The notes beneath the pieces were generated by a model. The model had not been told where the DNA came from, ran no database searches, and saw only the letters and a list, made by a program, of their open reading frames with translations. Shown here piece by piece: positions 1 through 64,000 of a stretch of DNA of 64,000 nt (position 1 is the stretch's first letter; every line of letters begins with the position of its first letter). This DNA comes from an uncultured Nitrospiraceae bacterium. GTDB taxonomy: Bacteria; Nitrospirota; Nitrospiria; Nitrospirales; Nitrospiraceae. The stretch spans positions 2,080,001-2,144,000 of the forward strand of contig CAWJWJ010000002.1 of the NCBI GenBank assembly GCA_963846575.1. The letters are read 5' to 3'. A program made the translations under genes and the position numbers.

Positions 1-2
1 GT

Positions 3-1697
<1,695 letters not shown>

Positions 1698-1705
<8 letters not shown>

Positions 1706-2176
1706 GCGCCTGTACTATCAAAGCAGTCATCTCGGGGATGAATTCATATTGCGCAACCCGGACTTTAACCGGATCAATTTGAGCTTTGAAGAAATCGAGG
1801 CGCTCCTCTCACTCGATGTGAAATGGGCGCGTATTTATGGCGGTGGCGGGTACCTTATCCATCGAGAGCCGGCTCTCGACCGATCGAGAGCTCAATGGGA
1901 CTGGAACTGCGAGGGCCTGAATCCGCCGTTCCTTTTCTTGGAGAGGAAGGCCGACATGTCATGGTCGTACCTCTGGAGGCTGCAGATTTTAAAGCGATTG
2001 AACAACTGGGCTGGACGCTGAATACCAATGTGGTGGCCGGGTTTGAAATGAGCAGTTCCCGCGCAAGGCGGCGGGTCCGTTTTCTGATCAGTTACTACAA
2101 CGGCTTCTCGCCCTATGGACAGTTTGCCAACCTCAAGGTGGAGACGGTTGGTGCGAGGATCTATCTTACTTTTTGA
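1698..2176 (+). pseudogene. DUF1207-like outer-membrane protein, C-terminal fragment split by a frameshift
   Basis: RLYYQSSHLGDEF..RINLSFEE..RIYGGGGY in one frame; YYNGFSPYGQF..VGARIYLTF (terminal Phe) in another; family recalled from motifs. Confidence 0.65.
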
Positions 2177-2885
2177 ACGTGACGAATGTGATAGAGGGAC
2201 GAGGACGGAACGTCACAGTGACTGATTGTGGGAAATTCTGTGGCGGAACCATCCAGGCTGACCGTTGCTGACCAATTACCGCGCAGTTACCGAGTAATAT
2301 GACCAATCCTGCAAACTAGTAAGAAACAACGACTCAGTAAGATGGGGATTCACAGTCTCTAATTCGTCAGATATGTAAATCTTACACCCCCGCCATACCA
2401 ACGATCGAGGCTTCCCGCTGCTCGCCCTCTTGCCCTGTCATTATTCCTCAATTCTGTGAAGTGACTCCGAACAATTACGCACTTGCGAGACTACATTACG
2501 GCATGGTTCACTGATCAAGGGTGAAGGTGTCTGCTTTGGTTGTGCCCACCCATGGCAGCAAGAGGTCTCGGCATCCTCCTGGCGGGATCTGCCTTCACCC
2601 CCGAACTCATGAGTCAACTCCATATTCGACGACGTTTTCGCTTCATTCATATACACAATCCCTTACGTTGCATATATCAAATAAGCCATTGATAACTAGA
2701 ACGTTTATTTCATCAGCATAAAATTCAGTCACTGCCCCCTGTTCGGCTAGTATCTCATCCCCTCCTACACGGTATTCTCACCACCCCCATGCGTCTGTAT
2801 TGTTGGGCATGCCTAACGCAGCCCATATCATGACCGCTGCTCCACCTGCATGTCTTCAGTTCACTCCATCCTGACAGGAGGCCCT

Positions 2886-3086
2886 ATGCATAAACAAATC
2901 GGCCGGATTGGATCAGTCCGAAGAGAACTTCATGGTAAAGCCTGCCCGTTCTGTGGAGGGCACAAATACCAACTCCTACTTCGCTCCCATACCTCACCAG
3001 GCGCTGAAGGTCTTTTGGCTCGATGCAGTCAATGCCAGCGCGCCAAAGAACTTGACGAAGAATTGGGCCGCATCCTCTGGATGTGA
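2886..3086 (+). CDS. Small zinc-ribbon protein (CPFC...CSQC)
   Basis: GGAGG RBS before ATG 2886; two CxxC pairs. Confidence 0.65.
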   Translation: MHKQIGRIGSVRRELHGKACPFCGGHKYQLLLRSHTSPGAEGLLARCSQCQRAKELDEELGRILWM

Positions 3087-3149
3087 TGGCAGGGGTATGG
3101 ACGTCACTTCTCATCCAACTCACATCTACAGGCTGCGCAGGGAGACCCA

Positions 3150-3398
3150 ATGACGCTCTTCAAGAAAGCCCCTTCAAAACGCACCACTCTGAAGACTCAG
3201 GCGTTGCGGATGCTCATGACGAGTGGGGTCATTCGGTCGGCCTCCACCGAACCACCCAGTCTGGTCACGGAACGATTCTCTTCCAGATTGGTGGAGGCAG
3301 GCCACGACACTTCCAGTGGCCACCTCCACCACGGGCGGGTGTGTGCAGAATGGCGCTCTACTGTTTTTGATATTGTCAGGGATTTCTCGAGAACGTAA
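3150..3398 (+). CDS. Hypothetical protein
   Basis: 82-aa ORF with GGGAG RBS, co-oriented with the upstream gene. Confidence 0.4.
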   Translation: MTLFKKAPSKRTTLKTQALRMLMTSGVIRSASTEPPSLVTERFSSRLVEAGHDTSSGHLHHGRVCAEWRSTVFDIVRDFSRT

Positions 3399-3596
3399 CT
3401 AGAGGTCCACACCTCACATCCATGGGCTGGATGCCCAACTGAGCGTTAATTCGACCCTGAAAATCATCCGCGAGAATTACTTGAGTGCGCTCCTTGCTCT
3501 GGGGTATGATCTCCTCTCTTCTGCACGAAGAATAGAATCCACGCCCGAGAAATATCGTACGACAGCCCCGAACCACGGACTGCGGATATGGCTTGC

Positions 3597-3687
3597 GGAG
3601 AGGTGGCCGAGTGGCCGAAGGCACCGGTTTGCTAAACCGGCACAGGTCAAAAGCTTGTCGCGGGTTCAAATCCCGCCCTCTCCGCCA
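3597..3687 (+). tRNA. tRNA-Ser(GCT)
   Basis: GGAGAGG/CCTCTCC stem, GCCA end, anticodon arm CCGGT-TTGCTAA-ACCGG, long variable arm. Confidence 0.96.
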
Positions 3688-3761
3688 TGCCAACTCAGAA
3701 GAGTTGATTTTTTTTCGATGATCCTGTAGACAGAAGCCCCTCTCGGAAATCCTGCCAGAAT

Positions 3762-3837
3762 GCCGAGGTAGCTCAGTTGGTAGAGCACAGCCCTGAAAAG
3801 GCTGGTGTCGACAGTTCGATTCTGTCCCTCGGCACCA
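3762..3837 (+). tRNA. tRNA-Phe(GAA)
   Basis: GCCGAGG/CCTCGGC stem, ACCA end, anticodon arm CAGCC-CTGAAAA-GGCTG. Confidence 0.97.
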
Positions 3838-5005
3838 CAAATCGCGCACTTAGAGATTGTTCTACGTAGGATGGTGGCACCTCAGTGGCAGTAAGTGGCA
3901 CCTCAGAGGCATTTACACCATGGAGGAGAGCATCACTGAACGACTCCAACCGAGTGACCGCATCGCGCAATCGACCGTCCCAATTGTGAATGTGATACTT
4001 CGCTGAACCAGGAAGCGGCTCGCCTTTGAGGGTCTGAATCACAGCATAGTCCACACCACATTGCATCAGCCAGGTGGCGAAGGTGTGTCGCAGATCGTGG
4101 AAGTGCAGATCATAAATCCCGGCTCGCTCACATGTTTTCATCCAACTATGCTTGAAGGAATTCCCATTCTTCCATTGTCCAAAGAATCGCCCGCCAATCC
4201 GTGATAGTCCTCCGAACAGCGCTTCGTAAGCCAAGCCATTAAGAGGAATCGTTTTAGGAACCCCCTTGATCTTCGTGCGGCCCGGCGCCGGCGCCATCCA
4301 CCACCCGTCTCCCCTCTGCATCAGCCATTCTTCATGAGTCTCAATGAGCTTGTTCTCGCGCAAACCAATTTGGAGCGCCGCCATGATGAGACGCCATACT
4401 TGTGGCGAGGCAGCGGCCCTAAGTTTCAATAGTTCCCATCCTTCCAGCACGCGCTCACGTTTCACGTACTCAGGCACCGGAAGCCGCTTGAGCCGATTCT
4501 TATCCAGCCGATCCATGTCCACAGCCAGATTGAGCACGGCCATTAATACCGCACATTCCCGCTCGATCGTTCCAGCCGCGACCGGTCGACGGTTATCTGC
4601 CGGACCCGTAAGATCCGCACGACGTTTTTCCAAATAGGTCAATCCGTCCTCAAGGCGAATCTCAGTAAGTATTTTCTGTCCGAAATAGGGAATGATGTGC
4701 TTCGTCAGAATGAGCTCATTTCGACCGTCATTTGTTGGCCGCTTCGCTTTTAAATACTGCAGGTAGATTGGAATGAAAGCCGAAAAGGTGATGTCCGGCT
4801 GGTCAGCGAAGTGAGTCGTTTGAGTGGGTAAATGTACCGGTTGCGCCGTGTTGGCGTGTATAGCGGTGATGATTTGAAGGGCAGCTTCCCGTTCCTGGTC
4901 AATGGAAAGGTTGTATCCAAGGACAGGCCTATAACGAGCACCACGATACCAATATGTGAGAACCGAACGAGTCTTCCCGGAGGTTAGGATGCGCCGAATG
5001 TTCAT
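3773..5005 (-). CDS. Tyrosine integrase; C-terminus reads through att into tRNA-Phe
   Basis: GLRENKL, FHDLRHTFATWL, AKYHIH motifs; likely start at ATG 5005, just after the HTH gene stop. Confidence 0.9.
   Translation of the reverse strand: MNIRRILTSGKTRSVLTYWYRGARYRPVLGYNLSIDQEREAALQIITAIHANTAQPVHLPTQTTHFADQPDITFSAFIPIYLQYLKAKRPTNDGRNELILTKHIIPYFGQKILTEIRLEDGLTYLEKRRADLTGPADNRRPVAAGTIERECAVLMAVLNLAVDMDRLDKNRLKRLPVPEYVKRERVLEGWELLKLRAAASPQVWRLIMAALQIGLRENKLIETHEEWLMQRGDGWWMAPAPGRTKIKGVPKTIPLNGLAYEALFGGLSRIGGRFFGQWKNGNSFKHSWMKTCERAGIYDLHFHDLRHTFATWLMQCGVDYAVIQTLKGEPLPGSAKYHIHNWDGRLRDAVTRLESFSDALLHGVNASEVPLTATEVPPSYVEQSLSARFVVPRDRIELSTPAFSGLCSTN
3791..3843 (+). repeat. attL core, 53 bp (3' half of tRNA-Phe plus 6 bp)
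   Basis: CCCTGAAAAGGCTGGTGTCGACAGTTCGATTCTGTCCCTCGGCACCACAAATC, identical to 29076-29128. Confidence 0.95.
3874..3906 (+). repeat. GTGGCACCTCAG direct repeat, putative integrase arm-type sites
   Basis: Copies at 3874-3885 and 3895-3906, plus AGTGGCA at 3884; same motif at 28962-28981 near attR. Confidence 0.6.
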
Positions 5006-5009
5006 GGCG

Positions 5010-5276
5010 TTACCTATGACGAGACAGTATAAAAAGTGGATTCCGATGGTAAACGTTGGCTGGACCGACGTCAACTGGCGCAGGAGACAGATCCCCGTGC
5101 CTGTTGCTGTTCACCTCCTGTCCCTCGGAGCGCATTCGAACCCACTTTTCCAAGTCTTCCTTCACGAACATCAGACGATGTCCATAGCGAACACGGGGAA
5201 TGTCAACACGTTGGTACAGTGTTCGTTTTGTGAGCCGCAAGAACTGAGCAGCTTCTTCGATGGTAAGAAGCGTCAT
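5010..5276 (-). CDS. Excisionase-like HTH DNA-binding protein
   Basis: LLTIEEAAQFLRLTKRTLY..IPRVRYGHRLMFVKEDLEKW; AGGAG RBS; directly upstream of int. Confidence 0.85.
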   Translation of the reverse strand: MTLLTIEEAAQFLRLTKRTLYQRVDIPRVRYGHRLMFVKEDLEKWVRMRSEGQEVNSNRHGDLSPAPVDVGPANVYHRNPLFILSRHR

Positions 5277-5519
5277 ACCTTCTCCTATCTACGCAGACAA
5301 TGAAGCCGAAGCATATTGGCTCTCAACTGGTCTGATTCAACCGGAAGTCTATCGACATCCATTCCCCCCCATTGAAGCGCCCGCCGTTACGCCAGCTTGG
5401 GACGAAGATCGAGCCCCCATCGGGTGCGACCCGTGGCCGGCGGAGCAGGGGGTCAGGCCTTCCCGTCTGTTCGTCCAGGCCTGCCCGCTGCGAGAGCCTC
5501 GTGCCGCCTCCTTCGTTAC

Positions 5520-5549
5520 GCCCCACCCTTGGATTGTGAAGGGTGGGGC
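5520..5549. other. Perfect 11-bp-stem hairpin upstream of radC-like gene
   Basis: GCCCCACCCTT-GGATTGTG-AAGGGTGGGGC. Confidence 0.55.
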
Positions 5550-5577
5550 TAGAACATAATTTCAGAAGGAGGCGGAC

Positions 5578-6082
5578 ATGTCCGTTGATAGTTCTCTCGG
5601 TTCCTCGAACGCTGGACGGCCACTGAGCCCGACAGCCCGCTACGGCGTGCCTCGGTACCGTGTCACGCTTGTGCGCGAGGGCTGTGCCATTCCCGCGACG
5701 GAGTCCCTCACGACGTCGGAGGGCGCCGCGCAGCTCCTGTGTCCCCTGTTCGCCGGATTGGACCGGGAGCAGTTCCTGGTCTGCGGCCTCGACGCCAAAC
5801 ATCGACTCATTGGGATCAATGTCGTCTCCACGGGCTCGCTCACCTTGGCCATTGTCCACCCTCGTGAAGTCTTCAAACCGCTGATCCTGATGAATGCCGG
5901 GGCCTGGATTTGTGCGCACAACCACCCCTCTGGCGACATCACGCCCAGTCCCGGAAGATCGCGTCCTGACCACACGGCTGCGCGAAGCAGCTGATCTGTT
6001 CGGCATTCCGCTGCTGGACCATCTCATCTTCGCTGACGACCGCTACTACAGCTTCGCCGACCAGGGCTGGCCCGGCGCCTAG
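5578..6082 (+). pseudogene. radC: RadC-like JAB-domain protein, +1 frameshift near 5950
   Basis: DREQF..LDAKHR..VHPREVFK..AHNHPSGDITPS, then PEDRVLT..GIPLLDHLI..YYSFAD in the shifted frame. Confidence 0.85.
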
Positions 6083-6251
6083 CGGAGCAGCCGCAACACC
6101 CAGGCCGCTCCGGCGGCTACCAATGCGAGACCGATCGCCGCCGTGCCCCAGGCGACCAGGTCGGTGGCCAACGCGTTCCCGATGTTTTGAATCTGTTGCG
6201 CCGTCATCCGTGCACTCCTTTGTCCGTGCCATTCTCATCCTGCCCTGTGCT

Positions 6252-6285
6252 GAGAAAAGGAGGCAGGCTGCTGCCAGCCTGCCTC
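6252..6285 (-). terminator. Rho-independent terminator after the major-coat-like gene
   Basis: 11-bp stem GAGGCAGGCTG/CAGCCTGCCTC, 4-nt loop, followed by CTTTTCT on the minus strand. Confidence 0.7.
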
Positions 6286-6296
6286 GATGGGCTTTC

Positions 6297-6509
6297 CTAG
6301 CCCACAATCGCGCGCACGCGCTTAAAGGCGTAAATCGCCAATGCCACGCCGATCAGGGCCGTGGCCCACAGGAGCAGATCGGCCCGCACGGTGGCCACAT
6401 CCGCCGACACCGGAAACAACTGCGCCTGCGACAGCGCCGGGACGCCCAGGGCGAACACGAACGCCATGAGCAATCCCCCAAGCCCTTTGACCCAACCCCA
6501 TCCCTTCAT
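6297..6509 (-). CDS. Inovirus major coat protein (pVIII)-like
   Basis: 70 aa: signal peptide ending SQA, ~41-aa mature part with acidic N-term, one TM helix and basic C-term (FKRVR); AGGAGG RBS. Confidence 0.8.
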   Translation of the reverse strand: MKGWGWVKGLGGLLMAFVFALGVPALSQAQLFPVSADVATVRADLLLWATALIGVALAIYAFKRVRAIVG

Positions 6510-6600
6510 ACCGCACCTCCTTGTGCTGTGGTGGTCACGTCCACCGACGCCGCCGGAGTCCTCGCCGGCGGACGAGTGCCTCAGTAGCTCTGAGGCAGAA

Positions 6601-6705
6601 TCAGTGCTGAGGCAGAATCAGTTTGATAATCAGACCGACGGCAAACCCGCCGAGCCAGAAGATCGCCGTGAAGTAAGTCATCATCTCAATCGCCTGCGGG
6701 TCCAT
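6601..6705 (-). CDS. 34-aa single-TM peptide (pVII/pIX-like); not in ORF track
   Basis: MDPQAIEMMTYFTAIFWLGGFAVGLIIKLILPQH; AAGGAG RBS; overlaps the Zot 3' end. Confidence 0.6.
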   Translation of the reverse strand: MDPQAIEMMTYFTAIFWLGGFAVGLIIKLILPQH

Positions 6706-7690
6706 AAAACACTCCTTCTCCGATCAGACGCATCGACCCCTCCTCGTAGACTTCCGACACGACGACGCCGTAGCGTCCAGTAATCTGAGCGGCCGTGAGG
6801 ATTTCGCCACTGTCCAACAAGTACCGCCACCCTTGACGGTTCGCCGAGGAGCCGGCGCCGCCAAGAATACGCACTGGGCGCTTCGGAACTGACGGTGTGG
6901 CAGCCGAAGTAGCAGACGCACCCAAGGGAGTCATGAGACTACCCGCCATCGACGCAGAAGCCGGCAAGAGAGTCCCCGTCGCGGTGACTCCAGTCGCCGG
7001 AACTCCCTTCGTGCTGCTTAATGACGACCAGGGGCGCCAAACCATGAGGGTGAGAGCAAACAGCCCTGCGGCAATGCCGATCGCCACCCGCGCCGACTTG
7101 AAGACGGTATGGCTGCGTTTCTCTTCCCTGATCGCCGCCGACGCATAGCTGGAATAGTAGGCGTAGATCGCCGGCGAGTAGGTCCCGACAAAAGCTCGGA
7201 TGGTTTCGTGGTCTTCGGGGTTCCCGCGTACCTTGCCCTGATACTTTTTCGCGAGACCCACAAAGGCCAGCTTGCGAAACTTCACCGTGGCTTCAATCAA
7301 TCGCGTCACGCCTTGCGACATCTGCCGAAAATCCTGACTCATGAGCAGAATATCCACGCCGTAATGCCGATGGGTTTCGAGCCAACGGAGGAGCCCCGGC
7401 TCGACTTTCTGCATGGACCGAAAGACGGTCTGGGCTTCGTCGATGATGACGGCCGAGCCGGGTTCGACATGTGGAAAGGCCTGCAGGACTTCCACGGAGT
7501 CTTTCCAGATCGTGATCTGTTGTTGGAGGGTCTCGAGTTCGATGCCGGTGAAGAGCGCCAGTCGATCCAGATAGATGCCATCGACGGCGATGTAGAGTCG
7601 CCGGCCTTGCCGCACCCAGGGCAAGAATTTCTCGCAGATCGCGTGATAGGACTTGCCCGAGCCCGGCACGCCTTCATACAGTTCGATCAT
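6686..7690 (-). CDS. Zot-family / pI-like morphogenesis ATPase
   Basis: Walker A GVPGSGKS, Walker B IIDEAQ, HRHYGVDILLMSQ, C-proximal TM helix; ATG 7690 coupled to the upstream stop. Confidence 0.92.
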   Translation of the reverse strand: MIELYEGVPGSGKSYHAICEKFLPWVRQGRRLYIAVDGIYLDRLALFTGIELETLQQQITIWKDSVEVLQAFPHVEPGSAVIIDEAQTVFRSMQKVEPGLLRWLETHRHYGVDILLMSQDFRQMSQGVTRLIEATVKFRKLAFVGLAKKYQGKVRGNPEDHETIRAFVGTYSPAIYAYYSSYASAAIREEKRSHTVFKSARVAIGIAAGLFALTLMVWRPWSSLSSTKGVPATGVTATGTLLPASASMAGSLMTPLGASATSAATPSVPKRPVRILGGAGSSANRQGWRYLLDSGEILTAAQITGRYGVVVSEVYEEGSMRLIGEGVFYGPAGD

Positions 7691-7773
7691 CGAAGACTCC
7701 TCAGATACACCCAGATCCACAGCGCCAGAATTACCGTCCACGCATAGGCCCAGCCCATCACGATGGTGTTCAT
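7687..7773 (-). CDS. 28-aa single-TM peptide
   Basis: MNTIVMGWAYAWTVILALWIWVYLRSLR; ATGA overlaps with both neighbours. Confidence 0.6.
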   Translation of the reverse strand: MNTIVMGWAYAWTVILALWIWVYLRSLR

Positions 7774-8045
7774 GAGCCCCACCGGACGAATGGAATGGTT
7801 TGGAGCATGAATCGCGTCCCCATGGCGCTCGCCACGATGGCCAGCGCCTGACTCATGCCCGTCGCGCCCAGCACCCAGGCGTATTGATCCGGAATCACCG
7901 GCAGGGTGAGGCCTGCCGTGCCAAGGGTCGCGAGCGTGCTGTCCGCCACGGAGAGCACGGAATCCCAGATGCCCAACCCCCAATCGGTGAGCGAAAAGAA
8001 GAACTCCTGCAGCCAGCAATAGATCAGGGTCAGAATGGCGGTCAT
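7770..8045 (-). CDS. pVI-like minor coat membrane protein (DUF2523-like)
   Basis: 91-aa hydrophobic protein ending ..ALAIVASAMGTRFMLQTIPFVRWGS, lying between pIII-like and Zot genes. Confidence 0.7.
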   Translation of the reverse strand: MTAILTLIYCWLQEFFFSLTDWGLGIWDSVLSVADSTLATLGTAGLTLPVIPDQYAWVLGATGMSQALAIVASAMGTRFMLQTIPFVRWGS

Positions 8046-9308
8046 GTGGTCTGGCCTCCTCCCACGAAGATGATGCGGTACGCGGCGAAGGAGGCAATGG
8101 CGATCACGAGCGTGCGGAGCACCGTGAAGAACCAGGCCCATTGATTGAAATCCACGTGCTGACTGCCGAAGAAGGCGGAGGGCAGCGCAATCACCGGCAA
8201 GGTTGAGGGCCAGGTCAGGGACTTGAGGAGATTCAGCGTACTGAGCAGTCCGCTCGTGGCCCAGATGGTTTGATGGGCTTGGAGGACGGTTCCGAAGGTC
8301 CGATTCTCATGTGCCCCGGCCGTACAGGATGTGGTGGCCTGTGTTTCTTCCTGTTGCGTCGTCGAGCCGTCGGGATTCTGGGTCGTCGTCGTGGTGGTCG
8401 TCGTGCTTTGCTGCTGGGTGTTCTGCTGCGGCGTACTGGCCGGAGGCGGGACGTTGTCGACGACGATGATATCCCCGGCAGGCACCGGCTTCGGTTTGAC
8501 CGTGGTCGGCATCTCACTCGGCGAAACCGGCTGCGAGACGGTGTTGTCCGCCGGTTGCGTCGTGCCCGTCGTCCCGACGGGATTCGTATGGGCTTCGATG
8601 GACTTCGGATCATTCGCTGGTAGTGCCTGACACATAGTTGGCCGCCTGCTGCTGAGTCGGCGGGGTGGAGGCGTCTTGCAACGGAGCCGGTTCGCCCGGA
8701 ATGCCTTTTCGGTGGCAGACATACAGACTGTGTCCGCCCACTGGCGGGCCGTTGACGAAGAAATTGCCGGAGAAGTACACGGCCGTGCTGACGCTGTGAA
8801 AGGGTCCGACCATCCAATCATGCTGATACTCTGAATCGACCGCACAGAGCGGGACATTGGTCGTGCTGAACTGAATGCTCGCGTTGGGATAACTGGGATT
8901 GCCGGGGGTATTGGTCCCGAGGCCCGGAAAGGTCTGGGTGCCGGCATTGCTGCTGGACACTTGCCATCCGCCCGGCGTCGAGGCTGCCGACTTGATGGCC
9001 GACAGGTCTGATGGTGAGTAATACATCTGGGCCAGCACTAAACCGGCCCCCACACCGAGTGCCGCCCAGCCGACTGGACCGGCGACCATGCGCACGGCCA
9101 ACGAGGCGGCCGAGGGAGCCACTGCTGCCGAGGCCACCTGACTCGCCATGGCGGACCGTTGTGCGGCCAGATAGGCAATCCGTTCGGCTTGGGCGACCAC
9201 GCGCGCATAGTGGGTCGTCTGCGCCACGGATTCACCCGGGGCGATGCACAGGGACACGAGCACTGTCCAGATGAGCCCGAGATACCCTGTCAACGAGATC
9301 AGCTTCAT
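8042..9308 (-). pseudogene. pIII-like adsorption protein, +1 frameshift near 8626
   Basis: Signal peptide (ORF 8610-9308); removing one G joins ..ANYVS to ALPANDPK.., a Pro/Thr/Gln linker and a C-terminal TM anchor (..LVIAIASFAAYRIIF). Confidence 0.75.
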
Positions 9309-9379
9309 ATCCGTCCGACTCCGAGGCCCAGGAGGAAGGCCAGTAACAAGACCGCCACGAGAATAATGGTGAGATCCAC
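9305..9379 (-). CDS. 24-aa single-TM peptide (pVII/pIX-like)
   Basis: GTG start with GGGAGGA RBS; MDLTIILVAVLLLAFLLGLGVGRI; stop overlaps the pIII ATG. Confidence 0.55.
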   Translation of the reverse strand: MDLTIILVAVLLLAFLLGLGVGRI

Positions 9380-9399
9380 CGGCCTTCCTCCCTCTGCCG

Positions 9400-9663
9400 T
9401 TATTTCAAGACTTCCAACCCGTACAGGTCGAAGAAGACCCGTCCGGTCTGTTCGAACTTCCGGACTTCGATCGAGACTTTCGCTTGCTTCCCCTCGGCTT
9501 GCTTGCAGGCCTCGATCAAGGGCATCTGATCGTCCGGAATCCCCAATCGAAGCACCCCCGGATCTCGGCCCTTCACATAGAGATCCACCGATCGGTAGAC
9601 TTTCCCTTCCCGACTTCTCCGCTCCACATAGCCCTGCACCGCCCCCTCCGCTTTGACTTGCAT
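9400..9663 (-). CDS. ssDNA-binding protein (pV)-like
   Basis: 87-aa beta-rich basic protein (SREGKVYRSVDLYV) downstream of Rep; AGGAGG RBS. Confidence 0.65.
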   Translation of the reverse strand: MQVKAEGAVQGYVERRSREGKVYRSVDLYVKGRDPGVLRLGIPDDQMPLIEACKQAEGKQAKVSIEVRKFEQTGRVFFDLYGLEVLK

Positions 9664-9682
9664 CGTCGTCTCCTCCTGAATA

Positions 9683-9883
9683 GTGAGTTACATTCGGATC
9701 AGCCAAGCGCCTGACCCACACGCCCCGGCCTTCCGACCGGGCTTTTGGAATGAAGCAGAATTCCGAATCGCATTCCCGACAGCTCAGATACAGGGCACCC
9801 TGTTTCCACTTGCACCGACATCCTCTCGCGCCACATCCCGGACACATACGGTGCCACCCTCCGTCATGAAACTCTAAGGACAT
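9683..9883 (-). CDS. Small Cys-rich protein (CPGC..CREC); 3' end uncertain
   Basis: Start overlaps the Rep 3' end; frame has no stop until 9305, so the true end is unclear. Confidence 0.4.
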
Positions 9884-10856
9884 ACGGCGTCCCTCTCCTC
9901 CGTTCCTTCAGCAGGGCGTAGTGCTTCTGTTTCCATTTCTGGGTGCCGGCATAGATCAACTCCTTCAGGAACTGATCACCTCGGCAGGCCACCACCACGG
10001 CCAGCATCGAGGCAACGGATTGGGCGAGCCAGGCGGCCACGTCGTCCAGCCGTTGCTGAATGCGCTCGACCACGAGCCGGCAGCGCTTGAAGCCTTCGGT
10101 CAGGGCCTGCCACCATCCCAACAGCGGCGCCCGGTATTTTTCGTACGATTCGGCCTCTCGCGTGGTCTCTCGGAAATCGACATAGGAGCGCAAGACGCCC
10201 ACCATAAAGGCCCGCCAGTCTTCGCTATCCAGCGTCAGGAGGGCTTTCGCGCAAGCCTGAGCCCGATCCTGTTTAAATTCCATTTCCCACCGGACGCCGT
10301 AGGCGGCCGCGTCTTCCCGTTTTTTGGCCTGGAGTTCCAGCCGTTTGTCATAGACCCGCAGCATGCTTTGGCTTTCCCGGCTGCCGAAGTAGAGGGTTTC
10401 TCCGGTCCGAATGCCGTCACGAGGATTGGAGGCCTGGATCACTTTGAATTGCTTGGACCGGCTGACGACTTGTCCGGCCTCGACGGCCTGCCGGACGGTT
10501 TCAACTGCGACCGTGGCCTCCCGGTCGTCCAGGGCCACGTCCGTCCGAGTCACATGGCCTTTTTGAGCGAAGATCCACGCGAGGACCGTTTTCAGCTTGT
10601 TCTCATCCCACTGGGAGATAATTCCGGCGGAGAGATCCACATGGACTTCCTTCGGACTGCGAGGGGCACCCGTCCCCAGTTTCCCGACGCCGGTCTTGCC
10701 CTGCGTCATGAGCTTCGCCACGGGATAGCCTCGAAAGCCGGTCTCACTCTGGAACCAGTCGCCCCCAATCGTCTTGATCACCTCGTCCACGTCAGCCTTC
10801 GGGAGTGTGAACGCCAGCCAATCGATGGTCTGAGTGAACCCTCCTGGACCTGTCAT
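9864..10856 (-). CDS. Rolling-circle replication initiator, Rep_trans family
   Basis: IDWLAFT, VTRTDVALD, GETLYFGSRES, LRVYDKRLE, RWEME motifs. Confidence 0.92.
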   Translation of the reverse strand: MTGPGGFTQTIDWLAFTLPKADVDEVIKTIGGDWFQSETGFRGYPVAKLMTQGKTGVGKLGTGAPRSPKEVHVDLSAGIISQWDENKLKTVLAWIFAQKGHVTRTDVALDDREATVAVETVRQAVEAGQVVSRSKQFKVIQASNPRDGIRTGETLYFGSRESQSMLRVYDKRLELQAKKREDAAAYGVRWEMEFKQDRAQACAKALLTLDSEDWRAFMVGVLRSYVDFRETTREAESYEKYRAPLLGWWQALTEGFKRCRLVVERIQQRLDDVAAWLAQSVASMLAVVVACRGDQFLKELIYAGTQKWKQKHYALLKERRRGTPYVLRVS

Positions 10857-11140
10857 TTCTTCCCCCTTGCCTTCTTGGCGATAGACGCCCCCGTCTTACC
10901 AAGTCGGGGGCTGGTCGGCTGCGCGCGCCGCCGGCTGACGCCGCCGGTCGTGCGCAGGCCGCCCGCCAAGCCGAGTTCGGTGAGTCCGTTGAGCCGCATC
11001 GCTTCGCGGACCTTTTCGAGATCAAAAAAGTACATTTTGCAAAACCGCTCATAGGGAATACGGCCGGTGCGATAGGCGCGTCGTATGGTCGAGGGATGCA
11101 CCGCAAACGTGTCGGCTAATTCCTTCGTCGTGAGTAACAT
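10853..11140 (-). CDS. HTH (Xis/MerR-like) DNA-binding protein
   Basis: LLTTKELADTFAVHPSTIRRAYRTGRIP..FDLEKV; AGGAG RBS; coupled to Rep. Confidence 0.85.
   Translation of the reverse strand: MLLTTKELADTFAVHPSTIRRAYRTGRIPYERFCKMYFFDLEKVREAMRLNGLTELGLAGGLRTTGGVSRRRAQPTSPRLGKTGASIAKKARGKK
10887..10911 (-). promoter_or_regulatory. Putative double-strand origin / nick-site hairpin
   Basis: Minus strand GCCCCCG-ACTTGGTAAGA-CGGGGGC, 30 bp upstream of the Rep start. Confidence 0.65.
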
Positions 11141-11200
11141 GCGTTGAATCGCTCCTTGTTCAACATGGTGAGGACACTACGTGAGTTGAAGCTCGTGGGG

Positions 11201-11260
11201 AACTATGCGTATGCATGCGTATGTGCGCTTATATGCGCTTTGGTGTGCTCTGGTGAGCAC
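11201..11260. repeat. Phased 10-bp imperfect repeats upstream of the HTH-Rep operon
   Basis: AACTATGCGT ATGCATGCGT ATGTGCGCTT ATATGCGCTT TGGTGTGCTC TGGTGAGCAC. Confidence 0.55.
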
Positions 11261-12023
11261 CGATCATCCTGAAGTGTTACATCCCGCCCAGATTCAGGAC
11301 GCATTTAGCGGGATGTCATGCAGAAAAGACCAATAGGCGTGGGTAATAGAAACGATCAGTTTGGGATATGGAAGAGCGGATATCTTCACGAATGGACTGG
11401 AATCAGTCGCAATGAACCATCAATGGACCGCAATGGAGGGTACGTCTCTGGTGAAAGAACCGAAGGGAAATAATGGCTCAGGAGAATTAACGACAGAGGC
11501 TAGGGCAAGTTGGCTCTAGCCGAGGCTGCTGAAGGCACACGTTGATGGCATCGCCTCATGTTTTGGAAGGGCGAGACATGTGCGTCGAGTGTGCTTCTTT
11601 TCCCTAGGAGAGCGACCTGGGGGCGGATGGCCGATCATATGCAGACATTGCAAGCGGGTAAACCGGGTGCGGATCTCTGACTGCAACCGGCTACCTGGAT
11701 GAGCCAGGCCTTCGCACTGTCGGAACTGCTATGCAAGCTATGCGTCAACATGCGCGATATCAGTGCTGAGAGAGGTGTGAACGGCAGGCCAGCATCACGC
11801 GCCCTGTGGCGGTGGGGAGGGTCTTGTCGGCGATTGGTCATGGCTGGGGAGCCTAAGACGTCAGCGTTCCGAGTATCCGGTTTCTTCGCGAAACGTGCAT
11901 CACACCGATCACGATCTCAGGGATTTTCCTAGTTGATCAAGAACGATCGTCGAAGCAGCATAAAATTACTAGCTAAAGGCGTCTGCTGTTTAATGGCAAT
12001 CATAATAGACATGGAATGGAGTG

Positions 12024-13487
12024 ATGATGTTTTTTCAACGAATTAAGACTCCTGGAATTGCCCACAACGCCTATCTGATAGGCACTGAGGGTGTTGGCAT
12101 CCTCGTGGATCCTCGGCGAGACATAGACGAGTATGTGACCATCGCACGCAAAAACAAACTGGCGATAAAGTATGTATTTGAAACGCATCGTCAGGAAGAT
12201 TTTGTGCTTGGGTCTGCCACCATTCGCCAACTGTGTGGCGCAAAGATTGTGTCGGGCAAGCATAAACTTTTTGCCCATAGCGACCTGCGCCTCGCGGACG
12301 GAGCGCAGCTCGAGATTGGAGAGCTCCTTTTCCGCTGTCTCTACACTCCCGGACACACGCCCGAGAGCGTATCATACGCGGTGTATTTCCAGGACAAACC
12401 TGAAATCGCCTGGGCTGTTTTTACGGGGGATGCCTTGTTTATCGGTGAGGCGGGCCGAACGGATCTTCCCGATGTCAACAAGACTGCCGAGAACGCGGCA
12501 ATTTTGTACGACAGCATCCAGCAGAAGATTCTGCCGCTGGGTGATCAAACCCTTCTCTACCCGGCCCACGGGGCAGGGTCAGTTTGCGGGGGAAACATTG
12601 CTAACTACGATCAATCGACCCTCGGCTTGGAACGCCGTTATAACCCCGCCTTCACACAGTCCCGGGAAGAATTTGTCCAACTCAAGCTGAAGGAGCGTAT
12701 TCCCCGTCCGCCCTACTTTCGTTTAATGGAACGACTCAACCTGAAGGGGGGCCTCGCGTTGAGCAAGGATCCCGACACCATTCCGAGTCTGTTGCCGAAG
12801 GATTTTGCGCAGGAATCTGCAAAAGGCATCGTGATCGACACCCGGCTGCCCGAGGCATTCGGCGGCGGCCATATCCCAGGCTCCTATAGCATCTGGCTGG
12901 ACGGACTGCCAGTGTTTGGCGGGTGGATTGCCGACGACAAAGTTCCGGTCTACCTGGTGCTTGAGCAGCCAACTGATGTGAAAGAGGCAGCTCTGCATCT
13001 CCAACGCATCGGGGTCGACAATATCCGTGGCGTCCTCGCCGGTGGATTTGAAAGGTGGCGTGACGCAGGGCTTGAGATCTCCATGTCTGGCACTCTCAGC
13101 GTCAACTCTAATGCCTTGCAAGACGAGAGGACGTCGATCCTCGACGTGCGCGAAATCACCGAGTTCGAGGAGGGGCACATACGTGGCTCGCGACACGCCT
13201 ATGTCGGCTTTCTTCCCGAACTGGGGGCCATCGAGCGTCAACTCGATCGGAACCAGGCTGTCGCGGTCACTTGTAGCGTCGGGCATCGCGCAAGTCTCGC
13301 CGTCAGCATGCTTTTGCGTATGGGCTTTACCAGGGTGTTCAACATGCTTGGCGGGATGACCGCCTGGAAAAAGCTTGGAAAGCCGGTCGTAACTGGGTCC
13401 GATACAACGCATACGCTGGATCGGAAGATCCTCCAGAAAGGCACCAGCAACGAAGCGGCGGCAACGGCCCTGCGGGCAAGCATATGA
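12024..13487 (+). CDS. MBL-fold hydrolase fused to two rhodanese domains (persulfide dioxygenase-sulfurtransferase-like)
   Basis: ETHRQEDF, TPGHTPES, FTGDALF, YPAHGAGSVCG; GHIPGS; C-terminal rhodanese loop CSVGHR. Confidence 0.88.
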   Translation: MMFFQRIKTPGIAHNAYLIGTEGVGILVDPRRDIDEYVTIARKNKLAIKYVFETHRQEDFVLGSATIRQLCGAKIVSGKHKLFAHSDLRLADGAQLEIGELLFRCLYTPGHTPESVSYAVYFQDKPEIAWAVFTGDALFIGEAGRTDLPDVNKTAENAAILYDSIQQKILPLGDQTLLYPAHGAGSVCGGNIANYDQSTLGLERRYNPAFTQSREEFVQLKLKERIPRPPYFRLMERLNLKGGLALSKDPDTIPSLLPKDFAQESAKGIVIDTRLPEAFGGGHIPGSYSIWLDGLPVFGGWIADDKVPVYLVLEQPTDVKEAALHLQRIGVDNIRGVLAGGFERWRDAGLEISMSGTLSVNSNALQDERTSILDVREITEFEEGHIRGSRHAYVGFLPELGAIERQLDRNQAVAVTCSVGHRASLAVSMLLRMGFTRVFNMLGGMTAWKKLGKPVVTGSDTTHTLDRKILQKGTSNEAAATALRASI

Positions 13488-14083
13488 AATCAGTTGTCAC
13501 ATTAACCACGCTCCTGTTCATCCTGTTCCAGGCCGCACACCTTTTCGCACAGGCTGCGTCGCCAGACACCTCTTCTTGGTATGGCATTGGAGGTACCTGG
13601 TCGCCGTACCTGGCGGGAGCGCTCATCGGAGTGTTGAGCTGGCTGACTTTTTACTTCTCAAAGCAGCCGATCGGTGCGTCGTCCTTCTATGCGACGATGG
13701 CGGGATTGATCGGCAAGGCAATCGCGCCCAGACATACCAGGACGCTCACGTATTATCAGGAACATTCCCCGAAGATTAACTGGGAATTCGCGTTTGTCAT
13801 CGCAATCATCTTCGGATCGGCCCTAGCGGCGGCTCTCGGGGGATAATTTTCGCTGCGCGGCCTCCCTCGGCTGTGGACGGATCACTATGGGGCAGACAGC
13901 GGCTTCCGCTACGCCGCGTTGAGTTTCTCGGGAGGGTCGCTGATGGCCTTCGGCGCACGTCTCGCCGGGGGTTGCACAAGCGGACACGGCATCAGCGGCA
14001 CCTTGCAGTTGAATGTCTCGTCGTGGATCGCCGTGATCTGTTTCTTCATCGGCGGGGTTATCGCCGTGCAATTTATCTATTGA
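13484..14083 (+). pseudogene. YeeE/YedE sulfur-compound transporter with in-frame TAA at 13844-13846
   Basis: WSPYLAG..PIGASS..LGG*FSLR..FGARLAGGCTSGHGISG in a single frame. Confidence 0.85.
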
Positions 14084-14130
14084 AGAAAGCCGGCAACCAG
14101 TGGACACAAGTGGCTATCCCAACTGAGCCT

Positions 14131-14658
14131 ATGAAGAAACTATTCCAGGCTATCATTTTTGGTTCACTGTTCGGCTTTCTTCTGCAGAAGGGAGGCGTCG
14201 CGAGCTACCACGTCCTTGAAGGTCAACTGCTCTTCAAGGATTTCACGGTTATCAAGGTCATGCTGTCGGCCATTCTCGTAGGCATGATCGGGATCTATTA
14301 CCTACACAGGACCGGGCGGACCGAGCTGCAACTCAAGCCGACAAAAATCGGCGCCAACATCCTTGGTGGCCTGATCTTCGGCGTCGGCTTCGCGCTCGCG
14401 GGGTACTGCCCGGGCACGGGAGCGGCAGCCCTAGGTCAGGGCGAGTTGCCCGCCCTGATTGCGATGCTCGGTCTTGTTGCCGGCTCGTACGGGTATGCAG
14501 AGCTGTCGCAAGCGCTGAAGCGGACTGTCGAGACCTGGGGAGATCTCGGTCGATTGACGCTTCCCGTTGTTGTCGGCATGAATACCGGTGCCTTCGTGGC
14601 TCTGTTCGCGCTGTTATTGGGCGGCGTCCTGCTCGTGTTGCAGACCATTCAACCGTAA
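14131..14658 (+). CDS. YeeE/YedE-family membrane protein (GYCPGT type)
   Basis: FGFLLQKGG, DFTVIKVM, GGLIFGVGFALAGYCPGT. Confidence 0.88.
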   Translation: MKKLFQAIIFGSLFGFLLQKGGVASYHVLEGQLLFKDFTVIKVMLSAILVGMIGIYYLHRTGRTELQLKPTKIGANILGGLIFGVGFALAGYCPGTGAAALGQGELPALIAMLGLVAGSYGYAELSQALKRTVETWGDLGRLTLPVVVGMNTGAFVALFALLLGGVLLVLQTIQP

Positions 14659-14714
14659 CCGGTTGACCGAATTTTCAACGTGTATGGTGCTGTAGCCGAA
14701 CCGAGGAGTGAGAC

Positions 14715-15263
14715 ATGAGAAACGTCTTATCGATGAAAAGGTGGTCGCCCTATGTGGTGGGGGTGGGAATCGGGATATTGAGCTGCTTCGCCTTCGCCTC
14801 GGCCGACCACCCGATTGGCATCACAACCGCCTTCGAGTATACCAGTGCACTCGTGGAGACCTCCGCCTCGCCGGAGGTGACGGCACCCTATCTCGCGGAC
14901 CTGGCGGAGAAGAACCGGCGCCCAAAAATTGACTGGGAATGGATGCTGGTTGTCGGGGTATTTCTCGGGGCGTACGTAAGCTCGAAGATGTCAGGCGATC
15001 GCGTCCAGGGCGAGAATATACCGCCGCTGTGGCGATGGCGCTTCGGCGACTCAACGGCTCGGCGTTACTTCGGTGCCTTCGCCGGCGGCTTCCTCATGAT
15101 GCTTGGTGCTCGCGTCGCCCAGGGCTGCACCAGTGGACATGCCATAAGTGGGACCTTGCAGCTTGCGCTGTCAAGCTGGATCTTTGCCCCGACCATCTTC
15201 ATCGTCGGGATTGCGACGGCCTTCCTCATCTACGGTAAGGAGGGTCGCGCCCATGTTCGATGA
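14715..15263 (+). CDS. YeeE/YedE-family membrane protein (GCTSGH type)
   Basis: WSPYVVG, PIGITT, GARVAQGCTSGHAISG. Confidence 0.88.
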   Translation: MRNVLSMKRWSPYVVGVGIGILSCFAFASADHPIGITTAFEYTSALVETSASPEVTAPYLADLAEKNRRPKIDWEWMLVVGVFLGAYVSSKMSGDRVQGENIPPLWRWRFGDSTARRYFGAFAGGFLMMLGARVAQGCTSGHAISGTLQLALSSWIFAPTIFIVGIATAFLIYGKEGRAHVR

Positions 15264-15813
15264 ACCTCATAAACTGGTGCTTGGACTGGTGACCGGGATT
15301 CTATTCGGCATCCTGTTGCAAAAGGGGCAAGTTGCAAAATTTCAGAAAATCGTCGGCCAATTGCTGCTCAAGGATTGGACGGTCCTCAAGATTATGGCGA
15401 CGGCGATTGCAGTAGGGACCCTTGGTGTGCACCTGTTGATCGCTGAAGGAGGGGCCTCGTTACACATACAGACCGCCGCGTTAGCGAGAGTGCTCATCGG
15501 CGGCGTGCTCTTTGGCGTTGGGCTGACCGTATTCGGCCTCTGTCCGGGCACGAGCGTCGCCGCATGCGGCGAAGGAAAGCGGGATGCCCTTGTAGGTGTG
15601 ATCGGAATGCTGTTCGGCGCTGGCGCTTATGTCGCCGCATTTTCCGCGTTGGAGCCCTTGATGGAATCCATGGCCGACTTTGGAAAAGTCACGCTCCCTC
15701 AAATCACGGGTACGACCCCCTGGATCTGGGCGATTGGGGTCGCAGTGATTATGACAATTATATTGATTGTCCTAGAACGCATCCATCCGAAGGAGCTGGA
15801 CGCAAAATCGTAA
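15253..15813 (+). CDS. YeeE/YedE-family membrane protein (GLCPGT type)
   Basis: FGILLQKG, DWTVLKIM, GGVLFGVG..GLCPGT. Confidence 0.88.
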   Translation: MFDEPHKLVLGLVTGILFGILLQKGQVAKFQKIVGQLLLKDWTVLKIMATAIAVGTLGVHLLIAEGGASLHIQTAALARVLIGGVLFGVGLTVFGLCPGTSVAACGEGKRDALVGVIGMLFGAGAYVAAFSALEPLMESMADFGKVTLPQITGTTPWIWAIGVAVIMTIILIVLERIHPKELDAKS

Positions 15814-16050
15814 CAAATCACTATAGTCAACACGCGCATGTCATTGATCTTCATGCCAACAAGTCCCCCATCCCCGGCGATAGGATACGACATTTATGTG
15901 CAGGCTCCTCACCTGCTGCTGGATGTCGCAGTGGGTGGGCCGTGCCATCGTTTGAACCCTTCCGAACCCTAATGGGTGGAGTGTAAACGGCCGGATTCGT
16001 GTCACGGTCGGATGAACCAGCGAGGCGCTACCAAGGAAAGGGCAAACATC

Positions 16051-16530
16051 ATGGCAACTCTCAGAGAAAGATCGGCGACGGCGACCCGTGTCCCTCAGCA
16101 CACAGAAGAAGCAATCAATGAGCGCATCTACCGCCAAACGGCATGCAACATCGAGCACTACGGCAAACAGGGAACAGATGCGATCACGAATCGGCTGGCC
16201 GAACTAGAGCGTGAGTGGGACATTGAGCGGACGCTTGAAGCTAATGCGGCTAGCCTGGCCCTGATCGGCCTTGGACTCGGAGCGCTAGTTCATCGGCGTT
16301 GGTACCTGCTCCCGAGTGTGGTGGCGTTCTTTTTGCTGCAGCATGCCGTGCAAGGCTGGTGTCCACCCCTCCCGCTGTTTCGAAGGATGGGTATCCGGAC
16401 AGAGACCGAGATCGGCTATGAACGGTATGCGCTGAAAACTCTTCGAGGCGATTTTCGTGAGTTACCACAAGAGGCGGTAGAGAGTGAGCGAGTGCAAGCG
16501 GAGAGCATTCTACGCATGTTCAGTCGTTGA
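16051..16530 (+). CDS. DUF2892/YgaP-like membrane protein
   Basis: EWDIERTLEANA..FLLQHAVQGWCPP..RTETEI..ERYALK. Confidence 0.75.
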   Translation: MATLRERSATATRVPQHTEEAINERIYRQTACNIEHYGKQGTDAITNRLAELEREWDIERTLEANAASLALIGLGLGALVHRRWYLLPSVVAFFLLQHAVQGWCPPLPLFRRMGIRTETEIGYERYALKTLRGDFRELPQEAVESERVQAESILRMFSR

Positions 16531-16555
16531 ACCGCATCAACTCAAGAGGTAATGA

Positions 16556-18148
16556 ATGCGGGCCTTCAAGCGGGTCTTGGCCAGCGCTGCCGTGAGCGCT
16601 CTCCTTCTGATGGTAGTACTATTGCCGCCCTTCATGACGGAAGCTGGAGACAAGAAAATGAATGGCACCTCGACATTCACAATCCTACATACGAATGATC
16701 TGCATGGTCACCTCACCGCGTGGCGAGGGTGGGAAGGCCCATTGGCCGGCAAGACACTCGGTGGCGCGGACCGCATCGCCACGGTGATCAAGCAAGTCCG
16801 GCAGTCGGTCGGAGCGGAACATCTGCTAGTGTTGGATGCCGGCGATACCTTCGGCGATACCATGCTGGCGGCCGAGACACAAGGCCACGCGGTCGTCGAA
16901 GTAATGAATGCTTTGGGGTATGACGCCATGGCGCTGGGCAATCATGATCCCGATTTCAGTATGGAGGTGCTCCACGACCGGATTCGGCAGGCCCGCTTTG
17001 CCGTATTGGCGGCCAACATGCTTGACGCCGAGACCGGACAGCAGTCGATCCAACCTTCGCTCATCCGCGAGGTGGCTGGCGTGCGCATTGGAATTCTAGG
17101 GCTTGCGTACCCGCAGACGGCCTTGACGACGGCGGAGAAGAATCTGCGAGGCGTCACGTTCCAATCCGCAGTGGACACGGCTCGTCGATGGGTACCGCGG
17201 CTCCGCAGCCAGGGGGCGCAAGTCATCGTGGCGCTCTCGCACGGCGGTCTTGGCGCTGATGTCTCACTGGCGCGAGAAGTTGAGGACATCGATGTCATCA
17301 TCGGCGGCCACAGCCACAACCGAATAGAAGAGCCGATCCGGGAGGGCCACACCCTGATCGTGCAGGCCGGTGCCCATGGATCAGATGTAGGACGGTTAGA
17401 TGTATCGATCTCCGATGGGCGAATTGCAAGTGCTCATCACCGGCTTGTCATGCTGGATCACGATATTGTTTCATCCGATCCTGCGGTCGCCACTCTCTTG
17501 CATACGCTTCGAGAGCCTTACCGAGACAGGCTGGAGGAACCGCTGGGTATCGCGACCGAGACCATCCCCCGAGCACAAACCCTGGCCGGTCCGCGCCCGC
17601 GTATCCGAGATGCGGAATCCCCTGTGGACTCGCTCTTTGCCGATATTCTACGAGAGAAGTTGCACGTTCAGGTCGTGTTCCTTCCGGGGGTCGGGTACGG
17701 AGTGGCACTCGGCCCTGGCATGGTCACGGCAGAGGCGCTACGCAATATGCTCCCGCATGACTCGCAGATGGTCACGATGATGCTGACGGGCGTGCAGCTT
17801 CGCGAAATTCTGGAGCAGGCGGTGGACAATGTTGTGACCGATGATTCGGAGAAGAAGGTCGGGGGGATGATTCAGGTGAGTGGGATGACGTTTGCCTACA
17901 ATCCCGCCAAGCCCTACTCTGACCGTGTGCAGCGCGCTTATGTGCAAGGGCAGACCCTACGTTCCGACCAAGTCTACCGCGTTGCGACCAATTCCCTCCT
18001 AGCAGGAGGCGGCCATCGGTACCGGACTTTTCTGGAAGGACAAGATCGCCAAAAACGAGGCATGCAGTATGAGATCCTCAGGGAATGGTTCTCACGGGAG
18101 AGCTCGATACAGGCGCCCCCGCCTGGTCGCATCCAGGTCATCCCTTAA
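16556..18148 (+). CDS. Secreted metallophosphoesterase / 5'-nucleotidase-family protein
   Basis: Signal peptide; ILHTNDLHG, LDAGD, GNHD, LSH, GGHSH; C-terminal 5'-NT domain (QVSG, YRVATN). Confidence 0.88.
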   Translation: MRAFKRVLASAAVSALLLMVVLLPPFMTEAGDKKMNGTSTFTILHTNDLHGHLTAWRGWEGPLAGKTLGGADRIATVIKQVRQSVGAEHLLVLDAGDTFGDTMLAAETQGHAVVEVMNALGYDAMALGNHDPDFSMEVLHDRIRQARFAVLAANMLDAETGQQSIQPSLIREVAGVRIGILGLAYPQTALTTAEKNLRGVTFQSAVDTARRWVPRLRSQGAQVIVALSHGGLGADVSLAREVEDIDVIIGGHSHNRIEEPIREGHTLIVQAGAHGSDVGRLDVSISDGRIASAHHRLVMLDHDIVSSDPAVATLLHTLREPYRDRLEEPLGIATETIPRAQTLAGPRPRIRDAESPVDSLFADILREKLHVQVVFLPGVGYGVALGPGMVTAEALRNMLPHDSQMVTMMLTGVQLREILEQAVDNVVTDDSEKKVGGMIQVSGMTFAYNPAKPYSDRVQRAYVQGQTLRSDQVYRVATNSLLAGGGHRYRTFLEGQDRQKRGMQYEILREWFSRESSIQAPPPGRIQVIP

Positions 18149-18299
18149 GATCCCTCGGCCTCGTACTGGATCGTTTTGGCAACAAGTGAATGTACGAGCA
18201 TGAAGAAGCGGCATTGGTCGGTGCTGTTCAGGCACAATGGCGGTCGGCTGCACAGAGTTGATGCATCCATAATGGACTTCATCACCGGGTAGGAACCTA

Positions 18300-18530
18300 T
18301 GATGACCAAGCCGCTGCCGAGGCGAAGCAGACCTTGTCGCATACGATGGCCTATCTGGAAGAAGCAGCCGAGCACGCAAAGCGATCTATCAAGGGGACGA
18401 ATGTCGAGGACGTGCAGGGACATGCCCGCTTGGCAGCGGGGATGCTGGTGGCGGCGTTGGGAACCTCCGAGTCAACTTCGCCGGTTACCGGCGGGTTGCG
18501 GTACGCCCGAGAGGTTCTAACAAGACAAGC
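18300..18530 (+). pseudogene. Probable gene remnant (helical, HxxxAxxHA-like)
   Basis: Protein-like stretch LSHTMAYLEEAAEHAKRSI..VQGHARLAAG without a credible start. Confidence 0.3.
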
Positions 18531-18634
18531 CTGGGCACCAAGTAAAGAACATCATCACAGTACTCAGCAAAGCGCAGTGAACGGCCAGAGGTCATTGCGA
18601 GGCCCCAGGTCACATTGGTGAATGACATCAGCTA

Positions 18635-19249
18635 ATGGCCTTGAAACGAGTTGGGATTCAAAACATGAACACAGGAATCGTCGTTGGCAGTCTTGCTCTC
18701 TGCATGATCAACTTTGCGGCAATACCGCGTCCTTTAGGAGCCTCTATGCTGTCACACGAAACCGATACCGCTCGACCGACATTTATCACACCCCTCATTG
18801 ACGGTTTTGGCGCGATCGTCGCCCTGCCGCAAACGGCCGAGCAGCCGAGAGCGGGGTCAAAAGTCGTCTTTGATATTACGGGCGCCGGGGACGCGACGCA
18901 GAGTATTAAGGGCCTAGAGAGCATTGCCCTATTGCTGAACTTGGCGGCCGAAGCGGGACTGCGCCCCGAGGAGTTTAAGATCGTCGCCGTCCTCCACGGT
19001 CAGGCGACTAAAGCGGTATTACGCCCCGACTCCTATGCAAAGGCTACCCAGGGTTCTCGAAATCCAAACCTCGAACTGATCCGCCAACTGAAGAGCGCAG
19101 GCGTGGAACTCTATGTGTGCGGACAAGCGCTTGCGCACGGCCGCTATGGGCTGGAGGAAGTGCTTTCCGAAGTCACAGTCGCGACCTCTGCCGTTACTGT
19201 CAATGTGAGCAGACAGATGGACGGATATGCCTATCTGCCCTTTCACTAA
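18635..19249 (+). CDS. DsrE/DsrF-like family protein, probably exported
   Basis: KVVFDIT, VAVLHG, NPNLELI..AGVELYVCGQAL, QMDGYAY; hydrophobic N-terminus. Confidence 0.82.
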   Translation: MALKRVGIQNMNTGIVVGSLALCMINFAAIPRPLGASMLSHETDTARPTFITPLIDGFGAIVALPQTAEQPRAGSKVVFDITGAGDATQSIKGLESIALLLNLAAEAGLRPEEFKIVAVLHGQATKAVLRPDSYAKATQGSRNPNLELIRQLKSAGVELYVCGQALAHGRYGLEEVLSEVTVATSAVTVNVSRQMDGYAYLPFH

Positions 19250-19416
19250 TTTAACTAGTGCTTGTTGACGCGTAACCATCCGCGACCTGCCAGGCTAGCG
19301 TCTATCTCGAGCGCTGTAGTATTAGTCATCGGAGCGAGAGCCCGAATCCTTTTCTGATTACCATGCCCTAACCGAACGACAGGTCAAAAAACTTCTTAAT
19401 CCACCGGGAGGCAAGA

Positions 19417-19929
19417 ATGGGAACAAAACTAGCATTGGCAGGCATGGCATTTGGTGCAATCGGTCTACTCGCGACGAGTGGGCAGGCAGAGACGCCAACG
19501 AAATCGTCGCCTGCTGAGGGTTTCACCATCCATGTGATCGCACCACATAAATTCGAGGATGGAACCGTACATGGTCCCTATCACCATTATTGCAAGGGAA
19601 TTTCACCAGAGATACTACAGTGCTTACTCTTTGAGTCCACGGAACCCAATGCAAAACTAACCGATGTGGAGTACTTCGTCGCCAAAGACCTCGCGAGGAA
19701 AAGTGTTTCCTTGGAAACCTGGAACAAGTATTACCATGACCATGAGGTTGAAATTGCCACAGGCCGCGTTCAGGTCTTGGATGTTCCTGAGGATAAAGCC
19801 AAGGAAATCGCCGCTGCGGCTGCCAAAACAGATGGCATCATCTTCCATCTCTGGCCAGATGGAGCAAAGGCGCCGAATGGAACGGTAGGACACCCTCAAT
19901 CAACCGGACATAAAGAGCGCACCCAGTAA
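19417..19929 (+). CDS. DUF1264 (OBAP-like) exported protein
   Basis: Signal peptide; HHYC..QCLLF..AKLTDVEY..YYHDHEVE. Confidence 0.75.
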   Translation: MGTKLALAGMAFGAIGLLATSGQAETPTKSSPAEGFTIHVIAPHKFEDGTVHGPYHHYCKGISPEILQCLLFESTEPNAKLTDVEYFVAKDLARKSVSLETWNKYYHDHEVEIATGRVQVLDVPEDKAKEIAAAAAKTDGIIFHLWPDGAKAPNGTVGHPQSTGHKERTQ

Positions 19930-19940
19930 GCAGCCGTAAT

Positions 19941-19984
19941 GACAGAGCGGGGAGCGTAAGTTGGTAGGCGCTCCTCGCTTTGTC
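19941..19984 (+). terminator. 16-bp-stem hairpin after the DUF1264 gene
   Basis: GACAGAGCGGGGAGCG / CGCTCCTCGCTTTGTC (two G-U pairs); no clear U-tract. Confidence 0.5.
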
Positions 19985-20079
19985 CATCGATCAAGATTCT
20001 CACGTTTGAGCCCTCGTAAAGATTGTTCACCAGTCGTTTATGTTGTGCATGCTGAGAATGAATCTTTCACCATCACATC

Positions 20080-20823
20080 GTGAAGGTAGCTATAAACCTA
20101 GAACGGCATCTGGAAACCTTTGGTCGCAATCGACTGGGTCATAGACCAGTTCGTCAGTGGGCAGTCTTGTTGATCTTGGTTGGTCTGGGAGCCCTGACCA
20201 CAAGCGCACAGGCAGAATGGTCGGCTATCACCGAGGCAAAATCACTTTACACAACCGATGCATTCCAGTTTTCCAATGCGAGGACGATTGCGACTGAGTG
20301 AAGATCCAACCTAACCCGCTGGCGTGGACATCGGGAAGTCGGAGGATGTTATTTTTCAGCCGGCGCTTGAACTGGTTCGGTCGTCATCCTCCTTCTTGGG
20401 TCCCAATGAGGTGGCTTTTAAAGCAGAAGGTTCCATTTATACAAACAATCCGATTTTAACCATGGCGACTACCGTGGTCAATTCAAGCAGTCGCTGACGC
20501 CTCAGACATCGCTGTTAGTCCGATACCGCTATCTGCCGAACCTGTTTCTAGGGCCAAATTTTGAGCATCGCACTGGGGAACGCCTCCTTGAGCAGGAACG
20601 GGTGACATCCCATCATTGGCGGAACTTTACGGGCGACCTGATGGGGGACACCCATGAAGGTCGGCAAGATGAAACCAATCAAGGGATAGCCGAGCTCCTG
20701 TATCACCTGACAGAAGCAGCAGGCCTTACGTTAGGATTTCAGCACACCCAGCGGACCTCGACGAATGCCCTCAGGGGATTTAATGACACCATCGTAGCTG
20801 TGGGAGGCCAGTATAGATTTTAA
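20080..20823 (+). pseudogene. Decayed outer-membrane beta-barrel gene
   Basis: Signal peptide (..AQAEW), fragments in several frames with stops, C-terminal ..VGGQYRF barrel signature. Confidence 0.6.
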
Positions 20824-21469
20824 CTCGGACCAGACACGAAGCATGGGAAGAAATAACAAATTAAGCCACTATCAGTGCTAACCGCTGTTTCGCGGCGCAA
20901 GCTTTTTTCTCGGGCACTACAGGTTATGGTGGCAATGCCATTTGCTCCAATTCTATCTATTCCTGGGTGTGGAGGCACCAGGCTATCCCGGGTTACGAGG
21001 GCCTGACACTTGATGCTACGCAAGGTCGGTCCTCGACATCTGAAGACTCCCATGGACCGGCTGACGACCTGAATTACACCTAACGATCAATTCCTCGTTC
21101 ACTCGCATAACCACATCCCTCAGATCGCATAATCTTTGGTATCTACGGGTTGAAGGCGCTGCCCTGAGCCCCTCACGTTCACTTTCTTGCCACGCATGTT
21201 CTGCCGACAAGCGCCATGAAATCGGAGGACATGGTAATGATCACCGTGCTCCCCTGAAATCTCTCATCACCTCAATTACGGATGTGGCTTATGATGTGTA
21301 AGGGGGATCGGACTTGTGGTGGTGCGACCTCGGACGGCACCGAAGGTTCGGCTGAACTAGGGAATGATATAGCTTCTCACGCATGGCGTGTGTAGCAATA
21401 TAAGTGGCATGCAAGAGACCCCGTCTGGGAATTGCTCCCCTCTTAGCCATTTAGAAAGCGAGGTTCATC

Positions 21470-22264
21470 ATGCGATACGAGGCACAACTGGCTTTTTTCA
21501 TCATAATAGCATTGGCCTTTCCGGCATGTGCGGCACAAGTTGAGCCAAAGGTCACACCAGCGGGTGACGCCAAAACCATGAAAAAGTCAGCTCTTGAAAT
21601 GGGCGCGCATGCTCTTCAAACACATGAGCCGATTGAACAGTTCGGTGTCTATCTAGTGGGATTTCACGCTTACAAACATGACCCGGCTCAGCAAATGACT
21701 GCTCATCATTTTTGCAGGCCGATCAATGAAGACCTGGCTCAATGTGTGCTGTTTGACAGCAATACAGCACAGGCGAACCTCAATGGCATTGAGTACATTA
21801 TTTCCGAGAAACTCTACGAGCAGTTGCCCCCAGCCGAACGGCCCTACTGGCATCCCCATAACCATGAGATTCTGTCAGGCACTTTGATCGCGCCGGGGCT
21901 TGCGGACGCGGCTGAACATGCCTTCCTTAAAATGTTTATGAACAGCTACGGGAAAACCTGGCATACCTGGAGGACCGGCATGTTCGGCCTGCCGCAAGAC
22001 TGGCTTCCACTGGGAGATCCTCATTTAGCCTGGTCGTTCAACCACGAAGGCGAGGCGAAGGCTGGGCTCATTGAAAAGAGGGATCAGGAGATGCAAATGA
22101 ACTCTGCCGAGAAGCATCGCCAACGGCAAGATTTTGTGAACCTGGCGCACCCACAGGAAGGTGTGAACGCCATCTCAACTCAGTTTCCTGGTCCGATTCG
22201 CTCGATCCCCGGCGTCATCGACAAGAGCTCCCAGCCGGGAAACGATCAAGGACATGGTAAATAA
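21470..22264 (+). CDS. OBAP/DUF1264-family protein
   Basis: YLVGFH, AHHFC, QCVLFD, LNGIEYIISE, YWHPHNHE, SYGKTWHTW. Confidence 0.85.
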   Translation: MRYEAQLAFFIIIALAFPACAAQVEPKVTPAGDAKTMKKSALEMGAHALQTHEPIEQFGVYLVGFHAYKHDPAQQMTAHHFCRPINEDLAQCVLFDSNTAQANLNGIEYIISEKLYEQLPPAERPYWHPHNHEILSGTLIAPGLADAAEHAFLKMFMNSYGKTWHTWRTGMFGLPQDWLPLGDPHLAWSFNHEGEAKAGLIEKRDQEMQMNSAEKHRQRQDFVNLAHPQEGVNAISTQFPGPIRSIPGVIDKSSQPGNDQGHGK

Positions 22265-22301
22265 CGCATCGCGCCGAACCAGGCCAACGGCAACTTAATC
22301 G

Positions 22302-23876
22302 GTGATACGCCAAGCCGAGGGACATCAAAGAAGGACTCAAGCGATGAGCCGGGCCGCCCTGCGGACTAGCCATAAAATTCTCGAAGGGTCTAAACGGCGT
22401 CCAAACTCCTTTGAGAGTCGTTCCCGAGAGGCACTGCCTCTTAATTCATTTTCTCTAGTGTTAGTACTCAGTCGAGGTAGCCAAGCGACGGGCGTGCTTT
22501 CTGCTGTATTTATCTTGACGATGACTCTCCAGGCCTTGGGTCAAGAGCTTCTTCAAAGAGAGACCGAGAAAGGTGGGAAGGCCCCGGAGTTTAAATACAA
22601 TCTCGGTTTGTACAAGCCAGACTATGGCATTTATGACGAGATCCTGGAGCGAACGGAACCTGGGCCCCAGTCATTGCGCGAAGCAGTCAATATGCCGACG
22701 TGGCTGATTGTGGGGGGTCAACATCGCACGCGCTATGAAACACTGGATGGACGGTGGCGAGCCGGTGAACTGGGGAGCGACCAGCAGATCGCTCAGCGCA
22801 CGCGGCTCTTTCTCGGCATCCAGGACATTCTTGATCCTCTTCGCCTGAACGTCGAATTACAAGATTCTCGAGCACAGTTGACGGATTCAGGCTCATTCAT
22901 GACGCAACATCATGTCAATAAGACCGATGTTCAGCAACTTCATCTGGACTTGTTTTCGACTAACTTTTTGGGGACGGAGCAACCCACCGTGCTCAGCGTC
23001 GGGCGCATAAACATGGACCTAGGTCGCCGTCGCTGGGTGGCCCGGAACGAATTCCGTAACACGACTCAAGCTTTTGATGGGGTACATTGGCACCTGGGAG
23101 ATGAAAAAAAATGGCACGTACGAGCCTTTCTGACGGAGCCCGTCCAAATTCTCCCTGAGCGAGTAGATAAGGTGGCTCCTGAGCAACCAACGACATTGTG
23201 GGGCCTATATCTCGAATCACGACAACTCTCTTGGCTCCACATGGCATTTCACTACTTCGGGCATCGCAGCGACGGTCCCCATCGCGACTTTGAAATGCTG
23301 GGAGCTATGTTTTTCAGGCCTGGAGGCGAAGGTAAGTTCGAATATGAGGTCGAGTCGTCGTATCAGTTTGGCGATATCGGTTCTCCCGGAGGATTTGAAC
23401 ACTTTCAACATGGGGAAATCGGATACACCTTCGCTGCGAAGTGGAAACCGCATGTCTTGCTAAGGTTCGATTATGCCAGCGGCGGACTGGACACCTTATA
23501 CGGCGCACGATCTTTTGAGTTAATGCCGACGGGAATCTTTCAGCCTTTCCAGCGTAGCAACATCCTATCGCCCGGATACCGGATCATGATCAGACCGAAA
23601 GAACAAATCACGCTGTTTACACAATATCGCGCGTGGTGGCTCGCCAACGACACAAAACCTTGGGTTGAGACTGGACTGCATGACCCGAGTGGGCAGTCCG
23701 GTAATTTTTTAGGACATACCGTCGAGGTGCGCGCACGCTGGGGCATTGTTGAGAATTTCTTTCTGCAAGGTGGCTATGTCCATTTCTCTTTCGGGGACTA
23801 TCCACGAAATGTACCAGGTGGGCCAAGTGGGAACCATTCCGACTACGCCTACATTTCGACAGAATTTATGTTCTAA
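22302..23876 (+). CDS. Alginate-export-family outer-membrane porin (start uncertain)
   Basis: RTRYE, QRTRL, ELQDSR, GRRRWVARNEFRNTTQAFDG, terminal Phe. Confidence 0.8.
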   Translation: MIRQAEGHQRRTQAMSRAALRTSHKILEGSKRRPNSFESRSREALPLNSFSLVLVLSRGSQATGVLSAVFILTMTLQALGQELLQRETEKGGKAPEFKYNLGLYKPDYGIYDEILERTEPGPQSLREAVNMPTWLIVGGQHRTRYETLDGRWRAGELGSDQQIAQRTRLFLGIQDILDPLRLNVELQDSRAQLTDSGSFMTQHHVNKTDVQQLHLDLFSTNFLGTEQPTVLSVGRINMDLGRRRWVARNEFRNTTQAFDGVHWHLGDEKKWHVRAFLTEPVQILPERVDKVAPEQPTTLWGLYLESRQLSWLHMAFHYFGHRSDGPHRDFEMLGAMFFRPGGEGKFEYEVESSYQFGDIGSPGGFEHFQHGEIGYTFAAKWKPHVLLRFDYASGGLDTLYGARSFELMPTGIFQPFQRSNILSPGYRIMIRPKEQITLFTQYRAWWLANDTKPWVETGLHDPSGQSGNFLGHTVEVRARWGIVENFFLQGGYVHFSFGDYPRNVPGGPSGNHSDYAYISTEFMF

Positions 23877-24504
23877 GAAGGCGGCGTATCGTTTGTTGGG
23901 CAGGCCGTTGCCGGCCATCTGTCCTCCAGCACCAGTATGAGTGAGGGGCTTCGTCAGGGTAGGCCACTGAAAAACGTTCAGTGAGCCAAAAGCAGCCTGT
24001 CGTCAAGAGCTTCCGAATAGACATCGTTGGTATTTGAGAACAGCTAATAATGTCGCCGGCAGATGGTCTGGTGTTAAGCACGATCGTAGGTAGGATGAGA
24101 CTATGTCACTGACGCTAGCCTGCTTTCACAAAACCTTCAAATGGAACTCCCCACGGACTTAGATCGGCAATGCAAAACGCCCTTGAATCCCGTTGGGGAT
24201 TCGAATTCCGCCCGGTGCCGAATGCATGCAGTTTTCCAAACCTGCAAAAGAAGCAACCTTGGAAGACGCCGATGAAGAGGAAGGCAATAATCTACCATTT
24301 GCTGAGGCTAAACTGACTGAGTAAAGGGGATGACCGCATTTTCGAGTGCTGGACCCGTACTGAATTTTTCATAGATTCACAAACCTCTCGAATCTATCAA
24401 TTCTCTCCGAAGCGTGTAAGCTTCTACTGGTTCGAATAGAATAACGCTGGGGAACACTTATGCTATGAAATATAGAGAAAAAGTCACCGCCAGAGCCGGT
24501 TGAG

Positions 24505-24786
24505 CTACGATGTTCGATCATACCCCGCGATTTTGACCAATTTATTGTACACACCGAAGAGCAGGAACGGGGCTACCCACTGGCCGACAAAGAGACCGTC
24601 TTCTCTTTTTCCCTGTGAGTGGAAAACAATTGAAACGCCGATCGCGGCAAACGAGGCCCATAGCCACAAGTCAGAAGGCAACTTCGCCGTCTGCTTCTCG
24701 ATAGCGTGGGCAACTTTGCCTTCGCCGTGTTCCTGAGCTTCCTGATCATCGCTGTTTTGTTTTGCATTTGCGATTCTCTCTGCCAT
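24505..24786 (-). CDS. Small membrane protein
   Basis: EKQTAKLPSDLWLWA..GLFVGQWVAPFLLFGVYNKLVK; purine-rich RBS. Confidence 0.7.
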   Translation of the reverse strand: MAERIANAKQNSDDQEAQEHGEGKVAHAIEKQTAKLPSDLWLWASFAAIGVSIVFHSQGKREDGLFVGQWVAPFLLFGVYNKLVKIAGYDRTS

Positions 24787-25717
24787 CTTCCAACCCCCCT
24801 TACTACAATAAGGTTTATCTCACGTGCATGACCATCGTTACAGTCATTACTTAAAGAGATAACTGGCAAACTCCCTAGTCCTTTAAACATGATCAGCCGC
24901 TCTTGCGATAAGTCAGCGCGGGCGGCTATGTCTATAATGAGGGAGTGGTTAATCGCCTTTATGTGGCCCATCATGGTTTCAATGAAGCACAAAATTCGAC
25001 CTCTCGAAGTTAGAGCAGCAATGGACTCCATATGACGCTCTGCATCTTGCATGGTCGCAACCGATTCAGTTGCGATGCGATGGCCGAGTCGCAGGCCCTC
25101 ATCGAAGCCTGACGCGTGGGCTACAATCAGCGTCGACCTCATAGCTCACTCGGGCACCTGACCTCGAACGAGTTCGTCGCATAACGTCAGGGCCAACAGA
25201 TCGTGAAGACGTCATCTGCTCCGGTTAGGGCGCGTCTCAGAACGGGGCCAACGTCACTGCCGAAAGGTCTCCTCGAGTTCTGTCTCGGAATGAGGGGGCG
25301 TACAGTTCGAGCAGGCGCTGAAGACTAGCTCTCTAGAGGTTTTCCAGGTATAAGGGCAGGGCTGAGATGGCTCAGGGTCTTTGCCTGACGATCTTGCGCA
25401 CTGCGCGTTCTGTGACGCGTGGTGTTGAAACAGGCCGGCCATTGGTGCGGGAAGCGCGCAAACGGTCAGAAGGTATCCAGGTCCTCCGCGACACACCGGC
25501 AGCTGTCGTGAGTACAACATCCATATGCCGAACGGCAACGGATTCGAGGTCATGACTACATTTCTTCGCCAACTGCCCGTGCCGCAGCATGTTGCCATCT
25601 CGAGGCAATCGGGGACCGGTGGCCTGCTCAGTGCTGCGAAGCTGTTGAGCGCCACTCTCATTGTACCGAAACCTGTCAGCCTGAATGATCGCATTGGGTC
25701 GTGGAGACGGACTCGAG

Positions 25718-27748
25718 ATGTTGTCATTTGCTAACTTCACGCTACCAGACCTTACCGAAGCCCTGAGCAGGTTACGTCAGATGGGCCTTGGCGCACGCAG
25801 CATGGAAGAGACAGCGGATCGCATGGTCCGCTATGTGTATGAGAGCTTTGGGAACACGGAGACCGGCACGCGCTCCTGCCCTCTCGTCCGACTGTTCGTC
25901 ACGCGGCCCTATGGCACGCTGGAGGCAGGGCTTCAGTCGGCTGCCCGCAAGATGCTGGGTGAACGACCTGAGTCGCCGTCGCATAAATGCCTTGTGTTGC
26001 TCGGGACGGCGGGGGATGAGGCAGACTGGAATGATCGACACCGCTCCCATGGTCATCGGATATTTCCGCTGGTCAGTGAGCAGATCGTGTCGGATCTGCC
26101 CATGATTTCGCAGCTCATTACCCAGATGGGGATCGATGTGCGGTGTATGCTGGATCCCACGCCCTCTACGCTGCTGATAGCGGAGCAGAAAACCTATAAT
26201 GTCTTTCATGTCCCTGTGGCCCTTGAAAGTCCCTTCATCCCGGCGCAACAGAGCTTTGTCATCCGGTATCAAATCAAATCCGTGCTCGGCTTTGGCGGAC
26301 TCCTGCCTTCCGGGGAACTCTTCACGCTGATTCTCTTTAGCCGCACTTTGATATCGCAGGAGACGGCCGTATTGTTTAAGCCCTGCGCCCTCGCTGCCAA
26401 GGCAGCGCTCATGCACTTTGATAGCGACGATCGTGTCTTTGCCCGATCAGCGCAGCCGCCCGTGGCCACCTTAGGACCCTCGGCGCTCAGGCCCGACCAT
26501 GGGCGATCGGAATCGTTGGTTCTCGAGCAATTAATGGATCTCTATGAGCGCACGGTCCACGAGCAGGCGTCGCAGTTGAACCGGGCGTTAGAGGGGGCCC
26601 AGGCCCTGGCAACTGAATTGAATCGGACTGAACAACGGGAACGAAAAAGGCTCGCAATGGAGTTGCACGATCATCTCCAGCAGCTGTTGGTGCTGGGAAG
26701 ATTGAAACTCAGTCAAGGAAAGCGTGCGCTTGAAAGCACTTCTGCTGGGCCTAGGATTGTGGAAGAACTCGATGAGGTGCTCACGCAGGCTTTGACGTAC
26801 ACTCGCACCTTGGTTGCCGAACTGAGTCCACCGGTGCTTCTGGAACATGGCCTGCTCGCAGGGCTCACCTGGCTGGGCGAACAGATGCGCCAGCATCATA
26901 TCGCGGTCACCGTCGAGTGCACGCTTGAAGAGCTGCGTCTGCCTGAGGAACACGCGGTGCTCCTTTTTCAATCGGTGCGAGAGTTACTGCTTAATGCGGC
27001 CAAACACGCCGGTTCCAGTCACGCGACGGTGAGCGTTAACCACCGGAACGGTATGCTGCATATCGCAGTAGCGGATCAGGGGAAAGGCTTCGATCCGTCA
27101 CACGTGGCCAATTCGCCCTCGTCGGCCCATCTCTCCTCCAAATTCGGCCTTTTTTCAATCCGTGAGCGCATGCGGGCGTTAGGAGGTCGGTTCGAAATCG
27201 TCTCGGCAGTCGGCAAGGGAACGACCGGAGTTCTTGAACTGCCCGTTGCAGTACAGGCTCTGCCCCCCACGCCAGACTCTGTACTAGCTACAGGGGAACC
27301 TAACAACACTTCCCTAGCCAAAGGCGGTCTTCGATCACAGCCTCAGCTGTTCGGTCATGTGCGGGAGACTCTGGTGCGTGTGCTCTTGGTGGACGACCAC
27401 GCCATGATGCGGCAAGGGCTGAGATCAGTCTTAGAAGCCTATAGTGACGTCCATATCGTGGGAGAGGCCCAGAACGGGGAAGAAGCCGTGACCCTGGTGC
27501 ATAAACTAACTCCATCCGTTGTCATTATGGACATCAATATGCCCAAGCTCAATGGGATCGAGGCGACGGCACAGATCAAGTCTCAATTCCCGCACATTGC
27601 GGTGATTGGGTTATCCGTCAATGCAGAGGGCCCGAACCAAACGGCAATGCTGCAGGCTGGCGCCACCCGGCTGATAACTAAAGAGGCCGCTGTGGAGGAG
27701 CTGTATCGCGCCATTCAAGCTTCCATCGCAGCAACAGAATCTCAGTGA
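25718..27748 (+). CDS. Hybrid sensor kinase: unassigned N-terminal domain + HisKA_3 + HATPase + REC
   Basis: ERKRLAMELHD, ELLLNAAKH, DQGKGF, FGLFSIRER, VLLVDDH..MDINMP. Confidence 0.88.
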   Translation: MLSFANFTLPDLTEALSRLRQMGLGARSMEETADRMVRYVYESFGNTETGTRSCPLVRLFVTRPYGTLEAGLQSAARKMLGERPESPSHKCLVLLGTAGDEADWNDRHRSHGHRIFPLVSEQIVSDLPMISQLITQMGIDVRCMLDPTPSTLLIAEQKTYNVFHVPVALESPFIPAQQSFVIRYQIKSVLGFGGLLPSGELFTLILFSRTLISQETAVLFKPCALAAKAALMHFDSDDRVFARSAQPPVATLGPSALRPDHGRSESLVLEQLMDLYERTVHEQASQLNRALEGAQALATELNRTEQRERKRLAMELHDHLQQLLVLGRLKLSQGKRALESTSAGPRIVEELDEVLTQALTYTRTLVAELSPPVLLEHGLLAGLTWLGEQMRQHHIAVTVECTLEELRLPEEHAVLLFQSVRELLLNAAKHAGSSHATVSVNHRNGMLHIAVADQGKGFDPSHVANSPSSAHLSSKFGLFSIRERMRALGGRFEIVSAVGKGTTGVLELPVAVQALPPTPDSVLATGEPNNTSLAKGGLRSQPQLFGHVRETLVRVLLVDDHAMMRQGLRSVLEAYSDVHIVGEAQNGEEAVTLVHKLTPSVVIMDINMPKLNGIEATAQIKSQFPHIAVIGLSVNAEGPNQTAMLQAGATRLITKEAAVEELYRAIQASIAATESQ

Positions 27749-28617
27749 GGAATACCAGTCAGCAGGTACGTTCTTGCCACGCCACCTCGAACCTCGGCAA
27801 ACGAGGATTTGCGCGTGTAGGTGATTGTGCATTGAATATTGGCCCGGCATTGTTTTGTTTAGTTAACACGTTGAGCTTGGTGTTGATAGTTTTGTGGTAC
27901 CGGGAAGGATGTTTACCCTCGAAGGGCCTCGACCTTTCTATTTGGGATCACTCGATTCCTCCAAATCACGTTCAGTGACAAAACAAGATGGTAAATGCAG
28001 GTTGGCGAGCGCGCCCACCTCGGCGCGCGGCGATGCGAAAGCATTGATGATGGTCGCTGCATTCCACGCACGCGTTTTGAGGGAGATATGGTGACACTGG
28101 TTGTCCGGTGAAGACCAGCCGACATGCAAGTCACTATCTCCGTAAGCACCGTGATCGTCGATCAGCTTTGACCGACAGCGGGCTGATCGTCATGTAGAAG
28201 AGCGGGTCGATCATGACACTCTCGGGATTGGTTTAGGTGTCTATACCGCCGCCTGGCTAGGGCTCCCTGAGCGTAATGTCTGCTAACGCGCGTGGGGATT
28301 TTCTATCCCCCTCCGTATCGGTGTGGAGAAGATGATTGCCGGTGGTTGCAACGTAGATTTGAGTCTGTCGAGTAGGATCGTAGCCGCCGAGCACAAGGTT
28401 GATTGTGATCGGTTGTGTAGCGGCGACGCCGGTGCCACGAGGACGAGCGTCGTGAGACTTTTGGTACGAACCTGGATAGCTCTTCCGACAGAGTTGTCTC
28501 GAAGGAGGCCAATGTCAGTCCGATGATCACTCACAACCGGACGCGATGGAAGTGAGAGCGGGATGTAATTCCTTAGCAGTAAAGGGAGTCTGCTTCACGC
28601 TCGCGTCGGCAATTTGA

Positions 28618-28923
28618 TCAGGTCGAGACGAGGGTGGTTCGGTTTTGCACGATGTGCCTCGTGACCCTATCCGGAAAAGTTCGCTCGGCCAGCCGCAACT
28701 CATAGGCTTTCTGCAAGTTCATCCAAAATTCAGCCGTGGTATTGAAAACCCAGCCCAGACGCAGGGCCGTATTGCCCGTAGTGCCCCGTTGCCGCTTAAT
28801 AATTGCCGTAATCGGGTTTGCCGGCACCTCTAATGACTTAGCGAGTGTATTGGCGTTGATAGGAAGATTAGCCGCCTTCATGAACTCTTCCCCCAAAATT
28901 TCTCCGGAATGCACCGGCCGCAT
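28618..28923 (-). CDS. higA: HigA-family antitoxin (orphan)
   Basis: MRPVHSGEILGEEF..TALRL..TTAEFWMNLQKAYEL. Confidence 0.82.
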   Translation of the reverse strand: MRPVHSGEILGEEFMKAANLPINANTLAKSLEVPANPITAIIKRQRGTTGNTALRLGWVFNTTAEFWMNLQKAYELRLAERTFPDRVTRHIVQNRTTLVST

Positions 28924-29067
28924 GCCATTCTCCCTTCACCGATGGAAACCGACTTGAAGTTAGGTGCCACCAGTGGCACCTGCACCTGTAACCCTATGTA
29001 GTTTAAAGGCACACAATGTCATGATTTGCAACGCCGTTTCCCGCTATCATATTGATTTTCCACTGCT

Positions 29068-29424
29068 TTAGGCTCCCCTGAAAAGGCTGGTGTCGACAGT
29101 TCGATTCTGTCCCTCGGCACCACAAATCAACCGCCTACGTGAAGCGCCATTTTCCCACTGCCCATAGCTGTCCACGCTGGCCGATTCTTGGCTTTCAGCT
29201 TGCAGAACCTTCTCAAGTAGGAATGCTTCCAACCGTATCGCCGCATCGCGCAGGCGAGCCTGCCAGTTGTGAAGGTCGCCCTCCCCCATTCCATGCAAAC
29301 GATGGCCAAGTAGTTTCTCGATGACGGCGAAATCCGCACCGGCTTCAAGTAGCCAAGAGGCCGCGCTATGACGAAGGTCATGGAAGGTCAGGTCATGAGC
29401 GCCCGCAGGCCGACAGAGTGACAT
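29068..29424 (-). pseudogene. C-terminal remnant of a second tRNA-Phe-targeting integrase
   Basis: DLTFHDLRHSAASWL..LLGH..HNWQARLRDAAIRLE, paralogous to HNWDGRLRDAVTRLE of the 3773-5005 integrase. Confidence 0.85.
29076..29128 (+). repeat. attR core, 53 bp
   Basis: Exact copy of 3791-3843. Confidence 0.95.
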
Positions 29425-31130
29425 CTCCCTCGAACACGATGGCAGTGAGAACCTGGAATATGCTGCCGGCTTTGGCGATCCTTCGTGGCGGTATCGTGAG
29501 AGATGTTCGCCCGTCTTCTCACAGCGCTGTCCCTCGCAACCCTGGCAGTGGTTTTCAAGCGCCTTGTGATACGTAAACCTCCATCGTACCCGTACCGCAA
29601 AGCTGAATCTGAATGGCCTAGCCGAAGCTATCGCGAGCGTTCCTAGAGTCTCGAGCGGTACGCCGACAAGCCTGCTCTGACGTGTCTATGGTGCTGACCT
29701 GAAGTTTCGAAAATGTTTGACGGGCCTGCGGTTGGGTCCAGGATTCGGTTCCGGCCGTAATCCACGCTTCGTCTTCCGTGCCTGATATTCTAACTCTCAT
29801 ACACTTATGGACAGCTTTTTGGTTTAGCCGCGCATGGTTCATTTAGGACCGGCTCGCCATCAACTTGATTTCAGTAGCGCTCCATCCGACAGTCGCATGA
29901 TATGTCCAACGAAACAGTGACCGTCTACAGGCAGTATTTGAGGTCGTTTTCAAACACGGTTATCCGGTCAGGCGCGTCTCCGAAGCGAGCATGATCCTCG
30001 CCGCATTGGAGCAGAGGCTCCTGGCCCGAGTCATCGGATCGGGCGTGATCAGTAGCCGGACGAGGACGCCGTAGGTGAAGGTGGCGGTTTCGACGAGTGA
30101 CTTCTTCGAAAAATAAAAAATGGGAGACCAATTGGGAGAGCGACGAGAAAGGAGTAAAAACAGCCGAACGTGAATCCGACCAACGCAAACTTGTCAAAAT
30201 GACCTTCCTTTAATTAAACAAAGGCCTGAAACATAAGGTTGGAAGCTACAGCCGCTCCAAGGCTTGCTCGAATATAGGCCGTGCACCACCAATGAAAGGC
30301 AAGAGCTGTCGCTACAGTAATGCCGAGTTGTATGGCTAGTCCCGCCCACGCCCCAGTTGTACTTGGGTCTTGCAGAACATTATGGTGAACCTGGACAACC
30401 TTTACATGTGGTGTGTGCGTTTCAGAATGCGTCCGTGATTCCACATTCTTGAGAGGTGTCATCCTTAAAGTAGTTACTAATCCTAACTTCAGGATTGTCT
30501 TGCAGAGCAGGCAGTAAGGGATGATTCGCGCGAGACGGCCTACCTCGCGCCTCAAGGGGGCTATTAAAACTGGGGCGGTTCCTAGTCGTGACAATTCATC
30601 TTTTTTGATATCCTGAGCTCATGTTTAATCGGTTATTCAAAGCGATCTTTCAGACTGAGGCTTGTTCAGTGTGTCGACGTTACGAGGCAACGCGAGGGTT
30701 ATTGTGCGTATACTGCCATCTTGACAACAGGCTCACCCCGATCTGGCACACGGACTCATCTCGCTCCCGTGCTAATCTCTCTGTGAGAACGCGGTAGACC
30801 TACTCGACTCCCTCAACAGAACTGGGCAGCTCTGAGCCTCCTTGGAGGCTGGTCGTTACGGCAGGGCTAATCAAGGGCTTTTACCAGTATTGCATTCGAG
30901 ATTTCCATGGTACACAGTACTTGTGGTCTTCACGTAGATGGCTGGTCTTACATACAGCGAGACGTGCCTATCGCATCTGGTTGTAACGAGGTCGAGTAAC
31001 TACCGAGCGCCACTTTCGCCAGTCCGTGTCCACAACATGGAAGAGGCTGTACCCGGGCAGAGGCAAGAATACAATCAAACACCGATACACGGATGTGCTC
31101 GTCATTCGTGTATGAACAAGGAGAAGGGTC

Positions 31131-31502
31131 ATGGTCAACTCAACTGTTTCCTGTATGGTGGTTGCGACTGCCATCCTCATCGTTGGAACGCTACCCGCCA
31201 GTGCGGAACAACCGCGTGGAGGAATGCCATCCGCCATGAGCGAAGGCAAAGAAGCGCCGGCCGGTCCATCCCACTCAGGTTCGGAAGGCAAGCAGGGTTC
31301 CAGCGCCCGGATGGATCAGACCCACTCCGGCGGAATGGGAGAACAAAAGTCCGGCGGTAGCGATACTGACACCCACGGCATGAGTTCCAACCCGACACAA
31401 AAAAGAAGCGGCGGAACCCAGGGCCTCCAGGAACAATTGTACGAGGATCGCATGAAGGGTTTTCAGGAGAGTTCCCCGTCTCAAGGGAATAGGAAACCAT
31501 AG
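31131..31502 (+). CDS. Secreted low-complexity hypothetical protein
   Basis: AGGAG RBS, signal peptide (..PASA), G/S/Q-rich mature part. Confidence 0.6.
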   Translation: MVNSTVSCMVVATAILIVGTLPASAEQPRGGMPSAMSEGKEAPAGPSHSGSEGKQGSSARMDQTHSGGMGEQKSGGSDTDTHGMSSNPTQKRSGGTQGLQEQLYEDRMKGFQESSPSQGNRKP

Positions 31503-31995
31503 GCAGCTCCCATCAATCGCCACTTCTTTTGCGTGCCCGATTGCAGTTCACGCTATGGGTGCGGAGAGGCTCTTAACCGCCCGTGGATCGGCCTATCGCC
31601 CTTCACCGGACGCTGCCTCCCCCGTTCACGTGAATCCGTAGAACCTACTGAGGTAATCTTTCTTTTCCTATCCGCAACTGAGCCCTCACAGCCGGCATAC
31701 TCGGGCCTTACTTCTTGGCCTGATTTGCCCGTCCTATAACAGACGTGCCCGATCCAAGGAAGGTTTCGTCAGGGACTGGGTAGTCCGCGGATAGCATGTC
31801 CTGCCCTGATACTCACCCAGCTTCGGTCGCGGTTCGAACCGTCCTGACGCCCGGACTTCATGGTGACACAACAACCATACGGCCACATCGCACTTCAGGC
31901 GAAGTTGGTCGAGTTCGCTCTGTCACGTGAGCCCAGCTCCAGCATCCCTGGTGAAAAAGCGGGATTACTGAAGGTGACTACGATGAAAAGACGAG

Positions 31996-32454
31996 TCAGT
32001 TGCAGGAAATGGATTGGATCTTACCTGCGTTCACGTTAAAGCATTGAAATGGAGGGGGCGGTATATTCGGGAGATCGGCATGGGTTTGACGGGGCAAGGC
32101 ATCCTGCACCAGCCTCGCCATTTCCTGTGGCGTCGCCTGAGGGTACTGTCGCTGAAACCGTACGAAAAGTGCCTGTTGTTGGAATTTCATGTCCCGGTAG
32201 AAGGATAATGCGGTGTGTACGGACTCAGGTGTCTGGAGGGCGGTCGGGTATACCCTTCGCACGCGATCAAGATACGACAGCTCGCGTTCATCTCCGGTAA
32301 ATGCTCCCAACGCCGGCCGTACCGGCGGACTAGTGCATGCACCGAAGTGCAGTGCCCCAACGGCCATACCCGCCACCCAGAGCAGAGCAGTTTTCATTCT
32401 CCATGTTCCAAATGCCCTAAATGGCACTGTCGCCGTCTTGATCAGACCTGTCAT
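31996..32454 (-). CDS. Hypothetical protein, possible lipoprotein
   Basis: Hydrophobic stretch ending FGAC; start uncertain. Confidence 0.45.
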   Translation of the reverse strand: MTGLIKTATVPFRAFGTWRMKTALLWVAGMAVGALHFGACTSPPVRPALGAFTGDERELSYLDRVRRVYPTALQTPESVHTALSFYRDMKFQQQALFVRFQRQYPQATPQEMARLVQDALPRQTHADLPNIPPPPFQCFNVNAGKIQSISCN

Positions 32455-32962
32455 TTTTATCTCCAGCTCCAGATTACAAATACAATAGATTGTGCGCGAC
32501 TTCGCCAGCTGCGTTCTTTCCGACATCGTCCGACGACAGCTGTTCCGGTTCAGATCCTACCCTGCGCATGGACGATAATCGGTAATGCGTTTGACCAACT
32601 TCTCCCGAACAGCAGGGCGAACTTCCCAGAGGGATGTATCGTGAATCCACAATGACTCTCGGCGCTCATCCGATCCGGGACCCCAGCTTTACATATTTCC
32701 CAACACAATCCTATGAATAATTCCTGCCTGTTCCTTCCATTCAGATTTCCACCATACACACCTCATGCTTCATGGCCCGCTGCGTTCCTCACAATTCACC
32801 TCCTTTTAAGCCCAACCGCTCCGCTGCTCTGCAACGTGCTGATGCCGCATGAGTACGGGGCAATGGAACGTGTCTAGGCTCGCTCTTCCGTAACGCGATC
32901 AAGGGCCTTTTCTAGTAGCGGCCCTACTTTCATACATCTATAGATAGATGAGGAGGTGCCTA

Positions 32963-33457
32963 ATGACACATGCAGCCAGACCGTTTCTGAGACAATCGTG
33001 CCTTTCCGGAACGGTATGTGGGCTGATGCTGTCGACCGTCGTAGGTCTCACGAGTCGGTTGACGACGGGCCGAAGTAGCCTAGGATTGAATGCGATCAGT
33101 CACATAGTCTGGGGACCGAAGGCGGCTCGGCAAACATCTTGGACGTCCCGCTACACTGGAACGGGACTCCTTCTGAATCAGGGAGCATGTCTCTTTTGGG
33201 CCGGATGTTATGAGGCCCTACTCAGGAAACAACCCCCACATAGCGTAACCAAGTCTGTGGCAGATGCCATGAAGATCGCCGCCCTGGCCTACGTCGTTGA
33301 CTACCACGTTATTCCGAAGCGATTTACACCGGGTTTCGAGTTCGTATTCCCACGTCGGCTATTTCCTCTGCTGTACGTAGGTCTCGCGGCCTCACTTTTT
33401 GCCGGCGCAACATTCTGCGCGCGACGGCCTCGCTCGTCAGCAGAGAACCCATCCTGA
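32963..33457 (+). CDS. Hypothetical membrane protein
   Basis: AGGAGG RBS; NAISHIVWG..AYVVDYHVIPKRFTPGFE. Confidence 0.65.
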   Translation: MTHAARPFLRQSCLSGTVCGLMLSTVVGLTSRLTTGRSSLGLNAISHIVWGPKAARQTSWTSRYTGTGLLLNQGACLFWAGCYEALLRKQPPHSVTKSVADAMKIAALAYVVDYHVIPKRFTPGFEFVFPRRLFPLLYVGLAASLFAGATFCARRPRSSAENPS

Positions 33458-33879
33458 TCAGCTGCCGTAGTTTGCCGATCCCACTCGGCGTTATACCAAG
33501 TATTGCCGAGGAAAACTATTTGCTCACGAGGTTGCAGAGGTGGCACCCGACCCTGCTCATTCATTTGTAGTGGCCCAGCGAACATAAACCAGGCCACCGC
33601 ACCAGGTTAAAGCCAAATCCGGTGGTGTTTCTCATGAGAACTGAATTCACACGCTCTTCCCCCGTTCATAACGTTTATGTTCATCTCTGACGATCGCTAC
33701 CAACATCCGAGGTGGACTATCCCTGGCCTTTGCACGTCGGCACTAACTCTTCCATTCCTTGCCTTTCATTAATTTTCTGATACACAAATCGAGGAAGCAA
33801 GTGCCTATTGTCTGCTGTGGATTCGCATGGAGGGACAGGGCAGACCCGGCCAAACTATGTGGCTTTTGGAGGAATGGCG

Positions 33880-34320
33880 ATGACGATTTCCCATGTAAAG
33901 CTAGGAACCATCATGTTTCATGTGCTGGGGATACTGGCGTGTGGCTCCCTTATAGGATGCGGTTCCATTATTCATGGGAGTAAACAGGAGATCTCCTTCG
34001 ATACCAAACCTCAGGGAGCGACCATTAAACTGGATAGTGGACTCCGCTTTACAACGCCCCAGACCGTAGAGTTACGGCGAGCCGTTGATCATGTGGTGAC
34101 GATCGAAAAGGAGGGGTATGAGCCTGAGAGAGTCACCATCAATCGGAGTTTCAACCCCGTGGCGACCATCCTGGGAAACATCCTTTGGATTACTCCGGGA
34201 GTAATCGTGGACGTCCTCGTTGGTGGAGCATGGACGCTAGATCCCGAACACGTTAGTGTTGATCTGGTTGCTGAGAAGGCTAAAACGCCAACTACCGTCA
34301 GCATTGGAGAGACCAACTAG
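33880..34320 (+). CDS. PEGA-like domain lipoprotein
   Basis: LIGCGSIIHGSKQ..KPQGA..TTP..IEKEGY..GNIL. Confidence 0.7.
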   Translation: MTISHVKLGTIMFHVLGILACGSLIGCGSIIHGSKQEISFDTKPQGATIKLDSGLRFTTPQTVELRRAVDHVVTIEKEGYEPERVTINRSFNPVATILGNILWITPGVIVDVLVGGAWTLDPEHVSVDLVAEKAKTPTTVSIGETN

Positions 34321-34477
34321 GACGATTGTGACTCTAATTCCTCCGTCTATCTCCTCTGTCATTGCCCTCCCTCGAAGCTTCTCGGTTCATGCGCGCCAAC
34401 GCGGTCTATGGTTTCAGCAATCTACTATCTCGGCCGGGTGAACGACCCACCCTCCGCTGGATCCCGGCGCATCCTGA

Positions 34478-35293
34478 ATGGTACTGTTGACTGCTATGCG
34501 CGCCGTCTGGGTCACGGACATTCATCTCGATATTTTGAGCGACGCGGCATGCGCGAACTTCTCCGCGGCAATGGCTGCAGAACGTCCGGATGCCGTCTTT
34601 ATCACGGGGGACATTTCTATCGCTCCCTCCCTGATGGCGCATCTTCGTGCCCTGGCAGACCACATCCAAACACCTCTGTACTTCGTCCTCGGCAACCACG
34701 ACTTTTACCGAAGCTCTATTGCGCAGGTACGAGCCACTGTCAGTGACTGCTGCCGGACCCATCCCCTGCTTCGATATCTGCCGGATTTGGGCGTGGTGGA
34801 GCTGACTGCCTGCACCGGACTGGTCGGTCATGACGGGTGGGGAGACGCGCGATACGGCAACTATGCCGCATCCCCGGTGCGGTTAAATGATCATGTGCTC
34901 ATCCGGGAATTGACGCAGCTCGATCCTGGTACGCTGCACACGCAGCTCAATCAGTTAGGAGACGAAGCGGCCAGTTATCTCCAAGAAATTTTGCCTGGCG
35001 CGCTTGACCGCTATCAGCATGTGATCCTCCTGACCCATGTCCCCCCGTTCAAGGAGGCTTGCTGGTACGAGGGTCGGCTGGGTAACGATGACTGGCTGCC
35101 GTTCTTTACCTGTCAGGCGGTCGGCGATGTATTACGCGAGTTGATGATCCGGTATCCGGACCGACGCCTGACGGTGTACTGCGGGCACACCCACCACGCC
35201 GGTACAGCCCAGGTCCTGCACAATCTTCAAGTCGTCACCGGTGCCGCAGAGTATGGGAACCCGAGGGTGAACGAGGTGATCGAGATTGTGTGA
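34478..35293 (+). CDS. Calcineurin-like metallophosphoesterase
   Basis: TDIH, ITGDIS, GNHD, THVPP, GHTH. Confidence 0.88.
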   Translation: MVLLTAMRAVWVTDIHLDILSDAACANFSAAMAAERPDAVFITGDISIAPSLMAHLRALADHIQTPLYFVLGNHDFYRSSIAQVRATVSDCCRTHPLLRYLPDLGVVELTACTGLVGHDGWGDARYGNYAASPVRLNDHVLIRELTQLDPGTLHTQLNQLGDEAASYLQEILPGALDRYQHVILLTHVPPFKEACWYEGRLGNDDWLPFFTCQAVGDVLRELMIRYPDRRLTVYCGHTHHAGTAQVLHNLQVVTGAAEYGNPRVNEVIEIV

Positions 35294-35483
35294 GAACGGC
35301 TGACACCGGGGCCTGCCTGTAATTGGTGGAGATCACACTGTCGGTATAGAGAAGAGCAGGACGTGGGGCTTCGCATCACAAGGCAGACACCACTGATCGT
35401 GCCTGCCGGCCCATCCCAGAATCCCAGCCGGGAGGCTCCCCTAAGGCAGGCGGGCCCCATAGGTCCCGCGGAACTCCGGAGCA

Positions 35484-35663
35484 TCATGAATGTTGATGAT
35501 CATGGGCTCCGTGGTCGCCCTGGTGTTCATGGTCATGGTCTGCGGCTGTTTCATGGGTGTGGCCATGCACATGTTCGTGAACATGCGGATGAGTGTGATT
35601 GTCAGACTGTCCATGGCTGTGCGCGTGGCTGTGTTCATGCTTGTGCTGGTGGGAACCCTGCAT
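35484..35663 (-). CDS. 59-aa histidine-rich putative metal(Ni)-binding peptide; not in ORF track
   Basis: MQGSHQHKHEHSHAHSHGQSDNHTHPHVHEHVHGHTHETAADHDHEHQGDHGAHDHQHS (22 His); GAGGAGGAG RBS; downstream of hypB on the same strand. Confidence 0.8.
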   Translation of the reverse strand: MQGSHQHKHEHSHAHSHGQSDNHTHPHVHEHVHGHTHETAADHDHEHQGDHGAHDHQHS

Positions 35664-35849
35664 AACTCCTCCTCATGATCGGGACTCGTGGAAACGATCA
35701 TCCGCCGCCATGGTTAAAAGCTACCATAGCCTAACCCTCTTCCCGTAGTATTTTCGTGGTTACACCTGGCAACGTGGCCTTCCTCCCCGCCGGCCCGCGC
35801 TCTGGGAGAAACGTGGGGCCCACCTCAGCATCCACCCCGACCGTCCTGA

Positions 35850-36677
35850 TCAGCGTAAAGGGGCCTGGACCACTGCCCGAACCTGCTTGCGGAGCCAATC
35901 GTACCACCCCTGCATCCCGTCACCGGAAACCGCAGAGACCAGAAAAATTTCCAAACTCGGGTTCACCGTCCTGGCATGTGCCAGGCATCGCTCTACATCA
36001 AAGCTGAGATGCGGGAGCAGATCGATCTTGTTCAGCAATAACACCTGCGCAGCACGAAACATGTGGGGGTATTTGAGCGGCTTGTCCTCGCCCTCGGTCA
36101 CGGACAGGATCGCCACCTTCGCCTGTTCGCCCAAATCGAACAGCGCCGGACAGACCAGGTTTCCCACATTCTCGATCAGCACCAGGGAGTGAGCCGGTGG
36201 CGCCAGTTGCTCGACTGCCCGGGCCACCATGTCTGCTTCTAGATGACATCCCACCCCCGTATTGATTTGCATGACGCGGCATCCGGTCCTTCGAATCCGT
36301 TCGGCATCGTTGACCGTGTCTTGATCGCCTTCGATCACCTGAATCGGCAGCTCGCCCTTCAGGTCAAGAATGGTCCGTTCAAGAAGGGTGGTCTTGCCTG
36401 ACCCGGGGGAACTGACCAGATTGAGCGCCACAATGTCCCGGCCTTGAAACCAACCACGGTTCCGCTCCGCTAGACGGTCGTTCTTCGCCAGCACGGCCTC
36501 CCGCAGCACAATGGTCTTGCCGTCCACATGAACATGCTCGCCATCGGGATGCCCATGGGCGGGACTGTGAGGGTGGTCATGAGGTTCGTGATGTGACTGC
36601 AGTTTCACCGTCTCTCCGGTAGTCGGATCAGTCATCCGGGGCACGGCGTCCTCAGAGCATCCGCATGTCGTACACAT
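35850..36677 (-). CDS. hypB: Hydrogenase nickel-insertion GTPase
   Basis: MCTTCGC, His-rich linker, SSPGSGKT, GCHL, ENVGNLVCP, NKID. Confidence 0.96.
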   Translation of the reverse strand: MCTTCGCSEDAVPRMTDPTTGETVKLQSHHEPHDHPHSPAHGHPDGEHVHVDGKTIVLREAVLAKNDRLAERNRGWFQGRDIVALNLVSSPGSGKTTLLERTILDLKGELPIQVIEGDQDTVNDAERIRRTGCRVMQINTGVGCHLEADMVARAVEQLAPPAHSLVLIENVGNLVCPALFDLGEQAKVAILSVTEGEDKPLKYPHMFRAAQVLLLNKIDLLPHLSFDVERCLAHARTVNPSLEIFLVSAVSGDGMQGWYDWLRKQVRAVVQAPLR

Positions 36678-37006
36678 CAGAGCGTCACCATTTCCGTAAT
36701 GAGCAGTTCCTCGCCCGATAGCCGATGGAGATTCAGCGAGCCGCAGCGGCAGCGTGCAACCAGGTGTTCCACATCCATATCGATTCCACAGTCGCGGCAC
36801 CGGGCTCTCCCGGGCACGTCTATCACTTCGAGTCTCGCACCTTCCAGCAGCGTCCCCTTGGCTACGACGTCAAAACAAAACCGGATCGCATCGGGAAGAA
36901 CCGCGCTCAACGCCCCCACTTTTAACGTTACCTGCGTGACCTTGGAGCCGTTCGCGCGTTCGCTCACAATCGCCACGATGTTCCGCGTGATGCTCAGCTC
37001 GTGCAT
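36677..37006 (-). CDS. hypA: Hydrogenase nickel metallochaperone
   Basis: MHELSI, CRDC..CRC, GEEL. Confidence 0.95.
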   Translation of the reverse strand: MHELSITRNIVAIVSERANGSKVTQVTLKVGALSAVLPDAIRFCFDVVAKGTLLEGARLEVIDVPGRARCRDCGIDMDVEHLVARCRCGSLNLHRLSGEELLITEMVTL

Positions 37007-37560
37007 GCCAGTCCCGTCTGCTGGGGGTGATGAGCGGCTTCCGTCACGTCAAAGAGATGATCGAACGACTCCGCCCACAACCGTCTTGTAAGATCTGCCT
37101 TCATGTGACGAAGCCGTAGTTGATCCCCTGGCCGCTCCCTCGGCGTGCTAAGGCGGTCGACCAGGACGAAGAACCCCTTGGGAATGAACCCTTCCCTCAC
37201 GGCCACCCGGACCGTTCGCGCCCCGTCGTCCACCCACCAGGTGAACTGCAGATCTTTATGACATTGGCCATCGAGCTCCGGCTGTGTTAACCGGTACCGG
37301 CCTCTGCTGACACAGCGCGTCACGTACTCAACAGCGTCCCGCACGCCAGGCCCGGGATGCCCACTGGTCACCGTGAGCGACCGTCGGTCCCATACCGCCA
37401 CCTTTGAGAAATAGTCTCCCATCCGCTGCATCGCGCGGAACGCAACCGTGGCACCCCAGATAGCTCCGCCCTGATGAAAGTGCAGCAAGCCGTCGTAATC
37501 GAGCCGCTCGAGCCGGCCGTCATCGAGGATCTCCAGAGTCTGTATAGGCGGAGTCACCAT
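36994..37560 (-). CDS. Hypothetical protein, FmdE-like N-terminus
   Basis: LLHFHQG..WGATVAFR, GHPGPGVRDAVEYVTR; lies between hypE and hypA. Confidence 0.65.
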   Translation of the reverse strand: MVTPPIQTLEILDDGRLERLDYDGLLHFHQGGAIWGATVAFRAMQRMGDYFSKVAVWDRRSLTVTSGHPGPGVRDAVEYVTRCVSRGRYRLTQPELDGQCHKDLQFTWWVDDGARTVRVAVREGFIPKGFFVLVDRLSTPRERPGDQLRLRHMKADLTRRLWAESFDHLFDVTEAAHHPQQTGLACTS

Positions 37561-37575
37561 GCGGTCACACCTCGT

Positions 37576-38706
37576 TCAACAGATCCGCGGCAACTGATCG
37601 CCGACCAGGGTGTCGACCACCCGCAGGCCGCCGAACGCCGTCGCCATCACCACCGCGCCCTTCGGGCTTTCCTTGACCTCTCCGATGATCGCACTGCCGC
37701 GCCCGGCCGGGTGCCGGTGCATGGTCTCCAGGACGGCATCGGCTCGCTCGCGAGGCAGGATTGCCACCAGCTTGCCCTCGTTGGCCAGGTACAGGGGATC
37801 CAGGCCCAGAATTTCACAGGCGCCCCGCACCCGTTCTTGAACGGGAATCGCCGACTCCGTCAGATGAATGCCGACTCCGGACGTGGAAGCAAATTCGTTC
37901 AACACCGTGGCGACACCGCCTCGCGTGGCATCCCGGAGGCAATGGATGTCGGGGCAGACCGTCAACATGTCCTGCACCAGCTCATGGAGCGGTTGCGTGT
38001 CGCTTTCCACCGACGACTCCAGCGCCAGCTCGTTGCGCGCAAGTAGGATTGCAATGCCGTGATCGCCGATATGGCCATTGGTCATTACGAGATCTCCCGG
38101 ACGCGCACGGGCAGCCGAAATCGCCACCTCATTTCGGATGACGCCGATCCCGGCCGTGTTGATGAACAGTTTATCGGCCGCCCCACGTTCCACCACTTTC
38201 GTGTCTCCCGTAACAATGCTCACCCCCGCCCCCCTGGCGGCGGCCTTCATGCGGAGCACCACCTGGCCCAACGTGTCGATCAAGAGCCCCTCTTCGAGAA
38301 TCATGCCGCAGGATAGAAAGAGAGGGATCGCCCCGCTCACCGCGAGGTCGTTGATCGTCCCATGCACCGCCAGTTCCCCGATGCTGCCGCCCGGAAAGAA
38401 CAGCGGGTTGACGACATAACTGTCGGTGGTGAAGGCCAGCCTCGTGCCTCGTTGCCGGAGGTCATCCAACGACAGGACCGCTTGATCCTCCAGTGCGGCC
38501 AGCAGCGGATTATCGAACGCCGTCACAAACAGCTCTTCGATGAGCTCCCGCATCGCCTTGCCGCCGCTCCCATGGGCCAGCGTGATGCGCTTGTCGCGCA
38601 TGCACTCGAGCCAGGAGATGGCAGATTCCTCGGTCGACGATGGCCGAGATTGCGGGTCGAGCATGGGGTGACGCATGACGCATCCTTTGTCCCGTTGCGG
38701 CATCAT
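37576..38706 (-). CDS. hypE: Carbamoyl dehydratase HypE
   Basis: LAHGSGG, FTTDSYVV, GDTKVV, RDATRGG, C-terminal LPRIC. Confidence 0.96.
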   Translation of the reverse strand: MMPQRDKGCVMRHPMLDPQSRPSSTEESAISWLECMRDKRITLAHGSGGKAMRELIEELFVTAFDNPLLAALEDQAVLSLDDLRQRGTRLAFTTDSYVVNPLFFPGGSIGELAVHGTINDLAVSGAIPLFLSCGMILEEGLLIDTLGQVVLRMKAAARGAGVSIVTGDTKVVERGAADKLFINTAGIGVIRNEVAISAARARPGDLVMTNGHIGDHGIAILLARNELALESSVESDTQPLHELVQDMLTVCPDIHCLRDATRGGVATVLNEFASTSGVGIHLTESAIPVQERVRGACEILGLDPLYLANEGKLVAILPRERADAVLETMHRHPAGRGSAIIGEVKESPKGAVVMATAFGGLRVVDTLVGDQLPRIC

Positions 38707-39848
38707 GCCGGAACCTTGAGGGGCTTCAGACTATCCCGATCGATCCACCCGTAATTGTAATACGCGGCGCAGGCGCCTTCCGTGGAGACCATGAGGGCGC
38801 CGAGCGGATTTTCAGGGGTACAGGCAGTCCCGAAGACTTTACATTGAGGCGGTTTGATGACGCCCTTCAAGACCTCACCGCATTGACAGGAGGTCGGATC
38901 CGCAATGGTCACGTTCGGCATCGAGAACTTGCGCTCCGCATCGAAGCCGGCAAAGGCCTGCCGGACGCGCACGCCGGAGTAGTCGATTGAGCCCAGGCCG
39001 CGCCACTCGAAAAACTCCCGCAATTCAAACACGGCTTGCATCGCGTCGAGCGCTTGCGCATTGCCTGCTTCGGGCACGACACGCCGGTACTGATTCTCCA
39101 CCTCGCAGCGTCCCTCCGCCATCTGCTTGAGGACCATCCAGACGGATTGGAGAATGTCCAACGGTTCGAACCCGGCCACCACGATCGGTTTTCGATACCG
39201 TTCCGCGATAAAACCATAGGGCCGCGTACCGATGACCATGCTCACATGACCCGGCCCCAGAAACGCATCCACCTGGAGGTCAGGCGAATCCAGGACCGCT
39301 TTGATGGTGGGAATGATCGTGATGTGATTACAGAACAGCGAGAAGTTGGATAGGCCCTCCCGTTGCGCCTGCAGTACCGTAAAGGCGGTGCTCGGCATCG
39401 TGGTCTCAAACCCCAGCGCCAGAAATATCACCTCCCGCTCGGGATTGGCCCTGGCAATTTTCAGCGCGTCCAGCGGTGAATAGACCATGCGGACGTCCGC
39501 CCCTTCCGCCTTGGCTTGAAGGAGACTTTTCTTCGAGCCGGTGACGCGCATGGCGTCCCCGAACGTCGTCATGATGACCTCCGGACGCTGCGCCAACGCC
39601 ACGCAGTCATCGACGCGCCCGCGGGGAAGGACACAGACCGGACAACCGGGTCCGTGGATGAACTCCACTTCCTCCGGCAGCATCTTACTGACCCCGTAGC
39701 GGAAAATGGTGTGCGTATGCCCTCCGCACACTTCCATGATGCCGAGGGGGCGCTTTCGGCACAGCTCGATGCGGCCGACCAGGCCGCGAATCTCCCGCAG
39801 CAGCCATTGCGCTTTTTCCGGATCGCGAAACTCATCCACGAATTTCAT
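38703..39848 (-). CDS. hypD: Hydrogenase formation protein HypD
   Basis: MKFVDEFRD, MEVCGGHTH, GPGCPVC, GFETT, PGHVS, EGACAAYY. Confidence 0.97.
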   Translation of the reverse strand: MKFVDEFRDPEKAQWLLREIRGLVGRIELCRKRPLGIMEVCGGHTHTIFRYGVSKMLPEEVEFIHGPGCPVCVLPRGRVDDCVALAQRPEVIMTTFGDAMRVTGSKKSLLQAKAEGADVRMVYSPLDALKIARANPEREVIFLALGFETTMPSTAFTVLQAQREGLSNFSLFCNHITIIPTIKAVLDSPDLQVDAFLGPGHVSMVIGTRPYGFIAERYRKPIVVAGFEPLDILQSVWMVLKQMAEGRCEVENQYRRVVPEAGNAQALDAMQAVFELREFFEWRGLGSIDYSGVRVRQAFAGFDAERKFSMPNVTIADPTSCQCGEVLKGVIKPPQCKVFGTACTPENPLGALMVSTEGACAAYYNYGWIDRDSLKPLKVPA

Positions 39849-40530
39849 GCTGTGCCTCCCCGTTGCCCCGCCCTCGGTCATCGGCCAGGAGGGTATGCAC
39901 CAGATCCCACAGGATGTGATAAATGGCGACGTGGCATTCTTGGATCCGGTGAATGCTGGTCGTGTCCACCACCAGGCAGTGATCGAGGGCGGGAGACCGC
40001 GCCATGAGGCCGCCGTTACCCCCTGATAATCCGATCGTGACGAGCCCCAACTCCTTGGCTTTTTCGAAGGCGCGCAGGAGATTCGGGGAGTTGCCGCTGG
40101 TGCTGACGCCGACGAGTCCATCGCCGGCTCGCGCATGGGCGATCACTTGACGCACGAACACATGTTCGAAACCGACATCGTTCCCGACCGCGGTGAGCAT
40201 CGCCACATCGGCATCCAGATTCACGGCGGGCAATGCAGGCCGGCCGGCGGTCACCGGGTGGAGAAACTCCACGGCGATGTGCGCGGCATCACAGCTTGAG
40301 CCGCCGTTCCCCATCGTCAGCAATCGGCCGTTTCGACGATACACCCCGGCCATGGTGTTCGCGACCGCGACGACCTCGGGGCCTTTGTTCGCAAAGAACC
40401 CTGCCTTGACGGCGAGACTGTCCTCGGCCTTCAGCTTGACCGATGCCAACAATTCCGCATCGAGACGGGCAGGCGCGGGCAACTGCTCATGTAAGAACGG
40501 ATAGAGTCCGTGCAAAAAATCGTGCGGCAT
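39832..40530 (-). CDS. gmhA: SIS-domain phosphoheptose-isomerase-like protein
   Basis: GNGGSSCDAAH, GNDVGF, STSGNS, RIQECH. Confidence 0.85.
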   Translation of the reverse strand: MPHDFLHGLYPFLHEQLPAPARLDAELLASVKLKAEDSLAVKAGFFANKGPEVVAVANTMAGVYRRNGRLLTMGNGGSSCDAAHIAVEFLHPVTAGRPALPAVNLDADVAMLTAVGNDVGFEHVFVRQVIAHARAGDGLVGVSTSGNSPNLLRAFEKAKELGLVTIGLSGGNGGLMARSPALDHCLVVDTTSIHRIQECHVAIYHILWDLVHTLLADDRGRGNGEAQHEIRG

Positions 40531-40537
40531 CACATCC

Positions 40538-40819
40538 TCAGGTTTGTCCGGACACCCGCATCGCCCGAAGCTCTGCCTGTACCTCACCGAGTTCGCTCAA
40601 TAGCTCGAGAGTCCGCTGCGCTTCCTCCGGGTCGACCCGGCTCATGGCAAACCCCACGTGGACTAACACCCACTCTCCGACGCAGGATTCAGGGGAATGC
40701 TGCTCGTCCACGATACAGGCGATGTTCACCGTCCGCCTCACTCCGCCGACGTCGACGACGGCCAGCTTCGGCTGCTCGCGGTCCAGTTCGACAATACGTC
40801 CTGGAATTCCCAGACACAT
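40538..40819 (-). CDS. hypC: HypC chaperone
   Basis: MCLGIPG..WVLVHVGFA. Confidence 0.96.
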   Translation of the reverse strand: MCLGIPGRIVELDREQPKLAVVDVGGVRRTVNIACIVDEQHSPESCVGEWVLVHVGFAMSRVDPEEAQRTLELLSELGEVQAELRAMRVSGQT

Positions 40820-40826
40820 GGCGACC

Positions 40827-43235
40827 TCATCGGTATTGAGTCAGGGCCCTTGCGGCCGCAACGGCGGCCTGGCCAAGGGACAGCCCCCCGTCATTGGAAG
40901 GCACCTGATGATGGGAGAGTACGGTCAACCCCATCCTCTCCAAGCGGGCCGTGACCAGTTCGCAGAGCACCTGATTCTGAAACACCCCTCCGGAGAGCGC
41001 CACGTGACCGACGGTTCGCTCGCCTTCCCCTTCTTTCATCCGCGTAATCTTGTCCGCCATAGCGCAGATGGCCTGTGCCAATCCCTTATGAAACCGGGCA
41101 GCCATCACGGGGTGCGGCGTCTTCAGGATGAGGTCACCGAGGAGCGCGGACCACATGGCCAACGGCTCAATGTAAGGAAGCGTCGTGCCTCTCAGGTAGG
41201 GAATCGTGAAGGGGTACGCGAGGATGTCGGCTTCCTGCTCCAAGGTCGATCGATCGACGAGCGCTTCCAGCTCCACCGCGGCCTGACCTTCATAACTGGC
41301 ACGGTCTCGGCAGATTCCCATCGCCGCAGCCACGGCGTCGAACAGCCGTCCGCAGGAACTGGCCGGAGGACTGTTGATTCGCCGCGCCAGCATCTGGTCG
41401 AGCAGGCCGCGCGGCTTTTGCTCCAGAAAGTGATAGAGGTCCAATTCGTGATAGTTCATGGCAAATCGGGCCCACCCCAGTTCAGCCATCAGATGGGCAT
41501 AGGTATTTCTCCAGGGTTCCATGACAGCCTGTTCTCCGCCTAGCATCGGCACCGGCTTAAAGGTGCCCACTCGCGTGAACGTTCGATAGTCTGCGAGCAG
41601 GAACTCGCCGCCCCAGAGTTGCCCCTCATTCCCGTATCCCAGCCCGTCGAGCGCGATGCCCAGTACAGGGGAATGATCGAGGGGAATTCCGTTCTCTACG
41701 AGACAGGCGGCGATATGCGCATGATGATGCTGGACCTCGTAGACCGGCAGGTCACGCTCGGCCGCGAGTTTCTGCCCGTATTTGCGTGAAAGATATTCCG
41801 GGTGGTGATCGACGGCGAGGAAATGCGGCACATGCGCGAACAGTTCCGCGTAATGACGAAGCGCCCGTGTGAAGTCCGCCTGGGTCAGCGCGTCCGCCAG
41901 ATCTCCGATGTGATGGGAGATCACGGCCTGGCCATCCTTCAACAGGCAAAAGGTGTTCTTCAACTCCCCGCCCATGGCGAGCACGCGTGGTGCCCCCTTG
42001 AATCCTGCCGGGAGCGGGATCGGCGCCGGAGCATAACCCCGGCTGCGACGCAGGAGTCGCGGGCGGCCGCCGATCACCTTCGTCACGGAGTCATCGACCC
42101 GCTGGGCAATCGGACGGTCATGCACGAGAAAATACTCCGCGATGGTTCCCAGATGCATCCTGGCCAAATGATTATCGATCCATTGCGGTTCATCGGCACG
42201 GTTTCCGCTCGTCAGAACGATCGGCCGTTCCATACGCCTGAGCATCAGATGGTGAAGCGGCGTGTTGGGCAACATGACCCCCAGGGTGCGAACGGCCGGC
42301 GCGACGCTTGGAGCCACACCGGCTCCGGTCCCGCATTTCAGAATGACAATCGGGGCTTGAGGGCTTTGAAGCAGCAACCGCTCCTGCTCGGAGACTTCAC
42401 AATACCTTCTGACGACCCGGAGATCGCGCGCCATCAGCGCGAACGGTTTGGCTTCTCGAGCCTTCAGGCCTCGAAGCCGGGACACGGCCTCTTCTTGCGT
42501 CGCGTCACAGGCGAGCTGCACACCTCCCAAGCCCTTGATGGCAACAATCTGTCCTTTTTGAATGAGGGTACAGGCGGCATCCACGGGGTCCATCATCGTC
42601 ACCGCCTCGAGCGCGATGGGCTTTCCATCCGTCCGTTCCAGCGTGACCCTGGGTCCGCACCGGTGGCAGGCAATCGGCTGGGCGTGAAACCGCCGGTCGT
42701 CAGGGTCCTGATACTCGGCCTCACATTCGGCACACATCGGAAAGCCGCTCATGGTCGTCCCGGAACGGTCATAGGGAATCTTCTCTTGAATCGTCACACG
42801 CGGTCCGCAGTGGGTGCAGTTCGTGAATGGGTAGCGGTAGCGTCGAGCGAAGGGATCGAGGACCTCCTGCACGCAGTCGGGACAGGTCGTGGCGTCCGGC
42901 ACGACGCCTGTGCTTACTTCACCGCATCCGCTGTCAAGGATGAGGAAGCCGGGCGGCAGATCCTCAACTGAAGCCGGTTCGGAGATGACCTCATCGATCC
43001 GCGCCAGGACCGGTGGCTGTTCCTTCAAGTGGTCGACAAACCGCCGGAGGCTTTCAGAGGTCCCGATCGCATAGATCCGCACACCCTGTCCGTCATTCAA
43101 GACATGGCCCCGAAGCTGATGCTGCCGCGCCAGACGCCATACTGTGGGGCGAAATCCAACGCCCTGAACGAGACCGTGAACCCGGATCAGGACCGCGGCA
43201 GGTTCTGCGGTACGTAGAAATCCAAAGGGGGTCAT
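40827..43235 (-). CDS. hypF: Carbamoyltransferase HypF
   Basis: VQGVGFRP, zinc fingers CPDC/CTHC, QHHHAH, NDGGLSLGQ. Confidence 0.97.
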   Translation of the reverse strand: MTPFGFLRTAEPAAVLIRVHGLVQGVGFRPTVWRLARQHQLRGHVLNDGQGVRIYAIGTSESLRRFVDHLKEQPPVLARIDEVISEPASVEDLPPGFLILDSGCGEVSTGVVPDATTCPDCVQEVLDPFARRYRYPFTNCTHCGPRVTIQEKIPYDRSGTTMSGFPMCAECEAEYQDPDDRRFHAQPIACHRCGPRVTLERTDGKPIALEAVTMMDPVDAACTLIQKGQIVAIKGLGGVQLACDATQEEAVSRLRGLKAREAKPFALMARDLRVVRRYCEVSEQERLLLQSPQAPIVILKCGTGAGVAPSVAPAVRTLGVMLPNTPLHHLMLRRMERPIVLTSGNRADEPQWIDNHLARMHLGTIAEYFLVHDRPIAQRVDDSVTKVIGGRPRLLRRSRGYAPAPIPLPAGFKGAPRVLAMGGELKNTFCLLKDGQAVISHHIGDLADALTQADFTRALRHYAELFAHVPHFLAVDHHPEYLSRKYGQKLAAERDLPVYEVQHHHAHIAACLVENGIPLDHSPVLGIALDGLGYGNEGQLWGGEFLLADYRTFTRVGTFKPVPMLGGEQAVMEPWRNTYAHLMAELGWARFAMNYHELDLYHFLEQKPRGLLDQMLARRINSPPASSCGRLFDAVAAAMGICRDRASYEGQAAVELEALVDRSTLEQEADILAYPFTIPYLRGTTLPYIEPLAMWSALLGDLILKTPHPVMAARFHKGLAQAICAMADKITRMKEGEGERTVGHVALSGGVFQNQVLCELVTARLERMGLTVLSHHQVPSNDGGLSLGQAAVAAARALTQYR

Positions 43236-44446
43236 CCAGACACCTCACGATGCAACGACCGGATCATCACCCGATTGTTTCCACTGTCGGCAATGGCCAT
43301 CAACCCCTCCCCTATCGACAGCCCATAGGGCCAGCAGAGCGTGTCGCGCGAGGGGAACATCCATTGGTTGTCGCCTTTCAGGTCAAAGCGCGGTTGACCT
43401 GCCAAGGCACGTGCGGGTGCTCCGGTTGCGAGGTCTGGCTTGTACCACCCCAGGAGACGCGAATTGGCGGTATCTGCCACCAAGAGCCAGTCCCCCGCAG
43501 CGGCCAGACCATAGGGCATGTTGAGCGTGCCGGCATGCGGCCAATATTGCCCGGCGTTATGGTCCACCTGCGAAGGGTTGCCCTGTCCGACGATCCACCG
43601 GCAGCCGGCGCCGGATTCCGACGGCACCTCGTCCCAGATCATGATCCGATTGTTGCCGGCATCCGCTACACAGAGCGCCCCACCCCAGCAGGCCATCGCA
43701 TGGGGCCAGCGCATACTCATGCCTGTAGGTGTTCCGCCGGCATTTTCGTCCCGGCGATCGAAGCTTGTCTGTCCCAGGACGAGGTCGGCCGGCTGCCCGT
43801 TGTGTTCCGGTGGTGTGAACCAGATCAACACCCGCCGGTTGCCGGTATCGGCGACCATCAAACTTTCGCCGCGGCAGGACAGGCCATATGGCCAATAGAG
43901 GCTCTCGGCCGATGGCAGCGGCCGCCCACGATTGATCTCCACTGCGCCAAAGTGGAGCTGCCCCAGCACCAGGTCCGGCGGACAATGACTGGCGGATGGC
44001 AGTTCTTTCCAGAGGAGCACGCGATGATTCCAGGCATCCGCAACGGCGAGGCCCCGGCCATAGGCGCACATGCCGGTGGGTACATTCAACGTCGTGGCGG
44101 AAGGCTCGGTCTTCGCGTTTCGCCCTTCCGAGGAGAAGTCTGGCTGTCCGATCACCCAATCGGCGGGAGTGCCATTCGCAGATGGGCAATGCATCCATCC
44201 CAGCAGGCGGTGATGGCCGGTGTCGGAGACCCAAAGCGGCCCGTTGCTGCCGGCCACACAACAGCCGCGCGGTCCGAACAGAGTGTGTGACGAAGGGGTG
44301 ATGGGAAGAGGAAACCCTTCGGCATCCCGACATTCTCCCAGGACCGTGGGCGGCCTCTGCTCGTCCCACAGGGGAATCGGACTCACCGGCTCGCGGCCCG
44401 CGAAGCCCGGATGCCTCGGCGCTGTCAATCGGACCGTGAGCGCCAT
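43232..44446 (-). CDS. NHL-repeat protein (hydrogenase accessory)
   Basis: Repeated VADTGN(H/N)R..ADxVxGQ units; likely start MALTVR at 44446. Confidence 0.88.
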   Translation of the reverse strand: MALTVRLTAPRHPGFAGREPVSPIPLWDEQRPPTVLGECRDAEGFPLPITPSSHTLFGPRGCCVAGSNGPLWVSDTGHHRLLGWMHCPSANGTPADWVIGQPDFSSEGRNAKTEPSATTLNVPTGMCAYGRGLAVADAWNHRVLLWKELPSASHCPPDLVLGQLHFGAVEINRGRPLPSAESLYWPYGLSCRGESLMVADTGNRRVLIWFTPPEHNGQPADLVLGQTSFDRRDENAGGTPTGMSMRWPHAMACWGGALCVADAGNNRIMIWDEVPSESGAGCRWIVGQGNPSQVDHNAGQYWPHAGTLNMPYGLAAAGDWLLVADTANSRLLGWYKPDLATGAPARALAGQPRFDLKGDNQWMFPSRDTLCWPYGLSIGEGLMAIADSGNNRVMIRSLHREVSG

Positions 44447-44451
44447 TGCCG

Positions 44452-45348
44452 TTACCCCTTCACATTGATTTCGACCTTCGTTCCCACCACCCGCACGGCG
44501 CAGGGCACCAGTTGCACGTCCGGAGCCGTCAGGCATTCCCCCGAAGACAGATCGTAGCGAAACCCGTGATAGGGGCATGTAATCACCCCATCGACCACGA
44601 TACCCATATCAAGCGGCATACCCATGTGGGCACAGGCATTCTGGAAACAGGTCACGCGATGATCCTGTCGGCTGAACAGCAGAGAATGCCCGTTCAATTC
44701 CAACACCGTGATGCCCCTGTCGGGAAGCTCCTCGATATCCAGCGCCGTTTGCCAACCCGACGCAGCGCTGAGGGCAAAGGGACTGATGAAGGACCAGGGA
44801 GCCGCATTCCCGTCTGAACCGGCATAATTTCCCTTCACCTTGGTGATCGTCACGATCTCCGGACAGTATTCGCGGATGGCTTTTTCGATGCCCTCCGACA
44901 GGGTGAGAGCCGAGGCGGGACACCCGTCGCAGGCGCCCAACAATTTGATCTCCACGCAGTCCGGCGGATGAACCTGCACGAGTTCGACGTTGCCCCCATG
45001 CCCCTGCAGCATCGGACGTACCGAGGCGAGAGCCTGTTCGATTCGTTCGTTGAGCGAGGGTTTAATCAAGTCCAGATGCCGGAGCACGGCATACACGACT
45101 TCATCACCCGCCGTCCGTTTCAGGGCCTCGAGGGCACCGGCGTCGCTTTTGAGAGCACGGATCATGCGGGCCATGGCTTCTTTATGGAGATCATCGATGG
45201 CCCTTCGAAGCGCCGCGACCGTCAATCGCTGTGCTTCATCCCACCCCTGCACGATCGTGTCCAGGCTTTCGATGCTTTTCACGAGGGACGCCAGCGTGAG
45301 TTCCATCTTCGGCATCGTCTGATTCCGCTCAGTCATAAGAAGGCTCAT
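44452..45348 (-). CDS. NifU-C + Rieske [2Fe-2S] fusion protein
   Basis: HGGNVEL..GACDGC; CAH..CPYHG. Confidence 0.9.
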   Translation of the reverse strand: MSLLMTERNQTMPKMELTLASLVKSIESLDTIVQGWDEAQRLTVAALRRAIDDLHKEAMARMIRALKSDAGALEALKRTAGDEVVYAVLRHLDLIKPSLNERIEQALASVRPMLQGHGGNVELVQVHPPDCVEIKLLGACDGCPASALTLSEGIEKAIREYCPEIVTITKVKGNYAGSDGNAAPWSFISPFALSAASGWQTALDIEELPDRGITVLELNGHSLLFSRQDHRVTCFQNACAHMGMPLDMGIVVDGVITCPYHGFRYDLSSGECLTAPDVQLVPCAVRVVGTKVEINVKG

Positions 45349-45569
45349 TGATACTTCAAGTCGCGAAACAACCGCGGCTGCAAGGCTCCCGCGCAGAGAC
45401 CGGCGATCATGACGGCGAGCCACAGGGGGACCCCCGCCATCGCCAGGGCGATGAGCATGACGGCAGCTAAGGCTATGCCGGTTCCGGCCAGCAGCATCAC
45501 CTTGGGCAGGTCATGAAACAGTTTGCCCTGAAAAAAAAGCGAGACGGAATTCCAGAACATGTCGAACAT
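45345..45569 (-). CDS. Small membrane protein
   Basis: Two TM helices, ..ALQPRLFRDLKYQ; stop overlaps the next gene. Confidence 0.7.
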   Translation of the reverse strand: MFDMFWNSVSLFFQGKLFHDLPKVMLLAGTGIALAAVMLIALAMAGVPLWLAVMIAGLCAGALQPRLFRDLKYQ

Positions 45570-45582
45570 GCTCTTGCTCCCT

Positions 45583-45807
45583 TCACATCATCAGTGCCAG
45601 CAGGAAGAGCGCCACCGCCACACCCGGCACCGACGCCACCGGCCCGTAGCACGCGCCCATCATGGCCGCCAGTTCATTGCCCAGGGCCTTCCCCCCGACC
45701 AGGATACCGCCGATGGCTCCACCGATCGCCCCGGTCGCCAGCGCGACGAGCATGAGGATGAGTCCGTTCACCAGCGTGAGTTCGTCGTGCGAAAACATGG
45801 TCGCCAC
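45583..45807 (-). CDS. Small glycine-rich membrane protein
   Basis: GAIGGAIGGILVGGKALGNELAAMMG. Confidence 0.7.
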   Translation of the reverse strand: MATMFSHDELTLVNGLILMLVALATGAIGGAIGGILVGGKALGNELAAMMGACYGPVASVPGVAVALFLLALMM

Positions 45808-45849
45808 AATGCCCGCCTTCCCTTGAAGAAAAACGGCTCGAACGAGCCC

Positions 45850-46860
45850 TCATGCACCCGACTCGCGTGAGGACGCAAGCACATTGCTCCCAGCCTGTGC
45901 CAGGCGCTCCCCTTGAAGCTCGTTCAGAGCCTCCCGCGTGAGCCGGACCTTTTCGCGATCTCCGCACCGTTCGAAGATGTCTTTCGCCTCCGCGAAGTAC
46001 CGGAGCGCCTGATCGAGATTGCGCCGATTGCCATCGGCCGGCCTCCCAGGATCATCGGGCACGTTCCGCAGGGCATTGGCCTTATTGGACACCGTGTTCG
46101 CATATTCCAGCGGCTGATCCCTGGAATTCCGCACCTTCAGGGCTTCGTCATAAGCCAGGAGCGCGCGAAGATTGTTTTCGACGCTGTGACTGCTCGAGGC
46201 GTATTGCAGGGCGTTGCCCAGATTGTTTTGCAGCATCGCGTACTCAACCGGCTGATCCACCAAGGTCACGACCTTCAGCGCCTCTTCGAAGGATTGAACC
46301 GCCAGGGCTTCTCGCATCTTTCCGCTCGACTCGGCCATCGGCATGGAGAGATAGGCTGCCGCCAGATTGTTGTGCAAGATGGCGAATTCCGTCGGATATG
46401 TTTCACGGGTGAAGGTTCTGAGTGCGCGCAAGTAGGCGGCAATCGCGTCGGACAGGCGGGCCCGCCCCATCGTCGAAAGGGTCTGAAGCGCCAGGCCGAG
46501 ATTCATCTCGGTTTCAGCCACCTCTTCGGCTGATCCTCCAGCCTGGAAGCCAGCCAACGCAGACTCGAACAGCTGACGGGCCTGTTCGACGTATTCCATC
46601 CCCTCGTGAGGGATCGCGTTCAGCGCGGTTCCCTTGCGAGCATGGATACGTGCATGAAGCAGCGGTTCTCCCGACGGACACAAGGCCAATGCGCGGTCAT
46701 AGAGGGAGACGGCCTGGTGCAGATCCTGTACAAAGCGGGGTTTGTGTTGCAGGCCGATGGCGATCTCGATCAGGAGATCGATTTTATCGCGGATCGGAAC
46801 GTCGGGCATTTCAACGGCGGCAAGAGCAGCTTTGACATGTTCGTCGGCAAGCGAACTCAT
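45850..46860 (-). CDS. TPR-repeat protein
   Basis: EMNLG, LHNNLA, LQNNLGNA repeats; GGAGG RBS. Confidence 0.88.
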   Translation of the reverse strand: MSSLADEHVKAALAAVEMPDVPIRDKIDLLIEIAIGLQHKPRFVQDLHQAVSLYDRALALCPSGEPLLHARIHARKGTALNAIPHEGMEYVEQARQLFESALAGFQAGGSAEEVAETEMNLGLALQTLSTMGRARLSDAIAAYLRALRTFTRETYPTEFAILHNNLAAAYLSMPMAESSGKMREALAVQSFEEALKVVTLVDQPVEYAMLQNNLGNALQYASSSHSVENNLRALLAYDEALKVRNSRDQPLEYANTVSNKANALRNVPDDPGRPADGNRRNLDQALRYFAEAKDIFERCGDREKVRLTREALNELQGERLAQAGSNVLASSRESGA

Positions 46861-46948
46861 GATCGATCCTCCGCACGGTAAATGGCACGAAGCGACGCGA
46901 TGAATTCACTCTACGAACCGCCCCTAGGCATGTCAACTACTTATCCTT

Positions 46949-46969
46949 ACTGCAAACATTATTTGCAGT
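46949..46969. promoter_or_regulatory. Perfect 8-5-8 palindrome, putative operator
   Basis: ACTGCAAA-CATTA-TTTGCAGT upstream of the TPR-hyp operon. Confidence 0.55.
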
Positions 46970-46970
46970 G

Positions 46971-46986
46971 CCAAGTATCGTGCCGG
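46971..46986 (-). promoter_or_regulatory. Sigma-54-like promoter (imperfect)
   Basis: CCGGCACGATACTTGG versus TGGCACG-N4-TTGC; the -12 C is replaced by G. Confidence 0.45.
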
Positions 46987-47080
46987 GTGGTTTTTTCAGG
47001 TGGGCAGGCGTGACGCGCCCCGCAATCAGTTCACGGGGGACGGGAACGACCCGGGAACGCATAATCGGCGCCGGCGGGTT

Positions 47081-47953
47081 CTACAGGGCTTGAACGCCTG
47101 GGTCGTGCGGGGCAGGCCAGCGGGCGACAAGGGCGGCCAACCCGCTATCCCAACGGACAGGGAGCGTCCATGCCAGGCCTTCGTCGACCGCCTGATCCCG
47201 AAGAAACTCCTGGGCATGGACCACCCGGTCGCCGCGGCTGTTTTTCAGCTTGATCAAGAGCCCTCCCGATGCCACATGACGCACGGGCAGCAACAGCAGC
47301 GCTTCGTCCTTCTTGAGCAGCACCAGACTCTCCAATCCATTGAAATAGGTCGCATAGACCTCCGCCGTAAGATAGATATTGCCGTGACGTATGTGTATCT
47401 GAGCTGTGTTCGCCGACCCTGTCAGGGAGGAGGTGTCAGCATCCGCCCTGTCCGGCTCGCCCGGTGGTCGGCCTCTTTTCTCGCGGAGCTGAGCCTGGAT
47501 GGAGGCCACGACCCGATCAGCCGCCCGGGACACCTCCGGACTCAATTCGCATCCGAGGTTCGTGGTAGCCGCCTCCACCAGGTAGACCGTCACGTCGCGG
47601 GGAAACGTCGCGCCGAATATTTTCTTCCCCGCATACAGTGCATGGTCCCACCGGAAGTTGTGGAGACTGTACCCGGGCTCCGGCCGGTGTGCGAGTTCTT
47701 CACCCGGCACCTTGAAGACCGAGCCGGGCTGCGACCCACTCGCGCAGGCATCCACGAGAATCAAGGAGCGGGAGCCTCGCGCCTGGAACATGACGTCCAT
47801 GCCTGCCGTCCCGGCATCGAACACCGCCACTTCCTCGCAGGGGCTGGCGGCCAGCCATTGTTGTACGCGGCGGGCCACGATGACACCGACCCCGTCATCG
47901 CTGCGGTTCAGATTGCCGCAACCGATGACTGTATGCATGCCTGTCGAGGCCAT
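47081..47953 (-). CDS. Hydrogenase maturation protease with C-terminal extra domain
   Basis: VIGCGNLNRSDDGVG, DAGTAG, LVDA, SLHNFRWDH; ~100-aa C-terminal domain (GGLLIKLKNSRGDRVV). Confidence 0.88.
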   Translation of the reverse strand: MASTGMHTVIGCGNLNRSDDGVGVIVARRVQQWLAASPCEEVAVFDAGTAGMDVMFQARGSRSLILVDACASGSQPGSVFKVPGEELAHRPEPGYSLHNFRWDHALYAGKKIFGATFPRDVTVYLVEAATTNLGCELSPEVSRAADRVVASIQAQLREKRGRPPGEPDRADADTSSLTGSANTAQIHIRHGNIYLTAEVYATYFNGLESLVLLKKDEALLLLPVRHVASGGLLIKLKNSRGDRVVHAQEFLRDQAVDEGLAWTLPVRWDSGLAALVARWPAPHDPGVQAL

Positions 47954-48282
47954 CAGATCCTCCACAACCGGCAGGACCAATCCTTTTCAACAGGAAGGCG
48001 AAGTTCGGGCAGGTCGCAGAACCGGCGATGCGTCACAAAATACATGCAGGTTTCGCAGGATTGTGTGAGATCGTCGTCCGGCTCGCCGGACAGATAGGGA
48101 GCGAGGGTCATTCCCGCCACCACGAGTTTACGGTCATAGTCGTCGGATGGAAGGGCCTGGAGACGGGTTATTAGATCCCGCACTTCGTCGCTGTCATAGG
48201 CGCGGGGCTCTACTTCAGTCTTGAGCCCGTCGGCCAGTCGCTGCCGGAGTCTGGTTCGAACGCTGTCCTCATCCATATCCAT
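47953..48282 (-). CDS. Small 4-Cys HiPIP-like protein
   Basis: CETCMYF..FCDLPELRLPVEKDWSCRLWRI. Confidence 0.75.
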   Translation of the reverse strand: MDMDEDSVRTRLRQRLADGLKTEVEPRAYDSDEVRDLITRLQALPSDDYDRKLVVAGMTLAPYLSGEPDDDLTQSCETCMYFVTHRRFCDLPELRLPVEKDWSCRLWRI

Positions 48283-48312
48283 CGGTAGACCGCCAGACCG
48301 ATGTACGCGTGC

Positions 48313-48627
48313 TTAGATTCTCCACAGCCGGCACCACCAATCCGGTTCTACCGGAACGGCCAACTCGGGCAAATCGCACCACTTGCGATGAACCAGATAA
48401 TACATACATTCCAGGCAGCGCATCTGGTCCGGACCATAGGGCTTGTGGGTGAAACCTCCAAGGACGAGTTTGCCCTCGAGATCGTCGGGGGACAGCGCGC
48501 GCAGTTCGTCCAGCAGTTTGGTGAACTCCACGTGGGTTTCCGGGAACGGCTCAGTCTGAGTCTCCAGGCCGCTCTCCAGAATGCGGGCAATCTTCTGCCG
48601 GAGTTTCTCTTCTTCTTCGGGGCGCAT
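48313..48627 (-). CDS. Small 4-Cys HiPIP-like protein (paralog)
   Basis: CLECMYY..WCDLPELAVPVEPDWWCRLWRI; GAGGGG RBS before ATG 48627. Confidence 0.75.
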   Translation of the reverse strand: MRPEEEEKLRQKIARILESGLETQTEPFPETHVEFTKLLDELRALSPDDLEGKLVLGGFTHKPYGPDQMRCLECMYYLVHRKWCDLPELAVPVEPDWWCRLWRI

Positions 48628-48796
48628 CAAAAAGTCCCCTCGTCCACAAGGAGCTCTGTTGATCCCCTCATGAGAATGGCACCGGCCAAGTGCTATGGAA
48701 CATGACTCGCCCGGTTGTTTTCCAACAGCCGGGCGAGAAGGAGGCCACTGTACGCTTCTCTCATGCGCATTACCAGTTGCGCCCGGTCGAGCCTGT

Positions 48797-50392
48797 CTAT
48801 CCGATTTTAAACCGGGCGAGTTCCTTCCCCGTCTTGGCGTCGTGTGCATGGACCGTGCAGACCAGGCAGGAGTCGAACGATCTGGCGACATGCCCGACTT
48901 CCACGGGATCGGTGGGATCGGCGATCGGCGCCCCCATCAACGCCTCTTCGATCGGTCCCTTGCTGCCCTTTGCATCTCTGGGTCCGACATTCCAGGTGGT
49001 TGGCGCCACGATCTGATAGTTCTTGATCTTCCCTCCCTTCACCTCGATCCAATGACAGAGCGCACCGCGAATCGCTTCCGTCGCACCCCAGCCCCGCCCG
49101 TCTTTTTCCTGAGGCTTGATGTACCAGGGTTCGTTCAATCGGAACTCTCGCAGGCAATGCTCCGCCTGCCGGTAGAGTTTGATCGTTTCGTGCATGCGCG
49201 CCAGCTGCCGCAGGTGCAGGCTCGGGCCGCCCATTTTCTTATACATGTCCAGAATGAACCCGTCGTAATGCTGCCAGGATTCGCCATGCCTGCCGCCCGC
49301 CACGACCTGCCTGGCGAAGGGCCCCGCTTCGAGGCGCCCCAGTTCCGTATGACTCACCGCCGTACACCAGGAGTAGGCCCCGTTGAAATCCGTCGTATTG
49401 TTCGTCATGGCCTTGGTCACCCGATCATAGGGGTGGGTATCGGTCCTGCCCTCGTCGTACCAGGAATGCATCGTGTTCTCCCGCGTGAACTCCTGGCTCA
49501 TGATCGTATGCCGATCGGTCGAACCGTCGTAGACCCCGCCCTTCATAATGAGCGAGGCATTGCGGCCTTCGATCGTGGGTTTTTGATACTTATCTTCGTG
49601 GGGCAGATAGCCCCAGGAGATGTATTTCCCGACTCCACCGCCGTACTCATGCAGCCCGATGTCCATTCCCATGCGCCAGTAGAATCCGAGATCCGAATTG
49701 GCATGCCCAGGCTTTTCGTCCAGCCAGGCCATGAACTCTTCGTGGGTCTTGATCTGCTCGTACCGTTCCAAGGAACAGCCGAGCCAGACCGGTTCGAGCC
49801 AATTGTTCTTGTAGTATTCCAGGATCGACCAGGATCTGGTCACGTCGGACAAGGTGGGGGCACACATCACTCCTCCGGGGACCATGTAACTGGAATGCGG
49901 CCACTGGCCTCCGAGGAGGGCATAGATTTCCACCGGTTTTCCGGAAATCGTGACCCCGATCTCGTACGATTTCCCTGTAAAGGGTGCGAAACGCTTGCAG
50001 GCCTCTTCGTAAAACCGGCTGTTACGGTACTTCCTGTTTGTGAGATCGATGACATACAGACCGTAGAAATAACGCGGTTGGCTCTGGAGGCTCTCGGCAA
50101 TCTGACCGAGGTTGCGGGCCAGGATAGCATTGCGTGGTACGGTGGTCTGCCAGGCCGTATCTAGCGCCCATGCCGCGCAGGTCAGATGCGAAGCGCCGCA
50201 TATGCCGCAGGCTCTGGGGGTCACCACGAGTCCGGCCTGCGGATCTTTGTCGCGGAGGATGATCTCAAACCCGCGGAACAATTCCGCCTGGGTCCAGGCA
50301 TTGGTGACGACGCCGTTGTCCACTTCGACCCGCACGTCCAGATCTCCTTCAACGCGGCCAACCGGGGAGATATCGAGAGTTTGAACAGCCAT
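48797..50392 (-). CDS. hupL: Group 2a [NiFe]-hydrogenase large subunit
   Basis: GRVEGD, L1 PRACGICG, L2 SFDSCLVCTVH plus a cleavable C-terminal tail. Confidence 0.95.
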   Translation of the reverse strand: MAVQTLDISPVGRVEGDLDVRVEVDNGVVTNAWTQAELFRGFEIILRDKDPQAGLVVTPRACGICGASHLTCAAWALDTAWQTTVPRNAILARNLGQIAESLQSQPRYFYGLYVIDLTNRKYRNSRFYEEACKRFAPFTGKSYEIGVTISGKPVEIYALLGGQWPHSSYMVPGGVMCAPTLSDVTRSWSILEYYKNNWLEPVWLGCSLERYEQIKTHEEFMAWLDEKPGHANSDLGFYWRMGMDIGLHEYGGGVGKYISWGYLPHEDKYQKPTIEGRNASLIMKGGVYDGSTDRHTIMSQEFTRENTMHSWYDEGRTDTHPYDRVTKAMTNNTTDFNGAYSWCTAVSHTELGRLEAGPFARQVVAGGRHGESWQHYDGFILDMYKKMGGPSLHLRQLARMHETIKLYRQAEHCLREFRLNEPWYIKPQEKDGRGWGATEAIRGALCHWIEVKGGKIKNYQIVAPTTWNVGPRDAKGSKGPIEEALMGAPIADPTDPVEVGHVARSFDSCLVCTVHAHDAKTGKELARFKIG

Positions 50393-50430
50393 GATCAGTC
50401 TCCTTTGGGGTCCTGTTTCGATGTCCTGAT

Positions 50431-51393
50431 CTAGACCACGAACATGTCTTGTTCAGCCCATGCCGGGGCCGCGTTCTTGGCAGCGCTCGTGAGGGCAATG
50501 TAGCCCTTCTTGTCGACGCCTTGCGGGAGATCTTTGGGAACACCCATCACGGTCTGGGTCTTGAACACGGTCCCCGGTGCCAGGTCGAAAAAGGGGAATT
50601 CAGGCTCCGTGCAGCCCAGGCATGGCATGCCGGCACGCGTTTTCGAGGATTGCCGGTTCCACAGTATCCGGTTGCAGGGAGAGTGCGTCATGGGTCCGCG
50701 GCAGCCGAGGTCATAGTAGAGGCAGCCTTTGCGTTGTCCGAACTCGGTGGCGGACACTTTGTAGGCGAAGTGCATGTTGCGGGTGCAACCGGTCTGCGTG
50801 AAGCTTTGGAAAAAGGTCTTGGGTCGCTGAAACTCGTCGAGGCCGATGTCGCCTCCGCGGCCGGTGGCGACGGCGACGACGATTTGCGTGATCCAGTCCG
50901 GATGGGCGGGGCAGCCGGGAATATTGATGACAGGGAGACCGGCTTTGGAGCGGAAGTGCTGTCCAAGAAATCCACCATGGCTTCGTTTGAGAAACTGCAA
51001 GCCTTGCGAGTCGCTCGGGTTGGGGGCGGTCGCGGGGATGCCGCCCCAGGTCGCGCAATCGCCGACGGCCACCACAAAATTGGCCGCGTCGGCCAGTTCC
51101 TTGACCCACTGTTTCATGGCACGGCCGGCAAATCGATTCCACTCCCCCGTTCCGTTGGGGGCATTGACCACGGTGCCTTCAAACACGAAGATGTCCAGGA
51201 CGATCTTGCCGGAGATGCAGTCCTTCAGAATCCGCTGAAGATTGTCTCCCAGTTCCACGCCCAGAGAAGGATGCCAGAGCACGTTGATGCCAAAATCCGT
51301 GACAAGGTCGCAGGCACTGGGCTCTTCTGCATTCAGGAAGGACATCGTGTTACCGGAGCAAGCCCCGCCTTGTAACCAGAGTAGATTTGCCAT
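50431..51393 (-). CDS. hupS: Group 2a [NiFe]-hydrogenase small subunit (no Tat signal)
   Basis: MANLLWLQGGACSGNTMS, PGCPAHP, GCRGP, CLGC. Confidence 0.95.
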   Translation of the reverse strand: MANLLWLQGGACSGNTMSFLNAEEPSACDLVTDFGINVLWHPSLGVELGDNLQRILKDCISGKIVLDIFVFEGTVVNAPNGTGEWNRFAGRAMKQWVKELADAANFVVAVGDCATWGGIPATAPNPSDSQGLQFLKRSHGGFLGQHFRSKAGLPVINIPGCPAHPDWITQIVVAVATGRGGDIGLDEFQRPKTFFQSFTQTGCTRNMHFAYKVSATEFGQRKGCLYYDLGCRGPMTHSPCNRILWNRQSSKTRAGMPCLGCTEPEFPFFDLAPGTVFKTQTVMGVPKDLPQGVDKKGYIALTSAAKNAAPAWAEQDMFVV

Positions 51394-51453
51394 GATGCAG
51401 TCCTCCGTTCGATCAGGTCGAGAATGAAGACGGTCGACTCATTGCCATGAAGA

Positions 51454-51469
51454 TGCAACAATCGGGCAC
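51454..51469 (-). promoter_or_regulatory. Sigma-54-like promoter upstream of hupS (imperfect)
   Basis: GTGCCCGATTGTTGCA: TG-N10-GC rather than GG-N10-GC. Confidence 0.35.
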
Positions 51470-51890
51470 ATCAGCCGTCACCGGAAGTCCGAACAGAGGG
51501 AGCGAGGATTACGTAACAATAAGCGATTGTTAGGAGCTGAGCCGAGTCGGAAGGCTCGAACGATGCACAGGATGGATGTGGTAACTATCTTTGCAGGAGG
51601 CCAGCCATTGCATAAGGACTATGCATGTCTTTATCGGCTAACCTTCCTATCCCTTGCGACTGCCACAGACGGGACATTGGACTTCCAGCGTGTACCCGTA
51701 CCAGGTTCCCTGACAGCGGCTACACCAGTGGCCGTTCGTCTACTCCTCGGCTAAGCCGAGCTGACGCGCGAGCGGAGTCGTCCCCAATTCACGGATGGGA
51801 CCGGTTGATTCGGACAGGCCGGACGAGGGGCGTTCCTGCGCCCGGAATGATCTCCAGAGACGGTGGCTGTCATCAGCTGCGTCGCGGCGC

Positions 51891-53378
51891 TCACGGTCGT
51901 CTGGCTTCGACATGCGGCGCTCCTCCGGCATGAGCAGTCGTCAGGTTGTATCGGCGAATCTTATTGGCCAACCCCACCCGCGACAAGCCCAGCTCCCTGG
52001 CCACCTTACTCTGGTTCCAACGGAACTGCAGGAGTGCCTGGGTCAAGATCTGCACCTCCAAACGCTCCACCTTTTCCTTGAGCGTCCCGCCGCTGTGGAT
52101 CAAACCGGCTTCGCGCTGTCGCGGATCCGGGGCGACGATTGCGGCCAGGTCATCAGATAAATGGTCGAGCGCGAGGAACTCTCCGTGGCCTGCCAGCGAC
52201 ACCATCCGCCGGACCTCTGTTTCCAGTTCGCGCACATTCCCGGGGAACGGATAGGCCTGCAGCTGTCGCAGGACCTGTACTGTCATGCCCGCCACATGGC
52301 GATTGGTGAGTTGCGCATACTTTCTCGTGAAGTATTCGGCCAGTACGGCGATATCCTCGACCCGCTGGCGTAATGGAGGAATGTTCACTTCGAACCCCCG
52401 GAGGCGGTAATAGAGATCCCGGCGAAACCGGCCCGTCTCGACAAGCTCTTTGAGCGGTCGACTCGAAGCCGCGAGAATCCTCACATCGGCCCGCCGGGTT
52501 TTCTCCGACCCGAGCGGTTTGACCTCTCCCTCTTGCAAGACCCTCAGAAGGCTCACTTGGAACGAAGGCGACACTTCGGAAATTTCATCAAGGAACACCG
52601 TGCCTCCGTCCGCCGCGACGAACAGGCCGAGCCGGTCGCCGACCGCCCCCGTGAATGCCCCGCGCTTGTGTCCGAATAATTCCGATTGCAGGAGATCGTC
52701 CGGCAGGGCTCCGCAATTTTGCGCGAGAAACGGAAAGGCTGTGCGCTGGCTGAACCCGTGGATGGCACGCGCCATGAGTTCCTTCCCTGTGCCGGTTTCC
52801 CCCTGGATGAGCACGGGCAGGTCGGTGGCCGCTGCCTTCCGGGCCAGATTGCACACCTCCAGCATGGAATCGCTGGCAAAGACGAGCTTATCGAATTCAT
52901 AGCTGTCCCGGATGAGTCGGGTCACATTTTCTTTGTGGTTGCGAAAGGCGCCGTCGGACAGCTTCAGATCACGGCTCAATTTGCGGTGCCGCCGCGACAG
53001 CTCCCGACTTTCCAGGGCCCGGTCGATCAGCAGCCGCAGATGCCACGGAGGACAGGGCTTGGGAATCACTTGATAGACCGCGGCCTCCTGAATGATTTTC
53101 ATGACATCGGGGTAGTCGCGCGATTCCGTCACCAGCACTCGAATGACGTCGGGGTACCGCACCCGCGCCTCGTGATAAAAATCCACTCCGTTAACATCGG
53201 GAACACCGTCGTCGAACAGAATCAGATCGATCTTCTCGTCGGCAAGCGTGGCCCAGGCCTCCATCCCCGACTTTACTCCGAGCACACGGTAGTCATGTTT
53301 GAGAAAGGTTGCGAGGGTCCTGCGGACAGTAGGATCCGCTTCGACGATCAGGAGGGTTTCCTCGTCACGGCGTGACAT
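51891..53378 (-). CDS. Sigma-54-dependent response regulator, HoxA/HupR-like (REC-AAA-Fis)
   Basis: REC domain, GETGTGKE, ELFGHKRGAFTGA, FLDE, PGNVREL, Fis HTH; likely start MSRRDE. Confidence 0.9.
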   Translation of the reverse strand: MSRRDEETLLIVEADPTVRRTLATFLKHDYRVLGVKSGMEAWATLADEKIDLILFDDGVPDVNGVDFYHEARVRYPDVIRVLVTESRDYPDVMKIIQEAAVYQVIPKPCPPWHLRLLIDRALESRELSRRHRKLSRDLKLSDGAFRNHKENVTRLIRDSYEFDKLVFASDSMLEVCNLARKAAATDLPVLIQGETGTGKELMARAIHGFSQRTAFPFLAQNCGALPDDLLQSELFGHKRGAFTGAVGDRLGLFVAADGGTVFLDEISEVSPSFQVSLLRVLQEGEVKPLGSEKTRRADVRILAASSRPLKELVETGRFRRDLYYRLRGFEVNIPPLRQRVEDIAVLAEYFTRKYAQLTNRHVAGMTVQVLRQLQAYPFPGNVRELETEVRRMVSLAGHGEFLALDHLSDDLAAIVAPDPRQREAGLIHSGGTLKEKVERLEVQILTQALLQFRWNQSKVARELGLSRVGLANKIRRYNLTTAHAGGAPHVEARRP

Positions 53379-53786
53379 ACAACTCTCCTCGCAGGACGAC
53401 AAGAGGATGTACAGTCTAGCAACCAAGACGTGCTCGATCAAGCTGAGCACCTGCAGCCCTATCACGTCAGGGGCCGATGAATTCAGACCGGGAGGAAATC
53501 CCCCCACAGGCCATTGGCCGGCAAAGCGAACGACCATGCCATGATGCGGGAACCTCGCTCAGGATAAACTACATTTCTGAGGGTCTGGTCAGGTCCGCTG
53601 CGTTTGAACTGAATATCAATGGTTAGTCGCCCGAGGTCTGAACTCAGGAGTCGTCCAGGGAGTTCACCACCTGTTTGGCCCTCAGGCGCGACAGGATAGG
53701 TCTCCATCTCATGACCTGTCACGGCAGGTCTCTACGTAGCACTTCATCGGCTTGTCCTCACTCCCGGATCGGGGTATGATCCAGAC

Positions 53787-54002
53787 ATGACGAATGAATG
53801 GTCCAAAGAAAAGCCGGCGCATACCGGATTCTACTGGTACAAAGATGCGACCCGCCAGCCTGCTGACGCTCAGCCCTATGTCACCATCGTCGAAGTTGTC
53901 ATCTGCGAGGATTCCTTCGTGGCGGAACTTGGCAAAGAGGGTGATGAGGACCTGGAAAGATTCAGCGGCGAATGGATGGGTCCGCTGGATGTCCCCCAAT
54001 GA
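53787..54002 (+). CDS. Hypothetical protein
   Basis: EWSKEKPAHTGFYWY..GEWMGPL. Confidence 0.55.
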   Translation: MTNEWSKEKPAHTGFYWYKDATRQPADAQPYVTIVEVVICEDSFVAELGKEGDEDLERFSGEWMGPLDVPQ

Positions 54003-54225
54003 ACTGACGGCTCGGCCAGTTCACCGACGCAGGCTGGTACCGGGAACCGCGACTGGCCCCAAGAGGAGTATCTCCCTCCATGCGCCGGGCGTCTGAAATT
54101 TTTGGTAGGCTCCACGCCTGGTGCGCGGGTCGGGGTGATCTTGACAGGGTTCTGAATGCCACCGCTGGGGACCGCACCGCATGGATGACTGCAGGGATTG
54201 TGATCTGGACGATGGAGGCAACAGA

Positions 54226-54468
54226 ATGAGCGACCATCTCCCTTTCAGCCATCGAGGGTATGTGCTCACGATTCGTTCCCACGAAGCCCCCCAGGGAGGA
54301 TGGATTGCCGACGTCGCGGTAGAAAGAGTGACCGACGACAAGGTAGACCGCCATACCGTGACATGGGATCCGGACCACCCTCTGGCGACCAGGGACGCAG
54401 CGATTGCGGGCGCCAAACAACTAGCCATCGAATGGGTCGATGCCCAGTTCACGCCGACCGGCAATTGA
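54226..54468 (+). CDS. Hypothetical protein
   Basis: GGAGG RBS; FSHRGYVLTI..AKQLAIEWVD. Confidence 0.55.
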   Translation: MSDHLPFSHRGYVLTIRSHEAPQGGWIADVAVERVTDDKVDRHTVTWDPDHPLATRDAAIAGAKQLAIEWVDAQFTPTGN

Positions 54469-55215
54469 CGAAACGCACCTGTGCGAAGGCTCCATTCTCG
54501 CGAACGATTAGGCGAACAGGACCATAGCAGCGAGATTCGTCCGGAACATGAGCACCCGGGCACCCTGCCCGATCAAACCAGCGGTCATCATCCTGAACGT
54601 GACCAACGGCAGACCATTCGTCTCAGTCGTGATGGCACGTCTCGAAACGAAGTCCTCAAAAACCAGTCGTGCTGGAAGTCTCTGCCTGTTACCGCTGGAA
54701 CAGCATGAACTGTTCCCGTCTTCGAGTTATTGTTGTGGCAGCCATGTGCATTTGAGCCAGTTCCGAGCCCGGTCCGCTGAGGGCAATCGCTGCCTCAACT
54801 TCCTTCTTTGCCTGATCCGGTAAACCTCTCTGACCATAACCGATTCCGGTGTAATACCGGACAGTCCGGGTCAGGGCTCGGCTGCGTGCCTCGCACGGGA
54901 GAACAGGGCTCGCGATTCATCGTATGACTTGAGTTGCTGAGAAGCGAGTCTCTTAGAATATCAATCAAGAGAGTTATCCGGAGACAGCCGCTCCGCAGAG
55001 GCAAGGGCGCGTATGGATTTGTGTGACTTGCAGAGGCCGACTTGGGCGCTCCCCGACCCCGGCAACCCACGGACAGAATCAGGCTCGTAGGTGACCCGCC
55101 GTGAATCACGTATGGCGCATGGCGTGTGTTGCGCGCATGCATGACGACTCTGCTCAAATCAGCCTGGGCGTGCGTTCTGCCGGTTTGGTCACGACCGGCG
55201 GAGACAGACAAATCT

Positions 55216-56559
55216 TCAATGGCCCTCCTGACAGGTCTGGAAAGGGCCCAGGGTGACGCGGTAGGCATCCGAGTGGTTAAACTGCGGCAGGGTGAAGGAG
55301 ACTGTATCTTCGACCGGCAGGTCACGATCCAGCATCAAGACCGGGGCCTCGAGAGGACCCGATCCCACATCCGGAATTTGCTCGGCACATAGATGCAGGG
55401 TGCTACCTGGACGAGTCGCAAAGATCTGCCCGACGTTCTGAAGAAGAATTTTCGTTTCATCCCCGGAGCGTTCGTCATACTTGCCCAATAATAACCGGAG
55501 GGTGCCTGGTGCCTTGTCGAATGCCGCGAGGGCATGCAGGCCAGGATTGTCGGTCATGGTATAAAGGCGCACCCCCTGCATATCAGCGTAGGTCTTATAG
55601 ATGTGCCAGGTCGGCCGTTTTGACTGCCGGTCCACATAGAGCAGACCGTCCAGCGTGGGGTTATCACAGGTATTCTCGACCCAGTCTCGGCTGGTGTCTT
55701 GAGGATCCGGCCAACAGGCGCGCATTGCGCTCAGGACATCGGCTCGTTCGTATGCGGCAATCACCCCCGCGGTGTACCCGGCATTAGTCCAAGACTCCTG
55801 CCCGAGCACTTCATTCACCGAAATCGGGCGTTCAAGGCCCTGGGCTTTGAGGTAGGCCCGCAGATCGTGCACAAACTCGAGGGCTCCCGAAGGATGTCCA
55901 TACTCATGATAGGCCACGACATCCGGGAATACCCCTCGCTCGCGACTCCATTCCAGAAAGGGCTTGAGCAGCCGATATCGGCTCACACTCGGTCCGACAA
56001 TCAGGGCGTGAGGCAGCCGTTCCTTGATCCGCCGGTAGGCCAGCCGCCACCCTTCTTTCAACCGTTCATTCTCATTCATCGGAACAGCCGCAAGATCAGG
56101 CTCGTTATAGATATCCCACAACACCGACAGCTTTCGCTCAATCACCTGGTCAACGATGTGATCGACATGGGCCAGCCAGGGAGAAAAATCGCCGTCGCGC
56201 CCAATTTGATTGATATCAAAAATCTGTAGCGCGAGATGATGGAACACCAGTCCCAGGGTGAGTTGAAACTCCGTGACCCCTGCCTCTTTCAGCCGGTCAT
56301 AGTTGTGAAAGATATACCCGGCGTTCCCTCGAAAACTGGTCGGTTTCAACGGCAGAATCAAATCCATGGACGGTTGGGACGGCTCGATGCTGACCAAATA
56401 CCCGTTGGCACGATGATTCATCGGCCCTTGCTCCACAGCGAGATCGACCGTGATCGTACCGGCCCAGGTCCCCGTCACGTTCCACCAGAACATGCCACAC
56501 ATCAGAAGACTGACGGCGGCACCCACACGTCGGAGTCTGTCGGTCGAGCGTCGCAGCAC
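55216..56559 (-). CDS. Secreted clan GH-A glycoside hydrolase (GH39-like)
   Basis: Signal peptide; WDIYNEPD, IVGPS, AYHEY, SVNE. Confidence 0.75.
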   Translation of the reverse strand: MLRRSTDRLRRVGAAVSLLMCGMFWWNVTGTWAGTITVDLAVEQGPMNHRANGYLVSIEPSQPSMDLILPLKPTSFRGNAGYIFHNYDRLKEAGVTEFQLTLGLVFHHLALQIFDINQIGRDGDFSPWLAHVDHIVDQVIERKLSVLWDIYNEPDLAAVPMNENERLKEGWRLAYRRIKERLPHALIVGPSVSRYRLLKPFLEWSRERGVFPDVVAYHEYGHPSGALEFVHDLRAYLKAQGLERPISVNEVLGQESWTNAGYTAGVIAAYERADVLSAMRACWPDPQDTSRDWVENTCDNPTLDGLLYVDRQSKRPTWHIYKTYADMQGVRLYTMTDNPGLHALAAFDKAPGTLRLLLGKYDERSGDETKILLQNVGQIFATRPGSTLHLCAEQIPDVGSGPLEAPVLMLDRDLPVEDTVSFTLPQFNHSDAYRVTLGPFQTCQEGH

Positions 56560-56637
56560 GGGTCCTCACGCTATGCGCAATCAATGCAAACCTGGTTGTA
56601 CTGCGTGAGGCGAGGGAGGGTCAAGATGGGGACGGGA

Positions 56638-57837
56638 TCACCCTCCGGTGCAAAGTGCACGCCATCGGGGAAGCCGCGACAGCAGATGTTCTCGTGCGAT
56701 ATAGGTCTGATCGAGGCCGGTCAATTCCCCGGCACCTTCGCCAACCCGCTTCTCCATCTCCGCCAGGGCATTTGCCGCATGGAGAGCCGTGACCGCGCCA
56801 AACCCCGAGGCAATATACTCGCCGGGATGGTGGTGATAGGCGAGCGCCTCGACAATTCCGTCACTCAGTCCCCAGATCCCCAACAAATAGGCGCCGACGT
56901 GGGCATGATCAGCTCCGAACACTTCTCGCTCCGCGACCCAATCGGAAACCCCCGTGGAACGGACAAGTTGCAGCACGCGCCCGTAGTCATCCGGCCGGTT
57001 GGCCACCAACACCAACACGCCGACGTCATGTAACAGCGCGGCGGTGAACGCCTGGTCTACGACCTGCGGACTTGCGCCTTCCTCCTTCGCAATCCGGCGC
57101 GCGTAGGTGCCAGTCAGCATCGCATGCCGCCACAACTCGTCGAGTGAAAACGATGACAGCTTCGCCTGATCGAACTGAGCGAACACCTGGCTCGAAAGCA
57201 CCAGCGACTTAATGGTATCGAACCCCAGGAGCGCGACGGCCTGTTCAGGATCTGAGACATGGGTACGAAGCCCAAAGAAGGCGGAATTCACCAATTGAAG
57301 GATCTTCGTGACCATTCCCAGGTCTTTTGCCACGATGCGGGCGGCCTTCTTCAATGATGCTTGCGGGGCTTGCATTTCCTGCATCAGTTCCTGATAGATC
57401 GACGGTAGACTGGGGAGAGTCTGAATCTCATTGACCAGGTTGCGGAGCGCCGGGTTACCCAGCACCGCGCGCAAGGCCTCAGCCTGATCAATCGTTGATT
57501 TCAATACCGCGGTATCGAAGGGCTTCTGAAGAAACCGATGGGCAACCGAAGCGGAACGCACGTAGTTATAGGGACTCTGATCCCCAGAGAGAATAATGCG
57601 AATAGCCTGCGGACAGGCTTTGCAGACTTCTCCCAGGAATTTGGCGCCATCCATCCCTGGCATGATCATATCCGACACGACCACATCACAGGGTGCCTCG
57701 CGGATCGCGGCCAAGGCCGGCGTGGCTGCATCAAAAAACTGCATCTGCCACTCGGTTTGCATAGGAGCCAACAATCGACGCAGGTGCTGTAAAATCTCCG
57801 GCGCATCATCGACAAAGATCACACGACGCATCATCAT
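56638..57837 (-). CDS. REC-HDOD response regulator
   Basis: FVDD, SDMIMPGMDG; LPSLP, KILQLVNSAFFG, LLHDVG, HAHVGAYLL. Confidence 0.92.
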   Translation of the reverse strand: MMMRRVIFVDDAPEILQHLRRLLAPMQTEWQMQFFDAATPALAAIREAPCDVVVSDMIMPGMDGAKFLGEVCKACPQAIRIILSGDQSPYNYVRSASVAHRFLQKPFDTAVLKSTIDQAEALRAVLGNPALRNLVNEIQTLPSLPSIYQELMQEMQAPQASLKKAARIVAKDLGMVTKILQLVNSAFFGLRTHVSDPEQAVALLGFDTIKSLVLSSQVFAQFDQAKLSSFSLDELWRHAMLTGTYARRIAKEEGASPQVVDQAFTAALLHDVGVLVLVANRPDDYGRVLQLVRSTGVSDWVAEREVFGADHAHVGAYLLGIWGLSDGIVEALAYHHHPGEYIASGFGAVTALHAANALAEMEKRVGEGAGELTGLDQTYIAREHLLSRLPRWRALCTGG

Positions 57838-58108
57838 CTCCCCTCGAGCCATCTGTCCCATCTCCTCATCGGTTGATCCAATCACAAGCTTAAATTGAAC
57901 CACCAGGAACTTTCTAAGCCGGTACCAGCGCAGGGAGACGAATTGGCCATATGGACGCAGCTGTTTTAAAACGTACGGGCGCCGTACGTGATGGCAGTTC
58001 TACGAGGAGTGACCTGCCGGCCTCGGAGTGGAATCTCGGCCTAGAGATCGCGAGTAGTGAGGGAGGTCGTCCAAGGGAGGCTACTACGGAACGGCACGGG
58101 ACAGGAGA

Positions 58109-58654
58109 TTAGTTACGATCGAGGTCCCAACTGACAATGTCCGCGTTTTTTCCCTCTCCGCCAGGCGTGCCGTCGGCCCCGAACGAAATGATCTCGAACT
58201 CTCCGCCCTGCGTCGAAGGAGTCGCGTACTTATAGTCAAAGCCCCAGGGATCGGCCGGCACTTTGGGCAGGTAACCACCGGTTTTCCAATTGGGCGCGGG
58301 TGGGCCCGTGGAAGGGCGGACGACGAGAGCCTTTAGCCCCTGCTCGGTCGTGGGCAGGTCGCCATTGTCGAGCTTATAGAGCTGCAACGCGCCTTCGATG
58401 TTCGAAATTTGAGCTTTCGCGGCCGCCCGCTTGGCATCTTCGGTCCGACCCATGACTCGGGGAATCAAGAGTGTCGCCAGGATAGCGAGAATCACCACGA
58501 CGATCATCACCTCGATGAACGAGAACCCGTCGCAGCGCTGCAGCCTGAGTGTCCAAAAACGCGAAAGACCGATCCTGCTGTTCTGGCAGTTGCCGGAAAA
58601 GTTATGACGTTGGGGCCAACCCATGTGCCGGATGCTCCTTTGCGAATATTTCAC
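58109..58654 (-). CDS. gspG: Type II secretion major pseudopilin (start uncertain)
   Basis: GFSFIEVMIVVVIL, YKLDNG..PTTEQGLKAL, DPWG, SFGADG..GGEG. Confidence 0.92.
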   Translation of the reverse strand: MKYSQRSIRHMGWPQRHNFSGNCQNSRIGLSRFWTLRLQRCDGFSFIEVMIVVVILAILATLLIPRVMGRTEDAKRAAAKAQISNIEGALQLYKLDNGDLPTTEQGLKALVVRPSTGPPAPNWKTGGYLPKVPADPWGFDYKYATPSTQGGEFEIISFGADGTPGGEGKNADIVSWDLDRN

Positions 58655-58827
58655 ATTGCGGGAAGGTCCGAATAAACTCGGATTGTAACAGAGATTCCAA
58701 ACAGACGCTGCGCCACCTTCCGAGTCTCGTTTACGGTCAGAACCTCAGCGGTCACTCGTGCATTCATGGGCAGCGGTCCGTAGGATAGTCCGGCGGTATC
58801 TGATGATCAACCGTTGCCGCGTCCTCC

Positions 58828-60612
58828 CTAGCCCCGCTGCGCGATCTGGTAGAGAACCAGACCGGGCTTCAACTGCGCTCGCGGGAGAATACTCTGATGC
58901 ATGCGAAAGGTTGACAACTTCATCACGGGAGTAACGGACTGAACTTGAACTCCCGCGATAGTGCATGCATCTGCGACCGTCGCCGGGCCAACGACAAACA
59001 CCACCGATCCTGGCGCCAGGATCGGGGTCAGCCATTGAATCCGCGCTCCAATCTCCTCCGGTTTTTCGTACATGCTGAATGGTATCCACTCATACACGAG
59101 GTCATAGCGCCTCGTCTGTGCCTCCGCCTGGTCTGCACGTGGCCGCATACGCACCTGGGGCAACCACGCCAACCGTTGTGCTCGAGCCCATTTATTCCAT
59201 AACAGCTGCGCTTGCCGCTGAACAAAGGCCGGATGATCGTATAGGACCGTATAGGTCCGGCAGCGATCATTGGTGAGGTACGTGGTGAGCGCGCCGTCGA
59301 AGCCGCTGATTAATACATGGCCGGCCTGTGCCAGCCGTGTTGCCAATGACCGGTCCTCCTCGATGAGGTCCTGGAGATAGTCCGCCACAAAGGGTTGAGT
59401 CGCGAGTTCTCCGATTTCACGGTCGTCTTCAGGATAGAGCAGGACGGCTCCGAACGCCGCCTCGGGGCTGACTGATGGTACGACGCCTGCAAACACAGAC
59501 GTCCAATCATCAGCCATCTGAGCAGCCTCCGTTATGGGAGGATCGGTCGGTCTGCCCCAATTGTCTTTCAACGGAACGACCTGCCTGACTGCCCGGTCGA
59601 TCAATACAAGATTCTCCCGATCGACTGCGAGACCGCGTTGACCGGCCGCTATCCCCCGCTGATCGAACGGTTGGTAGGACAAGCCTGCCGGATCATTCGC
59701 GAAGGTGGCCTTCACAACCCGTTGTCCCCGGATCGTCACGCATAGCGAATGCGAGGCTTCGAAATACCGTCTTGGCGGATCAGGCTCGGGATGCCAAGTG
59801 ACGAGATGAGATCGCGGTGGATCCATAAATACTGGAAAGGGATCGCCACCTCCCGATAGACGGGGACGAAAGAAGCCGCTGAAAAGCCGGTACGCCGCTT
59901 CGGAAGGGTATGTCGGAATACCCCGATAACGCAGGGCGCGCGGAGCCGGCTTCTCGCGATTCTGATCGTCGTAGAATCCGCGGATGAGTTCGAACATGGC
60001 AGATCCCGTGCCGGGGAGGAGCGACAGGAACAGTTCCACGACCGGCAAGAAATCGATATTCTCCCAATGCATGGCTCCCATGCAGGCCATGAACTGCTTC
60101 CGTTCAAAAGTCCCGTCCGGCAACAGGAAGATGGCGTCTTTCCGGTGCCGAATCTTCGCAATCCCCTTCGCATCGATGGTCACGTCCTGCTCGCCGTAGA
60201 AAAAACGGACTTCCTCCAACGGCACCTGCATCGCATTCGCCGCCATCCCACGAAGATCGTCAGCACGCAGGCGTTCCCATCCGGACTTTCTGGAGAGGTC
60301 GAGCGTCATGCTATTGACCAGGCCGCTGGGCATCAGCCCGACCCACACCCCCCAATCAAGTCGCAAGCGGGCGCGCGCCAGGCTCGGCGTTCCCTGAACA
60401 AGCTCCCATTCACATTCATGTAACGGATGGCCATCCGGATCGGTCGCAAGCACTCGGTGGCCATGGTGTCCGTAGAAGACGAGATGGCCGGTTGGTTCGC
60501 GCCTCCAGGAAGCGGAGTCCGACAACAGTTGCGGAAGGGCGGAGCGGTTGGAGGGAAAGACAAACGTACCGGGACGTGCGAGGATCTCCTGTATCACGGG
60601 ATCGGACAACAT
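58828..60612 (-). CDS. Hypothetical protein
   Basis: 594-aa ORF translationally coupled to proA. Confidence 0.8.
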   Translation of the reverse strand: MLSDPVIQEILARPGTFVFPSNRSALPQLLSDSASWRREPTGHLVFYGHHGHRVLATDPDGHPLHECEWELVQGTPSLARARLRLDWGVWVGLMPSGLVNSMTLDLSRKSGWERLRADDLRGMAANAMQVPLEEVRFFYGEQDVTIDAKGIAKIRHRKDAIFLLPDGTFERKQFMACMGAMHWENIDFLPVVELFLSLLPGTGSAMFELIRGFYDDQNREKPAPRALRYRGIPTYPSEAAYRLFSGFFRPRLSGGGDPFPVFMDPPRSHLVTWHPEPDPPRRYFEASHSLCVTIRGQRVVKATFANDPAGLSYQPFDQRGIAAGQRGLAVDRENLVLIDRAVRQVVPLKDNWGRPTDPPITEAAQMADDWTSVFAGVVPSVSPEAAFGAVLLYPEDDREIGELATQPFVADYLQDLIEEDRSLATRLAQAGHVLISGFDGALTTYLTNDRCRTYTVLYDHPAFVQRQAQLLWNKWARAQRLAWLPQVRMRPRADQAEAQTRRYDLVYEWIPFSMYEKPEEIGARIQWLTPILAPGSVVFVVGPATVADACTIAGVQVQSVTPVMKLSTFRMHQSILPRAQLKPGLVLYQIAQRG

Positions 60613-61925
60613 TACTCGCGGATCTGACCGCTTCCGAGCACCACGAATTTGGAACAGGTCAGTTCCTCAAGCCCCATCGGGCCTCGAGCGTGGAGGCGGG
60701 AGGTACTGATGCCGATTTCTGCTCCCAGCCCGAACTGATATCCATCATTGAGGCGGGTCGACGCGTTGACGAGCACGGCGCCCGCATCAACCTCGCGCAA
60801 GAACCGCATGGCGTGACCGTAATCCTTTGTTACGATCGCTTCCGTATGCCGAGATCCGTATCTCGCAATATGGTCCAGGGCTTCCTCCATATGCTTCACC
60901 ACTTTAATCGCCAGGATGAGGTCTAAAAACTCGTTGCCGAAATCGTCATCGGCAGCCGGCTTCACGTCGGGACACAACTGACAGGTCTTCGCACAGCCTC
61001 GAACCTCTACCTGGGCGGCCGTCAGTTGTTTGACCAGTGAAGGAAGCCAGGTGCGCGCGAGGCTTTGATGGACCAAGAGGGTTTCCATGGCATTGCAGGT
61101 CGAGGGACGTTGCACCTTTGCGTTCAGACAGATCCGTTCCGCCACCTTGGGGTCGGCATCCGCATCGACATAGATGTGGCAGACCCCTTTGTCATGCTTG
61201 AGCACGGGAATCGTTGCATGCTCGGCGATGGTCTTCATCAGGGAATCGCCGCCTCTGGGTATGATCAAATCGATGAACTGATCCTGCTTGAGCAGCAGCT
61301 GGACAATCTCCCGTTCAGGGCGATCGACAAAACTGATCGCTCCCGGCGGCACGCCGGCCTTCTCGGCTGACTCGCAGAGGACTTTTGCAATGGCCGTATT
61401 CGAATGGATCGCTTCCGACCCCCCGCGCAAAATACAGACGTTCCCTGATTTAAGGCAGAGAGCGGCTGAATCGGCCGTCACGTTAGGCCGGGCCTCGTAA
61501 ATGATACCGATGACGCCGATGGGAACCCGCATCCGGCCGACTTGCATGCCGTTCGGTCTGGTCCACATCTTAGGCATGTCACCGAGAGGGTCCGGCAACC
61601 GGGCGATGTCGCGTATCCCCGCAGCCATCTCTTCAATGCGCTCTGTTGTAAGGCGCAAACGGTCGGCCATTGCCTTGCGGTCGGGCGACGCGTCGAAGAG
61701 TTCGAGATCTTTTTCGTTTTCGGCCAGGAGTTCGGTCACATGTTCCTCGAGACCGTCGGCCATCGCCAATAACGCCTCATTTTTGGCTGCCGTTGGAAGA
61801 GTCGAAAGTCGGCATGAGGCTCCTTTGGCCGATTTGACCAAAGCCGCGATGTAGTCTTCCGGAGACAGTATTTCAGCGGGAGTTTCTTGCTCGGTGGCTG
61901 AGGATTCGGTGAGATCTTGTTCCAT
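60612..61925 (-). CDS. proA: Gamma-glutamyl phosphate reductase
   Basis: VPIGVIGIIYEARPNVT, LRGGSEA, CNAMET, GAEIGISTSRLHARGPMGL. Confidence 0.97.
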   Translation of the reverse strand: MEQDLTESSATEQETPAEILSPEDYIAALVKSAKGASCRLSTLPTAAKNEALLAMADGLEEHVTELLAENEKDLELFDASPDRKAMADRLRLTTERIEEMAAGIRDIARLPDPLGDMPKMWTRPNGMQVGRMRVPIGVIGIIYEARPNVTADSAALCLKSGNVCILRGGSEAIHSNTAIAKVLCESAEKAGVPPGAISFVDRPEREIVQLLLKQDQFIDLIIPRGGDSLMKTIAEHATIPVLKHDKGVCHIYVDADADPKVAERICLNAKVQRPSTCNAMETLLVHQSLARTWLPSLVKQLTAAQVEVRGCAKTCQLCPDVKPAADDDFGNEFLDLILAIKVVKHMEEALDHIARYGSRHTEAIVTKDYGHAMRFLREVDAGAVLVNASTRLNDGYQFGLGAEIGISTSRLHARGPMGLEELTCSKFVVLGSGQIRE

Positions 61926-62049
61926 GTGCTGGTTTCCTGCTGCCTGGCGACATTTCGGTACTGGGGTCCCGGTATATCAGCCGATTCAAGGGTGAACGTG
62001 GGTCTGACAGATCATAGCGCGACAGGATACTGTGGGATTCGGAGTGGGG

Positions 62050-62691
62050 TCAAGGGTTCCGGGCCGGACCCGGTGCTGCGGGGGCGCCAGGGGCCGGAGC
62101 GCCGGGGAGCGCACCAGGACTTCCCATTTGCGGAAGCACGCCACCCGGCGGCATGCTACCGGGAGGCATGCCGCCGGGAAGCACACCCATCATCGGCGGC
62201 ATCAGCATAGTCATAGAGGATGGGTTGGGATGTTGAAACATCCAGTCGTGATACGATTTGCGGCCCTCGAAATGACGGATCGCCAGGGGAAAATCCCGCT
62301 CTTTGATCGGCTTCATTTTGCTCTTGCTTCGCACGCCCATGATACCACCGGTCGGTGCGCGCAAATATTCCCAGTCTCCTCCTCCCACGGGATCTTGGTA
62401 GACCTTCCGGAGGTAAGGCTTCGGTCCCCGGGTCAGTTCCGACAATGACTGCGGATAGACCTCGGCGCTCATGATTCGCCCGATTTTCATGGTAGCCGAA
62501 TAAAGCGTTAACGCATTCTGGATCTCGATCCCTTTTGCCATGAGGTCGGCCTCTTTATCGCGCTGAACGATGAGCGACCACTGCCGTGCCGTAGCGGAGG
62601 CGGAGATCCCGATCAGTACGATGGAGAACATCAGCGCCAGATAGGTAACGCCGCGGTTATTGCCGATATGCGCAGCCGCGCTCCTTCGCAT
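62050..62691 (-). CDS. Pseudopilin-like type II secretion protein
   Basis: RGVTYLALM prepilin-like N-terminus, YPQSLSEL, YLRKVYQDP; Pro/Gly tail. Confidence 0.75.
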   Translation of the reverse strand: MRRSAAAHIGNNRGVTYLALMFSIVLIGISASATARQWSLIVQRDKEADLMAKGIEIQNALTLYSATMKIGRIMSAEVYPQSLSELTRGPKPYLRKVYQDPVGGGDWEYLRAPTGGIMGVRSKSKMKPIKERDFPLAIRHFEGRKSYHDWMFQHPNPSSMTMLMPPMMGVLPGGMPPGSMPPGGVLPQMGSPGALPGAPAPGAPAAPGPARNP

Positions 62692-62692
62692 C

Positions 62693-63358
62693 CTAGTTAG
62701 GCTGCCCCCCCGTTGCCGACTCCTCGGTGACCGGGATTATCTGCGTAATCTTTGAGCCTATGTCCTGCAACGTGATTTCGGTCGGCGTCATCGCCTTCAC
62801 CAACACTTCGCCGGCAATCGTCTCCCCCACTTGCAGCAGATGCATTTGATCGTCCTTTACCACGACGGCCATCGTCTTCTTCTTCTGAGGTCCGTCTCCC
62901 ACCGCCATGAATCCCACGTATCTGTACAGGTTGAGTTCTGTGGCAATTCTCAACCGCTCAATGTCCTCAGCACTCGGCCCCTTCTCCTCTTCAATTTCCG
63001 GTTCGGGGGTTTGGGGAGGCGGGACGGGTTTGGCCGGCCCGCGGGAACGGCGCCGGGGCGTCGGCTCCGGAACAGGAGGGGGCGCAGGAGGCGGGAGCAG
63101 ACTGGCAAAAATATTGCGCGGCGCCGAAAAGGTCGCCTGGCGCTGTCCTTTAATGGCGGCAAGCCGTTCCAGATGAACCTGTAAACTACCGCTGACCGGA
63201 GTCACCGTAGTACGAGTGGCTACTTTAGGCCCGCTGACATGCGTCAACGGCACTCGCTGAGGCTCAGTGGAATAGCCGAACTGCCAGATAAGCAGCCCGA
63301 TCCATAGCGCCACCAGGCTCGATAACAGCAGAATCTGGTTTTTGCTGATTCGATTCAT
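62693..63358 (-). CDS. Membrane-anchored secretion/pilus protein (PilP/GspC-like)
   Basis: N-terminal TM, RNIF, Pro-rich linker, beta domain (YVGF..VGETI). Confidence 0.6.
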   Translation of the reverse strand: MNRISKNQILLLSSLVALWIGLLIWQFGYSTEPQRVPLTHVSGPKVATRTTVTPVSGSLQVHLERLAAIKGQRQATFSAPRNIFASLLPPPAPPPVPEPTPRRRSRGPAKPVPPPQTPEPEIEEEKGPSAEDIERLRIATELNLYRYVGFMAVGDGPQKKKTMAVVVKDDQMHLLQVGETIAGEVLVKAMTPTEITLQDIGSKITQIIPVTEESATGGQPN

Positions 63359-63363
63359 AGGAA

Positions 63364-63936
63364 TTAGGGGGTCGGGGATTGAAGATGCTCGCCTCGCAAA
63401 TAGGTCGAGATCCGAATGTTAAACGTCAGCTGCTGGTCCTGAACATTGCCCGAACGCACCAGATTCAAGTCCTCAATAAACAGCAGCTCTTCTGCGGACT
63501 CCAGGTTGTGGAGAAACCGCCGAAGGTCTTCGTAATGACCTGTGACCGTCCCCTGCAAAACCGCCTTGGTGGCATTCGGCACCCCGGTTTTCTCCGTCTT
63601 GTAGGACAGCGCCGGTAACGTGACCTGATCGCGCTTGGCCTCTTCGGTCACACCCAGGGCGAGCGGAGCAAAGTCTCTGAATAACGGCAGGACCGCCCAT
63701 ACGCGCTGAAGATCTGCCTTGGCCTTCTTCGCTTCCTTATGTCGGCTGAGTTGCTGCCGCGCCTTCACCCCTTCCGCCTCCAGTCGGACCTGTTCCTGCT
63801 CAGCCGCGCCCAACACCAACGAGTGAATTCCATACGCCAGCACACACAATGTGGCCAGAAACGCGACCCAGGGCAGGATCGGCGCATAGGGTTGCCTCAA
63901 GGCCTGTTGGAATCGGTCAAGACCCGGCAGCATCAT
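63364..63936 (-). CDS. PilO/GspM-like protein
   Basis: TM + coiled coil + VTGHYEDLRRFLHNLE..LFIEDL. Confidence 0.75.
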   Translation of the reverse strand: MMLPGLDRFQQALRQPYAPILPWVAFLATLCVLAYGIHSLVLGAAEQEQVRLEAEGVKARQQLSRHKEAKKAKADLQRVWAVLPLFRDFAPLALGVTEEAKRDQVTLPALSYKTEKTGVPNATKAVLQGTVTGHYEDLRRFLHNLESAEELLFIEDLNLVRSGNVQDQQLTFNIRISTYLRGEHLQSPTP

Positions 63937-64000
63937 GGATTACGATTCCGATACTTGATCGACAAATCAAATTCAACCAAACCATTTCCCATATCACGAT
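63933..64000 (-). CDS. C-terminal end of the upstream gene (PilN-like by position), truncated by window edge
   Basis: ..GLVEFDLSIKYRNRNP* overlapping the next ATG. Confidence 0.5.
   Translation of the reverse strand, partial: RDMGNGLVEFDLSIKYRNRNP

Follow-up and report, generated by a model that had tools for sequence, protein, structure and literature searches.

A filamentous phage does not have to fill a head and can in principle package DNA of any length. In the published accounts considered here, natural filamentous phages stay below about 18-20 kb and carry few accessory genes. The Pseudomonas Pf prophages (Pf4, Pf5, Pf6) are att-delimited loci of 7.9-17.9 kb to which accessory DNA adds 15-100% (PMC7549136), and the Vibrio filamentous prophages, which use dif/Xer integration, have genomes of 6.0-13.3 kb with a hotspot of 1.9 ± 1.3 kb (CTX-I, PMC12715192; PMC11630473). 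The cryptic inoviruses of Roux et al. 2019 have genomes of 5-20 kb, and one Nitrospirae species is listed among them (7,503 bp, Amplinoviridae Sf_3; PMC6813254). Greater lengths are reached by M13 phagemids (up to 51,000 nt; 10.1101/2024.02.27.582394) and by Dehalococcoides IME1, an element of 20.9-28.1 kb for which filamentous particles were seen in virome fractions and whose length is made up of conserved viral content: 14 core groups, a primase-helicase, a resolvase and a proposed dsDNA genome (10.64898/2026.09.15.751708).

The window analysed here, a 64-kb stretch of DNA from an uncultured Nitrospiraceae bacterium, holds an att-to-att unit of 25.3 kb, a size above the 5-20 kb inovirus range (PMC6813254). 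An inovirus-type core accounts for 7.4 kb of the unit and cargo (11141-29075) for 17.9 kb, and the whole is enclosed by a 53-bp direct repeat: attL at 3791..3843 and attR at 29076..29128, both on the forward strand. The two copies match without a mismatch, as the initial annotation had claimed, and are the longest perfect repeat pair of the window. The left copy comprises the 3' part of the tRNA-Phe(gaa) gene that is the target of integration (3762..3837, forward strand; ARAGORN and Rfam); an Rfam scan returned two tRNAs and nothing else. Arm repeats on the attL side (3868..3910, with the motif GTGGCAC at 3874 and 3895) have an 11-nt word in common with the attR arm, and the right integrase arm, or P arm, of the Phe class (28932..29075) is 89.5% identical to that of G004b and 77% to that of G020b, two elements with cargos unrelated to the window's. 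Two arrangements that would leave the cargo outside the mobile unit had been raised at the outset, namely an internal att site yielding a circle of only ~7-8 kb and cargo that is syntenic in relatives lacking the phage core. No att copy lies inside 11.1-28.9 kb, the cargo does not occur as a block in 38 congeners, and it is absent behind tRNA-Phe in 5/5 congeners without a core at that site. The exact empty attB could not be reconstructed from the congeners compared, because the DNA to the right of tRNA-Phe differs in every one of them; window positions 33-52 kb gave no match in five genomes at E 1e-30.

Reading from attL, with genes on the reverse strand unless stated, the core opens with a tyrosine integrase of the Phe class (3773..5074; PF00589; about 405 aa from the first Met, its frame entering the tRNA), which is 92% and 82% identical to two other Phe-class integrases, and a Xis-like HTH_17 protein (5010..5276; profile search). 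These are followed by a RadC-like JAB protein on the forward strand (5578..~6082; PF04002), a 42-aa TM peptide (6079..6207), a pVIII-like major coat protein of 70 aa with a signal peptide, one TM segment and a basic C-terminus (6297..6509), a 34-aa TM peptide (6601..6705), and a pI/Zot morphogenesis ATPase of 334 aa with a Walker A motif and one TM segment at about residue 199 (6686..7690; PF05707, E 1e-29; phrog_197), which among phages is most similar to inoviruses (24-34%). Next come a pVI-like minor coat protein (7770..8045; phrog_306 Ace-like; PHROG 306/974), a pIII/TspB-like adsorption protein in two frames (8042..9308), a pVII/pIX-like TM peptide of 24 aa (9305..9379), a pV-like single-strand binding protein (9400..9663) and a predicted Rep_trans rolling-circle initiator (9864..10856; PF02486, E 3e-38 in the profile search of window ORFs) bearing the RxD, LYFG, YxKxxE and WE motifs, as defined in PMC5714925. 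An HTH regulator upstream of rep (10853..11140; profile search) ends the conserved core, similarity to kin stopping within about 125 nt of it.

Of the features of an inovirus, the core has a pI with a TM segment, a small, basic-ended coat protein with a single TM segment, and pVI- and pVII/pIX-like minor coats. The order Rep_trans-SSB-coat-pIII-Ace-Zot is also that of Vibrio filamentous prophages. Profiles or folds bear out the integrase, Xis-like HTH, Rep_trans, Zot/pI, pVI-like and pV-like assignments of the initial annotation, and its three tiny TM peptides exist, stop-free, in all 33 cores of the family described below; the 42-aa and 34-aa peptides are candidate minor coats. Its gene list lacked radC, and the pIII-like gene, although present, is split near 8620, which it had overlooked. 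The pV-like protein is an OB-fold single-strand binding protein, its model (pLDDT 94) having SSB and PriB as best PDB matches. Two further resemblances serve as leads: the pVIII-like protein, which matched no PDB sequence, resembles a Phage_Coat_B cluster in the ESM Atlas (0.92; family on 11% of members), and an intact 422-aa pIII homologue falls near TspB clusters. The fold prediction for pIII was discarded (pLDDT 32). A toxin role for Zot was rejected: the protein is the assembly ATPase and stands at its customary place among the genes.

Two hairpins accompany these genes. A G+C-rich, single-copy hairpin upstream of rep (10887..10911, reverse strand) is the putative double-strand origin; no second origin-like hairpin was found inside the element, relatives likewise having one each, and a promoter and terminator scan at 10.8-12.1 kb stayed at chance level. 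With this hairpin, the predicted rolling-circle initiator and the OB-fold protein, the core appears to hold what rolling-circle replication would require. The other, a long conserved hairpin before radC (5500..5575; DNA fold and alignment), occurs once in each of 33/33 cores and is a candidate packaging signal, complementary-strand origin or single-strand promoter.

Related cores at other tRNAs with other cargo had been expected to define a family, and they do. The core is present in 20/38 other Nitrospira genomes. At least nine tRNA sites are used for insertion, and cargo differs between elements: defence systems, RHS toxins, a cobalamin operon, metal efflux and glycan genes. Both att sites were located for 18/33 cores (attR was not found for 14/33), and the att-to-att comparison gives spans of 12.8-35.1 kb with a median of 25.3 kb. 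Among 16/17 elements of multi-member integrase classes the right arm matches the integrase class, and the 17th does so weakly. As the arm just inside attR follows the integrase class, core and cargo form one excisable unit. Core-gene trees leave 11/19 forks open; one starred pair unites a Lys-B and an Arg element. Further relatives with 45-55% identity in pI are found at loci L193-L199. For pVIII, pI, pVI, pIII, pV and Rep, dN/dS is 0.03-0.08 across 22 cores (pVIII 0.08, pI 0.03), indicating purifying selection.

Whole units also move between hosts. Elements G004a and G016a are identical from tRNA-Lys to attR over 29.2 kb, with one internal mismatch, in genomes whose flank is 74% identical over 19.5 kb and whose right flanks are unrelated, so that the unit travels as a whole. 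The 3' halves of their attR sites differ at 2 nt, matching the prediction for independent integrations; a shared-assembly artefact is not fully excluded, because G016 is a 40-contig draft. Two further pairs are G006b/L145 (core 98.2%, cargo 99.4%, flank 85%) and G018a/L167 (100% over 13.9 kb, with differing left context). The proposal that this is a cargo-carrying element is upheld to the extent that cargo and core form one att-to-att unit, and that one 29.2-kb unit crossed species.

It is probable, in our judgement, that the window element belongs, in integrated form, to a Nitrospira family of inovirus type whose members are excised whole, extruded in their own filament and spread between species. 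The family would follow a common plan: a swappable integrase-Xis module, the conserved filamentous-phage core, a single large slot for cargo and a cognate right arm. On this plan, (i) Int and Xis would, judging from the anatomy, excise the entire unit as a single circle, of 25.3 kb here, (ii) Rep_trans would nick the lone hairpin origin and copy core, attP and cargo before meeting the origin again, the copied strand being covered by pV, (iii) the strand would leave via pI in a pVIII coat through a host secretin, two of which were found, with filament length tracking the DNA, and (iv) the unit would enter another Nitrospira species and integrate at a tRNA, a step seen for the family, by a route that we infer to be the filament itself. 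At a rise of 0.14-0.27 nm per base, a 25-kb unit would give a filament of about 3.5-7 micrometres. Against this reading, no excised circle or virion DNA was seen: terminal repeats are present in 0/13 IMG/VR contigs of the core, and arm-core-integrase junctions of metagenome contigs look like tandem arrays. Co-resident copies may swap integrase modules and cargo, leaving relic arms behind.

The window copy is probably defective alone. Its pIII is split near 8620, whereas in other genomes the gene is a single ORF in 29/29 cores (311-422 aa from the first Met), and without an intact pIII the copy is probably unable to form infectious particles by itself; it probably moves only with pIII supplied in trans, or is now grounded. 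Its radC encodes 138 aa, with a frameshift near 5955, against 167-173 aa in most kin. All four copies in genome G000 have a broken core gene each (the Arg copy has breaks in rep and pI), compared with 2/115 chromosomal genes.

An unlikely alternative is that the elements are mobilisable, IME-like islands: the whole unit is excised, Rep_trans works on the hairpin as a relaxase of the MOB_T type, a passing conjugative element performs the transfer, and the virion genes have a different role or package the unit poorly. The Rep_trans family includes the relaxases of Tn916 and ICEBs1, and IMEs with such relaxases share the int-xis-Rep_trans-origin hairpin-cargo layout (PMC5714925). Three int + Rep_trans + cargo elements in G000 that have no pI carry the same origin hairpin (23/25 nt), G018 holds VirB4 and a coupling protein, and Rep_trans matches the MobT model weakly (50 bits against a cut-off of 600). 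However, neither VirB4 (PF03135) nor a coupling protein (PF02534) was found in G004 and G016, the hosts of the identical element, or in G000 and G020. The virion genes are all kept in their order, strong purifying selection acts on them, and the pV-type protein lies between rep and the coat genes; the IMEs described have no such morphogenesis module (PMC5714925).

A second reading, quite unlikely, is that a small inovirus integrated, that cargo later accreted between core and attR, and that the large forms are unpackaged. Relic arms and second or nested att copies sit inside cargo, indicating that DNA is also gained in place. Tandem arrays occur at tRNA-Lys in metagenome contigs, and the arm-core-integrase junctions in L144, L149, L167, L140, L162 and L163 were not counted as attP because they look like such arrays and have non-cognate arms where typed. 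The decay of the window copy, a metagenome element of only 10.6 kb (L151) and a cargo G+C of 0.548 versus 0.612 in the core also fit accretion. Against it, two hosts with 74% identical flanks share one 29.2-kb unit without divergence, the cores of most large elements are intact and under selection, and none of the 18 bounded elements is core-sized. Only 1/30 metagenome loci followed for 2-6.7 kb past the core has an att copy there (many are without a left att for comparison), and elements inserted at two different tRNAs have a 6.4-kb cargo in common behind the core (86.7% identity).

It is very unlikely that an unrelated vehicle (tailed-phage transduction, vesicles or transformation) carries the excised circle, its own Int integrating it and filaments being incidental to cargo spread: Int and attP suffice after entry and a tailed-phage head would hold 13-35 kb, but spans vary threefold, as those of head-size-limited satellites do not, and the complete, selected morphogenesis module attached in 33/33 cores is left unexplained. 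Phage transduction of islands is itself published (PMC12595487).

Taken as integrating inoviruses, the Nitrospira elements extend beyond the sizes in the published accounts considered. Like Pf prophages, they combine tRNA integration, several integrase classes, Xis, pI/Zot, coat genes and accessory genes between att sites (PMC7549136); unlike them as described, 12/17 distinct bounded elements are longer than 20 kb, cargo that includes whole operons enlarges the core by about 70-370%, Rep_trans is the initiator and radC lies in the core. As in the Vibrio prophages, accessory genes gather in one hotspot, which in the published cases is rich in defence genes (PMC12715192; PMC11630473), but the Nitrospira elements have their own integrase, tRNA sites and a slot of 3-28 kb. 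The pI marker and small TM proteins recur in the inoviruses of Roux et al. 2019, in whose account as consulted no description of the att-to-att extent and cargo of this family was found (PMC6813254). IME1 resembles the family in tRNA-island-like integration by a tyrosine recombinase, a pI-like ATPase and small TM proteins (10.64898/2026.09.15.751708); unlike IME1 as reported, the Nitrospira elements load a 7.4-kb canonical ssDNA rolling-circle core with variable host-benefit cargo, unrelated between members.

The family appears to exploit the freedom of a headless virion, with operon-scale cargo 2-4 times as large as the phage core, and this suggests that genomic islands can travel by filamentous phage. 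Roughly every second genome of this nitrite-oxidising genus, a key group of nitrifiers, has the core, and most of the genomes checked are without conjugation genes. Should the filament prove to be the vehicle, these would rank as natural ssDNA virions of unusual size and would offer islands a non-lytic and cell-free way to spread. A broader proposal has slightly less than an even chance, namely that the family packages ssDNA circles of 25-35 kb in filaments of several micrometres, is the main carrier of islands (cobalamin synthesis, metal resistance, surface glycans, defence) between Nitrospira species, also serves the pI-less elements with the same origin hairpin, and expresses radC from the incoming strand via a hairpin promoter. 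Cultured Nitrospira with intact copies allow a direct test of the filament claim. The family also shows that inovirus catalogues, trimming to the core, miss the true ends of such elements; in IMG/VR the core appears as 13 trimmed linear pieces.

The window cargo had been put at ~18 kb of metabolic genes; the size holds, but the content is metabolic in part only, and partly decayed. A sulfur-handling module comes first, on the forward strand: an MBL-fold/rhodanese protein with four YeeE/YedE sulfur-transport halves, the first seemingly interrupted (12021..15813), then a YgaP-like membrane protein, a SoxB/5'-nucleotidase-like hydrolase, for which the SoxB model is the best match though below its cut-off, and a DsrE-like protein (15976..19249). 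Two DUF1264 proteins, fragments of an EpsL-like outer-membrane gene and an alginate-export-family porin (19417..23876) and a hybrid histidine kinase/response regulator (25685..27748; profile search) follow on the same strand. The MBL-fold protein fell far under the cut-offs for a beta-lactamase, and a defence role was rejected, 0/7 cargo proteins matching PADLOC at E 1e-10. As stated initially, no conjugation or tailed-phage families appeared, among 14 cargo ORFs scanned. ICE features (own T4SS, coupling protein) were likewise absent from the window ORFs scanned; an integrase with a Rep_trans-family protein and no T4SS of its own fits the layout of an IME, and the presence of virion genes does not. 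Just outside attR, and outside the unit, lies the integrase remnant of an older element (29127..29424, reverse strand; PF00589). Copies of the 12021..15813 stretch occur at 78-88% elsewhere in G000, G024, G053 and G003, and the HigA antitoxin adjoining the right arm (28618..28923, reverse strand; TIGR02607 above cut-off) has the same position in three Lys-class elements.

The window element is bounded by an exact 53-bp repeat (3791-3843 and 29076-29128), the left copy of which forms the 3' end of tRNA-Phe(gaa), confirming the att pair that the initial annotation had placed around a filamentous-phage-like core. From 11140 leftwards, the minus strand of the core encodes an HTH protein, Rep_trans, an SSB (87 aa, OB-fold), a 24-aa TM peptide, pIII-like and pVI-like proteins, pI/Zot, a 34-aa TM peptide, a pVIII-like protein and a 42-aa TM peptide; further left lie radC (plus strand), an Xis-like HTH and the tyrosine integrase. 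The putative pIII and pVIII labels derive from position, hydropathy and language-model neighbours rather than from an alignment with an E-value. The genes first listed for the core are present, but radC had been overlooked, as had two frameshifts, one at about 8620 in pIII and one at about 5955 in radC. The integrase frame crosses attL into the tRNA (3773-3900), so that its C-terminus would change on excision. Integrase remnants at 506-1614, at tRNA-Ser(tga), and at 29127-29424, just outside attR, are read as older elements at the same tRNA cluster.

In the 17.9-kb cargo (11141-29075), an MBL-fold/rhodanese protein, four YeeE/YedE halves, and SoxB/5'-nucleotidase-like and DsrE-like proteins make up a sulfur-handling module; a pair of DUF1264 genes and genes for a porin, a hybrid sensor kinase and HigA are also present. 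The proposal that core and cargo form one unit withstands two results: no further att copy lies within 11.1-28.9 kb, and the cargo occurs as a block in none of 38 congeners, with none of its genes behind tRNA-Phe in the five congeners checked that have no core there (5/5). Its only recurring part is the 3.8-kb MBL-YeeE module, present in 3/38 congeners and at a second site in the window genome, G000 (contig C2:1309583-1313359; 78% identical), directly behind tRNA-Pro(tgg) and outside any inovirus att pair. Right of attR, genes for a [NiFe]-hydrogenase and for hyp maturation proteins form a cluster (35850-51393) that has no DNA match at E 1e-30 in five complete or near-complete congeners.

The right end belongs with the integrase. 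The arm, comprising the 144 bases inside attR, shows 89.5% and 77% identity to its counterparts in two relatives whose integrases are 92% and 82% identical to that of the window and whose cargos are unrelated, and it has arm motifs in common with attL. Among elements whose integrase classes have several members, the arm matches the class in 16 of 17; agreement is weak in the 17th, the tRNA-Arg copy of G000. Several cargos (L013 in G018b, L004 in G004b, L001 in G004a, L028 in G016b) contain relic integrase arms whose att cores are truncated and belong to another class, frequently adjoining the true attR; these are interpreted as traces of integrase modules swapped, or elements nested, in place.

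Related cores at other tRNAs with other cargo, as the initial annotation foresaw, do exist: the pI gene is found in 20 of 38 other Nitrospira genomes, mostly at 84-93% identity, and the same query did not find it in 16 genomes from the order's other families. The 33 cores examined (four from G000 and 29 picked for long contigs among 36 loci elsewhere) occupy tRNA-Phe, Lys(ttt), Lys(ctt), Arg(cct), Arg(tct), Ser(tga), Gly, Thr, Glu and Ala, and encode either large serine recombinases or tyrosine integrases belonging to several classes. For 18 of them the two att sites could be located, giving spans of 12.8, 14.5, 16.6, 17.1, 19.5, 21.6, 21.6, 23.8, 25.3, 26.2, 29.2, 29.2, 29.9, 30.7, 32.0, 32.1, 33.2 and 35.1 kb, where the two 29.2-kb entries are one element counted twice, the 23.8-kb Glu span is based on a short att core and the G043 span is measured to the cognate second att. 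A 19th element, interrupted by a contig break, extends over 22.8 kb or more. In the other 14 of 33 no attR was found: eight meet contig ends, four are serine-recombinase elements at tRNA-Ala, and two have no such site within 46 and 80 kb of sequence. A metagenome element (L151) spans just 10.6 kb. More distant pI relatives (45-55%) occur at loci L193-L199; among them, L197 further carries radC, Rep_trans, HTH and a gene resembling serine recombinases, a content implying that the layout reaches beyond this clade.

Judging by its sequence, the element functions as an integrating inovirus with accessory hotspot would, but on the scale of an island. The assignment is made from genes, and virions are putative: gene content at family level is that of inoviruses, whereas 25.3 kb exceeds the 5-20 kb of the global inovirus survey, whose length table may hold longer entries and whose accessible part includes one Nitrospirae sequence, of 7.5 kb (PMC6813254). 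In the accessible parts of other reports, att-to-att lengths are 7.9-17.9 kb for Pf prophages (PMC7549136); filamentous prophages of Vibrio measure 6.0-13.3 kb (PMC11630473) and their hotspots 1.9 kb (PMC12715192). Dehalococcoides IME1, as partially available, is similar in length, but its content is conserved viral and its genome is proposed to be dsDNA (10.64898/2026.09.15.751708). The accessible text of 10.64898/2026.07.08.737213 and PMC13626063 holds nothing closer, and a search of the open literature, with subscription papers outside it, found no paper on the Nitrospira family or on inoviruses with such large cargo.

Across the family, 168 cargo ORFs were scanned. They include defence-type genes (restriction-modification, Hma, Thoeris-like, Sir2-HerA, IetAS), RHS proteins, a cobalamin biosynthesis operon with TonB receptor, copper oxidases with RND efflux, a Wzm/Wzt glycosyltransferase cluster and chlorite dismutase; relaxase, VirB4 and tailed-phage families were not found among them. 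The cobalamin operon (CbiC, D, G, CobO, CobQ/B, methylases) lies in the 33.2-kb G016d element (L031-L032), with the TonB receptor and a NicO transporter also inside the att sites. A 32.1-kb sister element (L051-L052, C2:1319431-1351509), its rep and pI frameshifted, carries RND efflux, multicopper oxidases, CopB and a P-type ATPase. At L028:9655-17166, a 2,503-aa RHS protein with SpvB/TcdB-like N-terminal domains is common to an element at another tRNA (86.7% identity).

One whole unit is found in two different hosts. Elements G004a and G016a differ at one internal mismatch in 29.2 kb, with identity running from tRNA-Lys to attR, subject to the caveat that the G016 assembly is a 40-contig draft. 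Identity in the left flank is 79% over 1.4 kb and drops to 74% when 19.5 kb are compared; the right flanks are unrelated. In lambda-type recombination the host contributes its own att half at integration, and the two bases at which the attR 3' halves differ are expected on that basis. Element G006b and locus L145 agree at 98.2% in the core, 99.4% over 3.5 kb of cargo and 85% in the flank; between G018a and metagenome member L167, identity is 100% across 13.9 kb, with different left contexts.

A single G+C-rich hairpin lies immediately upstream of rep in each element, near-invariant within an otherwise variable HTH tail. The same origin-like hairpin (two mismatches) precedes rep in three pI-less G000 elements, which ties it to Rep_trans. 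These att-bounded elements (C2:129172-141055, C2:517588-527122 and C1:845914-852318; at tRNA-Thr, Arg(cct) and Val), candidate satellites or IMEs, have an integrase and a 50% identical Rep_trans, with no pI or coat genes. Counting against a filament route, Rep_trans proteins act as relaxases in Tn916 and ICEBs1, according to the accessible part of PMC5714925, and no junction read or particle was seen, nor any excised circle among the IMG/VR and metagenome contigs examined; the relic arms within cargos and the broken core genes of the G000 copies weigh on the same side. With a single origin and no internal att, rolling-circle copying of the excised circle from the hairpin would have to traverse the cargo. 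We infer that extrusion of the whole circle, core and cargo, is the simplest transfer route, since the virion genes are under selection (dN/dS 0.03-0.08 for coat, assembly, SSB and Rep genes, and 0.10 for radC, in 22 intact-frame cores, a set excluding the four G000 copies, the duplicate G016a, G016d, G043, G047, G050, G052 and G011); the host has two secretins, the element encoding no pIV; VirB4 and coupling-protein families, present in G018, were not found in G000, G004, G016 or G020; and M13 systems package up to 51,000 nt, as stated in the accessible text of 10.1101/2024.02.27.582394, itself citing another paper. A second hairpin, before radC, is conserved in 33/33 cores; from its position and orientation one may speculate that it is a packaging signal, complementary-strand origin or single-strand promoter.

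All four G000 copies have a broken core gene: pIII and radC in the Phe copy, a pIII deletion in the Ala copy, rep and pI in the Arg copy, and several genes in the Lys copy, at a contig end. By comparison, frame changes affect 2 of 115 chromosomal genes; the breaks may reflect either real decay or poor polishing of repeats. With its pIII broken, the window copy probably needs pIII in trans, or is grounded. The Lys element, whose cargo is the Wzm/Wzt cluster, spans two contig ends (L055, the end of C2, and L056, the start of C1), which suggests that the end of C2 joins the start of C1.
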